A stretch of 64,000 bases of DNA, taken from NCBI GenBank assembly GCA_951406725.2, contig OX597821.1, forward strand, positions 99,262,001 to 99,326,000, in the 5' to 3' direction. Below are positions 1 through 64,000 of the stretch, in pieces. A program made the position numbers and the translations under genes. The stretch's first letter is position 1. Every line of letters starts with the position of its first letter. Source of the DNA: Octopus vulgaris. Its lineage: Eukaryota. The notes beneath the pieces are model-generated. The model was given only the letters and a program-made list of their open reading frames with translations, was not told where the DNA came from and ran no database searches.

Positions 1-240
1 AGAATAAAAAATATTTTTTTATGAAAAGTTATGGAAGAAATTATGTAAGACAACTGAAAAGTCTCGGTAAATCTTGATGTTACACCATCACAGAAATAAT
101 ACAGTCATTATGAAATTAATTGCATTTCACAAGAAATAGTTCATGGCGATAAAATTGAAGTTATATAAACACAATCCCTTGTATCCTTAGCAATATCATT
201 CTTTAGTCTTCAGGGTGTCATCTCAATATCATCAGATACT
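1..240 (-). other. 5' part of the main exon (UTR) of a paralogous C2H2 zinc-finger gene that continues off the left edge
   Basis: 60-250 aligns with 10875-11080 (shared tgatgttacaccatcacagaaa, cagtcatta, tcaatatcatcaga, ctgaaatata). Both have the minus-strand acceptor TATATTTCAG, at 241-250 and 11071-11080. Confidence 0.7.
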
Positions 241-459
241 CTGAAATATATGAAGAGAGCACAAGATGTATAAAAGATATTACGATGTTGACACAGTAAA
301 GAATAGTGAGGAGAGTCTAGTTGGTGCAACTTTAGCATGCAGTCTACTGCAGTATCCATAGCCAAAACCTTCAAATGATCTGATCTGAATAAGAATTAAA
401 CTGCACACTCAAGTGTAAATGGCCAGGTAGATTGCAAACTAAAGTGACATCGTTTAGGT

Positions 460-776
460 CAGTGGTTCACAACTGGGGTGTCAATGAGATTTTTGGGGGT
501 TCATGCAAGCAAAATAGTAATTTATGGATTCACAGTATATATTAAGGGTCCATAAAAAAAGTTTCCTTTAGATGTATTTATTGTAAGAAACAGCTAAATT
601 TATTTTTCAAACCTTTTACATAGTTCGAGCTACACAGGTTAATGTATGAAAAGCAAAATAGGAATTTTGAAAGAGGTATCTATAAAAATAGATTTTGAAC
701 ATTGAATGGCTACAGGGGTCCACCAGAAAATATTAATCAAAGGGGTCCATAGATGAAAAATGGTTGAGAACCACTG
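460..776. mobile_element. hAT-like MITE
   Basis: TIRs cagtggttc(a/t)caac ... gttgagaaccactg; diverged 8-bp flanks gtttaggt/gcctagac. Confidence 0.6.
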
Positions 777-895
777 GCCTAGACAGTAAAAAAAAAAAGA
801 GAAAAATAGCAGAACAGAATATAGAATATAGCAAATTGTCCTTCCTGTTGCTAAACCATGTGTTTCAAGTAAGGGACTTTTCATTATGTTCATCT

Positions 896-1115
896 TTAAC
901 CATTTAGCATTTAAACTGGCTATGTCCAGCCAAAATATTCCACTTGTTTTATGTTCAAACTGGCCAGATCTGGCCTCTGATACATACCCTAAAATGTCAT
1001 TTTAAACATAAACAATCACATCACCGAAATCTCAAAGCTACAAAGTAATGCATGTCTAATTCAAAACAATGTGAAGCACTACTTTTGACTGAGTAAACTG
1101 AACACTAACGAGTTA
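896..1115. mobile_element. piggyBac-type MITE family (other copies ~2143-2354, 30637-30848, 36998-37218, 39354-39530, 57359-57572; related 38151-38380)
   Basis: Repeated ~215-bp unit with TIR ttaaccctttagcatt ... tgctaaagggttaa and TTAA ends, best preserved at 30637 and 36998. Confidence 0.65.
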
Positions 1116-2348
1116 GAGGTGCAAAAACTAACAGATGATTCATTGACAGGGAATGTTAGCAAACATCACTGTTTGTATCTCAATGCATTTCCATGCAAAG
1201 TGCAGAATTTAAACATGAACACACACTTATCATCATCATCATTTAACATCCATTTTCCATGCTGGCATGTTTTGGCCAGTTTGACTGGAGCTGAGCCGGT
1301 AAGGCCAGGGGCTGCACCAGGCTCCATTATCTATCTATATATCATCATCACTGTTTTAACACCCACTTTACCATGCTTGCATGAATCAGACAGCTTACTG
1401 AAGCAGATTTTCTATATTCATATGCCCCTTTTGTTACCAATCCTTACCGGTTTCCAAGCAAGGTAAGATTTCCCCCAAGGCTAGACATGCTTTCACAGAA
1501 TATTGGAAATAAATGACATTTATTTACAACAATCACGTGATGTCAAGACAAGGAGGTACAAACACCTGCGTTGTGGAGTATAGCTATAACGAAATTATGC
1601 CAGAAATGTCTCATTTTAAACTTGAAGAAAAAAAGCCTTGCATATTTGTTCTTACCTGTTTCATGTGTGTAGGTAAAATCTGCAAATTTCCAAGCAGAAA
1701 ACAGAATCGAACTGTCATTTGCTTTCACGGAAATACCCGAATTGAAGTGTTTTGATTTGGTCGAGTTATATCGAAAGAATGCCAATAAAAGAACTCTTGA
1801 TTAAAAACAAACTCTAACACTGACAACCAACGAACAGAACCTTTGTTTCAGCCTTTTAGAAACAGCAGTGAAATTTCCATCAAACGCACTTTACATACAG
1901 TCTAAAAACAAAATACTGTATATTGATTTCTAAATACATTGTCTAAAACTGACAAGATGGGCATGGCTGGAAAGCCTCTGATCACGGTCTTCTGTCTGAC
2001 AGGGTATAAAGTATTCTTTAAACCAGTTTAGTATCAACAAAGGAGATGTTGTTCTTGTAGTTGATTGATACGAAACTAAACTGACGTCAAACGTATGATG
2101 TAAAATATGACAATATACATACATATATATATATATATATATCCCTTTAGCATTTAAACCGGCCATAAGTATTCTGCCTGTTTTATGGTCAAACTGGCCA
2201 GATCTGGTCTCTCACACCTACCCTACAATATTGTTTTTAAAATTAACAGCTACCTCATCAAAATCTCATCGCTACAAGATGATGCATGATTAGTTCAAAA
2301 CAAAGTGGATGAAAAAGCATTAGTTTTGGCGGAATAATGCGAACACTA

Positions 2349-2404
<56 letters not shown>

Positions 2405-3912
2405 TAAGAGAGTTAACGATAAGTGGCTAACTCTAGTGCTAGAAATAGTTCCTTATTCTGGTATAGCCAGGTGTTAAACTGACGGTATTATTAAATTAAT
2501 ATCTAATTTTTCACCCTCATTTATGAATATATATATATATATCAAAAGCTCATTTCATTAAATTTAATTATGAATGTAATGAGTTGGTTTTGATGTCGCT
2601 TTAATTGAGCTGGGAAATAAAAACAGATCAAACTCAGTCCAAGTCCTTTTGTGAATGAAACTGATTTTGTCAGAGTGTTTGTTCTTACGTATTATTATTA
2701 TTATTATTCATACTGATAAATTCATGTCTCCAAAAAATCGTCGTAATTCCTGATAAAAAAAACCACTAAACAATCCACATTTAACAATGATTTTAGGCAA
2801 ATACCATTAAAAAAAAAGTTATTTTATTTACCTCCAGTAGGTAGGTTCCGATAGCTCTTCATTGTGACATTTCTCTTTCGATAACCACAGACCATATATG
2901 TAGAACAGCCGTATTATATATACGTACATATACACACATATATATATATATATATATAGGAAGAAAGTGTCGAGGGGATCGGTGAATTTGGTTGCCGCGA
3001 AAGACAACAAACTTTTGGAATACAACCGTAGAAATAAAGAAACAGGAAGTAGATAAAATTGTCTCGCAGTGAATAGAGAATTACAGAGTGAGGAGTAGGA
3101 TGAGATGAAAATGACAGAGAGAAGAGAGAGGGGGATGATAGGCAGAGAGAAGAGATTGGATGGAGGGTAGGTAGATGGAGATGTGATTGTGGTAAGAGAT
3201 GGTCGTGGTCGGAGAGTGTTTCTCAAGTCCAAGCCCTTTCTTCTAACGGGGAATGCTAGTGTCCCAACACTGGCGTGGGAGATACGCATGCCTCTTACTT
3301 GTTTATTGAGTTTTATTAGTTACGGGCTGCCCTTTGACATGGCATAGAACTCTGTTCAAACAGCCACCCTGCCAGAGATACGGCGAAGTCACGGGACTGC
3401 AGTATAGCAGATTGTGAAGAGGTGGCGGAACGGCTCAACTGAGCCAACGGTACTTCTTACATTGATGCTGGGCGGAGGAATCCCAGAAGACCAATGGTAG
3501 AGATCAATAAACTCTATCAAGAGGGTAACTGCAACACATCCTTAAGAATCGCGTACATGGTTGCGTAATTAGCTAATCAAAGATTCATTATGACTCGAGC
3601 TCCCAATTCAAATTCATAATAATGGAATTGGATGGCAACAGAGAGTCTTGGGAATCTGTGAAAGCAGTGAAGATATAAAAGCTTTTCTAAACTATGACGA
3701 TGTAGTGCATTTAAGCATTCATACGTTCTGACAGATTTGAACATGAATATGCAAATCATTGTTGTGTTTTGTTACAGAATAGCTTCTCAACAACGAATAC
3801 ACATTCGCAACACTCAATTCAATAGGACAAGGGGTTCCGGTTCAACCAGTGTTTTAACATCGTTGTCTCATCAACCAGAAGCACCAATGAATCTAACAAG
3901 AGCCAATGGACA

Positions 3913-4116
3913 TACTCTTTTACTTGTTTCAGTCATTTGACTGCGGCCATGCTGGAGCACCGCCTTTAATCGAGCAACTCGACCCCGGGACTTATTCTTT
4001 TGTAAGCCCAGTACTTATTCTATCGGTCTCTTTTGACGAACCGCTAAGTAACGGGGACATAAACACACCAGCATCGGTTGTCAAGCAATGCTAGGGGACA
4101 AACACAGACACACAAA

Positions 4117-4148
<32 letters not shown>

Positions 4149-4307
4149 CGACGGGCTTCTTTCAGTTTCCGTCTACCAAATCCACTCACTTTGGTCGGGC
4201 CGAGGCTATAGTAGAAGACACTTGCCCAAGGTGCCACGCAGTGGGACTGAACCCGGAACCATGTGGTTGGTAGACAAGCTACTTACCACACAGCCACTCC
4301 TGCGCCT
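3913..4307 (-). mobile_element. tRNA-derived SINE family A (other copies ~12940-13300, 26405-26785, 27571-27730 plus 29510-29710, 31450-31852, 35860-36012, 41395-41752, 49495-49890, 60950-61345, 61965-62575, 63165-63597)
   Basis: Head ggcgcaggagtggctgtgtggtaag...ggttcagtccc has A/B-box-like motifs, then an internal (TA)n/(TG)n tract and tail gactgaaacaagtaaaagag. More than 10 similar copies in the window; source of the recurring 'DGLLSVSVYQIHSQGFG' pseudo-ORFs. Confidence 0.85.
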
Positions 4308-5306
4308 ATGTTTATAACTTCAGTGAATAAAACTGCTGACCTGTGCTGGTATCTGCTAAGCAATAATAAATCATCATAAACACAGCGAGCAAAGAGAATA
4401 ATAACACTGCATATATATATATTCTTAATGTTTTCCTCTTCATTAAAGAGTAGAGCAGTCATGAATTAACTATTTGCTTGTAGGACTTTCTGAATGATAC
4501 ACCTAACGAAAAGTTGCCTTGAATTATTTTTAGTGGGATGGCCCACTTCTTAAAAAGGGCTCATGCCCGGAATAGAGCGACAAAATTTATTTCACTTTGT
4601 AAAATATCAGTGGCAGTACAGCATATAATTATCTAGTGAAGCTAAATTAGATGTGAGATATACTTTGATATTTTCGGCTTCCCAGACCCCAGTTGAACCG
4701 TCCAACCCATGCTAGCATGGAAAGCAGACGCTAAATGATGATGATGATATGACTGGGGATATCAGGTCGAGGGGTTATGAATGATAACCAATCTGCATGA
4801 TACTGTCCATCATTACCTATTTATATTATAATGAAAATATTCAACCACAATCATCATCATCATCATTTAACACGTTTTCCATGCTGGTAAGTTGTACAAG
4901 GCTCTCCGGCTTGCCACCTCTTGTGAGAAATTACATGTAAAAATTTGGGGGTTAGTAAATTGCCTTGTTGAGAGAATTTCTCATTACGTTTGTAGACTTT
5001 CTAATCTTTACAAACAACATCTAGGGTTTAAAAAAAAAAAACGTCCTTTGAAGGAATCTTTTACTCCAGATATTACAGTAGTAGTTTCCTTCTCTCCTGT
5101 GTGAAGGTGCATCTGTGTTCAAAGTCATATAAAAATTTTTTAAAAAAGAGTATTTAATCACAGAAATCACTACAATATGCTTTTTCTTCAGCATGAACAC
5201 ATTAAAACATCAGTAATAGTGGCAGCTCATAGATAAAATTAGTAGGGGTGCTGCTTCAGAAAATTTTTAGCTGTTGTTTTAATATCCTGTAAAAGGAAAC
5301 AAGGCG

Positions 5307-5606
5307 AGGTGCAATGGCCCAGTGGTTAGGGCAGTGGAGTCGCGGGTGTAGGATCGCTATTTCAATTCTCAGACCGGGCATTGTGTGTGTTTATTGAGCA
5401 AAAACACCCAAAGTTCCGGGAGGCTCCGGCAGGTGGTGGTGGCGACCCCTGTTGTACTCTTTCGCCCCAACTTTCTCTCACTCTTTCTTCCTGTTTCTTG
5501 AGTAACGCTGCAATGAACTGGCATCCCGTCCAGCTAGGGAGGAACACATATGCCACAGAAATTGGGCCCATGAGCCAGGCTAGGCTTGAAAAGGGTGCAT
5601 AAATAA
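5307..5606 (+). mobile_element. tRNA-derived SINE family C (related copies ~14850-15140, 36548-36800, 38745-38900, 53086-53360, 54925-55240, 59550-59840)
   Basis: A box tggcccagtggttagg, B-box-like tttc(g/a)attc, shared body gagcaaaacac...; multiple dispersed copies. Confidence 0.75.
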
Positions 5607-6007
5607 AAAGGAAACTTTTACATAAACTTGATCGGTTCAAGTTTTAACCACTGAAGGGTAGTGTGTTTAATTTGTTCACTGAACACCGCCATGAATTCAC
5701 CCTTGCTTTTCAAAAATTCCCCCTAAATCACAAAATAAGGGAAGGAAATCTGCCCTATTTTTCAAATCCTAGTAGCAACACTGTAGCTGGAAGCAGGATA
5801 ATAATCTAATTCTACACTTTATCACATTCAAGAATATAAACACGTTTTTAAGCACAACACACGCGGAGTCAAAAAGAAACACTACCTTTCACTAGCACAC
5901 CTGGGTCAGCACTGCGTGAACCACAGTGTTCTCTCTCCCTAGCATGTAGCTTCCTATCTCGGACACGTGAACATGTACATAACAGCCAAATACTGCATAG
6001 CTGGAAC

Positions 6008-6220
6008 TTTTCTATTCTAGGCACAAGGCCCGAAAGTTTGACAGAGGAGGGGGGGGCAGTCGATTACATCGACCCTAGTATGCAAATGGTACTTAATTTA
6101 TCAATTCCAAAAGGATGAAAGGCAAAGTCGACCTTGGCGGAATCTGAACTCAGAACATAAAGACAGACAAAATACCGCTAAGCATTATCGCCCGGTGTGC
6201 TAACGTTTCTGCCAGCTTGC
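6008..6220 (-). mobile_element. tRNA-derived SINE family B with a Nin/Deu-like central domain (copies ~7797-8010, 32605-32836, 40285-40490, 55331-55553, 58827-59065, 60257-60490, 62115-62320, 62865-63075)
   Basis: Head ggcgagctggcagaaacgttagc...gagttcaaattc; core gcctttcatcctttcggggtcgataaattaagtacc. TSDs are visible at the 58827 copy (acttagaggtaaag) and the 60257 copy (aagactattgaa). Confidence 0.8.
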
Positions 6221-6439
6221 GCAGCTGGAACTGTGAAGCACAGAGTTCTATATGAGGATTTTTGTATTTTTTTTATAAACTAGGGGATGGCTACTGATAT
6301 TAAGCTTAAGGATTGTATAATGTACAAGTGTAAAGAAAAAAAGGGCTCATTATATTGAATGGAAATAGGGGGTGCTGCAGTTCCGCAGTGCCTATATACA
6401 AGCTGCCACTGATCAGTAAATTACAATTCTGTGAGAATG

Positions 6440-7540
6440 TTATAGCACAGATATCACAATACTATTGTTTTATCTCCAGTGTGATGACCGATGTATAGAT
6501 AATGAATAACTAGCAGTGACTGTCGTACCATAGATATCACAATGATGGGGCCTTTCACCAATGAGAATGTACTTATGCATTGATATTGAATTACTTTCAA
6601 AGAAAATTTTATCAGAGATATAACTCTGGTTTTTCTCCAGTATGAATACTGCTATGATGGGGTGCTGAAAAGTTCCTGGCTTTAAGGGTTTTGTGGAAGG
6701 CCTGCTTGGAGACCCAACCTCCCGAGTTCTTTTATAGGGCTTAGAAAAACTGAAGGACCACTGCAATAAGTGTGTAAATTTGAGAGGGGAACATATTGAA
6801 TAAAATCTTAATTGATCCTCCTGTATTTTCAGCACCCCCTTGTATACTTGTGTTTATTAACACAAACTATCAGCAGGGAATGTTTTGCTACAGACGTGAC
6901 AATAGCATGATTTACTCTCTAGAGACTTAGAAACAGTTTATTAAGGAAATGCTGTCAGTTGAAAACTTCATGTACCAGGTGCCAGTAGGTTTCAGGGGTC
7001 ATCATGAGAGAATGTGCATCATTTCAGGGCCTTCCACTCAATAACTTTACAGTGTCCCAGCCCCACTCACTGATGTGAGGCCCCATTTATTGTTTCAACT
7101 GACTAGTATTCAAATTCAAGTCCATTTTGGGATCATCACCTCTCCAGCCAGGTTTCATCATTCTTTTTCATCCATATCCAATGGCTGGCCCTCTCAAATG
7201 CCACCTGGATATCCTTCAAGGAGTTTTGTTACAGATATTACAGTGATTTGATTTATCTTCTATGATTTTATGGATCAATAAATTAGAACTTCAGAGAGAA
7301 TGCTATAAATACTAAAATAGTAGGGTTTTTCTCTTTTGTGGACATATTTGTGTTTAAATAAGAGAGAATACTTTACCACAAATATCACAATGGCATGGTT
7401 TCTTTTTTGTGAAAATAATTACTATATTGAGAGAATGCATCATCACAGATATTACCTGTGTGAATACATTTGCAATTATATAAATATTGGCTTGTAGAGA
7501 ACTGTAGAAAATAACAAATTACTGCACAGAGATTACAACA
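6440..7540 (-). pseudogene. decayed C2H2 zinc-finger repeats downstream of the intact ZF ORF
   Basis: Remnants GERPHHCDIYGTTVTASYSLSIHRSSH (~6480-6565) and CKCIHTGNICDDAFSQYSN (~7415-7470), with stops and inserted repeats. Confidence 0.7.
6657..6845. mobile_element. Tc1/mariner-like MITE (second copy ~56340-56468)
   Basis: Ends ggggtgctgaaaag ... ttttcagcacccc; the second copy is inverted. Confidence 0.55.
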
Positions 7541-8326
7541 AAACATGTAATTTATATAGGTGTATATATATATTTCTTTATTTTTCACTTTTCCATCTGT
7601 AATGTGGAGACCTTGTCTGGTCTAAACAATAGGATAGTTAGTTAATCAAAATAATGGAAATCATATGAAAACAATAGTTCATCATCATCATTAATTAATG
7701 TTCGTTGAGATGACAAGGGACTGAGACTTCTAGTGATTTGCTATACTTAAGACATGTCAATGTAAGTAAAATTGTGTCAAGTCAATGTAAGTAAATAAGG
7801 CAGTAAGCTGGCAGAAACATTAGTGCACTGGGTGAAATGCTCAACAGTATTTCATGCCTTTACGTTCTGAGTTCAAATTCCGCCGAGGTTGACTTTACCT
7901 TTCATCCTATTGGGGTCGATAAATTTAGTACCAGTTGCATACTGGTATTGATCTAATCAACTGGTCCCCTCCGCCAAAATTTCAGGCCTTGTGCCTCGGG
8001 TAGAAAAAATGTAAGTAAAATCATGGCCATCCATCCATACAGGTATGCCCTTTATGGTCATGCGCTCCCAACTCCAACTCTCTTTCTGCCAAGAGATCCT
8101 TGTCGTGCAAGTACCACATAAAAAGCACACAGTACACTCTGTAAAGTGGTTGGCATTAGGAAGGGCATACAGTCATAAAAACCATGCCAAAACAGACATG
8201 AATCCCGGCCAGCTTTTTACACTGTTTCAGATGTTTTAAAACCCATTGTATCATCCTGTTTTGTCACTTCCTGTTATGTGAGCACTTGTGGCTAATAAAG
8301 AAAAAAATTATTATTATTACCTCCGC

Positions 8327-8950
8327 CTTAGTGAAAGCATTGTTTTCAGTCGTGTTTGTTTGTCTGTGGATAAAATATCTCAAGAACCACAGGATGAATT
8401 CAGATGAAACTTTCAGGGATGTTTGGCCTCATGACTGGCACGAACTGATTAGATTTTGGGATCGATCCGGTACCAGACAAGTAATCTGGATTATTTTTTG
8501 TTATATTTACTTTACATGATTACAATCTAGCATTAACTTTCAAGTCTTTTTGACAAGTTGTGGTGCACCTGAGCACCATATACAATAATTTCATTATTAT
8601 TAAGTCTTTCTCAATTATCTCCCTTTAGGCTGTAACTATTTTGAATGGTGAATTTGTTAACTTTGGCTTGTATTAGATAAGGATAAACTATTACTGTTAC
8701 TAAATTTTCTACAGCCTTTACATTCCATGACTACCATTGGAATCAATCAGGTACCAGACAAGGATTCTGGATTATTTTTCCATTCTTATTTACTTAAGTT
8801 TCGTGAGTGGTCGGGTTCGTTTTTAGTATTCTCGTTTGTGAGGACAGTCGAGTTTATTTCAGATATTCTCATTTTAAAAATCATCTCTGGCTAATCGTTG
8901 AGAGGACGTTGATGTTGCCTTGGCGGAGTTTTGTGCTCTCTGAGTGCTCT
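8327..8950 (+). mobile_element. Helentron-associated (HINE/DINE-1-like) non-autonomous element
   Basis: Sub-terminal inverted repeat acctccgcc ... ggcggagt, 3' hairpin gtgctctctgagtgc, T-rich insertion site and an internal repeat gtaccagacaag. Contains a nested LINE 3' tail at ~8550-8602. Confidence 0.55.
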
Positions 8951-9247
8951 TGTTATTATTATTATCATTATTAAAGGTAAAGTACTATGACCAGTAATCA
9001 CAGAGATGTGAGCTCGAGTTTCATGGCTGGCTTAATATTTCTATTGACTCTTCAGTCAAAGAATACATGTCACTGCTGCTCTTCAATTAAATAAATTGCA
9101 AGCTGAGTCCATGGCTGTATTTACATCATTAGTATGTCATGAATATAGTTTTCCATTGTACCATAAGTACCTCATTAATTTTTACCACACACATATCTCA
9201 GGTATTTTTTCTTCTTCTGTACAATTAACTTTATGGGACTTGTCTTG

Positions 9248-10492
9248 TCAAACATGAATACGTCTATGGGTTAATAAATTGATATTTTGAGAGAATGATT
9301 TACAACAGGTATCACACTGATATGGTTTCTCACCTGTGTGAACACGTTTGTGGGTCAATAAATTACTATTCTGAGAGAATGCTTTCTTGCAAATGTTACA
9401 CTGATATGGTTTCTCACCTGTGTGAATTCGTCTGTGGTTCAACAAAATGCTAGTTTTTGGGAAATTTTTACCACAGATTTCACAGTAGTATGGCTTCTCA
9501 CCTGTGTGTGTAAGCTTATGCATTGACAACGAACTAGAAGCAGTGAATGCTTTGCCGCAAATATCACAGCAGTGTGGTCTTTCTCCTGTATGAATACGTC
9601 TGTGAGTTGATAAAGAAGAAATACTGGAGAAAGCATTACCACAAATATCACAAGGATAGAGTTTCTCTCCTCTGTGAGCAGACCTATGAATTATTAAATT
9701 AATATTTTGTGAGAATGTTTTGTCACAAATATCACAATGATATGGCTTTTCACCTGTGTGAATGCGTGTATGCGTTAATAAATTGCTGTTTTGAGAGAAT
9801 GCTTTGCCACAGATATCACAGTGATATGGTTTCTCACCTGTATGGCTTCTTCTGTGCTTCAACAAAGTGTTATTGCTAAGGAAAGCTTTATCACAAATGT
9901 CACAGTGGTATGGCTTATTACCTGTATGGTTAAGTTTATGCATTGATAATGAACTCGAAGCAGTGAATGTTTTCCCACAGATATCACAGCAGTATGGCTT
10001 TTCACCTGTGTGAACTCGTATGTGTCTAGTTAAAGAAGAATTAACAAAGAATCCTTTACCACATATATCACAATGATATTGCTTCTCTCCTCCATGAGTA
10101 TTTCTATGGATTAATAAATTACCATTCTGGGAAAATGCTTTACCACAGATATCACAGTGGTATGGTTTTTCTCCTGTGTGAATACGGCGATGAACCAACA
10201 GATTGCTGTTTTGAGAGAATGATTTACCACAAATATCACAACGATGTGGTTTCTCACTTGTGTGAATTCTGCTATGGTTCATCAAGTTACTATGTTGAGA
10301 AAATGCTTTCTCACAAATGCTGCAGACGTATGGTTTCTCTCCTGTGTGAATTCGTATATGGTTCAACAAACCAGTATTTCTCAGGAACTTTTTACCACAA
10401 ATATCACAACGGTATGGTTTTTCTTCTGTGTGGATACATTTGTGGTTAGATAAACCATTTTCTTCAGAGAGTGCCTCCCCCACAAATATCAT
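9248..10492 (-). CDS. tandem C2H2 (Kruppel-type) zinc-finger protein, 14 intact fingers, no effector domain; start codon uncertain
   Basis: 414-aa ORF of repeats Y-x-C-x2-C-x3-F-x5-L-x2-H-x3-H joined by TGEKP linkers. Confidence 0.9.
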
Positions 10493-10752
10493 GGCAATAT
10501 GGTTTCATCTCTGTGTGAATATGTTTGTGGGTAGATAAATTTTCATCTGTGGAGAACTTTTTGCCACAAATATCAGTCATAGAGTTCAGAATCTGTGTAC
10601 AAAGGCTGATGTTAAATTAAGCATTTTTGCATTTTAAAAGACTCCCCACAGATGCCACACATGTATGATGTCTACTTTATTTGATGTGAAACACCGTTAT
10701 TATTAGATTGTCTCTCATTATGAACTTGACTCTTACTCAGTTTCTCCTCCAT
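10493..10752 (-). pseudogene. disrupted ancestral N-terminus of the ZF ORF
   Basis: ATG at 10752 reads MEEKLSKSQVHNERQSNNNGVSHQIK*TSYMCGICGESF. After a frameshift it reads [32 protein letters not shown], and a further frameshift leads into the long ORF. Confidence 0.7.
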
Positions 10753-11316
10753 AACAAATTTTCTTCACAAAATTAAAAAAAATACTCCTGGAATTTGCAT
10801 CAAGGAAATATTTCTTTAAATATTTTCAATAAAAAAGATATACTTTCTTCAAAGTCTTTAAGACAAAAGTAAAATCTCAGTAAATTTTGATGTTACACCA
10901 TCACAGAAACCATGTAAGAGTTACATATGTGCAGTCATTATCAAATATTACTTGCAATTCTAAGGAAATATTTCAGTGGTAGAACTTAAGTTGTATAAAC
11001 AAGATTCTCAGTGTCCTTGGTAATGCCAGTCTTCAATCTTTAGTTCGTGGATTCAATATCATCAGACACCCTGAAATATATAGCAATTGTAAGATATTAG
11101 GGATATTCTGACAGTGAACCAAAATAATGAAAAACAATAAAGAGGTTAAATTAGATAAAATGGAGTTGGATTACTTATTCTATCAAACTTAAATTAAATT
11201 TTGATTCTTCATTATTTGGAAGAAAAAAAAAAGTACCTTTAATTCAGCAAGACTAAAAGGTGTTGAAACTGGTACAAAAATTTAAATCTCCCAAGATTGA
11301 AACCTTCAGAAGATAT

Positions 11317-12070
11317 ACAGGGTGTCCCACAAGTCACTGATGGGTTTCAATTTTTAAAAACTTTCTTAACTTTACAAATAAATGCATGAAATTTTGATAC
11401 AATATAAAGGTCATAATGGTAATTAGTATGCAAAAGTCAAATTTTGCAACACCACTACATCACATATGAAAATTGACATTGCTTAAATGGCAGCCATTTT
11501 TGGCTTCACATATTAAATTTTGATTCTTCATTATTTGGAAGTGGTTGGCGTTAGGAAGGGCATCCAGCTGTAGAAACACTGCCAGATAAGACTGGAGCCT
11601 GGTGCAGCCTTCTGGCTTCCCAGATCCCCGGTCGAACCGTCCAACCCATGCTAGCATGGAGAACGGACGTTAAACGATGATGATGATGATGATATCTGTG
11701 CTCTTTCCAAAATTTGTACCATAACACCCTTAAGGGTTTCAGACCCCACTTCTCTAATTTCTCTATTGCATTTCTCCTTCAGTTGCACCAGGGTCTTTGG
11801 TTTATTGATGTAAACCCTCTCTTTCAGGTATCCTCACAAGAAAAAATCCAAGCTAGTCAAGGCCAGTCAAAGTAAATCTCATACACAGTTCCAGCAAGAT
11901 GGGGCAACTGCTCATACTGCAAGAGAAACAATGCAGTTGCTATGGCAGTGCTTTGGAGATAGAATAATCTACTATGGCAATGTCAACTGGCCTTCACGTT
12001 TCCCAAACTTGACTAGCCCTGATTTTTTTCTTATAGGGATACCTGAAAGAAAGGATTTACGTCAACAATT
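11317..12070. mobile_element. mariner-type transposase remnants, two head-to-head fragments
   Basis: Plus strand ~11889-12068 reads FQQDGATAHTARETMQLL...NWPSRFPNLTSPDFF..GYLKERIYVN. Minus strand ~11460-11860 reads DFFL*GYLKERVYINKPKTL...CEAKNGCHL. TIR-like tacagggtgtccc at ~11317. Confidence 0.8.
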
Positions 12071-12238
12071 TTTTATTACCCATCCATGAACTGACTGAAA
12101 ACAGCATCACCATAAATAGAGAAATAGAAAGGAGCTTTCAAAAGGCCTAAAAGTACAGCTAAAACCAGGTGAGAGCCTGAACTTCAGACAGGGACAAATC
12201 TTGGTCACAGCTTTCTGCAAGAAGCTCCCCAAAATGCT

Positions 12239-12745
12239 GTGCTGTTGCTCTCTACCAAGAAGAAAGCTGGGAGACAGCAGGTGGAAGTGAGAAAACGAGA
12301 CCAAACCTGTGGAGTTGCAGCACATGTTGACAAGCACTTCTCTGTGCTTGCTTACAACAAGTACATGTTAGGGGTAGACCAGGGTGACATGATGCTGTAC
12401 AGCTATCTAGATGAGAGGAGGACACCAAAATGCTGTAAAAAAGAAACTTTCAATGTTCTCTCCATAATGCTGCAGAACTCGTGTATAATTTACAAGGAGC
12501 ACACATCAGATAGACATGCCATGCCTCAATACAGGTTTTGTGTTTTGGTTGTTGAGGCTTTGATCAAAGACTACACGGACCAGAGGAATGGTCCCTCTGA
12601 GGAGACTAGAGGCATGGTCACCATCCCTCAAAACAAAGAAAAGGACTGTTGTGTCTAGTGACAGGAGAATGCCTCGAGGACGAAAAGGTGCAGGACCATG
12701 TGTTAGAGGTGTAAAGAAGGCCTTCATGAACCATGTTTCCCCTAA
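12239..12745 (+). mobile_element. piggyBac transposase C-terminal remnant
   Basis: YNKYMLGVDQGD matches the YNxxMGGVDxxD catalytic motif; followed by a broken Cys-rich C-terminal domain (DCCV...CRTMC*RCKEGLHEPCF). Confidence 0.75.
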
Positions 12746-13529
12746 TTTTCTCATCACTTCACTTCGCACAGACATAACAAATTGGCAATCAAGCTTCAAT
12801 GGATAAATTGGCAATCAGAAATAGAGGATTTACAGAAAGAAAGAGACATGTTGAAGACTGAACTTGATACCAAGAGTACAGCTGGAACGTAGGTTGCAGT
12901 TTTTGTTTTTGTGGAGTTTTATACTTTGTAATTTTTGTCATTTACTTGTTTTAGTTATTAGAAGGTGGTCATGCTGGAGCACTGTCTTGAAAAATTTCTA
13001 GTCGAATGAATCGACTTCTGTTCTTATTTTTCTTTTCAAGTCTGGTATTTATTCTGTCAGTCACTTCTGCTGAACTGTTAAGTCACAGAGATTTGAACAC
13101 ACCAACATCAATTGTCAAGTGGCGGTGGGATACAAAGAAACACATATACCACGGGCTTCTTTCAGTTTCTGTGGACTAAATCTACTGACAAGACTTTGGT
13201 CGTCCTGAGGCTGTAGTAGATGTTTGCCCCAGGTGCTATGTAGTGGGATTGAACTTAGAACCATGTGGTTTGCAAGCAAACGTCTTTCTACACAACCACT
13301 TACATACTTTTTTCAAGGCTACCTCTGCACCCACAGCAGTTGTGCTAAATCAGATTTGTAGTTTATTTCCATTTCATATTTTTTTTAGCATATTTGTCAA
13401 AGAAAGCCATAAAAATCTCACTCACACTGCACCATGGCCATGTGGTTGCACTGGTTGTGACTGGAACAGCTGTCTGTAAAGCTGTGTGTAGAATTCTGAG
13501 ACAAGTGAAAATCAAAATCAAAATCAAAC

Positions 13530-14025
13530 CAAATCAAATCAGATATCAGAAAGCAGAACCAAAATCGAAGTCGATCAACATCAATGGAAATTGCAGCTGT
13601 GGTTAAGCGAACCATCCAATCGTGGCCATTGCCAGCGCCGCCCCGACTGGCCTCCGTGCCGGTGGCACGTAAAAGCACCATACGTTCGTGTCCGTTGCCA
13701 GCCTGGCCTGGCCCCCGTGCCGGTGGCACGTAGCACCATCCATTCGTGGCCGTTGCCAGCCTCGCCTGGCCCCCGTGCAGGTGGCACGTAAAAGCACCAT
13801 CCGTTCGTGGCCGTTTGCCAGCTCCGTCTGGCACCTGTGCGGGTGGCACGTAAAAAGCACCCACTACACTCACGGAGTGGTTGGCATTAGGAAGGGCATC
13901 CAGTCGTAGAAACACTGCCAGATCAGACTGGGCCTGATGCAGCCTTCTGGCTTCACAGACCCCAGTTGAACTGTCCAACCCATGCTAGCATGGAAAGCGG
14001 ACACTAAATGATGATGATGATGATG
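13530..14025 (+). mobile_element. RTE-LINE 3' UTR fragment with internal tandem repeats and (GAT)n tail (many copies, e.g. 11540-11693, 32365-32560, 33786-34085, 39600-39960, 42510-42930, 54365-54552)
   Basis: Recurring ggtggcacgtaaaagcacc units, then ggaagggcatccag...catggaaagcggac, then (gat)n. Contiguous with RTE coding remnants at 39600-40255 and 57780-58290. Confidence 0.75.
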
Positions 14026-15589
14026 ATTCCAGCTCCCTGAAACTACAAAGCATTTACAATGGGAGGAGATACTCCACAGGTATCTAAACCTTCATACTCA
14101 TTATAGGGTTAAGGGTTTTGTTACACCGAAAACAGGGGGTGTGCGTATTCTTTACCTCTGCCCAATGACCTCAAGCTCTCTTATATTTTAAAATTATAAA
14201 CAGAAACAATAGGAGGAGGGTCTAATCCACGCGTCTTTTTTTTTAAACTTTTCAAACTAACAAAACTAGTCTTATTTACATTTAAAATTCTTTTTATTTT
14301 AAATTAAAATTTTTATTGCCTTGCAGAGGTAATTGGTGAGGCTCATGTGAGCACCTGGCTGTTCCAGGGCATCAGCCTTGCAATCACCCACAGCAACACT
14401 GCAAGCGTGCTGGCGTGTCTCAATAAACACGAGAAAGGTTTCACAGCATCCCCAACTTTTCAACCCAAGGTGGTGAATCGGTTGTTTTTTTTTTTTGTAT
14501 TTTTCCTTTTCTCTCTTTTTTTTCCGTTTTTTCTTTTTAATTTTTTTCAATAGTGTTCTCTATTTTGTCCAGTTTTCCAGTTTGATTTTGTAAAACGGTA
14601 AATGGGGCTAATGCAGTTTTGCACCTCTCCTTGAAGAATGTATGTTTTTAAAAGAATCTTTTCAGATCCCTACGTTTTAGAGGTCAGAGATTACGAATAT
14701 GCAAAAAAACACACCCACAACCACATTTTCAAAATTTTAAATTCAATAAGCATATAGGTATCTGTATAAAGAGATAGATATGAATATCTTTCTGTGGCTA
14801 AAAGCAACAGTAACACTCTTCTATAGGACCGCCACATTTAGTTGACAAATATTGTTTGTTCCTTCTCGAGCCATGCTTGGCTCATAAGGGCAGGTTTCCC
14901 GGTTTCCTTGGCGTATAGGCTCCCCACCTGGACGGGACGCCGGTCCGTCACAGGTGAGCTGCAAGACGCAGGAAGAAAGGGTGAGAGGAAGTTGTGGCGA
15001 AAGACTCAGCAGAAGTTCGCCATTACCTTCTGCCGGGGCCACGTGGAGCTTAAGTGTTTCGCTCATAAGCACACACATCGCCCGGTCTGAGACTCGAACC
15101 CGCGAGTCCGCTGCTCTAGCTACTAGGCCATGTGCTTCCACAACTGACAAATATATTTCATGAATAAACGGACAGAGATAAATAGACAGACAAATAAATA
15201 AATGGATGAAAAAGTTCAAAATTTAAAATTGGGAGAGGGGGTGAAATTTGAACACCTTATTAAACTTTATAACAATTATGATTAAACATTGTTTCTCATA
15301 AAACGGTGTATATTTAATAATAAATCTCTAAATTATTATTTACAATTATTTAAGGCTAACACAAGTAAAACGCAAATTCTTTTCACTTTAATGTTTTCGT
15401 CTGTATTTAATTTCGATTTGCATATGTTCGTCAATTCGCTACGATCTCTTTGAAGTAAACAAAATAAAAAATTTAAGAGGTAGAGGTGAAATTTAAAAAA
15501 AAAAAAATTTTTTTTTTTGCATATTCGTAATCTTCGACATCAAACACGTAGGAATCCGAAATAATTTTTTTGGCATAGTTTCGGTTGTA

Positions 15590-16600
15590 GTAGCACAGAT
15601 TTCCGTAAAAAACTTTTATTTTTTTACATAAGTAATGAGAGCGAAAGAGACTAAGAGGAAGCGATTTTACGACGAGAAGGTTTCTCTTTGAAGTCGGCCT
15701 GTGTGTGTTTGATGGGGTGTGGGAGACAGACAGTATGTTGTGTAAGTGAAGTGCTTCTGTTAGTGTGCGAAGAGACAGACATACATATACACATACACCG
15801 AGTAAAAAATTACGATGAATCGGCCAAACATACATACATACACACACACACATACATAGATACATACACACACACACATACATACATACACACACACATA
15901 CTTACACACACACACACACACACATAGATACATACACACACACACACATACATGCAGACATACATATACACATACACCGAGTAAAAAATTACACTGAATC
16001 GACCATACATACACACATACATACATACACACACACACATACACAGATACATACACACACACACACATACATGCAGACATACATATACACATACACCGAG
16101 TAAAAAATTACACTGAATCGACCATACATACATACACACATACATACATACACACACACACATACACACACACACACATACATGCAGACATACATATACA
16201 CATACACCGAGTAAAAAATTACGATGAATCGGCCATACATACATACATACACACACACATACATACACACACACACATACATGCATACATACATATACAC
16301 ATACACCGAGTAAAAAATCAGTTATCTCTCTCTTTCACACATTACTCTCTCTGTCTCTTCGCACACACTAACAGAAGCACTTCACTTACACAACATACTG
16401 TCTCCCACACCCCATCAAACACACACACACACACACACACACATGTACATCAATGCTTCCCCTAGACGGTAACTTCAAAGACAAACTTCCCTCGTCATAA
16501 AATTGCTTCCTCTTAGTCTCTTTCGCTCTCATTACTTATGTAAAAAAATAAAAGTTTTTTACGGAAATCGACGGAAATCTGAGCTACGACATGCGAAACT
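15590..16600. repeat. fold-back element: ~190-bp inverted arms enclosing a 5-unit compound minisatellite
   Basis: 15600-15779 is the reverse complement of ~16349-16568. The unit catacatatacacatacaccgagtaaaaaattac..gaatcg.cc plus (CA/CATA)n occurs at ~15780, 15959, 16078, 16189 and 16290. Confidence 0.8.
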
Positions 16601-17989
16601 TCGTCATTTTTTTTTTTAAATACAGTTTTCTAGGAGAGGGGCAAAACAGCATTAACCTCCGGTAAATACAGTGAAGACAATAAAAATTTTAATCTAAAAT
16701 TTAAAAAAAAAGTTTTATTTACATAAAGGTCGAATCACAATTTAATTGCAAGGAAACAAAGAAAAGAAAAAGAAAATAAGAGGGGATTAGGCAACAGGAG
16801 ATGCAGTATCCATCCCACCTCACCTTTCATAATCCAGGTTGTGTTCATAAGCCACGCACAATCTACTGCATGCGGTCCTTCTCTATACGAACATCAGTCC
16901 TCTGAACTTATCTCTCTATTCATGTTGTTTCTACAAGTTAAGCAAAAGTTAATGGTCGCGATGTTACCCGTTTCGTGAGTGGGATGTCTGCGAAGGACAT
17001 AGGCCCTGCCCGTCCCTTCAGAACTAATAAGCGTAAAAAAAAAAAACCCAAGACAATCGCAGTTCTAAGGGATACGGTGGAGTACTGTCCTATCTACATT
17101 TAGGGAGTCGAACTGAGTAGGGAAAAGCAGTGAAGGGCACATACAAAACATATTCCAATATGACATTCAAGATACCAATGGAATCTCATTAGCTGTCCCA
17201 TACATGACACCTTCGAGTCAAAACGAAAGATTGCATTAGAATTACTTTTTTTTTTATTCATTTTCAGGCGTCCTGTTTCATACGAGGGAAATTACAATTC
17301 TGTAAAAACATTTGTCATTGTACGTCTCAACTTTTTTCACGAGGTATTTAAGGCGGCAAATCTGAAACTTAACCGTCATAAAACATTCACTTTTTGTCTA
17401 ATAGTCCAACTAAAACTCAGTAAATTTTATAACCAAACCTGGCTCATAACCCCACAATACACACACACACATATATATATATATATACATATACCTTTTT
17501 AAAGAGACACCTTCAGTGAATAAAATCAACGGCGGTAACCTCTCACGCTCGGTCATTTCAGATGTCACGTTGCTTGTGAATCAAGGTCGCTTAAATCATG
17601 ATTATAAAGCAAAATAAGCGGGAAAACAAACATACGCACATACATGTGAGGGCGTCTCCATGACTCATATCGTGTTGGACATTTTAAACTTTGTGAAGCA
17701 CATCTTTCTTCAGGTGTGAATGCAGTTGATTTTTTCGATAGGTACAAGGTCTGAAATTTTGTGGGATAGGGGGTTAGTCAATCACATATCGACCTTAGTG
17801 CTCAGTGGATATTTGCTGTACGGATCTCGAAAGGATGAAAGCAAAGTGGTCTCGGCGGCAAAATTATAGTAATAATATTCTTTAATCACAAAAGGTTGAC
17901 AAAAAAATTGAGGATGGTACGAGGTGATAGTGTGGGGTTACATGAAAAATGAGTTAACGAGAAATAACAAAACAAAGAAAATTTTCCCC

Positions 17990-18900
17990 AAAGCAGAGAC
18001 ATTTTCAATGACTACTTGTATGGAAACTTCTCAAAAACAAGTCACCTTGACCACTAAGGCAAGCACCCTCTCCCTGCTGTGTTTCTAATCTACAAGCATA
18101 TGCTCGGAAGAGTCCCATTTATTCATACCATGCTTCTCACTCGCATACATTTTTCAAGAAATTAAATGAGCGACAGCACTACTCTCTCTACCATAATTTT
18201 CTTTTCTAAGTGTAACTTGAAAAAGTTGACAAGGACTTGAACAAAGAGGAAGGTATCTATCTTTAAGCCCTTTCAGTCTTATTCACCACACCTTTTCCCC
18301 TAAGGCCAAAATACCGATAAAAGCTACCTGCATTACTAGCCAAAGTAAGACGGCAGGACGATCTACAATAATCAACTCTGTCGACAGTCTGATCCATCCA
18401 TAAGTGCAGGAACGAAATTTGCATAGGGGATGCAAACCCAGTTTTTCAGGAGGATGTTCAAAGGGCTTTCATTGCCCCCACCTGCAAAGTTTTAGGGAGT
18501 GCGCTTGCACCCCCTGTTCCCTAGCCTGTGGATCAGCCTTACATTTAAAAGCGGCTATTCAACATAACTCTGCAAATCAGTAATGATCAGCTTCTGACGA
18601 GTGCTAGCACAACAGTTTTGTTGCCCTGCGCACATCTCAGACAGGCCCCCAAAACAACACTTTCTTGTCTGTAGAGCTTATTTCGAAGCAGCAATACCAC
18701 CCCCTGATAGCAATGTCGAGAGATTCCTAGACATTATTCATGGGATCGGCTTGAAGTCTTTCGGAACAGATCAGCTTGCTGATTTTCATCAACGCCCAGA
18801 GTTTCGCCGAGAATGTTCTTGCTTTTGCCCTCCACGAATCCATTACAGAACGCCAATGTAGAGCTTCTATCTACCGTATTGCTTTACTTGTGGAGAGTTG
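17990..18900 (-). mobile_element. degenerate L1/Tx1-like LINE ORF2 C-terminus
   Basis: Minus-strand remnants LRNKLYRQ...ACLRCAQGNKTVVLAL (zf-RVT-like) and VNFFKLHLEKK; many stops. Confidence 0.45.
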
Positions 18901-20567
18901 TGAGAGCTTCACGAAATTCATGATGCCAAACACCTTGCGTCGGTTTTTGATTCAAGGCAGCAACTCTAAAGACGAGCTGGAGAAAAATGCGTCTGACAAA
19001 AATGGCAACCACAACTTTCCTAATCAAGAAAATGCTGGAAATGTTACAACCTCAGTACATGCCTGTGGATCATCAGCCACAGCATGCCCAGTGCACCACG
19101 CAGCAGGTATTGAAAGCAAATGGAGCGCCTGGCCAGTGGAATTTGTCCTTTTCACTCAGTAGAGTAGATACTCCAGTCTGGTCGGACGTGAATTGGGGCA
19201 ATGCAAGATTGTCAAGTGGTAACTGATGAAGGAGGCAATGTAGGTGTTCGCTATCTCTGTCCGACTTTTCGGAGTTGGCCTCCTCAGCACATTTCTGGGT
19301 GGATGTGGTCATCCTGCTCGTCACTTTACTCTGTTTCTTCTCCGCTGCAGAGCTAGACCAAACCAAACCCTAAGCAATTTAACCGGTTCGTATATATAAT
19401 ACTCGATGATGTTGTTTGATGGCATGAACCTGCTTCTCCGGGTGTAGAGCTGGTATAGACACAAAACATGCTTCCTATCAGAGAGGTCATGGGCCAACAG
19501 GCTTTTGGGATCTGATGATACACCATAAAGTTAAACCTTTTATGGATGGGAAACCTAAGGTAATCGCATAAACTGGCCTTCCGCATTATATATACAAGGC
19601 TGTATCAAAAGGTTTCTGGACTAGTTTTGTAAGGCATCAACAGATGGCTGCACACGGTTGCGTGCGCATTGAGCAATAGCAGTGACCTTCTCGAGGTAGT
19701 ATGTCGAGTGACATCGCTGTATTTACTTTGCAAATTGTGAAACTTGTGTTTTATTTTTCGTTTTTGGATTTGGTTTGCAAGATTCTTTATATGAGTTCGT
19801 GTGTTGAAGTATATTCTGTTGTGTCTGGGGAGACACAACAGAATATATTAAACTGACATTTCCTTTTCCAAGCTGAGATTCGAAAACGAATCTAAGGATT
19901 CTCGCTCACCTGATCCACCACCGGCCGAGCAGACACGAAAGAAATTTCTTTGTCCTGTCAAAAGGTGATGGATGGATTTCCATTCGACCTCCAATCTGAG
20001 CTGTGTCATTGAAGGTTCAAGTGGACAGCAAGCAACCTACATAGGTAGAAACTACTCCTATGGTATGTCTATTCTTCTAGATAGGATGACCATTATAAAT
20101 ACAGTCAGACACACGACAGATGGGCAGACAGCCAGTAACAGGCAAACGGTCGAAAGACAGCAGTCAGCTTGCGCCAGTCAAGCAGCCAACAGAGAACCAC
20201 ATATTTGGCATTGAACGACACAAGGCAGTAGTAGTCGCAGAACATAAACAGACACAACCGAATGACCAACGCACACACAGACACAAAACATGCCCGGTTC
20301 TACCTTATCACGTTGACACAATATTTCTCCTATTGTTCGTTTTTACTTCGCCAACTCGAAGCAGTTGTTTCGAATCTCAGCTTGGTAAAGGAAACGTTAG
20401 TTTTTACACACACACAGACGCGTGTGTGTGTGTGTGTGCCAGCGGTTTCAAGGATAATATTAGTTACATGCCAGACCCTAGCCCCCCCCCGAGAAAAAGT
20501 ACCACCAAAAGGTGCTGTGGTTCATGCCGCCCTTCTCTTTAAACTCTAAGACCAGAGTAGGTCAGTT

Positions 20568-21850
20568 CTTCTTTGGTATAGTTGATTGACACTTCTCCCA
20601 TACTAATAGATTCAGCAAAATATTTAATAGACATACCCTGATATTATCTTTTAGCTGTGCATCTAGTGTAAAAAAGATTTGAGTAGGTAGGCCTAAACTT
20701 GAGGCAGAGGCAGAAGCAGGCTGCTCATGCATGGGTAACACAACTCGTCCGTTGAACAGTCACTGTAACACGGAGACAGTTGTATACGAGGCAGAGGTAA
20801 CAGCCATAGGACCCAAAGAACAACCGAGCATGTAGAAGTATGTAGGGGCAACGGAAGGCTCCTTCAGAACCCGCCTTAACAACCAGAAATCCTCCTTCGA
20901 TATCCCAGAGAAACATAATGCAACAACACTAGCTAAGCACGTTTTGTCTTTGAAAGAAAACGCCACAGAGTACAGCATAAAGTGGAAGATCTTGGAGAAA
21001 TGCAAACCATACTTCAAAAGTAGTAGAGAATGCAGGTTATGCCTGGCTGAGAAGAGAGCAATTTTAAAGGGCACCCAACTCCCGGATGTTTACATAAATA
21101 GCAGGAGTAAGGTGTTTAATCCTTACCCACATGAAATAAATACGACCTATTGTACCCCCGCACCCTACCATGACTGCAACCACAAGTACCCGGTCTCGGC
21201 CTTCCACCAATGCCCTCGGGTCTGGCAAAGGGTTTGACCAAAGCATATACCAATGCACCCATTTACACACACGCACAGCCCTATAAGGTGGACACCCCAC
21301 AAAATAAACTGTCTTCTACCATCCCCAACATATACCCTTCCATACACATTGTACTCCCCACACAGATTACACACAGCACACTAACATAAAGCGCCCCCAC
21401 ACGCGAGCTTATCCTTTACAGAAAGAAAACAGACCAATGAACATAACTATATATACCTACACAGCCTGAAAAATGATGCATATGACACCACTACATATAT
21501 CACACATCCCATCACCACAGGAACACTACACTTAATAATACACACTTTCTCCCACAAACACTTCAAGATAACTCTTACCGGCCTCACAGAATACCCAACC
21601 AAGGGACATAACTTTTAACCCAATCCCCTGGCCCTTTTTCATTTCATCACCCTTTTCACACCAGTCGCTAATCGGTTGTGTTAATCCACTCCCCACAATA
21701 GAGAACAGTCGTCATATTCCTTTCCATATCGGTTAACTCTGATGAGCGTAAGGTTATATAATCGTATTGTTACCTAACACTCCATTGTATTCCTTGCGCG
21801 AAACCGATTGGTAAGATCAACTGTGACATATATATAATACTCTACTTTCC
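20568..21850 (+). mobile_element. decayed Penelope-like element: RT-EN linker, GIY-YIG endonuclease and 3' repeat
   Basis: KIFNRHTLILSFSC, CSC...PLNSHCNTETVVYEAEV...YVGATEGSFRTRLNNQKSSF, KWKILEKCKPY...CRLCLAEK...INSRSK; hammerhead motif downstream. Confidence 0.8.
21731..21821 (+). ncRNA. type I hammerhead ribozyme motif
   Basis: CTGATGA (21739-21745); stem II GCGTAAGG/CCTTGCGC; GAAA (21800-21803); stem III ACC-GATT-GGT; GUA triplet; imperfect stem I. Confidence 0.75.
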
Positions 21851-22484
21851 GGAAAATATATACATACATACGGCGGGTTTCTTTCAGTTTCAAATCTACT
21901 CGCAAAGCTTTGGTCGAACGAAGATTATAGCAAGAAGACACCAAAGGTGTCACACAGTACGACTGAACTCGGAACAATGTGGCTGAGAAGCAAACTTCTC
22001 AGCACAGTCTTTTTTACATAATCGATCTTTGGGAGGCATCTAGGGAAATTGTCAGTCATGATTTTTCAACAATCTGTTACATTGTCTTAGACGATCCAGC
22101 AAGGTTCTGTCAACCCCCATTTTATGACCATTTCGTGCTACCCCACACAGGGATTACTTTCTGATTTACAGTCACCTTCAAGTAATCTCTATGTCTCTGT
22201 ATCCATCTTAATAGTCATACACAGGAAGATTCGGCTAGAGCGTATCTCGAATGGTCCCGAGGTATACAGACGACTTCTTGCTGGATGTGTCGCCCGCTCA
22301 TCGCAAGTTTATCTTCCAGCTGCTGTCGGTACTTATTTTCGTTCTTGCTTAAGGACATGACGCATGACCTAAACTAAGAATCGCATCCATGCCTTTATGA
22401 TCGTGAGTTCAACAACCGAGTAATTCAACAATTACAAAAGAGATTCACGACAAGCGTAAAAGATTAAAAAACAAAAAGGATGGA

Positions 22485-22499
22485 CAGGAAATGACATCA
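22485..22499 (+). promoter_or_regulatory. possible ETS/CRE-like composite motif upstream of RCHY1
   Basis: CAGGAAATGACATCA resembles CCGGAAGTGACGTCA and lies ~220 bp before the ATG. Motif match only. Confidence 0.25.
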
Positions 22500-22716
22500 T
22501 ATGGTTTTGTGATACGGACAAATTTTTTTTTTCACTTTGCAAATAAATAAATATTTAAAAATAGAATACTTATTTTTAAACAAGAATTATTAATCATTTA
22601 TAGTTAAATTCATACCTCAAAAAATTTTTTTTAATTGATTAGTTTTTTTTTTCTTTAAATATAAATCTCAACTTTTATTATCAGGTGTTTTTTCTCCATG
22701 GTCTGTTATTGTCAAG

Positions 22717-22770
22717 ATGGCTAGCGTTGCACTTGACTGTTCACACTACAAGCGAGATTGTTCTTTAGTG
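22717..22770 (+). CDS. RCHY1: RCHY1/Pirh2 coding exon 1 (MASVALDCSHYKRDCSLV)
   Basis: Start context caagATGG, CxHYxRxC start of the CHY finger, donor GTG|gtaagt, phase 0; upstream acceptor-like tcag at 22681-22684. Confidence 0.9.
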
Positions 22771-24317
22771 GTAAGTTGTCAATTGAATAACACAAATAAC
22801 TTTATTTTGTGGACACACAATCTTTATAATTACCATCACTTTACCCCGTCAACGTTTCTTTTTTCTTTCTTTCTTTCCTAGTTATGTAAATGGTAGTAAA
22901 ATAGGTTATGGAAACTATAAAGGTAAACACATTAAGAGATATGAATATATTTTAAAGATATTTAGATTATGAAACATTATAAGGGTAAACAGGTTAAAAG
23001 ATATTTATGAGCACATTTCAATAATTATAATAATAACAATAACAATCGTTCATGGTTCGAACGTAAACGTTTAAATCGAAAAATATAATATCTCGATCCG
23101 AAATGATCGAAAAGGGAATATTTTATGATAGATATCATTATCCAAACTCCGTAGCTAAGTCAGACACTTTTATATGGAAACGTAGTTTAACAATTTGCTA
23201 TTAGTTTTCAATGCTTATCGAAGTTGTTTTTAAATCAAGTCAATCAGTTTTTCTAATTCGATCCCATATATGGTAATCAAATCTATTTCAAAATTGTGCG
23301 GAAATTATCTTTATTATTTTATTTATTTTTTCACCGAAAAAACTATCTTGATTAATTGGAATATAACACTTATGAAAATGATACATAGAGAATGCAGGTT
23401 ATGCATATATATACATACATACATATATATATATACATACAAAACCACATGAAAAATAACAAATCCAAAGCAAGGAGAAAAAATGGAAAAAGGGGAACAA
23501 AGAACAAGAAAGAAAAAAAATACATCAATTCATCACAAGTTCTTGAATTGGTCGCACACCACAACGTCCAACCTACTGAAGCAAGCCAACAAGCTCGTGG
23601 CATTGCCGCGGGCGATGGTGAGACTAAGGCGTTGGGACAGTCAAGCACTCTCACGAACGTCACCTGACACCTGGGTAAAGCGTGCCGCTAACGATGACAA
23701 CTTCGCCGTTTGCGGCCCAGTCCCTCTGAATGTCTCAAGTGCCACAGCCCACAGCCCGGAAGAAATGGTTCACTGCCAGGTCCTGCTATTTAAGGATTTT
23801 GTTCTGTTTGGCTACGAAAGGAGCGAGCCTCCCATTTACCGCAGCATCTAGGATGTGGGAGGCAGCAAAAGAATCACAGACTGTGGTGTTCCAGATGAAG
23901 CATCAACCTCTTACCCAGGGATAAAGGGTAAGACCATCACTTCTTGATAAACCTGTTGGATCCAGAACTGAGGAGATATTAACCTGAGCTAGGACCTGCT
24001 TCATGATTAAGTTTAAGCTCTATGTGATGAACAAAATGACCAGCATCTAGGTGGAAAGACAAACTGTTAGGCCTATGGAGTTAAGGGGCCTACCACAGTG
24101 ACATCTCAGTCCCCCACCAGACCTCAGCTCCCACTCTGAATGCAAAGGAGATGTGCAGTTCATTTAGGCTGAGTAGACTTCTAATGTTAGTCACAGGCAG
24201 GGCATCAATCCAGTCCCCTGAGAATTTTGCATTTGCAGTAAGTAGGCAACACCTTAAAAATTGATCAGGTTAATCAAAGAGAGAATTGAAAACGATGCCT
24301 AAGTACAGTTTGTCCCA

Positions 24318-24400
24318 TATCAGGTGTTTTTTCTCCATGGTCTGTTATTGTCAAGATGGCTAGCGTTGCACTTGACTGTTCACACTACAAGCGAGATTGT
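24318..24400 (+). repeat. exact 83-bp copy of RCHY1 exon 1 region lacking the donor site
   Basis: Identical to 22679-22761. Confidence 0.9.
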
Positions 24401-26789
24401 CTATCCTCAGCTGTGTCAGGAACCGATTAACCCAGCTCTCTCCACTGTAACAGAGCTTCATCCATCTCCCTGCTGGAACTAGAGCATGTTGAAAAGGAGA
24501 GGATGTTGTCTACCAAAGTGGAGGAAAGAAAACAGGGAAGAGATAGAGATGAACACTTAAGCAAACCCAAGCCCCCAAACTGCTTGTGCGAAGCAGCCTG
24601 GTCACAGGACTCTAGAGAGGGGTTGACATTGACCAAACATTCGAGGTTGTTGAAGCAATAGAGAGACTACAAGAATCTATAAGAGGGACTAACTCTGGAA
24701 AAAAAAAAAATACAATAACTTAGGAATTGACATGTAATTCTTAAGTATCAAAAAACCTTGGTGAGATTCAATTACCTCAAGGTTTTTAATAGTTACTCAA
24801 GGTTAGCCGTCTGAGATTGAAAGATGGACTCAAAAGCTCCATGAGAACACCATGCTGATGTGGGAGGAATTATGATAGAGAGGGAAGGAGTCTGTAACCA
24901 GGTTTACAGTCTGCTGATATGAAGCTTGATAGTTGAGGAGCCAGAGCTCGTATTTGGAACTACTGATACTAAGGCCCCTATGGCCAGGTTCTTCAGTCAT
25001 CATCCTTCCAGCTACAAGGACCTTATCAGGAGCCCCCCCCCCCCCAATAAGTATGGGGTGGAGGTCACTATTGGGCTTTGTGTGAGCAAATAGTTTTACC
25101 CCAAAGAACAGGGCAAATGTAGAGGGGTTCTCCAAGAGCTCAAGACCAGCATTACTGGTTAACAAGGAGATACTATCTTTGAGATGCTGAGATCATAAGT
25201 GATCAATCCCAGCACCAGAACCCACAAGGATGCAGTCACCTTCTTGACATTGTCAGAGGTGGAAATAGGTTATAGAAAACGGTGGGTCAGGCCAGTATAG
25301 GTAATCATCCAAATTGATTAAGAGCATATGTTGTGCACTGAGTGAGGGAGGACAGAGAGGATGCAAACATCCCTTTTAATGTTAAATTCATCAGATTTGG
25401 CATTAATAGCCTTCTTTAAGCTTGGTGATTGATCATTGTTCGGAGTTGTGCTGATCACTGACCTGACATGAACAGAAGTTGGCGTGGAATTGAACGTCTC
25501 AAATTGCCATTTTAGGGAAGTTGTGATGGATCCAGTATTCACGTTTGTCATGTGGCAAGGGACCAAAGGAAATAGGAAGGGTTTCTGTCAATCCGAAGTG
25601 TTGGACAGGCAGATGTTCTTCAACAGCTTGAGGAAAGCACAGGCGAGACAAGTCTGAGCTCTCTTGGGGTTCTGGTTGATGAGCTTCAACTTGGACAAGC
25701 TCTGGGGAGTTGGTGGCAAAATCCTCAACAAGGATCTGGACATCAGAGCTGAAGTGGCATTGGTTGCATGTGCAGTTTGAAAAACTTTTGGTTTGAATCT
25801 TAGCAATGCCAATGCAGCTCCTATGATAACTTAGATTATACAAGTGGCCTTCAAATAGCGACTTCTACAGGTGCAAAGAACACAACTTGGAGGTGAATTG
25901 GCAGCATCAGGATTAGAATTCAGATGAGGGAAGGGTGACGATGGAGGTAGATTCGGAGAGCTGGCTGAACAGCATTAACTCTGGCAGAAGGACTCGGATG
26001 AGGTACAGGAGGTTGATTGAGGCAGACTGGCTGGCTGTTATGGGAGTGTTGGGGGTAAATAAGGGGAGATGGGGCAGCTTAGGTTGAGTGGGGAGCTGGA
26101 TGAAGAGCATTAACACTGGCGATGGGGGTGGAGAACAGGAGGCGATGGCAGCAGGCTAGATGTTACAGGAGTGAATAAAGGGATGAGCAGGACTAATCCC
26201 GACCGAAGATGACTATAGAAGGGGTGGAGAAAAGATAGGGGATACATTTTAACCACACTAGAATGTGACGGAGGTGGAGAGCAGGAAGACGAATGCTGGT
26301 AGGATGTAACAAAATCGTTTAGTCATGCGGGTGTGTTGGTCACTCGCCGCATGACCCTAAAACGGCGGAACTCTGCTTTACGCACAGCATATAGCCCTTC
26401 ATATACTCTTTTACTTGTTTCAGTCATTTGACTGCGGCCATGCTGGAGCACCGCCTTTAGTCGAGCAAATCGACCCCAGGACTTATTCATTGTAAGCATA
26501 GTACTTATTCTATCGGGCTCCTTTTATCGAACCGCTAAGTTACGGGAACGTAAACACATCAGCATCGGTTGTCAAGCGATGTTGGGGAACAAACACAGAC
26601 TCACAAACATATACACACACATACGTATATACGACGGGCTTCTTTCAGTTTCCGTCTACCAAATCTCCTCACAAGGCTTTGGTCGGCCCGAGACTATAGT
26701 AGAAGGCACTTGCCCAAGGTGCCACGCAGTGGGACTGAACTCGGAACCATGTGGCTCGTAAGCAAGCAACTTACCACACAGCCACCTTT

Positions 26790-27215
26790 TATTTTTAAAA
26801 CTTTTCAGAAACTTTTTTGTGAATTTGTGTTCAACACACGAGAATTCATACGACTATGCAGGGGGGGAAAAAATGAACTCTCTCTCAAAAAAAAAACTTG
26901 TGATTTAAGGGGGTATTTAGCTGTTATTTTTAGCACATCTTACGACTACCCTATATCGTCCTCTTTTGTTTGTCTGACAATTGATGCTTTTCAATATGTT
27001 TCTCCCCATTAATACATCTAATGGTATATTGTTGAGATTTAAGCAAAAAGTCCGAACTGTCCGTATTTTAAACCGCGTTAAAAAAAAAAAAATTCCAAAG
27101 ATTAAAAAAAAAATTCCGAAAACTTAAAATTTTTTTTTCTCTCGTAGTCGTGTGAATTCCCTTGCGTAGAACACAAATTCACAAAAGTTTTCTGAAAATT
27201 CCAAAAAAATAAAGA
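26790..27215. repeat. diverged ~85-bp inverted repeat pair (MITE-like)
   Basis: ttttcagaaactttttgtgaatttgtgttc...gaattcatacgactatg pairs with cgtagtcgtgtgaattc...gaacacaaattcacaaaagttttctgaaaa. Confidence 0.6.
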
Positions 27216-27748
27216 AGTTACGAGGGACTATTTTCCGTGCGTACAGCACAATTCCGCCAAGTTTGCATTGAAAAACTTGGGCGTTGTTTTGATATAGGAT
27301 GGTCGTAAGACTATTTATTGCCCAATCGTTTCAGCTAAAAGTTTGAATGTTTTTCCTTTGACCCATTAATTAATTTTTTTTTTTTTTTTTGCTCATCGAA
27401 ATGGAGTCATCTCCCTTCACAACTTATTGCTTTTGGTTAGTTTTCTGTTATAATTTCATTTGTTTTTAAAAGAAAATTGTAATCGATGTATAAACAAATG
27501 TGTACAAACCATTTTATACAAAAAGAAAAAAAAAAATTCGGATAATCAAGAAGGGTCACTAATCAGTTATAGGTGCAGGCGTGGCTGTGTGGTAAGAAGC
27601 TTGCTTCCCAACCACATGGCTCTTGATTCAGCCCTACCTTGGGCAAGTGTCTTCTACTATAGCCACGGGCCGACCAAAGCCTTGAGTGGATTTGGTAGAT
27701 GGAAACTGAAAGAAGCCCGTCGTATATATATAGAGACCTCACTCTCCA

Positions 27749-29422
27749 GTGGGCCCTCTTCGCAACCCTCACACAAACCAGATCACTGACGACCCCAAGG
27801 AATGCGCGGAACTCATTGCCGAGTGCTATGCAAACATATTCACTGTTGAAAGTCAAAATGTACCATCTTCACCAACACTAACAGCGAATTCCATAACAAC
27901 TATGGAATTTACACCTGCAATGCTGCGACGTCACCTTCAAAATAAGCGCAACTATGCCTCCCCTGGTCTCGATGGAGTTACATACCTGCTTCTCAAACGT
28001 GGCAGGTACTTCCTTTTACACCAGCTTTCTATTTTCTTCCAGTACTGTCTCAACAATGGTGCTACTCTGGAGCAGTGGAAAACTGCCAATGTCATTCCTC
28101 TGTTCAAAAAGGGCGACCGCACATCACCTGTCAACTATCGCCCAGTCAGTCTCACTAGCTGTATTGCAAAACTGATGGAATCGTGTGTCAGAGAAACACT
28201 CTGGAACTTCTGGAGCTCTCACAGTCTCATCCGACCCTCACAATATGGATTTGTCCCTAACTCCAGCTGCAGTGATCAGCTTGTCGAGTTCCTTGAGGAT
28301 ATTACTCAGATCACTGACAGTGGTTCATGGGTGGATGTTGTCTACCTTGACTTTGCTAAGGCTTTCAACTCTGTGCCACACAAAAGGCTTATGGTGAAAC
28401 TCTCTGCAATGGGTGTGAGGGATGACCTTTTTAACTGGTTGAAATCCTTCATCCTCAGCCGAAAGGAGGTAGTCACAGTTCTAGGACAGCACTCTACACC
28501 ATATGAGATGTCATCGGGTGTACCACAGGGATCTGTCCTTGGTCCCCTCTTGTTTGTGGCATACATTAATGACATAGATGCCAATTTAAAGAATGCCACA
28601 GTATTGAAATATGCAGACGACATCAAGCTGTACCTTGAAATCAAGAGGACAGATCCTGATGTCTACAACTCTTTCCTGCAATCAGACCTAGACACAATGC
28701 AGCAATGGATCACAGACTGGCAACTGAAACTGGCTGTGGACAAGTGTACCGCCATGCATTTTGGGAGAAAAAACCCTGCGTCCACATACTCCCTCCACAA
28801 CACTGATATCAAGAAATCCTCTTGCGAGCGTGACCTAGGCATCACTGTCAGCAGTGATTTGCGTTGGACAAAGCATATTTCTAAAATTGTCAAGAAGGCC
28901 GAGGGTGTCTTGGCATCACTCAGCAAGACTTTTGTTAGCCGCTCTCCAGCCATCTATTTAAAACTGTATACAGCTATGGTACGACCACACTTGGAATTCG
29001 CATCATCAGTTTGGAACCCCTATCTTGCTCAGAACATTGACCTCCTGGAATCTGTCCAGAGACGTGCAACCAAACGCATACCCTCCATCAGACACCTACC
29101 ATATTCTGAGTGCCTTGTTTCCCTGGGCATGGATTCACTGAAGCTCCGGCGTCTGGCGACGGACTTGGTAAACACCCACAAAGTTATCAACCACCTCACC
29201 AACAACAACACTGAACACCTTTTTGATCTCCGTGTGTCTAACACACGTGGACATGCCTACAAAGTCAGAAAACAACACAGCTCCCATGACTTTCGGAAAC
29301 ATTTTTTCACGCTCAGAGTTGCTGAAGCATGGAATAAACTGCCTGCGTCAGTTGTTGACTGCCATGACACTGCATCCTTTAAGGCCCTCATGCTTTCCGA
29401 AATCCGCCGAAACTACACCTGA
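27749..29422 (+). CDS. reverse transcriptase of a 5'-truncated CR1/Jockey-group LINE (element ~27731-29507)
   Basis: Uninterrupted 557 aa with NYRPVSLTS, YLDFAKAF, GVPQGSVLGPLLF, YADD and ERDLG motifs. Short 3' UTR and (ATT)n tail; inserted into the (TA)n tract of a family A SINE; no endonuclease domain. Confidence 0.93.
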   Translation: MGPLRNPHTNQITDDPKECAELIAECYANIFTVESQNVPSSPTLTANSITTMEFTPAMLRRHLQNKRNYASPGLDGVTYLLLKRGRYFLLHQLSIFFQYCLNNGATLEQWKTANVIPLFKKGDRTSPVNYRPVSLTSCIAKLMESCVRETLWNFWSSHSLIRPSQYGFVPNSSCSDQLVEFLEDITQITDSGSWVDVVYLDFAKAFNSVPHKRLMVKLSAMGVRDDLFNWLKSFILSRKEVVTVLGQHSTPYEMSSGVPQGSVLGPLLFVAYINDIDANLKNATVLKYADDIKLYLEIKRTDPDVYNSFLQSDLDTMQQWITDWQLKLAVDKCTAMHFGRKNPASTYSLHNTDIKKSSCERDLGITVSSDLRWTKHISKIVKKAEGVLASLSKTFVSRSPAIYLKLYTAMVRPHLEFASSVWNPYLAQNIDLLESVQRRATKRIPSIRHLPYSECLVSLGMDSLKLRRLATDLVNTHKVINHLTNNNTEHLFDLRVSNTRGHAYKVRKQHSSHDFRKHFFTLRVAEAWNKLPASVVDCHDTASFKALMLSEIRRNYT

Positions 29423-29471
29423 TTATATATACACTTTAGATGAGTTGTAGTGCACCTGAGCACTGTACACA

Positions 29472-29513
<42 letters not shown>

Positions 29514-32500
29514 GTGTGTGTGTGTGTGTGTTTGACCCCCATTGCTTGATAACTGATGTTGGTGTGTTTGCATCCCCATAACTTAGTGGTTCGGCAAAAG
29601 AGACCAATAGAATAAGTATTAGGCTTACAAAGAATAAGTCCTGGGGTCGATTTGTTTGACCAAAGCTGGTGCTCCAGCATGGCCACTCAAATTATTAAAA
29701 CGAATAAAAGAAGCAATTATTTTTCATAATACTCACACGAAAGAAAAACTAGTATTTACTGAAAAGAAATTTTTGAGGTACCCCAAAACAATTGGAGTAT
29801 TTTTCTAAACCACAGAAAAACTATCATTATTGATTAATTGGAATATAACAAGCATGTAAATAGTACGTGTGTAATACAAAACCACATTAAAACTGGCCCA
29901 TGAGCCTTGCTAGGCTTGAAAAGGGCGCATAAATAAAAAAAAAATAGTTAAGGGATATAAGTTTTAAATAACTTTTGAATTTAGCCACCCAAAACTAAAA
30001 GACTGAACTAATTATAGCAGAATGGAAGCAGATTGAGTTACTTGGGTAAGTTTTAGAGTAAGCTTCTTTAACTCTTTCATGACCATGTTTCTTTTGAAAT
30101 ACACTATCTGTGTGTTTTAATTAATTTTGAAGAGAATGAATTTGGAATGATTTAGTAAAATGCATTACTGTTTAAAACAAAGACAAAAAATGCAAGGGGC
30201 TGGTACAAAATTATTATTGACAGAGTTGTTAGTTGTTGAATAGAATGCTGTTCATGTGTTCAAATTCCACCAATACCAACTTTACCTTTCATACTTTTAG
30301 GGTCGATAAAAGCAAAAAAAAAAAAAAAAAGTACTAGTCTCAGGCGGTGGAGTGATAGAACTAGAACATTGGACTAGATGCCTTGCAGTACTAGTTCTAG
30401 TTCTTTGTGCTCTGAGCTCAAATCATGCCTTGGACAATTTAATCTGTGGCCCATTTTAACATCACCACCTGGCACCTCAGGTGCCTTTAGGGGAGCCTAC
30501 TTTGTTGGGAGCCTTTAGGCCAGGTTTCCTTCCTCTGTCCAGCCAATCTCAGAGACTCTGCAAAGGATCATGATTACTCTCTTCTCTCTGCCTAAAAGAC
30601 AAAAAAAAAAACAACCTAAAATTAGTACAAAAGTAGTTAACCTTTCAGCATTTAAACTAGCCATATCCAGCCAAAATATTCTACTTGTTTCAGGTTCAAA
30701 CTGGCCAGATGTGACCTCTCGTACCAACCCTACAATATCATTCTCAAAAATTAACTGTTACTTCATCAAAATCTCAAAACTACAAAACACTGTGAATAGG
30801 TAGATAAGCATTACTTTTGGTAGAACAATGTGAATGCTAAAGGGTTAATGTAAAGAATTTCTTGATTACAACATTGTTTGTAAAGATGTTTGATTCCCGT
30901 GTTTTTTCTCTTTTTTTCTTGACCTCTGTAAATCTTCAATCTGTAATTTCAAGTTAGCCTTGTTGGTCCTTGTTCTACTCTGAGCTAGATACAGTCGGCC
31001 ATGTCTGAACACAGGTTGCAGCAGGAACAATCCTACTTTACTAAAAGTTTGGCCTTACGATTCGTTTGTCATCATTGCAAGTGGCAGAATAACTGGAAAT
31101 TATCTGTTTTCCAGTCAGAATGGTAAGATTGTATCACTTGGAGTCAATTCATATCTACCTTGCTGCCTGTCTCACTCCCCACCTCACTTATTCAATCTCC
31201 TTTAAAAAGCATCCTATTAGATTCATTGCTTCTTCATCTTGTTATTTCACACACTGTCTATTCTCTCTCTGTCTCTCTTAAAAATGGTATGGTTTACTGC
31301 CATCTTCTTTGAAGTAATTCTTAGTCTTACTGCTTGAAGCCTTGCTCTGTTCTTTTGTGTTTCTGCTGTTCGAAGTCAAGCAGTTTCTCTGATTGAGAAC
31401 TTGGTCTGTTTAACTTACCATTTACATATTTGAACTGGAGGCTAGACATACTCTTTTACTCTCTTATTTGTTTCAGTCATTTGACTGCGGCCATGCTGGA
31501 GCACCGCCTTTAGTCGAGGAAATCAACCCTAGGACTTATTCTTTGTAAGCCTAGTACTTATTCTATCGGTCTCTTTTGCCAAACCGCTAAGTTACGGGGA
31601 TGTAAACACACCGCCATCGGTTGTCAAGCAATGTTGGTGGGGACAAACACAGACACACAAACAAACACACATATATATATACATATATACGACGGGCTTC
31701 CTTCAGTTTCCATCTACCAAATCCACTCACAAGGCTTTGGTCAGCCCGAGGCTATAGTAGAAGACACTTGCCCAAGATGCCACGCAGTAGGACTGAACCT
31801 GGAACCATGTGGTTGGTAAGCAAACCACTTACCACACAGCCACTCCTGCGCTGTTATGTTAAGAAGTTTGCTTCACCATCATATAATTCTGGGTTCAGTC
31901 ACACTGCATGCACACTTTGTGCAAGTCTATCTTCTACTGTAAACTCATGTTGACCAGTTGCTTGTGAATGAAATTTGAAAGACAGAAACAGTTGTTGTGT
32001 GTGTGTGTGCATTTACACTGTTTAAAACCAGCTTTGTTATGCCCTCTAATTTAGGGGTTTGATGAATACAGATCAATAAAATAAGTACCAGATTGAAATA
32101 CTGGGATCAATATGATTAACTAAACCCTTGAAGTTGTGCCTCAGTCTGTTTGTAGTCTGTTGACTGAATCTAGTAGAAGGAAATTCACTTCTTATTCCCT
32201 TGCTTTCCTTTATTATTCTCATTCTCATGCTTTGTTATTTCTTCTCTTCTTTCTCATTTTTCCATGCCATCATGGGTTACACAAATATATTGTTGCAGCC
32301 CTATTTTATAGCAGGATGCTCTTGTTGTTGCTAACCCTTTCCTGTGTAATGTGCACATATATATCATCATCATCATCATTTAGCATCCGCTTTCCATGCT
32401 AGCATGGGTTGGACGGTTCAACTGGGTCTGGGAAGCCAGAAGGCTGCACCAGGCCCAGTCTGATCTGGCAATGTTTCTACGGCTGGATGCCCTTCCTAAC

Positions 32501-32560
32501 GCCAACCACTCCATGAGTGTAGTGGGTGCTTTTTACATGCCACCGACACTGGTATCACAG

Positions 32561-32608
<48 letters not shown>

Positions 32609-34119
32609 CTTTACTACCCACAAGGGGCTAAACACAGAGGGGACAAACAAGGACAGACAAAGGGATTAAGTCGACTACATCGACCCCAGTGCGTAACTGG
32701 TACTTAATTTATCGACCCCGAAAGGATGAAAGGCAAAGTCGACCTCGGCGGAATTTGAACTCGGAACGTAACGACAGACGAAATACGGCTACGAATTTCG
32801 CCCGGCGTGCTAACGTTTCTACCAGCTCGCCGCCTTGAATATACAATAGCAAAATAATATATATATATATATATATATGCAAACACATGTATGCTTGCAT
32901 ATTTCACAAGTGTTTGAAGGCCCAAATCTTGCAAATTATTAGCTAACAACTTCAGCACTGCTGGTAGCTCAGTGGCAGTAGAAGCACAAATAAACACACA
33001 CATCACCATCACCATAATAATAATAGTAATTTAACATCCACTTTTCCATGCACAGAATTTGTTGAGGCAGATTTTCTGTGGCAGAATGCTCTTCCTGCTC
33101 TTGATCCTCACTTTTTTGAAGCAAGGTGATATTTTCCCATCACTGGACAAGCTTTTCTAGGAAGACTGGAAGTGAACAACATTACTTGTATGATGATGAC
33201 ACACACAAAATATATTATTCCTCCTTTCCTGTTTGCTTCTTAGTCAAAATCTGCTTCCGTCTCTCTTCATTTTCAAACATTTCTACCAGAGACAACATCT
33301 ATGAAAGCTGTAGTCCTTGTTATATGCTTGTCATCTCTGCTTTGAGAGTTATTGTCTATTATTTTTCACTTGACACCAAGAAGTAAACAGTCTTAACTAT
33401 GGAATAAAATTGCAGACATAATCTATCCATAATATTATTTTGCTATTGTATGACTGTCATGGTAATGCTCTGATAATTTTTAATACACTGTATTATATTC
33501 TTTTTATCATATCAGAGAAAATATCATATTGTTAGTTTTGAACGGATAGTCCTAGTTTCCAGTGAATGAAATATAGTAGCTGTACCACTGAGCTGTGGAT
33601 TCTAAAAAAAGAAAGAACATATAAATAAATAGGTACAGGTGTAACTGTATGGTTTGCTTTGTAACTATGTAGTTTGTAGTTCAGTCTCATTGTGTAACAC
33701 CTTAGCCAAATTCCTTCTGTTATAGTGTCAAGTTGATTAATGTCTTGAGTGTAATTTGGTATACAGAAACAGTTTGAAAGCCCATTCATCATCATTTAGC
33801 GTCCGTTTTCCATGGACGGTTTAACTGGGGTCTGTGAAGCCGGAAGGCTTCATCAGGCCCAGTCAGATTTGGCAGTGTTTCTACGGCTGGATGCCCTTCC
33901 TAACGCCAACCACTCCGTGAGTGTAGTGGGTGCTTTTTACGTGCCACCTGCACAGGTGCCAGACAGAGCTGGCAAACGGCCATGAATGGATGGTGGTTTT
34001 TCGTGCCACCGGCACGGGGGCCAGGCGAGGCTGGCAACGGACACGAACGGATGGTGCTTTTACGTGCTACCGGCACGGACACGAATGTATTTATTTGTAT
34101 ATGTGTGTATATAATAATA

Positions 34120-34875
34120 ATAATAATAAAGGGTAAAATTAATTAATAATTAATAATTTTACCAAGTAGTTTGGTATGTTAAAAGAACCATTATCGGTAA
34201 ACTTAAACAAAAATTTTATAATTATGAGTATAATTATAATTAGGGTTCAGCAAAAATTTGCTTCATCACATACCGAAATTTAGAAATAGCAGTTAAAACT
34301 AACTATTTCACTACCATAAGAAAATCTCTCAGACAGTAATACTCAATAACTCACGCAGGTAAAGAGAAAAAAAATAACAAATCCACCCAGCTTTGATTAA
34401 CTGTATACGCGTTTCAGAGTTAGACAGATGTGAAAAATGTAAAATCATATTTCCACTCTATCATTCTCCTCTTCAGTACAGTAATTCAAGATTTTAAATT
34501 TGAGAGCACTGCAAAAATTAACATACTTATCTGACCAGGTGACATCAGACAACGTATATCCAATGACCAGTACTTCTGAATTCAAACAGACGAATGAGAT
34601 CTCCTATTCCTCCTCACTCACCCAGAAAAAAAACTAGTTTACTTTCACTTCTATCTAAATCCAAAATGCGTATTCAGTTAATCAAAGCCTGGTGGATTTG
34701 TTATTTTTTTTCTCTTTACCTGCGTAGGTTGTTGAGTATTGCTGTCTGAGAGATTTTCTTATGGTAGTGAAATAGTTAGTTTTAATTGCTATTTCTAAAT
34801 TTCGGTATGTTGCGAAGTAAATTTTTGCTGAACCCCAATTATAATTATACTCATAATTATAAGAATTTTTGTTTA
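34120..34875. mobile_element. fold-back PLE-type terminal repeat (arms ~34205-34425 and ~34651-34874)
   Basis: The arms are reverse complements; the longer arm ends in (TTA)n on the minus strand and carries a hammerhead. Confidence 0.75.
34393..34489 (-). ncRNA. minimal type I hammerhead ribozyme
   Basis: Minus strand: ACTGTA CTGAAGA GGAG...CTCT GAAA CGCG TA TACAGT. Perfect 6-bp stem I (extendable), palindromic stem III ACGCGT, GUA triplet. Confidence 0.85.
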
Positions 34876-36026
34876 TATAAATAAATAAATGGAGTTTAAC
34901 GCGGGTATAAATCAAATACTTTTACTTCCGACACGTTTCAAAGATTTCACTGATATTATTTATCTATATATTATACTTAAAATTCCACGTAAACCCGAAG
35001 TTTCTACCTTTAAAAACAAGGAGTTACAACCTCTTTACTTGTGTGATTTTTTGCTACCCTGGTAACTATTTATCTATTTTTTCCGTGTTTATTGTTAACA
35101 AGGGAAAAATACACTCATCTATATATATTCAAATTTGTAGCACCAGTTTTCTGTAGCTACTGTAATTGTTGAGTATATAAACAGATTGGCTGCTTGTTTC
35201 TTTGGGATTAGTCAAATTGATGTAGACACTTCTGATGAAAATTGATTAAGGTTGATCATCATTTTTTTTTCAATCTATGGAGAATTAGCTAACTTAACCC
35301 TACTTATATATCTACTATATAGGTTACATAGACACAGACATCATCACCACCACCATCATCATCATCATTTAATGTGCGTTGTCCATGCTGGCATGGGTTG
35401 GATAGTTTGATTGGGCTGGCACACTAGAAGGCTGCACCAGACTCCAGTCTGATTTGGCATGGTTTTCTATCGCTGGATGCCCTTCCCAATGCCAAACACT
35501 CCAAAAGTGTAATAGGTGTTTTTATGTGGCACCGACACAGGTGCCATTTGCACAATACTGGTATCTACCATGACTGCAATTTTGCTTGGTTTGATGGGTC
35601 ATATATATACGTATATATATATAATGCTAGAACTGTCTGACTGGCCCTTGTGGCGGTGGCACATAGAAAGCACTCACTACACTCTCGGAGTGGTTGGCAT
35701 TAGGAAGGGCATCCAGCTGTAGAAACTTTGCTAGACCAGATCGAGTCTGGTGCAGCCTCTGGCTCACTAGACCTCAGTCAAACCGTCTAACCCATGCCAG
35801 CATGGAAAGCGGACATTAAATGATGACACTGATGATGAATGTGTGTGTGTTTGTATGTATATATATATATATATATACGCACGATGGGCTTCTTTCAGTT
35901 TCCGTCTACCAAATCCACTCACAAGGCTTTGGTCGGGTGCCATGCAGTGCAACTGAAACCGGAACCATGTGGTTCGTAAGCAAGCTACTTACCACACAGC
36001 CACTCCTATGCCTATGATTATATACA

Positions 36027-36087
<61 letters not shown>

Positions 36088-37739
36088 GAGCTGGCAAGCA
36101 GAGCATTGTGCTGAGCTCTACTGTTTGAACTGTCAGGTGTTGTCTACAACAGATGAGGTTTCTGCAATTTTTCGCTGAACAACCTGCACAAATGATTTGT
36201 CTATAGTGGTCAGCTGTGTGTGTTGTGCATTAGCTCACACTCCCTCCATTAAATCGACATTGCCTGTACAGGTGCACAGTGTGTGACATGTCAGATGTTG
36301 AAATGATTGCAGAGCAATGTAAAATGTTTTGCTCAAGAATACAATGCACCACCCTGTCCAGGAATTGAAACAACAATCTTATGATTGTGGGTGCAACACC
36401 CTAACTACTAGGTCACATTTCTTCACTAATTTGGGACATATTTTATCAATCTGATTAATAAACTATGTCCCAAACTTAAACATAATTACTGGTGTGAATA
36501 TTCTTGATTAAACCCTTGAAGATTATACTCTAGTATGGCCACATCTGTGGAGGCGCATGGCTTAGTGGTCAGGATGTCAGCATCATGATTGTAAGATTAT
36601 GGTTTTGATTCCTGGACCGGGCAATATGTTGTGTTCTTGAGCAAAACACTTCATTTTGCATTGCTCCAGTACACTCAGCTGGCAAAAATGAATAAAGCTG
36701 CGATGGACTGGCATCCTGTCCAGCTGGGGAACACATACGCCATTGAAACCGGGAAACCGGGCCCATGAGCCTTGCTAGGCTTTAAAAGGGTGCATTTATT
36801 TATTATTTTATTATGGCCACATCTAATAACTGGTAAAGGACTAAATGAATAAAATCTACATATATTTATATATACCATACTTGGTTTAAAAATATTTATT
36901 TATCAATCAGTCTTACAAATGAAATAGCTGTCAAAATGTCTTTGATTTTATTCCATAGTTTGAAGCTTGACACCAAAGATAGGTAGATATTGTTTTATTA
37001 ACCCTTTAGCATTTAAGCTAGCCATATTCAGCCCAGATATTCCACCTGTTCAAACAAGCCAGATTTGGCATCTTACACCTACCCTGTAGTGTCATCCTAA
37101 GAATAAACAATCCCTTCATTGAAATCTTGAAGCTACAAGATAAGGCATGATTAATTCAAGACAATGTGAATAAATTAGTGTTAGAGTTGACAGAGTAATT
37201 TGTATGCTAAAGGGTTAATGTACAGGTAGTAAGCTATCAAATTCATTTTGTTTTATGTATGTTTTCACTGACTTTATATTGATGCTAAAAACCTTTTAGA
37301 AAGCTGAGCTGCTTGTTATCAACTTGATTCATCATCATCGGCATTTAATGTCCATCTTCTATGCTGGCACGGGTTTGACAGGAGCTGGCCAAGTAGAAGA
37401 CTATATCAGGTTGCTGTGTCTGTTTTTGCATGGTTTTTACAGCCAGATGCCCTTCCTAACACCAACAACCCTGCAGAGTGCACTGAGTGGTTTTTACATC
37501 GCACCAGCTCGGGTGAGGTTAGTTTTGGCATGGTTTTGGAAGGATGCCCTTCCAAATGCCAACCACTTAACAGTGGACTGGATGCTTTTTATGTGGCACC
37601 ATCACCAGCAGGGTCACAAAGTAACTTGCAAGCAAGTAATTTTCAGAGGAGTTGATCTTGTGTCAGATGATGAAATTAATATATATTTCAATTACTTTTC
37701 TCTCTCTCATTGTTTTTTTTCTTCCTTTTTTTAATGCAG

Positions 37740-37859
37740 GCACCTTGCTGCAACAAGGTATATGTATGCCGGGTATGCCATGATGATGTTGAAGATCACA
37801 CTTTAGATCGGACTACAGTTGAGGAAATAGTGTGTAACAAATGCTCAACAAGACAGCCC
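37740..37859 (+). CDS. RCHY1: RCHY1 exon 2 (APCCNKVYVCRVCHDDVEDHTLDRTTVEEIVCNKCSTRQP)
   Basis: Polypyrimidine tract and cag acceptor, gtaagt donor, 120 nt, CHY zinc-finger motif. Confidence 0.95.
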
Positions 37860-39031
37860 GTAAGTTTAGTTGTTTTTAATTTTCTCATTTCTGTGTCAGC
37901 TATTTGCTCAGTTACTTAGTATTACAACCTTTAAAATGTTACAAGGTGTGTAGCTTGGCAATCGAGGTGTCTCCAGGTTAAGCCACTACTTCTCCACATT
38001 GAGATGTTACAGCTCCAGTACTATGGACTTATGACTAGAATGTTGCAGGAAAAACTCAAGACAGATGCTTCTAGACAAGCAACCAGCAAGAGACCTAAGG
38101 GTAGATCAAGAATCCAGTATTATGACAAATGCCTCTGCTAGGACGTTACTTTAACCCTTTTGATACCAACCCGCCTTAAGCCACCTCTGGCTCTATGGTA
38201 CAAATGTCTTGTTTTCAAAAGTTCTGAATTAAAATCTTCCACCAAGCCTTAGACACAATTTATGTTCCTAACACTAGCTTAATGATAACTAAGTTATTTT
38301 ACTAAATTCTTTGTTCTATTTAAAATTAATTGAAAGAAACACAGAGCATCTCAATGTAAATATGGTAATGAAAAGGTTAAAATAGGAATTCTGTAGCATA
38401 GAATCAGAGTCAATCTGAGGTAGGTTTTCTATGAGAAGAGTTAAATACACTTTGTTTTATTCAGGTAGAAAATGTAACTCTGGTACTTTTAAAATTAATT
38501 TGGGTTTTTACATTAACACATTTGTATAGCAAATCATTTCTTCTTGCATCAACTGACTTAACCATTTTAATAATTCTAGTTTCACTTTGGCTATATATAG
38601 CATATTTATTTGTTGATGCATATTTGTAATCAATTGTGTAACTAAAGTACCTATATCAGCTCATTTTGTCTACTTATATATATATATATATATATGCCAG
38701 CATGGAAAGCGGACGTTAAACGATGATATATATATATAAACGTCGGCCTTTTCAAGCCTAGCCAGGCTCATGGGCTCGGTTTCCCGGTTTCTGTGGCGTA
38801 TGTGTTCCCCAAGCTGGACGGGACGCCAGTCCATCACAGCGTTACTCAAGACACAGGAAGAGAGAGTGAGAGAAAGTTGTGGCGAAATAGTACAACAGGG
38901 TACTCCTTTGATTCCTATATTTTATGAATTGTAGAAGTATAACAAGTTTATTGCAGATAAATTTTATCAGCAAAATCTTCTATGGAACCCCATCAGGGCC
39001 ATATGGACTCTGGTTGAGAACCATTGATCTG

Positions 39032-39240
39032 ATAATAATAATAATAATAATGAAATTATTGTATACAGTGCTCAGGTGCACCACAACTTGTCAGAAAGTG
39101 CATATAAAGTACATGCAGTAATGTAGAAATGTCTGGAAAGTGAACAGTGTATGAGTCAGATACATGCTTGTGTGTGTATGGAGGGGAGAAAATCAAGTGT
39201 AGTGTTGGCGAATCTCAGGAAGCATGGAAGTTTTGAAGGA
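39032..39240 (-). mobile_element. 3' fragment of a LINE related to the 27.7-kb element
   Basis: Encodes SFKTSMLPEIRQHYT* (compare SFKALMLSEIRRNYT*); shares the tail gtgcacctgagcactgta and (ATT)n. Confidence 0.75.
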
Positions 39241-40005
39241 GTAATGATGGCTAATTCATAGCCTATGTTCAGTTTTAAAATGATTTGCACTACAGATACC
39301 ACCTACTTTAACATCTGTATCTTCTCATTTCTATCTTCATTCTGTGTGTTCTTTAACCATTTAGCATTCAGATTACTCTGTCACATCTAATGCTTATTTA
39401 TTCACATTGTTTTGAATTAATTATGGTTTATGTTGTAGCTTCAAGATTTCGATGAGGTGATTGTTTGTTTTTAGAATGACATAGTAGGGTACTTGCGAGA
39501 GGCCAAATCTGGCTGATTTAAACATGAAACAATTATATATATAGTGTGTGTGTGTATGTTATATATATATATGTGTGTGTGTATGTATGTATGTATGTCA
39601 TCATCATCATCAACATCATCGTTTAACATCCGCTTTCCATGTGGTTGGCATTAGGAAGGGCATCCAGCTGGGTTCGATGGTTTGACCAGGGTCTGGGAAG
39701 CCAGGATACTGCACAAGGCTCCAGTCTGATCTGGCAGTGTTTCTACAGCTGGATGCCCTTCCTAATGCCAACCACTTTGTGAGTGTAGTGGGTGCTTTTT
39801 ATGTGCTACCGGCACAGTGGCCAGAGGAGGCTGGCAACGGCCACGATCGGTTGGTGCTTTTTACGTGCCACTGGCACGGGTATCACAACTACAATTTCCA
39901 TTTGATTTTTATTTTGATGTTAATGTACTTGACTCAGTAGGTCTCCTCAAGTACAGCAGGTCACCCTACGATCCAAGGTAAGCACAGCAGGCCATCCTGT
40001 AAGGC

Positions 40006-40255
40006 ATGAACTCACTTCATTTGTTGGGTCTTCGTAGCCACAGCATATCTCTTGATGTCTTGGTCTTTTGTCATTGCCTCTGTGAGGCCCAACATTTGAA
40101 GGTCATGCTTGACCACCTCATTCCATGTCTTTCTGGGTCTACCTCTACCCCAGATTCCTTCAACTGTTTGGGAGTGGCACTTCTTCACACATCTCTCCTC
40201 ATCCATGACCATACCAATGCAAATGTCTCTCCTGCATGCCACATCTGATGCTTCT
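40006..40255 (-). mobile_element. RTE-clade LINE ORF C-terminal remnant (also 49910-50200 +, 58080-58290 -, 63600-63955 +)
   Basis: CVKKC...VEG..GRGRPRKTW.EVV..DL motif, preceded by RLHW.GHV..M in the 49910 and 63600 copies. Confidence 0.8.
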
Positions 40256-40571
40256 TATGTATATGTATTATTTAATACACACTAAAGGTGGTGAGTTGGA
40301 GAATTGTGAGCTCAGTGGTATTTCTTCTGGTTTTCTTTATGTTCTGAGTTCAAACTCTGCCGAGGTCGACTTTGCCTTTCATCCTTTCAAAAGTTGATTA
40401 ATTAAGTACCAGTTGAACACTGGGGTCAGTGTAATTGACTAGCCCCACCATCCCCACAAAAATTTCAGGCTTTGCACTTATATTAGAAAGTATTACATTA
40501 TACACACACATAAATACACACGTTACTTTGTTATTTTTAATTTTTTTTTCTTTTTGCATCATTTCTTTCAG

Positions 40572-40690
40572 GTTGGTGACCGTTGTTCAAAATGTGACAT
40601 CAAGTTTGCACAGTACTTCTGCGGCAAGTGTCGACTTTATGATAGCAATGACCTAAAACAATTTCACTGTGATGGTTGCGGACTCTGTCG
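40572..40690 (+). CDS. RCHY1: RCHY1 exon 3 (VGDRCSKCDIKFAQYFCGKCRLYDSNDLKQFHCDGCGLC-R)
   Basis: tttcag acceptor, CG|gtgaga donor, 119 nt, phase 0 to 2. Confidence 0.95.
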
Positions 40691-40725
40691 GTGAGAAGAA
40701 ATGTTTTTTTAGAATGTCCTGAAAT

Positions 40726-41180
40726 CATTATTTACATTTGACAGATATTTGTCCTCATCTTGTTTGTTGTTAACACGTTTCGGCTGATATACCCTCCAGC
40801 CTTCATCAGGTGTCTTGGAGGAAATTTCGAACCTGGGTTCTCATTCCTAAGGTATTTTTCGATGTTGTTGTTGCTGTTGCTATTGTTGTTGTTGTTCAGG
40901 TTACGGGCATATGGTGTAGTGGTTAAGAGTGCTGGCTACTAACCCCAAGATTCCAAGTTTGATTCCAGGCAGTGACCTGAATAATAATAACAATAACAAC
41001 AACAACAACAACAACAAAAATACCTTAGGAATGAGAATCCAGGTTCGAAATTTCCCCAAGACATCTGATGAAGGCTGGAGGGTATATCAGCCAAAATGTG
41101 TTAACAAATAAGATGAGGAAAAATATCCGTCAAATGTAAAAAATGTACATAATTCGTCATCTCTTAAATTTAGAACTGTC
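40726..41180. mobile_element. fold-back element with central tRNA-like head and hammerhead-like motif in each arm
   Basis: Arms ~40726-40904 and ~40972-41147 are inverted. A box tggtgtagtgg at 40912, B-box-like gtttgattcc at 40957. CTGATGA-A-GGCTG...CAGCC-(G/A)AAA at 41065 (+) and 40809 (-). Confidence 0.75.
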
Positions 41181-41767
41181 ATAAAATCATTTCTCTTTGT
41201 CTTTCTTACCCAATTATCTAAGTTAAGTTAAATCATTTAGTTGAAATTGACTTTTGGTGGTCCTGTATATGAAACCTCATCGTTGAAATTTTCCTAGAAT
41301 TGTTTTGTACAATTCTATATTGCTATGCCAATTAGTGTACAGTCTTCTATCTTTACTAAGTCTTTTCCACTACTTTGGAATGTATCTTTTATCTTTGACT
41401 TACTTCAGTCATTAGATTGTGGCCATTTTGAATCAACCCTAATTCTTCATTTTATTTGCTAACCCTGGTACTTATTCTATTGGTCCCTTATGCCGAATCA
41501 CTAAGTTATGAGGACGTAAACACCAACACCGGCTGTCAATCAGTGGTGGGGAACAGGCACAAAAACACACACACACACACAGATATATGTATGACAAGCT
41601 TCCTCTAGTTTCCATCTACCAAATCCACTCACAAAGCTTTGGTTGGCCCAAGGCTATAATAGACATTTGCCCAAGGTACCACACAATGAGATTGAACCTG
41701 GAACCATGTGGTTATGAAGCAAGCATCTTACTACACAGCTGTGCATGCACCTATAGTGAAGTGTTTG

Positions 41768-41815
41768 CTCTGCTGATGAGGTTATAATAATTATTTAACC
41801 AAAACATATTTGGAG
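41768..41815 (+). ncRNA. decayed minimal hammerhead motif
   Basis: CTCTG CTGATGA GGTTA..TAACC AAAA CATA TT TGGAG; deviations from a canonical motif are CpG-type transitions. Confidence 0.5.
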
Positions 41816-42930
41816 TTGTCTCCTACACCTACTAAAAAACTGATAATAATATTAGCCATTGACATCAGGAAGGTGAAGATCTTTTTCATTCTTATAATCT
41901 ACAATATACAATATGCAAAAGTAATATTCAATCTACCATTCACTTGAAAAGCAAATCACCATATAATCAATAGAAGTAATAGATTCTTGAACATTTGCTG
42001 CTTTCTTCTTACTCTGGCTGCTAAGTTTTCAACCTGTCTCATCAATTACTTTCATAAGTTGCTTCACAGTTTTTCGGTTTTCAGAAAATTTGTCTTGAAG
42101 TTAGCTACGGCAATAGCAAAATTATTCTGGGGGATACATTCTACTCTCACATTATCGGAAAACTCTTTCAAGTTCACTGGATGGTTTGGTATATGATCTA
42201 ACAGGAACAATACTTTGTAGGAATATATCTTTCTACAGCAGTGCAAATGAACAGTCTATAAACTAATTAAGGATGATGATACACAAGTGGGAGCATACAC
42301 ATACACACACTCTCTCTCTCTCTCTCTCTCGGTCACCTCACTAGTAATAGTGCCATGAAAAAAATCACCCAATACCTTCTTTAAAGTAATTGATGTTAGG
42401 AAAGGCATCCAGCTATAGAAACCATACCAAAGCAGATATTGGACCTCAGCACAGTCTTCTGGCTTGTCAGTTCCTGTTGAACCATGCAGACCCCATGCCT
42501 GAATATTGATGGATCGTAGGGTGACCTGCTGTGCTTGAGGAGACCTATTGAGTCAAGTACATCAACATCAAAATAAATATCAAATGGAAATTGTAGTTGT
42601 GATACCTGTGCTGGTGGCATGTAAAAAGCACCATCCGAACGTGGCTGATGTCAGTGCCGCCTTGACTGGCTTCCGTGCCAGTGGCACATGCACATAAAAA
42701 GCACCAACCGATCGTGGCTGTTGCCAGCTTCCACTGGCACCTGTGCTGGTGGCACGTAAAAAGCACCCACTACACTTGCAGAGTGGTTGGCGTTAGGAAG
42801 GGCATCCAGCTGTAGAAACACTGTCAGATCAGACTGGAGCCTGGTACAGCCTCCTGGCTTCCTGGACCGCGGCCGAACCATCCAACCTGTGCTAGCATGG
42901 AAAACGCACGTTAAACGATGATGATGATAT

Positions 42931-42970
<40 letters not shown>

Positions 42971-43393
42971 ATTATGTTTTTAGGTGTAGACATACTTGTG
43001 TTGTTAAGAAGTTTGTTTCCTCGCCACATAATTTCAGGTTCAATCTCACTTCGTGGCATTCTGGGCAGGTGTCTTTGTCTATAACACTGGGTTAACCAAG
43101 GTGAGTATATTTAGTAGAAATGGGAACTGAAACAAGCCTGTTTGTGTGTGCATGCATGTGAGTGTGTGTGTTGTGTTCTTCACCTGAAGTGATAGGTGGG
43201 GGTGTTACCACCATATACACAATGTCATTTCTTGTCAACTATGTAAACATGCCTTGACAATAAAAAATATTATCCTGTTTGGAAACAGGTGAGGATTGGA
43301 GACAGTTAGGTTATATGGTTGTAGAAAATCTGTAACTTCCTACAGTTGTACAAAAATATATACATACATACATACATATACACATATATATAT

Positions 43394-43657
43394 TAGAAGG
43401 TTTGGAGATGATGTACAGGTATTATATATTAGAAAAAATGAGGTGCTCAGAAATCTGGATGGTTTTATATTTAAAGATATTTATTAATATGTCACATGTT
43501 TTTATAAATCATATATTAGCGCTTGTGTCCACTCTAGTGGAGTCATCAGATTGGACACAAGCGCTAATATATGATTTATAAAAAACATGTGACATTTTAA
43601 TAAATATCTTTAAATATAAAACCATCCAGATTTCTGAGTATCTCATTTCTTCTAATA
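43394..43657. mobile_element. miniature fold-back relative of the adjacent Penelope terminal repeat
   Basis: Near-perfect palindrome centred ~43540; shares the terminus gaaggtttggagatgatgtacaggtattatatattagaaaaa with 43683-43725. Confidence 0.75.
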
Positions 43658-44234
43658 CATATATATATATATATATATATCGGAAGGTTTGGAGATGATG
43701 TACAGGTATTATATATTAGAAAAATTGAGGTAATCAGATCAGATGGTTCATATTTGTAGATATTTATTTATATATTACATTTTTTACATATATATCATAT
43801 CATATCATTCGGATTTCGGATTAGCGCTTGCTCCCATTCTAGTGGGCTTTTCAAATCAAATCAGTTGTGGGAAGTTTGAACATTTTATAGTTTTGTAGTA
43901 GTGGGTGAGGAGGAAGTGAGACAGAGAAAAAATGTGTGTATGTGTATGTGTGTGTGTGTATATGTGTGTGTGCTGTGTGTGTGTGTGTGTGTGTGTGTGC
44001 GCGTTTATATCTGAGAGTGAAGAAGTGTTATTTCCGTTGGTCTACTGGACCGCCTGTGGTTTTATAAGAACTTTGGCTGTCCATTTCGATGTCACTGAGT
44101 GTGTGTTGTGCATAGGTTGGCCTGGCAAATGTCATTTGGGGTCACACTTTCTATGATCATTCTGTGGAGGTGTGTGTGTCTGTGTGTCCATGTGTGTTTT
44201 TGTGTGCATGCGTGTGTGTGTGTGTGTGTGTGTA

Positions 44235-45237
44235 TTCCACAACATCCTCAATACGCTGCACCCATCTATCAATTTCACAATAGATACCAGCCACAACGAA
44301 TTTCCCTTCCTAGACATCAACATCAAAATACAGAACTCCATCGTCACAACAGACATCCACTACAAAAAAACTGACACACATCAATACTTAAATTTCCACT
44401 CCTGCCACCCATCCCACACAAAAAGAAACATCCCATATAGTATGGCACGACGAATATGTAGCATAGTAACTGATTCACAAATACGATTAATAAGACTAGA
44501 TGAACTCAAAAGCTTCCTCCTAGAGCAAAAATACCCCCTTAAACTAATAGAAAATGGAATCACAAGAGCATTAAAACTAGACATCACACAACTCAGGACA
44601 CCCAAAACAAAAAACAAAGAAAACACTATCCCTTTTATAAACACACACAACCCTGGAGTTACCAACATCTTCCAAACCATACATTCAAACCTACCAATAG
44701 CCTTACAGAGCCCCAAAATGAAAAACATATTAAACAAATATAGCATAAAAAACAGTAGACGACAGGACAAAAACCTAAAAAAACACCTAACAAGAGCGAA
44801 ATTCTCTTCAGAAACTAAAACGGAATTCTTTGCAAAAGAGTGCGGAGATGGTAGATGTGGGACCTGCAGCAACCCCACCTACAAATACATAGAGAGCAAC
44901 AGAGAGATAAGATTTAAAAATGGTGTCATATTCAAAGTAAATGCAGATATGAACTGCAAGACGCAGAACGTCATATACTGCATAACCTGCCCCACGTGCA
45001 AGGAGAATTACGTAGGTGAAACTGGTAATTCTTTGTGCCAGCGAGCCAGGATCCACCGACAACATATTCGGCAGGAAGAACTACGCAAAATACCACTAAG
45101 CACACACCTAGCTACATGTGGAGAAGGAAAATTTAAGATATTTCCCTTCTACAAGTGTCCGAAGAACGACACCCCCCTTCAGGAGGAATATGGAAAAACG
45201 TTTCATAGCTAAGTTCTCTCCCAAATTAAATGGCTGA
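44235..45237 (+). pseudogene. PLE ORF: RT C-terminus, Cys-rich linker and GIY-YIG endonuclease; one frameshift near the end
   Basis: HPSINFT, FPFLD, YKKTDTHQYL.FHSCHP, CGDGRCGTC, NVIYCITCPTCKENYVGET. A frameshift in the C-run at ~45172-45177 restores FRRNMEKRFIAKFSPKLNG*. Confidence 0.9.
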
Positions 45238-45706
45238 AACTTTACTCAACATACATTGAAGGACAAATCTCTGTGTGTGTAGATGTGTGTATTGCCTGTT
45301 ATATACATCATATTATATTATTATCTTTATAATTCACTTCCATCTTTACCTTTTAATTGTCACTTTAATTTTAACTTTCCTATGATATACAATTTTCAAG
45401 ATGGTATAATTTGGTTGTTAATATTTTATGTATAAGTCTGTGTGTGTGTATATATATGTGTTGGTATAAATATCAACACACAAAAATATTTTTTCTTCTC
45501 CACTTCCTCCCTTATTTTTATTTTTATTTTTATTTTAATTTTTTTATTTTTTATTTTTTATATTTTTATTTATTCTTTATATTTTTTATTTTTTTATTTT
45601 TTTATATTTTATATTTTATTTTTTATTTTTATATTTCTATATTTTTTAATTTTTATTATTATTTTTTTAATTTTCCCTTTTCTCTTTTTGTCTCTCTCCC
45701 CTTCTC

Positions 45707-45752
<46 letters not shown>

Positions 45753-45949
45753 CACACAGAGACACACACACACACACACACACCTCCACAGAATGATCAT
45801 AGAAAGTGTGACCCCAAATGACATTTGCCAGGCCAACCTATGCACAACACACACTCAGTGACATCGAAATGGACAGCCAAAGTTCTTATAAAACCACAGG
45901 CGGTCCAGTAGACCAATGGAAATAACACTTCTTCACTCTCAGATATAAA

Positions 45950-46001
<52 letters not shown>

Positions 46002-46079
46002 TACACACATTTTTTCTCTGTCTCACTTCCTCCTCACCCACTACTACAAAACTATAAAATGTTCAAACTTCCCACAACT

Positions 46080-46130
46080 GATTTGATTTGAAAAGCCCAC
46101 TAGAATGGGAGCAAGCGCTAATCCGAAATC
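46080..46130 (+). ncRNA. variant hammerhead-like motif (U3-A8 core) in the pLTR; mirrored at ~43811-43861 on the minus strand
   Basis: GATTTGAT TTGAAAA G CCCAC TAGA ATGGG A GCAA GCGC TA ATC CG AAATC. Confidence 0.5.
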
Positions 46131-46218
46131 CGAATGATATGATATGATATATATGTAAAAAATGTAATATATAAATAAATATCTACAAATATGAACCATC
46201 TGATCTGATTACCTCAAT

Positions 46219-46265
<47 letters not shown>

Positions 46266-46268
<3 letters not shown>

Positions 46269-46470
46269 GTAGTAACTCGGTTTTCTAACAACTCTGATCT
46301 CAAGTAAATTGTGCATTATATATACAGATAGATATATATAAAGCACGATTTAATCATGATCAGAGGCATTCATAAACTGAGTTACTACTGTATTAAATGA
46401 ATATGAGAAAGACAGAAGATAAAGTATGATTTATTTGTGATCAGAGTTGTTAAAAAACTGAGGTTCTACT
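46266..46470. mobile_element. Tc1/pogo-like MITE
   Basis: TIRs agtagtaactcggttttctaacaactctgatc / gatcagagttgttaaaaaactgaggttctact. Confidence 0.6.
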
Positions 46471-46541
46471 GTGTATATATATGCTCATGCACGCGTGCAC
46501 ACACACATATTTAATTTATTTTCCTATTTTTTTTGTTACAG

Positions 46542-46620
46542 GGTTGGTGGACGAGAAAACTATTTTCATTGTGAAAAATGTGATGTGTGCCTTTTGTTGA
46601 CTATGAAAGACTCGCATGAG
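46542..46620 (+). CDS. RCHY1: RCHY1 exon 4 (R-VGGRENYFHCEKCDVCLLLTMKDSHE)
   Basis: ttacag acceptor, GAG|gtgaat donor, 79 nt, phase 2 to 0. Confidence 0.95.
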
Positions 46621-46769
46621 GTGAATAATCTTTTGTTAAAAATTAATTTTCTCTCTGTAATTTTCTCTGCAATTTTTACTTGATAGTTTTTCTTAAAATT
46701 ACTTGCTTTTCTAACATTTAAGTCTATTGATTTCTCTGTACTAAAAAAAAGATTTAATCATTTTTTGTT

Positions 46770-48277
46770 ATAAATAGAGGCACTCAGCATTACCTGGGAA
46801 TTAAATTTTTCCTTATATATTGGAAGAAAAATGCAAAATACGTTGTATAGAAATTTGTTATTCTAAATTCAATTTATTCTTCAATTGGGATACAATTTAT
46901 TCTTTCCCTGGAGCAACCAACTTAAAGGTGACCAGTAGATTTCAAAGACTGACCTGGAGCTTTATTAATAGACATTGAAAAGCAAAGTCTCACCTGGAAT
47001 TGTGTTCATTTGAACTCAAATGGCATGTCTATTGGTTTGATTGGAATTCTTGGAATGAAAGCCTCTTCCCTAGAGGCACATCCATTGATGATGTCAGCTT
47101 ATGTTACATTAGGTTGTAATGTCTTCACAATCAACCTTGTCCCATCGCATAATTTAGGAGGATCTGAATTTCTTAGACGCATTATTGGGACTCCTACCTT
47201 CAGAAAAAGTTTATGTGGAGGAATTCCAGGTGGCTCAAGAGAATTAAGGAACTCTGTTGGATAATGGACAGCTTGATTTTCATGAAGGACTGAATCAACT
47301 GATTTGTACTTCTTAATGACTGTTGGAATCTTATTCATTAATTCATAGTTAATCCTTGCTACTGTCTCGTTTTTTTGGACCAAGAATTGTCCTTTCACAC
47401 CACCATTTATGTGAATTATAATTATTACTTAAGTCTGGAAAAATCCTGTTCTTCAATTCAGCAGGGGAATTCACCATGGTAGCAATATGAGCCAAACTGA
47501 TATCACCATTCCCATCAAATGGTATTTTTCCATTTCCTAGTTGGAGGAGCCAGGTTGAAAACTGTTTTGCACATTGGTCCTCATGTAATAAAGGTCGCAC
47601 ATTAGTATTGAATAAGGATTTCAGTACTTTATTCCATAGGTGTGAAGACCTAATGCATGCTTTTATTTCCTCAGATCTTGTTTGTCTCGGAATGACTGGT
47701 AATGTCTGTCTGAAGTCTCCTGGTAAAACTAATGTAACTTCTATAGATTTATTGTTGCATCTGGTGTCCTGTAAGGTCTTACCAAGAGCTTCCATTGCAC
47801 CTCTATGTGACATGGTGCATTCATCCCAAATGATAAGGTGACATTGACACAACACTTCTGGCGAACCTGGATCTTTGCTTATGTTACAAATTGGACTGTC
47901 ATTTGTGACCAGGTTTAGTAGTAATTTAAAAGCAGAATGAGCTGTTCGTCCTCCTAGGGAGAATGGTGGCAGCAAAGCCAGACAATGGTATAGCAACTGC
48001 AATTCTTTTTTGTTACATTACCTTGGAGTGAAGTAATGTTACAAATGTTTTACTTGTGCCACCAGAAGCATCAAGAAAGAAAATTCCTCTGCCTTTTTCT
48101 GGCAATTGTGGAATGCTGCCTGCAGGCATGCATACACAGACACACACACACACACACACAGGGTATCAAACATCAGATGAAAAAGACGTGTGTGTGTGAT
48201 AGAGAGAAAGCGAGTGAAGGGGTGTGTTGTCATTTATATGTACATAAATAAATTGATATATATCTTTCTTGTATGAA

Positions 48278-48325
<48 letters not shown>

Positions 48326-48962
48326 TGCCACTTATCACTCTCTCTCTCTCTCACACACACATAGAAAAAAGATGTATGCATATGTATTTATGTATGTACG
48401 TATACATGACACCACACCCCTTCACTCACACACACGCACACATTAATGTATACAAATGTTCATAGAAAAACACACGTGCGTGTGTGACTGACTACAAATA
48501 CATAGAGCTGAACGTGATGTGCAAAAAAAACATAGGTACAAGTTTTCACGGAAATTAATGAAATGTGCGAGTTCAGAACAAAATCAAACCTGGAGAGAGA
48601 GAGAGAACATTGCAAATAATGAATGAGATAAACATGGAATGAAAAAAATCGTATAAATAAAAGCATGTTAAAAACTATCTTGTACCAAATATTTAAGTTT
48701 GTAAACTTCGTGAATGTTTCTTACAGCAATTTATCGTAGTTGTTTACAAATCGCAAACATTAAAGTAGAGAGTGAGAGACTTTGCTGTTTTTACGTCAAT
48801 ACTGGAAGTTGACATTGAGAAACCTTTGTAAAGATGTGAATCATAAATATAAAGACCCTATTATATGTCTGAGGTCAAATCATTCATGCATCACAAGTAT
48901 AGAAGTGAAGCCATTTTCACGCAAAAAGTGAATACACACACATGTCTATTTCATATATTAGA
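46770..48962 (-). mobile_element. internally deleted Helitron with a Pif1-family helicase remnant (~46960-48060)
   Basis: GGRTAHSAFKL, IIWDECTM, GDFRQTLPV and LKVGVPIMRLRN..PPKLCDGTRL motifs. Putative 5' end A|TCTAATATAT at 48962; decayed 3' hairpin cccaggtaatgctgag near 46783-46798. Confidence 0.8.
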
Positions 48963-49162
48963 TAATTTATGCTTCCTTCTCTCTTTCTGTACATCATTGT
49001 CATAAAAGAACTTCGCTTACATATAGCTTATTGTTAACTTCTTCAAATTGCAGAATAGAATGATGAGGACAAAATAAAAATTGAAGTGAAATAAAGTTTC
49101 TATTTCTTTATGTGAATAAAATCTTAAATAGTTCATCTTTTTTTTCTTTTTTCTTTTTTTAG

Positions 49163-49266
49163 TGTCTAGAAAAAATATCTCACAATGAATGCCCAGTTTG
49201 TCTTCAGAATCTGCATACTTCCAGAAAACCTTCAAGGATCCCTAAGTGTCGGCATATGATTCATGA
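49163..49266 (+). CDS. RCHY1: RCHY1 exon 5 (CLEKISHNECPVCLQNLHTSRKPSRIPKCRHMIH-E), RING-H2 N-half
   Basis: Long T tract and ag acceptor, GA|gtaagt donor, 104 nt, phase 0 to 2; not in the ORF track. Confidence 0.95.
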
Positions 49267-49704
49267 GTAAGTTGGAGAAAACTTTTCCTTCTGACATTTC
49301 TGACAAAAAACAAAACAAAACAGGTATGGCTGTGAGGTTAAGAAGCTTGCTTTCTAATCACATGGTTTTTGGTTAAGTCCCACTGAAGAGCATCTTGGGC
49401 AAGTATCTTTTACTACAGCCCTGGGTCAACCAAAACCTTGTCAGTGGATCTGGTAAACAGAAACTGAAAAAGCTCATTATATTTATATATATTCTTTTAT
49501 TTGTTTCAGTCATTTGACTGTGGCCATGCTGGAACATTGCCTGCAGTCAAATAAATCAACCCCCAGAACTTATTCTTTGTAAGCCTAGTCCTTATTCTCT
49601 TTTGTTGAACCACTAAGTTACAGGGACATAAACACACCAACATTGGTTGTAAAGCAATAGTGGGGAGACAAACACAGACACTCAAATACATACATATATA
49701 TGTG

Positions 49705-49753
<49 letters not shown>

Positions 49754-51133
49754 GATGGGCTTCTTTCAGTTTCTGTCTACCAAATCCACTCACAAGGCTT
49801 TGGTCGGCCCGAGGCTATAGTAGAAGACACTTGCCCAAGGTGCCAGGCAGTGGGACTGAACCTGGAACCATGTGATTGGTAAGCAAGCTGTAATGTTAGT
49901 GTGCATACATGACCAAGTATAAGCGCCCTGAGAGAAAAGTTGGATTTAAGAAGCATCAGATGTGGTGTGCTAGAGAGACGACTGCACTGGTATAGTCATG
50001 TGTTGCAAATGAGTGAGGATAGCTGTGTGAAAAAGTGTCGCACCCGAGCAATTGAGGGAACCTGTGGAAGAGGTAGACCCAGGAAAACCTGGGATGAGGT
50101 GGTGAAGCATGACCTTTGAGCATTGGGCCTTACAGAGGCAATGACTAGTGAACGAGACCTTTGCAGATATGCTGTGGTTGAGACAAGCCAAGTGAGACCA
50201 TAGTCCATGGCCTATGCCAGTGGGTGTAACCAGCCCATTTATGTATATCCCTCATTCATTGGACAATAAACTTTGCTTGTGAAGACCTATTGAGACAAGT
50301 GAAATCAAAATTGCTGACGTGGCTGATGACAGTTCCGCCTGATTGGCACTCGTGCCAGTGGAATGTTAAAAGCACATCTGAACGTGGGGTGTAACCGGCC
50401 CACTTATGAGTACCCCTCATTCATTGGACAATGAACTTTGCTTGCAAAGACCTATTGAGGTAAGTGTAAACAAATCAAAATCGCTGACGTGACCGATGAC
50501 AGTACCAGGATGGACTACTCGACCTAAAGAAAATTCTAGCTGTGCCTCACCTGCAAGGTCATGCTCTGTTTATCTTGATATGAGATCACCATGTCGTGCA
50601 CTTATGGTACACCAGGGATGTGCTGGTGTACTCTTATCAGATGGGTATACTGGGCTTCGTATGTTTTATTGCAGTGTCACTTTGATGGCATGCACTGCTC
50701 TCTCACTCACTAATAATAATAATAATAATAATGTAATATAAATAAAATGTCAGATGTTTTGGTGCATGACTTTTGGCCATGTGTGTGTGAGTGTACATTT
50801 GTGTTTCCTTGTCGTAACATCAAGTGATTGTTGTAAATGAGCATCACTGTCATACAAGCTGGGTCGTTCATTCCCAGTATTCTGTGAGATGTCTAGCAAT
50901 AGGGAAATATTACCTTGCATGAAAACAGGTGAGGATTAGTAAAAGGAAGTGCATCTGGCTGTAAAAAATCTGCTTCAGTAAACAGTGTTTGAGCCATGCA
51001 AGCATGGAAAAGTGGAATTTAAAATGATGGTGATGATGATGATTATGATGAATTGGATTTTGCTGTGCATCTTTTCACTGTCTTTTAATTCCCTAGCATC
51101 ATGGGTTTGTATTCCTACAACCAACTATTATAA

Positions 51134-51456
51134 TTATGGAGATGTACTTGCATAGCAAGTGACCTGATCTGATACAAAAACAATTGCAGCATGGAAGGTG
51201 TTTATAAGCCATTTAAGAAACACACAAAATCTGTTAGATTCACTTCAACGTTTAAATTTCATTTGTCCAAATATTTTTGTCGCTTTGAGACCGCGACCTG
51301 TTCACTGATAAAATTCCATGCTGCACGGAATTTAGTCAGTGAACAGGTCACAGTCTCAAAGTGACGAAAATATTTTGAGAAATTAAATTTAAATGTTGAA
51401 GTGAATCTAACAGTTTTTGTGTGTTTTTAAATGGCTTATAAACACCTTCCACGCTG
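51134..51456. mobile_element. fold-back element with 12-bp TSD and G3-C8 hammerhead-like motif
   Basis: Palindrome ~51184-51459 centred ~51321; direct repeat caactattataa at 51122-51133 and 51457-51468; motif at 51332-51382. Confidence 0.75.
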
Positions 51457-51570
51457 CAACTATTATAAAATGTTTATAAATTCTATATGTTAACAAAATA
51501 TTGAAAAATACATTTATTCACTAATTCATAAACAATTTATCTATATAATTTTTCTTTCTTTCTTTCATAG

Positions 51571-51600
51571 GGAGTGTTTTAAAAAACTTTTTCAATATGG
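51571..51600 (+). CDS. RCHY1: RCHY1 exon 6, 30-nt microexon (E-ECFKKLFQY-G)
   Basis: tttcatag acceptor, GG|gtatgt donor, phase 2 to 2; supplies the sixth RING ligand (H-x2-H-x2-C). Confidence 0.88.
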
Positions 51601-53358
51601 GTATGTATTTGTTTTATTTATATTTTGCTTTACTTTTCTATTTTGTAGTTGTGTTGAAACAATTTCGCAGCTTTCTGCTTAACTAATACTTGGTCAAGTA
51701 ACATGTTTGCTATTTCTATGTATTGTTTTTATTATAGTCCTCTTGGCCCTAACAGGAGTTTTAGACTTATAGCCTGTATGTGTGGAGGTCTTGAATACTT
51801 ATGACCTAGTTTTCATAACTAAATCTATGAAAGATTAAGACAAGAAATATTGAGCTTGGAAGTAAAACGTGGATGTAACAGGCCTCAAATTAAAGCTAGC
51901 AAAATATTAATTAGTAAAAAGGAAGACAGAACTCTGCCATCTGAGAAGTTGGCTGTGCTCAGCATGCATCAAAAGCTGGGCACTCCATTAGCTACAACAA
52001 TGAGTGTTCCAATTGATGCGATCAGTGGAACACTCTGCATCTGGTTGAGCACACCACTATCAACTTAAGGCCTATGCCTGGATGCTCTTCTTGATGTTGG
52101 ACAATGTGTATTCAGGGCTACATTATCCAATGTGTCCTTGCATTTTTTAAAATGATAAAGGTTGGTTTGAGGGGAATTTGGCTGTTACTTCTTGCAGAGA
52201 GGATGGCCAATTCTGAAGTTCAGAGTAAAGGCTATCACAGTAATGGTAAACAAAGTGAGTAAATCACTGCCAGATTGATTGCTTAACAGCAACAATTTCC
52301 TGAATGTAGTCTATAATGTTTATGCTTCAATGTGATGTCAGGATAGAATGATTGAGTGAATATGCTATTACACTGCTGGTTCAAATCTACGCAAGGTAGA
52401 GTTCATGCTGAAGTGAAGTAGTAAATGACCAGGTAATTGCCCAAGTAGCTGTCCACTAGGGTCATGGATGTCACTTCTATATTGCTTCAGCCCTTGCTGA
52501 AGATGTAATGGCAAACTGGTGTATGATTGTCAGAGGTGTCCAGGTTGGTGCCATCTCCATAGCACCAGGTAGGACGTTTAGGCAAAGTGAGTATGGGTGA
52601 ACTTAACATGTTGCAGTCCAGGCTAACTCAGTGTCCACTGAGTTCAAATAGTCAAGGAGTTGGAGTCAGGGGTAAGAGAATCAGAGGCTAATGGTAGAGA
52701 GACAGAATGACAGGTGAGAGAGTGTGATGGAGAAGAGAGAAAGAGATAGGAGTGTGTGATGGGTGTCAATGAGTGGTAGGAGTTATGACAGTGATAAGAG
52801 AGGGAGTTGGTTTCAGTGGAGAAAGTAATGAAGAGAAAAAAGGGCAATAGACAGTAAGCAAAGATACTTCATGGCAGGGAGAGTTAACATGATCATATTG
52901 GGTAAAGGGACCCAAATGAATATTAAACATCCTGAACTATCCCCATTTTTAATTCCTTTTTTTCTGTGTTTGCATGGATCGGGTGGGTACCCTTCAGCTT
53001 AGCATTTTTGGCCACTTTTATCAGCCTTTGTCATTTTTGTCATGAAGTTCAGTGTTTACTTCTTGCTATGTCTTTATATATATATGGTTAGGGCAGCAGA
53101 CTCGCGGTCGGAGGATCGCGGTTTCGATTCCCAGACTGGGTGTTGTGAGTGTTTATTGAGCGAAAACACCTAAAGCTCCACGAGGCTCCTTCAGGGGTGG
53201 TGGCGATCCCTGCTGTACTCTTTCGCCACAACTTTCTCTCACTCTTCTGTTGGCCTGCTCGCTTAGCCAGTGGGGTGGCGTCATTTGAAGGCTAAAACAA
53301 TGCAAAGAGCATTGTGAACAGCGATGTGTAGCAACATCTGATAGCCTGGTCGGTCACG

Positions 53359-53480
<122 letters not shown>

Positions 53481-53721
53481 TGTCACTCTTAAACTAGTGA
53501 TGTTGTTTGTTTCCAGTCTTCTGTGAAAGGTATGTCTGGTTATGGGAAAATATTACCCTACTTGGAAACCAGTGTGGGTTGACAACAGGCAGTGTATCCG
53601 ACCATAGAAAACCTGCCTCAGTAAACTCTGTCTGGCTCATGCAAGCATGGAAAAGTGGACATTAAAACAATAATGATGCTCAAACGTTTTGTGAAACTTC
53701 TTTTTCTTTTTTTTTTTCCAG

Positions 53722-53866
53722 CCATTTTGCATGTCCTATCTGTGGTACATCAATGACGAACATGACTCCAATCTGGAAATTGAAAGATGAAGAAGTCAAA
53801 CAAACTGAAATGCCTCAGGATTATAAAGAGATCAAAACAAATATTCTTTGCCGTGATTGTCATAAG
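53722..53866 (+). CDS. RCHY1: RCHY1 exon 7 (G-HFACPICGTSMTNMTPIWKLKDEEVKQTEMPQDYKEIKTNILCRDCHK)
   Basis: T tract and ccag acceptor, AAG|gtaata donor, 145 nt; RING end CPIC and the MP..Y...ILC.DC motif. Confidence 0.95.
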
Positions 53867-56509
53867 GTAATACTGCAGTCACTTGTTTGTTATCTTTTAT
53901 CTTTTGAGTGTTTCAGTCATTAGATTGTGGCCATGCTGGGGCACCTCCTTGAAAAATTCCAGTCTTGGTTTGGACAGTTTGACAGAAACTGATAAACCAT
54001 AGGTCTACATCAAGTTCCAATGTCTGCTTTTGTTTGTTTACCACATTTGGATGCCTTTCCTAACACCAATGATTTCACAAAGTGTACTGGGTGCTTTGTA
54101 CATGGCACCAGCAGCTAAGGAGATCGTCAAGTACATAAATAGAATCATAAACATGCCACTGCTCAACCAATCTCTGCTAACTTCTGCCATGTCACTTTGC
54201 ACCTTCTATCAGTAAACCTAATCAATTATCTGGTTTGCCATGACCACCTGGCCTTTAAGTGCCTTTAGCAGAGTCTACACAATTGCAACATACAAGCTAG
54301 ATCCCCAGTCCAAGTTTAACTATGTTCCCTCGGTCTCAGAGCTCCTGCGAAATAAGGTCATATATGTGCCGGTGGCATGTAAAAAGTACCCACTACACTC
54401 ACGGAGTGGTTGGCGTTAGGAAGAGCATCCAGCTGTAGAAACACTGCCAGATCAGACTGGAGCCTGGTGCAGCCTCCTGGCTTCCCAGACCCCGATCGAA
54501 CCGTCCAACCCGTGCTAGCACGGAAAAACGGACGTTAAACGATGATGATGATGTGACCCTCCTTCATTTGATTTAGCCATTAAGATAAAATTTTCTGACA
54601 TTAATGGAACATAATCATTATTTAATTGTCTTCTTCTTTATGCTGATGCTGTTGTCATAGTTATCTACCACCTGCTGGCCAACTGTATTACTAAAAGCAC
54701 TTCAGTGAGTTATTGCAAATAGTACTGGCAAAGCTTTCTGGAAATTTCTCATGTAACCCTTATGATCAAATACACTTTTTATGGACTGCACTCAGTGAAC
54801 TGGCCGCTTGATCAGAAACATCCTCATCAGCCATAAGTGCTTACTTGTCTCTTACAGATAGAGACAGACAGACAGACAGAGCCTAACAACTCGAGTTCAG
54901 AAGGGATCCCTTATGCAGTGTAGACATGTGGCTTAGTGGTTAGGGTATTCAGCTCATAACTGTAAGGTTGTGAGTTCGATTCCTATTGGTGCACTGTGTT
55001 CTTGAGCAAGACACTTTATTTCACGTTGCTTCAGTCTCCTCAGCTGGCAAAAATGAGATGTACCCGTAATTCAAAGGGCCAGCCTTGTTGCATTCTGTGT
55101 CGTACTGAATCTCCCTGAGAACTACGTTAAGGGTGCACGTGTCTGTGGAGTGCTCAGCCACTTGCACGTTAATTTCACGCACAGGCTGTTCGGTTGATTG
55201 TATTGACTGGAACACTTGTCATAACCAACAGAGAGAGCCAGGCATGAAGGTAGCAGCTGAGTCACCCTCAAATTAAACTCTACAGTTTTTAAAGGAAAGG
55301 ATGGACATATAGAGACAATATAGTTCATGAAAGGTAGCGAGCTGGCAGAAACGTCAGCACGCTGGGCGAAATGCTTAGCGATATTTTGTCTGCCGTTACG
55401 TTCTGAGTTCAAATTCCACCAAGGTCAACTTTGCCTTTCGTCCTTTTGGGGTCGATTAAATAAGTACCAGTTACGCATTGGGATCGATGTAATTGACTTA
55501 ATCCCTTTGTCTGTCCCCTCTATGTTTCGCCCTCTGTAAGCAATAAAGAAATAAATATAGTTTGTGGTATTCAAAATGACAAGATGGCTATGGGTTGGAA
55601 TACTTTTGATTATAAACATTCGTGATCAGGCTTTGCCAGTGGCTAAGCAACTCTTATACTCCAAATATCTTTATTTCTCTGGTTTTCTCTTTTGCATTTA
55701 TCTATATGTTTCATTTCTGTATTTGGTTTGCAAGATTCTTGATGTAAACTCGTGTGTTTGCAACAGATACTGTTGTATCTTGTGTTTATAATTGGCAAAT
55801 AAGCCTCTTGAAATACAACTTAATAATCTTGTATGTATTTTGATATTATGTACTGAAAAGTTCCTGGCTTTTGGTAATAGAAAATACAGGAGGATCAACT
55901 CTCTTTCTCTCTCTCTCTCTTTCTCTCTCTCCATGTGCTTTCTCTACAGCAAAACTTCTGTTTCTGTCTGTCTGTTACACTCTAACTTTTCATCATCTGG
56001 CACAAGATCACTTCCTCCAATGCCCTCTCTTCTCTCAAAGATTCCTTGTCTTGCAAGTTACTTGGTGCCATGTGAAAAGCATCCTGTCCACACCACTGTA
56101 AAGTTGTTGGCATTTGGAAGGGCATCCAGCTGTGAAAACCATGCCAAAGCTGACCTCACTTGTGCTGGTACCACGTAAAAAGCACTCAGTCCACTCCGTT
56201 GAGTGGTTGGTGTCAGGAAGGGCATCCAGCCATAAAATCCATGCCAAAACAGACACAGAAGTATGGTGCAATCTTCTACCTGGCCACCTCTCATCAAACT
56301 GTTCAACCCATGCCAGCATGGAAGGAGGATATTCCCCTCTCAGATTCTCACATTTAAGGCAATGGCCCTTCAGTTTTCCTAAGCCCTGTAAAAGAACTCT
56401 GAAGGTTTAGCTTCCAACCAGGCCTTTTGCAATATCCTTAAAGCCAGGAACTTTTCAGCACCCCGTCATATATAGGCACATTTTGATAATTTATTTTTCT
56501 TTGTTTCAG

Positions 56510-56581
56510 CAAAATGTTGTTGACCTTCACTTTTTAGGACTGAAGTGTCCTGACTGTGGTTCTTACAACACCTGCCAGTAG
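56510..56581 (+). CDS. RCHY1: RCHY1 exon 8 (QNVVDLHFLGLKCPDCGSYNTCQ*)
   Basis: tttcag acceptor; C-terminal zinc ribbon H.LG.KC..CGSYNT; spliced CDS totals 723 nt (240 aa plus stop). Confidence 0.95.
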   Translation, partial: QNVVDLHFLGLKCPDCGSYNTCQ

Positions 56582-57671
56582 TCCTGCTTCTACATGGAAA
56601 TATCTGATGCCATATTTTGGTTGTGATGACCAGTGATTATAAAGATTATATATCTGCATATTTTTTTCTGTTTTCACAATCAAGCCAACATAAAAATTCA
56701 TTTTAATTTCAAATAATAGCTCTCCATCTTTTAAATCTCATTTTTCTTTTACTTCCTTAGATCTTTATAGTGAAACTGTATATCTTCAACATCAATTGTT
56801 GTTGAATTAGATTTATCTCAAAATTATCAGACCATTTTGCTAAATAATAAAGTTTTTTTTTTCTTTTGCTTACTGTAGGGATTAGATGGTTATGCTAATT
56901 TGGACTTGCAATTTTTCGGCATAGTGTCTGCCATTCTTGACATCAAATATTCAGTTTGAAAAAGAGAAAAGAACAACTCTGTCACATGATTGTAATTTAT
57001 TTTACCAATGGGTACAATAATGTGCTAAGTTAAATTTAGCTGAAAGAAACTAATTCATCAGCTTAACCAAAGAATGATAATGGCTAAACAGTAGTATAAC
57101 TCTATAATTTTTCACATGAATAGACTGCTTTAGGTTTTTTTTTTAGTTCTTTATGCCATTCCTCTTTTATTTTACCAATACACATTTATTTTAAGACTTT
57201 TTATTATTTACTTTTAAAGATAAGCTTGACATTTTACACATAGATTAAACATGGAAGAAGTTTTTTAAAGATGTATGTTTTAGTGAAATGTAAAATAAAT
57301 TTTCCTCGCATAACTTGAGGGATTAATTATCACCTTGTCTTATTGTTTTTTTTTTCTTTTAACTCTTTAGCATTTTGGCCATACCTGGCCCAAATGTTCT
57401 ACCTATTATGTTCAAACTGGCCAGATCTGACCTCTCACACCAGCCCTACATTCTTAAATAAACAGTTACATTATGGAAATCTCAAAACTACAAGACAGTG
57501 CCTGATTAATTCAAAACAAAATGAATAAATAAGCATTACGTTCGACAAAATAATGTGAATATCAAACAGTTGAGTGAAAAGTTTTTGTGTCAGATAAAGA
57601 AAAACATCTCCCGGGAAATTTTAAAAATTACTTTTCTATTCTTTGTTTTATTTCATTGTTTTAAGATTTTG

Positions 57672-57677
57672 AATAAA
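57672..57677 (+). terminator. candidate RCHY1 polyadenylation signal
   Basis: AATAAA followed by a U-rich tract. Other AATAAA hexamers occur earlier in the UTR, so the site is uncertain. Confidence 0.35.
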
Positions 57678-60600
57678 ATCTTTATTTTTCTTTTCATTTT
57701 TTTGAATACATGTCATGCCATTATATAAACTGTCTTGTTATTTTCTGTATGAGTCACATATATTTCTCTTAAATACATATCATCATGTAACAGCTGTTTT
57801 CCATGCTGGCATGGGTTGGATGGTTTGACAGTAGCTGACCAGCTGAAAGGCTGTTCAGGCTCCATGTCTGTTTTGGCATGGTTTCTACAGCTGAATGCCC
57901 TTCCTAATGCCAACCACTTTACAGAGAGTACTGGGTGCTTTTGTGCAGCACCAGCATGGGTGCTTTTTACAAGGCAACAGCACCTACAAGCCCACAAGAT
58001 TAGGGATGTCCAGCTGAAGAGGGTTGCAGGGGATGAGCCTGTATGCAAGGGCAACCATGCTTTTACTTAGCCTGACATGTCTTTTCAAACACAGCAAACC
58101 TCCAGGAGTTTTGGTTCCCTGTCATCCCCACTGTGAGTCCCAATGTCTGTAGATCCTTTCTCACCTTTTCGTCCCACTTCTTCCTGTGCCTACCTCTTCC
58201 ACATGTTTCTTCTACAATTAGGGATGGTACCTCATGATGCAATTGTCTTCATTCATACGCATCACATGGCCATACCAGTGCAGTTATCTGTCTTGCACAC
58301 TTCGTCAAAACAAACTCCATACCCTTTGTTGAATAACATATCCCCTCTACATACAAGATGGTAAAAGCACCTGTCCTGAAGAGTACCCCCCAGTATACCT
58401 GTATGAGATATTCTACCTCCTGAGACTCTTTCTCAGGTTTCATGCCTTTGTCCTAATTTAAAAGATATAAGCTGTAATCCAGATACTGAGGGAATATTCC
58501 AACTGACTCAACAATAAGCATCATGGAAAGGAATCTGTGCTGTCATCTTCCATTCCTCAGTATGTCAGGTGGAAGCTCCCAGCTTTATGGTCAAAACCAT
58601 AAGGTTGGGACTGGAGAATGTCACAAGATGTCCTGGACGAGTGACTTCCTCCTACCACATTCAAATAGGTCGGAACGAGACAGTCATGCACAGCTGTTAT
58701 GATGCTGATGATTTGGCATGGTTGACTGGGTATTCAGCCTGATTTTGGCGACAGTATTTTTTGGCACTAGGAGGACACACACACACACACACATGCAAGT
58801 GCATACAGAAATATATACTTAGAGGTAAAGGTGGAGAGCTGGCAAAAACGTTAGCATGCCAGGCAAAATGCTTAGCAGTATTTCGTCTGCTGTTACGTTC
58901 TGAGTTCAAATTACGCCGAGGTCGACTTTGCCGTTCATCCTTTCAGGGTCAATAAACTAAGTACCAGTTATACACTGGGGTCGATGTAATCAACTTAATC
59001 CCTTTGTCTGTCCTTGTTTGTCCCCTCTATGTTTAGCCCCTTGTGGGCAATAAAGTAATAAGAAACATACACTTAGAGGTAAAGTGAGTGAGATAGAGAC
59101 ATCACAATTTATTAACTGAACATGATTGGCATGAGCACTTTCCCTCTCCTCATACACATAAAGAGAAATAGATTCACAGAGAGAGAGAGTGGGGAGGAAG
59201 GGAGAGAACAAAAGAAGCAGTAGAAAGTCTGATGTCAAGTCAATGTCAAATCAAGCAGTGATAAAATGTGTTATTCCCTAGATAGGTAAAGGGTTGTCTC
59301 CAGTTGCACTGGGAAACTTGTGGCTTCAAGGTACTTTTTAATGACATCGTTCAACACAATGTGGTGAAGGAGACATTCCACACTGGAACAAAAGTAGATG
59401 CATTCTGAACTCAACAGTTCAGACTCTGGCCTGTTAACTAGCACATCGATTAGTGCTTTTCCAGTAGCACGGCAGTGCCAAAGCTGTCATTAGTAGCCCT
59501 GAGCTTGCTGTTGCTGCTTGTTTGTTTGTTGAGCAAAGCGGTCCTTTGCTATTCATAAGATCCGCAGAAGAGAAAGCAGGTCAACCCCCAACACCGAGAG
59601 CATCGACGGATGGATGAATGCGCATCCAGGCTCAGCGGTTGCGTAGGAAGTCAGGGACAAGAAACAGGAAGAAAGTTGGAGCGAAATAATACAACAGGGG
59701 TCGCCACCACCTCCTGCCAGAGCCTTGGGGAGCTTTAGGTGTTTTCGCTCAATAAACACACACAACGACCAGTATGGGAATCAAAACCGTGATCCTCTGA
59801 CTGCAAGTCCGCTGCCCTAACCATTGGGCCATTGCGCCTCCACTTGCTGTTGCTGCTGCTCTCCTTCCTGTCCAGTAACTCACACACTAAGAGCAACTTT
59901 GATGCATGTGCATTCATTATCAAGAAAGGTGTTAGGAACTGCACTTTGGCTACCAGGTAATCTACAGGTAGATAAGACAGTGTTGTTGGTCGAGGGGTGA
60001 GTGGTCCTTGTGCTGGTGGAATTATATTTGATGATGTCCCAGTTCTGTTGATTGGCTGCTTTCACAAAGACAATGAAGTCATCATTAACCCATAAAGCCT
60101 GTGCTGTCTCATAGTTGCAGTCTATATTAGGCTTGGATATGTTATGAAGAACCTTGTGAACAAATGAATGGCTGATGGCAATGTCATGATGGATGTTGTA
60201 TGGAAGCCAAGACTATTGAACCTTGACTGTTGACTATTGAAGCCAAGACTATTGAAAAGGCGGCGAGCTGGCAGAAACGTTAGCACGCCGGGCGAAATGC
60301 TTTGCAGTATTTCGTCTGCCGTTATGTTCTGAGTTCAAATTTCGCCGAGGTCAACTTTACCTGTCATCATTTCGGGGTCGATAAATTAAGTACCAGTTAC
60401 ACTCTGGGGTCGATGTAATCAACTTAACCCCTTTGTCTGTCCTTGTTTGTCCCCTCTATGTTTAGCCCCTTGTGGGCAATAAAGAAATAAAAAATAAGAC
60501 TATTGAACCTTATGTGATGTTTCCCTTGCTGCCAGTCAATGTCTTTGAAAACGACATTTGCAGGTGAATTCTTCAGACTTGACAGGAGAGAGTACTATAC

Positions 60601-61503
60601 ATTGTGCACCAAAAAGAGGATTTTCAGAAGAGTGAAGCAGTTCTTCAAAACAAAAAATGGCTTGATGATAATCAATTGGGCAGAAACTGCTGGTTGTCCT
60701 TGCTAGATTTTCTCATTGGACTTGCAACCCTTATTTGTTGGCTTTTGAGAAAGTTATCCTTTGATGTCAGTCACTCCTATGTTAGGACAGACTGAATGTT
60801 GCATAGGCCGTCATTAAATTGAAATAAATTATTTATTTTCCTGTTACCTGGGCCTTTCATGGAAATTAGAAATACTGATGTGTTATTCTCACTACTGTTC
60901 TCGTAATCATTTTGACCAATTCTCCTTTTTAGAATTAAAAATTATTGAATAGGCGTAGGAGTGGCTGTGTGGTAAGTAGCTTACTTATGAACCACATGGT
61001 TCTGGGTTCAGTCCCACTGCGTAGCACCTTAGGCAAGTGTCTTCTACTATAGCCTTGGGCCGACCAAAGCCTTGTGAGTGGATTTGATAGATGGAAACTG
61101 AAAGAAGCCCATCGTATATATCTGTGTGTGTGTGTGTGTATGTTTGTGTGTCTGTGTTTGTCCCCCCCAACATCGCTTGACAACCGATACTGGTGTGTTT
61201 ACATCCCCGAAACTTAGCGGTTCAGCAAAAGAGATCGATAGAATAAGTACTGGGCTTACAAAGAATAAGTCCTGGGGTCGATTTGCTCGACTAAAGGCGG
61301 TGCTCCAGCATGGCCACAGTCAAATGACTGAAACAAGTAAAAGAGCACTATTGGTGTTTGTTTCCTCTTAAATCTCTGAGCTGGCAAATGCTTGTTATGA
61401 GTATCCTATCAATTGTGTAAGTATGTTTGTAATTATCTGTATGAAGTGATATCAAATTGTACTTTTCTATTTTGAAATAAATATTTGAAATATTTACACC
61501 AGA

Positions 61504-61890
61504 AGAATTTTAGAAACTTCAAGAAACATGAAATAAATCGTTTTAATAGTTGAACTCAAAGCTATAATAGCATGTGGAATATTGATTTAAAAACCTTTTG
61601 GATGGAAGCAGAGCAATGGCTGCCTGTGGGATTTGAATCCACATTTTCTGAGGACATGTGAGACTTGCTACTATTATACCAAAACAATGTTTCAAATTTT
61701 CTTTGTCCACTTTTAGAAGCTTTGTTCTTACCAGCAAAAATTGTATGTTGTTTACATCATAAGAATTTTAGAAATTTTGGGAAATATGAAATAAATAATT
61801 TTTAATAGTGGAATTCAAAGTAGATAAAGCTATAACAATAGCATGTAGAATATTGGGTGAAAAGAAAAACACTTTGATGGAAACAAAAGT
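61504..61890. repeat. diverged local tandem duplication (~257-bp period)
   Basis: agaattttagaaa...tgaaataaat...tttaatagt.gaa.tcaaag...aatagcatgt.gaatattg...gatggaa at ~61504 and ~61762. Confidence 0.65.
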
Positions 61891-63298
61891 ATTTGTCATG
61901 CAATCTCTGAAGATTTATTGGTATTTTCTGTTTATAAGGTTTTTCCCTATATAACATTCTCTCTTCTACTTGTTTCAGTTATTTGACTGTGGCCATGCTG
62001 GAGCACCGCCTTTTGTTGAGCAAATCGACCCCAGGACGTATTCTTTGTAAGCCTAGTACTTATTCTATCGGTCTCTTTTGCTGAACCGTTAAGTTACGGC
62101 AACGTAAACACACCTATTTCTTTACTACCTACAAGGGGCTAAACACAGACGGGACAAACAAGGACAGACAAACAGATTAAGTCAATTATATCAACCCCAG
62201 TGTGTAACTGGTACTTATTTAATCGATCCTGAAAGGATGAAAGGCAAAGTCAACCTAGCGGCAGGTGAAATACTGCTAAGCATTTTGCCCGACATGCTAA
62301 TGTTCTGCCAGCTTGCCACTTTACATAACACACACCACCATTGGTTGTCAAGCGATGGTGGGTGGACAAACACAGACACACAAACATACATATATATATA
62401 TACAGATATACAACGGGCTTCCTTCTGTTTCTCTCTACCAAATCCACTCACAAGGCTTTGGTCAGCCCGAGGCTATAGTAGAAGACACTTGCCCAAGGTA
62501 CCATGCAGTGGGACTGAACCCAGAACCATGTGGTTGGTAAGCAAGCTACTTACCACACAGCCACTCCTGCGCCTATATTTCATTGTTAATGAAATGTATG
62601 TAAGATGTATTGAATAAACTAAAATTTGTCTCCATTTGGTATTATTTGCTCTTATTTATCTTCTAGACAATATGACCATTATTCAAGATTTGCTACGTTT
62701 GTGATTAAAACCTTATTGATAATTCTGCTTTATAGTCTTATCTCAGATTTATCTGTTTTGCAGCTGTAAAAATTTTGCTTGATATCAAAAGCATAAGCAG
62801 AAATAGCTAGGACTGTTGTACTCAGCTCAATCACCTCTCTCAGTAATATACATGAGAAAGGTAAGGCAAGGTGGCTGAACCATTAGCACTCCAGGCAAAA
62901 TGTTTAGCAGCATTTTGTGTCTTTATGTTCTGGGTTCAAAACCCACTGAGGTTGACTTTGCCTTGCTTCTTTTCAGGGTCGATAAAATAAGTAGCAGTTG
63001 AGCACAGGGGTTGATGAAATTGACCCGCCCCCACTTCCCCTGAAATTACTGGCCATGTGCCAAAATTTGAAACCAACATACTTAAGAAAGGTATGTATGT
63101 TGTGTCAAACATTTTCTTACATTCTAAACATGTTTGATTTTGAACATATGTGGTGGTATATAACCTACCTACCAACCACATGGTTCCAGGTTCAGTCCCA
63201 CAGCATGGCACCTTGGGCAAGTGTCTTCTACTATAGCCTCGGGGAGACTGAAGCCTTGTGAGTGGATTTGGTAGACGGAAACTGAAAGAAGCCTGTCG

Positions 63299-63355
<57 letters not shown>

Positions 63356-64000
63356 ATGCGTGTCGTATATATGAGTATGTGTGTGTGTGTCTGTGTTTGT
63401 TTCCCCAACATTGCTTGACAACCAATGCTGGTGTGTTCACGCCCTGCCCCTAACTTAGTGGTTCAGCAAAAGAGACTGATAGAATAAGTACTAGGCTTAC
63501 AAAGAATAAGTCCTGGGGTCGATTTGCTCGACTAAAGGCGGTGCTCCAGCATGGCCGCAGTCAGATGACTGAAACAAGTAAAAGAGAGTAAAGAGTAAAA
63601 ATCAAATGTATTGAAATGAGGCTAACATGCTCTGCTGGATGGGTAATGCCAGTGTGCATGTATGACAGAGTGTAATGATTTAAGAGGAAAACTGGGTATA
63701 AGAGGCATCAGATATTGTGTGCAGGAGATAAGACTGCACTGGTTTGGTCATGTGATGCATATGGATGATGACAGTTGCATAAAGAATTGCCAAGCTCAAA
63801 TTGTGGAGGGTAGCTGTGGAATGGGTGAACCCAGGAAGACATGGGACAAAGTGGTGAGAAAAGATCTTTGGATGCTGAGTTTCACTGAGGAAATGGCAAG
63901 GGAGCAGGAGATGTGGAAATTTGCTGTATTTGATAAAATGCGTCAAACTAAGTAAAATTGATCTTCCACACATGCAGGTTTGTCCTTTCAGATGCCAGTG

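Follow-up and report, generated by a model that had tools for sequence, protein, structure and literature searches.

The genome of Octopus vulgaris probably contains at least six families of Penelope-like elements (PLEs) whose pseudo-LTRs carry hammerhead-shaped motifs with C-G, U-A or G-C at the 3:8 pair, and whose copies are likely pasted into the genome from RNA that is uncut at these motifs. The window analyzed is a 64,000-nt stretch of contig OX597821.1 (positions 99,262,001 to 99,326,000), for which a sequence-only reading had proposed a single PLE-derived family of ribozyme-processed passengers with seven hammerhead cores. All seven core 7-mers are found within 0-6 nt of the positions proposed and are designated here A (21739, plus strand), B (41065, plus), C (41773, plus), D (43549, minus), E (34476, minus), F (46088, plus) and G (51339, plus); their coordinates are collected in Table 1.

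Because the same 7-mers are abundant across the window (CTGANGA 46, TTGAAAA 42, GTGAACA 12), they carry little information alone. A structure descriptor is passed by three of the seven window copies (21739, 34476 and 51339). Its relaxed form matches five times in the window, where 20 shuffles average 1.2, and a descriptor that accepts any Watson-Crick 3:8 pair together with GAAA gives two against 0.2 in shuffles. The Rfam search for a hammerhead yielded none at E<=10 in the window and none in a full G copy. Folding of single RNA copies, which carries little weight, forms stems I and II in E, F and two full-length G copies, and neither in A nor in the window copy of G. Evidence for the motifs comes from the family level: six of the seven cores are members of large genome-wide PLE families, and these families are at least six in number and separate, not one. 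A Penelope-like origin is supported. A first look across the genome gave 1,675 candidates for family A and 500 for family E; family B has 3,360 sites (control 0), the lineage that contains D and F has 1,405 (control 0), and family G has 8,592 pattern sites (control 4). The exception is element C, for which no larger family was found in the genome; it has one decayed relative (79% identity over 94 nt), and its decay is too far advanced for interpretation. The minimal type I layout that had been assigned to all seven holds at the family level, except in D and F, which have GCAA and no 10.1-11.1 pair, and in the window copy of B, from which UH is lost.

Table 1. Positions, within the window, of the elements and hammerhead-like motifs discussed in the text.
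Feature	Position	Strand	Remarks
A, GIY-YIG-type frame remnant of an old decayed PLE	20836..21237	+	YVG motif in frame
A hammerhead	21731..21821	+	C3-G8; 8-bp stem II with long loop; GAAA; 3-bp stem III; A17
E fold-back, left-arm tail, no ORF found	34155..34875		left end approximate
E hammerhead	34400..34482	-	C3-G8; 6-bp stem I; palindromic ACGCGT stem III; strict descriptor passed
B fold-back: tRNA-like head, (AAT)n, pseudo-LTR-like body, right-arm tail	40726..41180		right end approximate
B tRNA-like head with A-box- and B-box-like motifs	40905..40979	+	no tRNA call by ARAGORN or Rfam
B hammerhead, C3-G8, without U16.1-H17	41060..41102	+	inverted twin 40772-40814 (-) with the same deletion
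Element C, decayed hammerhead-like motif, C3-G8	41768..41815	+	single genome relative
D fold-back, left-arm tail; 3' end of older F-lineage member	43393..43661		
D hammerhead	43515..43553	-	C3-G8; C10.1·C11.1 mismatch; C13; palindromic AGCGCT stem III; 2-bp stem I
F, 5'-truncated copy of young autonomous PLE	43681..46232	+	5' copy in inverted orientation at 43681-44233; insertion site in the (TA)n flank of D
F RT-GIY-YIG frame, 3' part	44238..45209	+	Pfam GIY-YIG E=1e-4; CX4CxxC linker; frameshift near end
F hammerhead	46080..46130	+	U3-A8; G10.1·A11.1; C13; AGCGCT stem III; twin 43812-43862 (-)
G fold-back of ~213-nt ORF-less unit; ~60-nt tail on left arm	51133..51459		
G hammerhead	51331..51382	+	G3-C8; extra G after A9; 5-bp stem II; GAAA; twin 51262-51312 (-)

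The three forms of the 3:8 pair that had been read from the window (C-G, U-A and G-C) are real states of families, with compensation. The pair is C-G in A, B and E, G-C in 95 of the first 100 of the 8,592 G sites, and Watson-Crick in 87 of the first 100 of the 1,405 D/F sites, where the count by eye is C-G 10, U·G 9, U-A 77 and mismatched 4; because every 3:8 change may go back to one founder event, such copy counts are not independent tests. By the same eye count, nine of the 27 early-type D/F sites are U·G, and none of the 63 late-type ones; the tree of this lineage, which includes two of the nine U·G copies, leaves their place unsettled. The pair 10.2-11.2 also switches in this lineage, from U-A to C-G. 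The closing pair G10.1-C11.1 is present in A, B, E and G and missing in the D/F lineage, where 10.1-11.1 is paired in 1 of 22 rows. G12-A13-A14 is kept in A, B, E, G and the intermediate subfamilies of the D/F lineage, while D and F themselves have GCAA (G12-C13-A14), and the window copy of D also reads A12. A15.1-U16.1 and H17 with a palindromic stem III are present in E, G, D and F, and in 89 of 100 B sites; the loss of UH in both window arms of B is a 3-nt deletion, and the same form is seen in 9 of the first 100 B sites. Stem III of A is a non-palindromic hairpin of 3 bp. The least canonical cores are those of the youngest autonomous elements (C13 in F and C9 in H2, a member of the H lineage described below).

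Two of the motifs had been placed behind GIY-YIG PLE frames, and this is borne out for F by a Pfam match and for A by homologous frames elsewhere. F is a member of a young autonomous PLE: in its lineage the RVT_1 and GIY-YIG domains lie in one 775-aa frame (Pfam), and 10 of 150 matches fall within stop-free frames of this length. A base after A9 is lost in its youngest subfamily. The linker, CGDGRCGTC, fits the CX2-5CxxC of the Neptune clade, and the (TA)n flanks are likewise as in Neptune; this CX4CxxC linker and the two overlapping frames of F point to the Neptune type, a candidate clade placement. A forms the 3' end of a PLE that is old and carries an ORF. The frame of this PLE has no Pfam match, and not one of its 150 scored homologues keeps a long intact frame; motifs of the A type follow homologous frames at 4 of 11 other loci. 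Neither B nor E yielded an ORF, and no PLE frame lies upstream of B, E or G in the loci examined, so that G, B and E would be passengers, not autonomous members. The proposal that all seven are non-autonomous therefore holds for the ORF-less G and B and fails for F and for D and A, which are 3' ends of ORF-bearing elements. In family B, the tRNA-like head is followed by the B body at 12 of 25 head sites, and of 25 loci examined, 14 have the B-box motif upstream of B and 10 have both boxes; ARAGORN called a tRNA in 0 of 7 loci, and Rfam gave no tRNA for this head.

Family G likely represents an undescribed natural hammerhead variant, in which cleavage is predicted. Its motif has a palindromic AATATT stem III, U17 and, at the family level, a 7-bp stem I. 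Not one of the 18 core columns or the 10 stem II columns holds a variant common to four or more of 74 loci; such variants occupy 6 of 9 loop II columns and 20 of 162 columns outside. The six variable loop II columns belong largely to one subfamily. The 5' limit of the unit is sharp and fixed (84 loci mapped). A longer, near-identical parent was not found, exact 5'-end matches (30/31 and 24/24) sharing upstream only inverted self-copies and (TA)n; nor was a C3-G8 subfamily within G among the 54 sites without both G3 and C8, 30 of which were read in context, or a G-type motif behind 20 divergent GIY-YIG frames. A search for further swapped-core families with CGAAACGT stem III gave 501 matches and its reversed control 552, and thus no excess. 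Seven identical G fold-backs, considered as re-mobilized units, proved to be cargo of one larger repeat. Neither natural G3-C8 nor A13C was found in the literature searched; Lünse 2017 may report such variants.

G and the pseudo-LTR of H, a PLE lineage with C3-G8, are homologous and have two 3' ends in common. The alignment extends downstream of the motif, and 0 of 500 shuffles score as high; the match of G to H2 is less strong, with 4 and 5 of 500 shuffles reaching its score. Because G-H identity is low and the H2 match weaker, the enzyme partner of G is inferred. H has GIY-YIG remnants upstream. In the youngest element of the lineage, RT- and GIY-like segments lie in a 1,312-aa frame, and the two 3' ends fall at places homologous to those of G; the RT/GIY-YIG assignment in H2 is by pairwise similarity only, with no Pfam match. 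C9 is found in 13 of 15 H2 loci. The G3-C8 of G and the C3-G8 of H differ by two transversions.

The five fold-backs that had been recognized in the window are confirmed, each with a tail on one arm only, and a one-sided tail with an inverted, 5'-truncated copy is also found in 11 of 21 independent G insertions. Eighteen of these 21 G copies begin upstream of the core, and 18 stop at ~150 or ~211. The predicted cut coincides with the start in 1 of 21 G copies, which is a fold-back junction, and in 0 of 13 F copies; because insertion ends lie off the predicted cut, the claim that the elements are ribozyme-processed is unsupported. Each family has two fixed 3' ends; inverted 5' copies and (TA)n flanks are also seen, the F and H lineages include intact autonomous members, and pseudo-LTR partial tandems occur at loci L266 (4,957-nt unit) and L528 and L529 (4,598-nt unit). 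In the model that we favor, the PLE endonuclease would nick a (TA)n target, and reverse transcription would begin at either of two internal sites downstream of the hammerhead, leaving a tail or none; the fold-back may arise from a second, inverted product. G, and probably also B with its Pol III-type head, would use PLE enzymes in trans. The hammerhead would be retained in source elements, with weak cleavage either in dimers formed through the palindromic stem III or assisted by the PLE protein; this would explain why 3:8 changes only among pairing states, and cleavage would not set the ends of inserted copies.

It is also conceivable, although rather unlikely, that the motifs are vestigial and non-catalytic, the fold, if kept, being a surface for PLE-protein binding or dimerization, and that swapped cores spread by founder effect. 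Normally fixed positions are altered in two young, much amplified autonomous lineages (C13 in F, C9 in H2), the core of another lineage has U4C, the UH-less form accounts for 9 of 100 B sites, and the motifs inside inserted copies are uncut; moreover, in vitro insertion is indifferent to catalytic mutants (PMC11167929), and elements without canonical hammerheads spread well (Craig 2021, PMC8557442). However, 3:8 is pairable through C-G, U·G or U-A in 96 of 100 D/F-lineage sites, G-C was reached by two transversions relative to H, the core and stems are spared by the variants of G subfamilies, and the 3:8 pair is part of the catalytically active fold (PMC3088659, PMC9901934). A comparably doubtful reading is that all core variants still cleave, since the PLE protein completes or stabilizes the active site, in which case they form a natural allelic series; the odd cores of the youngest elements fit relaxed selection equally well as protein help. 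Such a series would span a G3-C8 family of thousands, the change from C-G through U·G to U-A in one lineage, and active autonomous elements with C13 or C9.

A model along the lines of the original proposal, in which all seven are non-autonomous and retrozyme-like, their RNA being freed, and perhaps circularized, by hammerhead cleavage before copying, is improbable. It draws on the lack of ORFs in G and B, the sharp 5' limit of G, head-to-tail G copies at one locus (L009), a tandem run of B at C2:2734860-2736029, and the suggestion that retrozymes derive from PLEs (bioRxiv 10.64898/2026.07.22.740005). However, F, D and A terminate elements that carry ORFs, starts at the cut site are as rare as stated above, none of the G copies in 84 mapped loci passes from position 213 directly to 1, and the units of L009 have (TA)n between them. 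That G is a MITE of a DNA transposon, with an incidental likeness to a hammerhead, is very improbable: the unit lacks an ORF, is short and has TA flanks, and, as read from the sequence, 10 of 12 bases close to its 5' end could pair with a stretch before the first 3' end, but its 3' end takes two alternative forms, its 5' truncation varies, its fold-backs have tails on one side only, and it is homologous to a PLE pseudo-LTR.

Minimal type I hammerheads are known from metazoan PLE pseudo-LTRs (Cervera and De la Peña 2014, PMC4209133), and the motifs described here resemble them in the short stem I, the palindromic stem III, the pseudo-LTR position, the extra base after A9 (in B, G and H), the many solo truncated copies and the pairs on opposite strands. 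That study already reports U3-A8 in Schistosoma and a UUGAAGA row in Saccoglossus, so U3-A8 is not new. In contrast, none of the 56 motifs aligned there has G3-C8, as in G, or C13, as in D and F, and G10.1-C11.1, which it calls highly conserved, is absent from D and F. In the Poseidon element PAc of Anolis, RT starts internally, the hammerhead is assisted by protein, and an engineered C3G/G8C change partly restores cleavage (Frangieh 2024, PMC11167929); within the CUGA region, the G:C swap is the only double change that rescues (PMC9901934). The octopus elements share AT-rich targets with PAc and, on the model favored here, two internal RT starts that leave an optional tail and insertion of uncut RNA, whereas the G3-C8 engineered in PAc is natural in G, and F, unlike PAc, has two overlapping frames and a CX4CxxC linker. 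With Neptune-type EN+ PLEs (Craig 2021, PMC8557442) they share a Zn-finger-like linker before GIY-YIG, (TA)n targets, an optional frameshifted ORF1, partial tandems, an inverted 5' copy and a single-end tail, whereas the cores here deviate from the canonical hammerhead. The tail and inverted 5' copy are described in the same study, and fold-backs with a one-sided tail are thus a published PLE insertion pattern; the insertion anatomy, like U3-A8, is already known. Metazoan non-LTR retrozymes (PMC7229834; bioRxiv 10.64898/2026.07.22.740005) are likewise short ORF-less units with a type I hammerhead and kinship to PLE pseudo-LTRs, whereas G is mostly solo or fold-back and has no head-to-tail arrays, circular permutation or cut-site ends. 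In SINE-like hammerhead elements of Schistosoma (PMC6765202), a promoter is followed by the hammerhead, much as the tRNA-like head of B precedes its hammerhead body; B differs in its PLE-type tails and fold-backs, and its Pol III transcription is putative.

For the role of the hammerhead in PLEs, this genome supplies matched natural variants: G and its C3-G8 relative H, and D, the U·G copies, the U-A copies and F within one lineage, two of these sets with intact enzymes. Searches with the CUGANGA pattern would miss the non-canonical cores, as had been anticipated. If the PLE protein does sustain cleavage in all core variants, the PLE hammerhead would be a ribozyme that depends on protein and whose "invariant" core can evolve freely, and thousands of such ribozymes in each genome would escape standard searches. 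If G cleaves, it would be a natural case of a swap that, in the literature searched, is otherwise engineered only, and in this one genome ~8,600 sites of the kind would go undetected in CUGANGA-based surveys. Should F and H2 fail to cleave despite their youth and amplification, catalysis would be dispensable for the spread of PLEs.

The case for hammerheads in this stretch of the 2.8-Gb genome rests on repeat families and not on the window copies, because the core 7-mers are frequent in the window (CTGANGA 46 times, TTGAAAA 42 and GTGAACA 12), of the seven copies only A, E and G pass a structure descriptor, and an Rfam search of the window found no hammerhead. In the window, the strict descriptor gave 1 match against 0 across 20 shuffles, the any-pair GAAA descriptor 2 against 0.2, and the relaxed descriptor 5 against 1.2. 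The features described by the sequence-only reading are real, although partly mis-grouped: all seven cores were found (A, 21739; B, 41065; C, 41773; D, 43549, minus strand; E, 34476, minus strand; F, 46088; G, 51339), B, D, E, F and G are indeed fold-backs, each with an additional tail on a single arm, and A and F both sit behind GIY-YIG-type frames. Instead of a single family, genome searches give six separate repeat families; pattern totals are complete, with individual sites taken as the first 100 by position, and loci from sequence searches are the best 40 candidates, hence skewed towards the window copy. Positions are numbered by the standard scheme of PMC4209133.

Family G carries the natural G3-C8 form. 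Its 18-base pattern occurs at 8,592 sites genome-wide (control, 4), with G3-C8 in 95 of the first 100, and its predicted fold (7-bp stem I, an extra G after A9, G10.1-C11.1, GAAA, palindromic AATATT and U17) is that of a textbook minimal hammerhead of Penelope-like elements (PLEs) except for the 3:8 swap. Variants present in four or more of 74 loci occur in 0/18 core columns and 0/10 stem II columns, in 6/9 loop II columns, largely in one subfamily, and in 20/162 columns outside the motif; stem I has two, one being an A to G change that preserves a U·G pair. The unit measures about 213 nt, its 5′ limit is sharp and lies some 26 nt ahead of the core, and no longer parent was found among exact 5′ matches. 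At 7 of 27 sampled loci G is cargo of a larger repeat with a hairpin-CTAG end, which we take to be Helitron-like. A3-U8 occurs at eight sites of the pattern, somewhat above the independent-decay expectation, and the three seen in context differ in their loops.

A search for non-G3, non-C8 versions of G brought up family H, which has C3-G8; two transversions that preserve pairing separate its 3:8 pair from that of G. G can be aligned with H along its full unit, also beyond the motif on the downstream side (score 69.5, with 0/500 shuffles as high and a maximum of 60.5 among them), and upstream H runs into GIY-YIG remnants, which have a sub-threshold Pfam match (E=0.003) and a BLASTP match to F (E=2e-7). 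In H2, the youngest relative of H, RT- and GIY-like segments lie in a single uninterrupted frame of 1,312 aa, for which no Pfam match was found, and there are two 3′ ends at positions homologous to those of G. Thus, G is best read as a putative passenger derived from an H-lineage pseudo-LTR.

The claim that the elements are non-autonomous throughout does not hold, since F is a young autonomous PLE and A, with 1,675 first-look candidates and canonical C3-G8, represents the 3′ end, truncated to varying degrees, of an old PLE in which no long frame is intact. Family E (500 candidates) has a canonical core, and no ORF was found in it. Family B has 3,360 sites by pattern search; among the first 100, 89 keep the full-length GAAACG-U-H layout, 9 share the 3-nt deletion of the window copy at the UH site and 2 have a 2-nt deletion. 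Ahead of the B body lie (AAT)n and a tRNA-like head. ARAGORN and Rfam do not call the head as a tRNA; it occurs at 1,678 sites, and the B body follows it in 12/25. Element C has a single relative in the genome and is unproven.

Of 150 protein matches to F, 10 fall in stop-free 775-aa frames, and a complete copy (L266) is a 4,957-nt unit whose 557-aa ORF1 overlaps the RT-GIY-YIG frame. By the slippery-site rule, a T TTT TTA heptamer in this overlap is a candidate −1 frameshift site. D is homologous to the F pseudo-LTR, and motifs of the D type also occur behind related frames. The D/F pattern, which excludes the youngest F subfamily (one base lost), has 1,405 sites, and the first 100, counted by eye, comprise C3-G8 in 10, every one with C13, U3·G8 in 9, U3-A8 in 77, four of them with C13 (F type), and a mismatch in 4. 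The U·G form, found in 9/27 early-type versus 0/63 late-type copies, is therefore a subfamily as well as the expected stepping stone; the tree placing it took in only the 2/9 copies with enough flank and left their position ambiguous. A hand-picked set of 24 rows, of which 22 are distinct and from which row L262 and the C·A rows L081 and L084 were excluded, has 3:8 pairing in 22/22, U-A in 14 and C-G in 8 at 10.2-11.2, and pairing at 10.1-11.1 in 1/22; because the rows are kin, the pattern amounts to one or two events rather than many. In a tree masked at positions 3, 8 and 13, A13 subfamilies lie between D and F, both C13, and a D+F grouping, named after the first tree had been viewed, is rejected (p-AU 0.012, 41 rows). 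Position 13 therefore changed at least twice. Isolated hammerheads lose much of their activity when A13 is changed; a literature search for A13C found no paper.

Locations of further features in the window and at genomic loci
Feature	Location	Strand
C2H2 zinc-finger array frame, 418 aa	window 9248-10504	-
DDE_Tnp_1_7 transposase fragment, weak	window 12173-12658	+
LINE-type reverse transcriptase frame (RVT_1)	window 27734-29422	+
PIF1 helicase fragment	window 47349-48017	-
Dispersed SINE-like repeat family	window 4189, 26677, 31735, 35895, 41634, 49798, 62456	
F inserted within (TA)n flank of an older, same-lineage D copy	window 43662-43680	
Degenerate palindrome, 74% self-complementary, adjoining F 3′ end; may be one more old fold-back	window 46268-46389	
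About six B units head-to-tail, period about 215 nt	G000:C2:2734860-2736029	
Further small U3-A8 family, CGAAACGT stem III, about 10 of first 100 pattern matches	e.g. G000:C1:89536485-89536522	
T TTT TTA heptamer in ORF1 frame of F, within ~90-nt ORF1/RT-GIY overlap	L266:1870-1876	
Cargo repeat: one G fold-back inside >2 kb, hairpin-CTAG end, 107-nt tandem array	L450, L452, L461-L463, L465, L471	
H2, very abundant young PLE, frame	L528:1478-5413; also L508-L527	-
Older family with G-like stem I, C3 or U3 opposite G8	L178, L180, L182, L186, L191, L195, L196	
Separate PLE lineage, pseudo-LTR motif CCGAAGA (U4C) in 2/3 copies printed; L410 keeps U4	L411:1033-1085, L413	

Cleavage that releases the template would make copies begin at position 1.1. 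The ends of G were mapped at 27 loci picked with a post-cleavage pattern, which leave 21 independent copies once cargo copies are removed; 11/21 are fold-backs, 18 have their end at ~150 or ~211, and the start lies upstream of the core in 18 and at 30, 58 and 64 in one copy each. The start at 64, the predicted cut site, is a fold-back junction. Among long F copies, 0/13 start at the predicted cut, and two retain an intact 5′ motif. The proposal that the elements are ribozyme-processed is not supported by these starts (1/21 and 0/13), which also speak against retrozyme-like processing of the element RNA, a quite improbable reading. The ends of G and F agree with the report that uncut RNA is the insertion substrate of a PLE, that catalytic mutants insert normally and that hammerhead cleavage requires the PLE protein (PMC11167929).

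Judged from sequence, the hammerhead has probably been kept as a ribozyme that is weak or helped by protein and does not set where insertions end; a fold that is vestigial or serves structure only is doubtful, and the three readings overlap in part. A simple account by selection is weakened by the youngest autonomous PLEs, whose cores are the oddest: F has C13 and an unpaired 10.1-11.1, its youngest subfamily being one base shorter after A9, H2 has C9 in 13/15 loci, and a third PLE lineage has U4C. Either the protein may relax the core or catalysis may be being lost.

Neither the U-A form nor the insertion anatomy is new: natural U3-A8 hammerheads have been described (PMC3088659), also within PLEs (PMC4209133), as have (TA)n targets, fold-backs with tails and a frameshifted ORF1 in PLEs (PMC8557442). 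PLE-derived passengers have been proposed (bioRxiv 10.64898/2026.07.22.740005; PMC7229834), and engineered G3-C8 works (PMC11167929; PMC9901934; PMC3884650). The 56 motifs aligned in PMC4209133 include three UUGA cores and no GUGA, the core of G, and all have GAAA, whereas D and F have C13. No natural G3-C8 hammerhead was found in the literature searched, a scope without Lünse 2017, the likeliest to list one, and the Perreault supplements; the available part of a recent octopus repeat annotation never uses the word ribozyme (PMC13282606). A G-C family that is natural and present in high copy number, with its C-G relative identified, would be new, as would the apparent intermediate with U·G and the cores with C13 or C9 in young autonomous elements; these variants open PLE hammerhead function to direct test.
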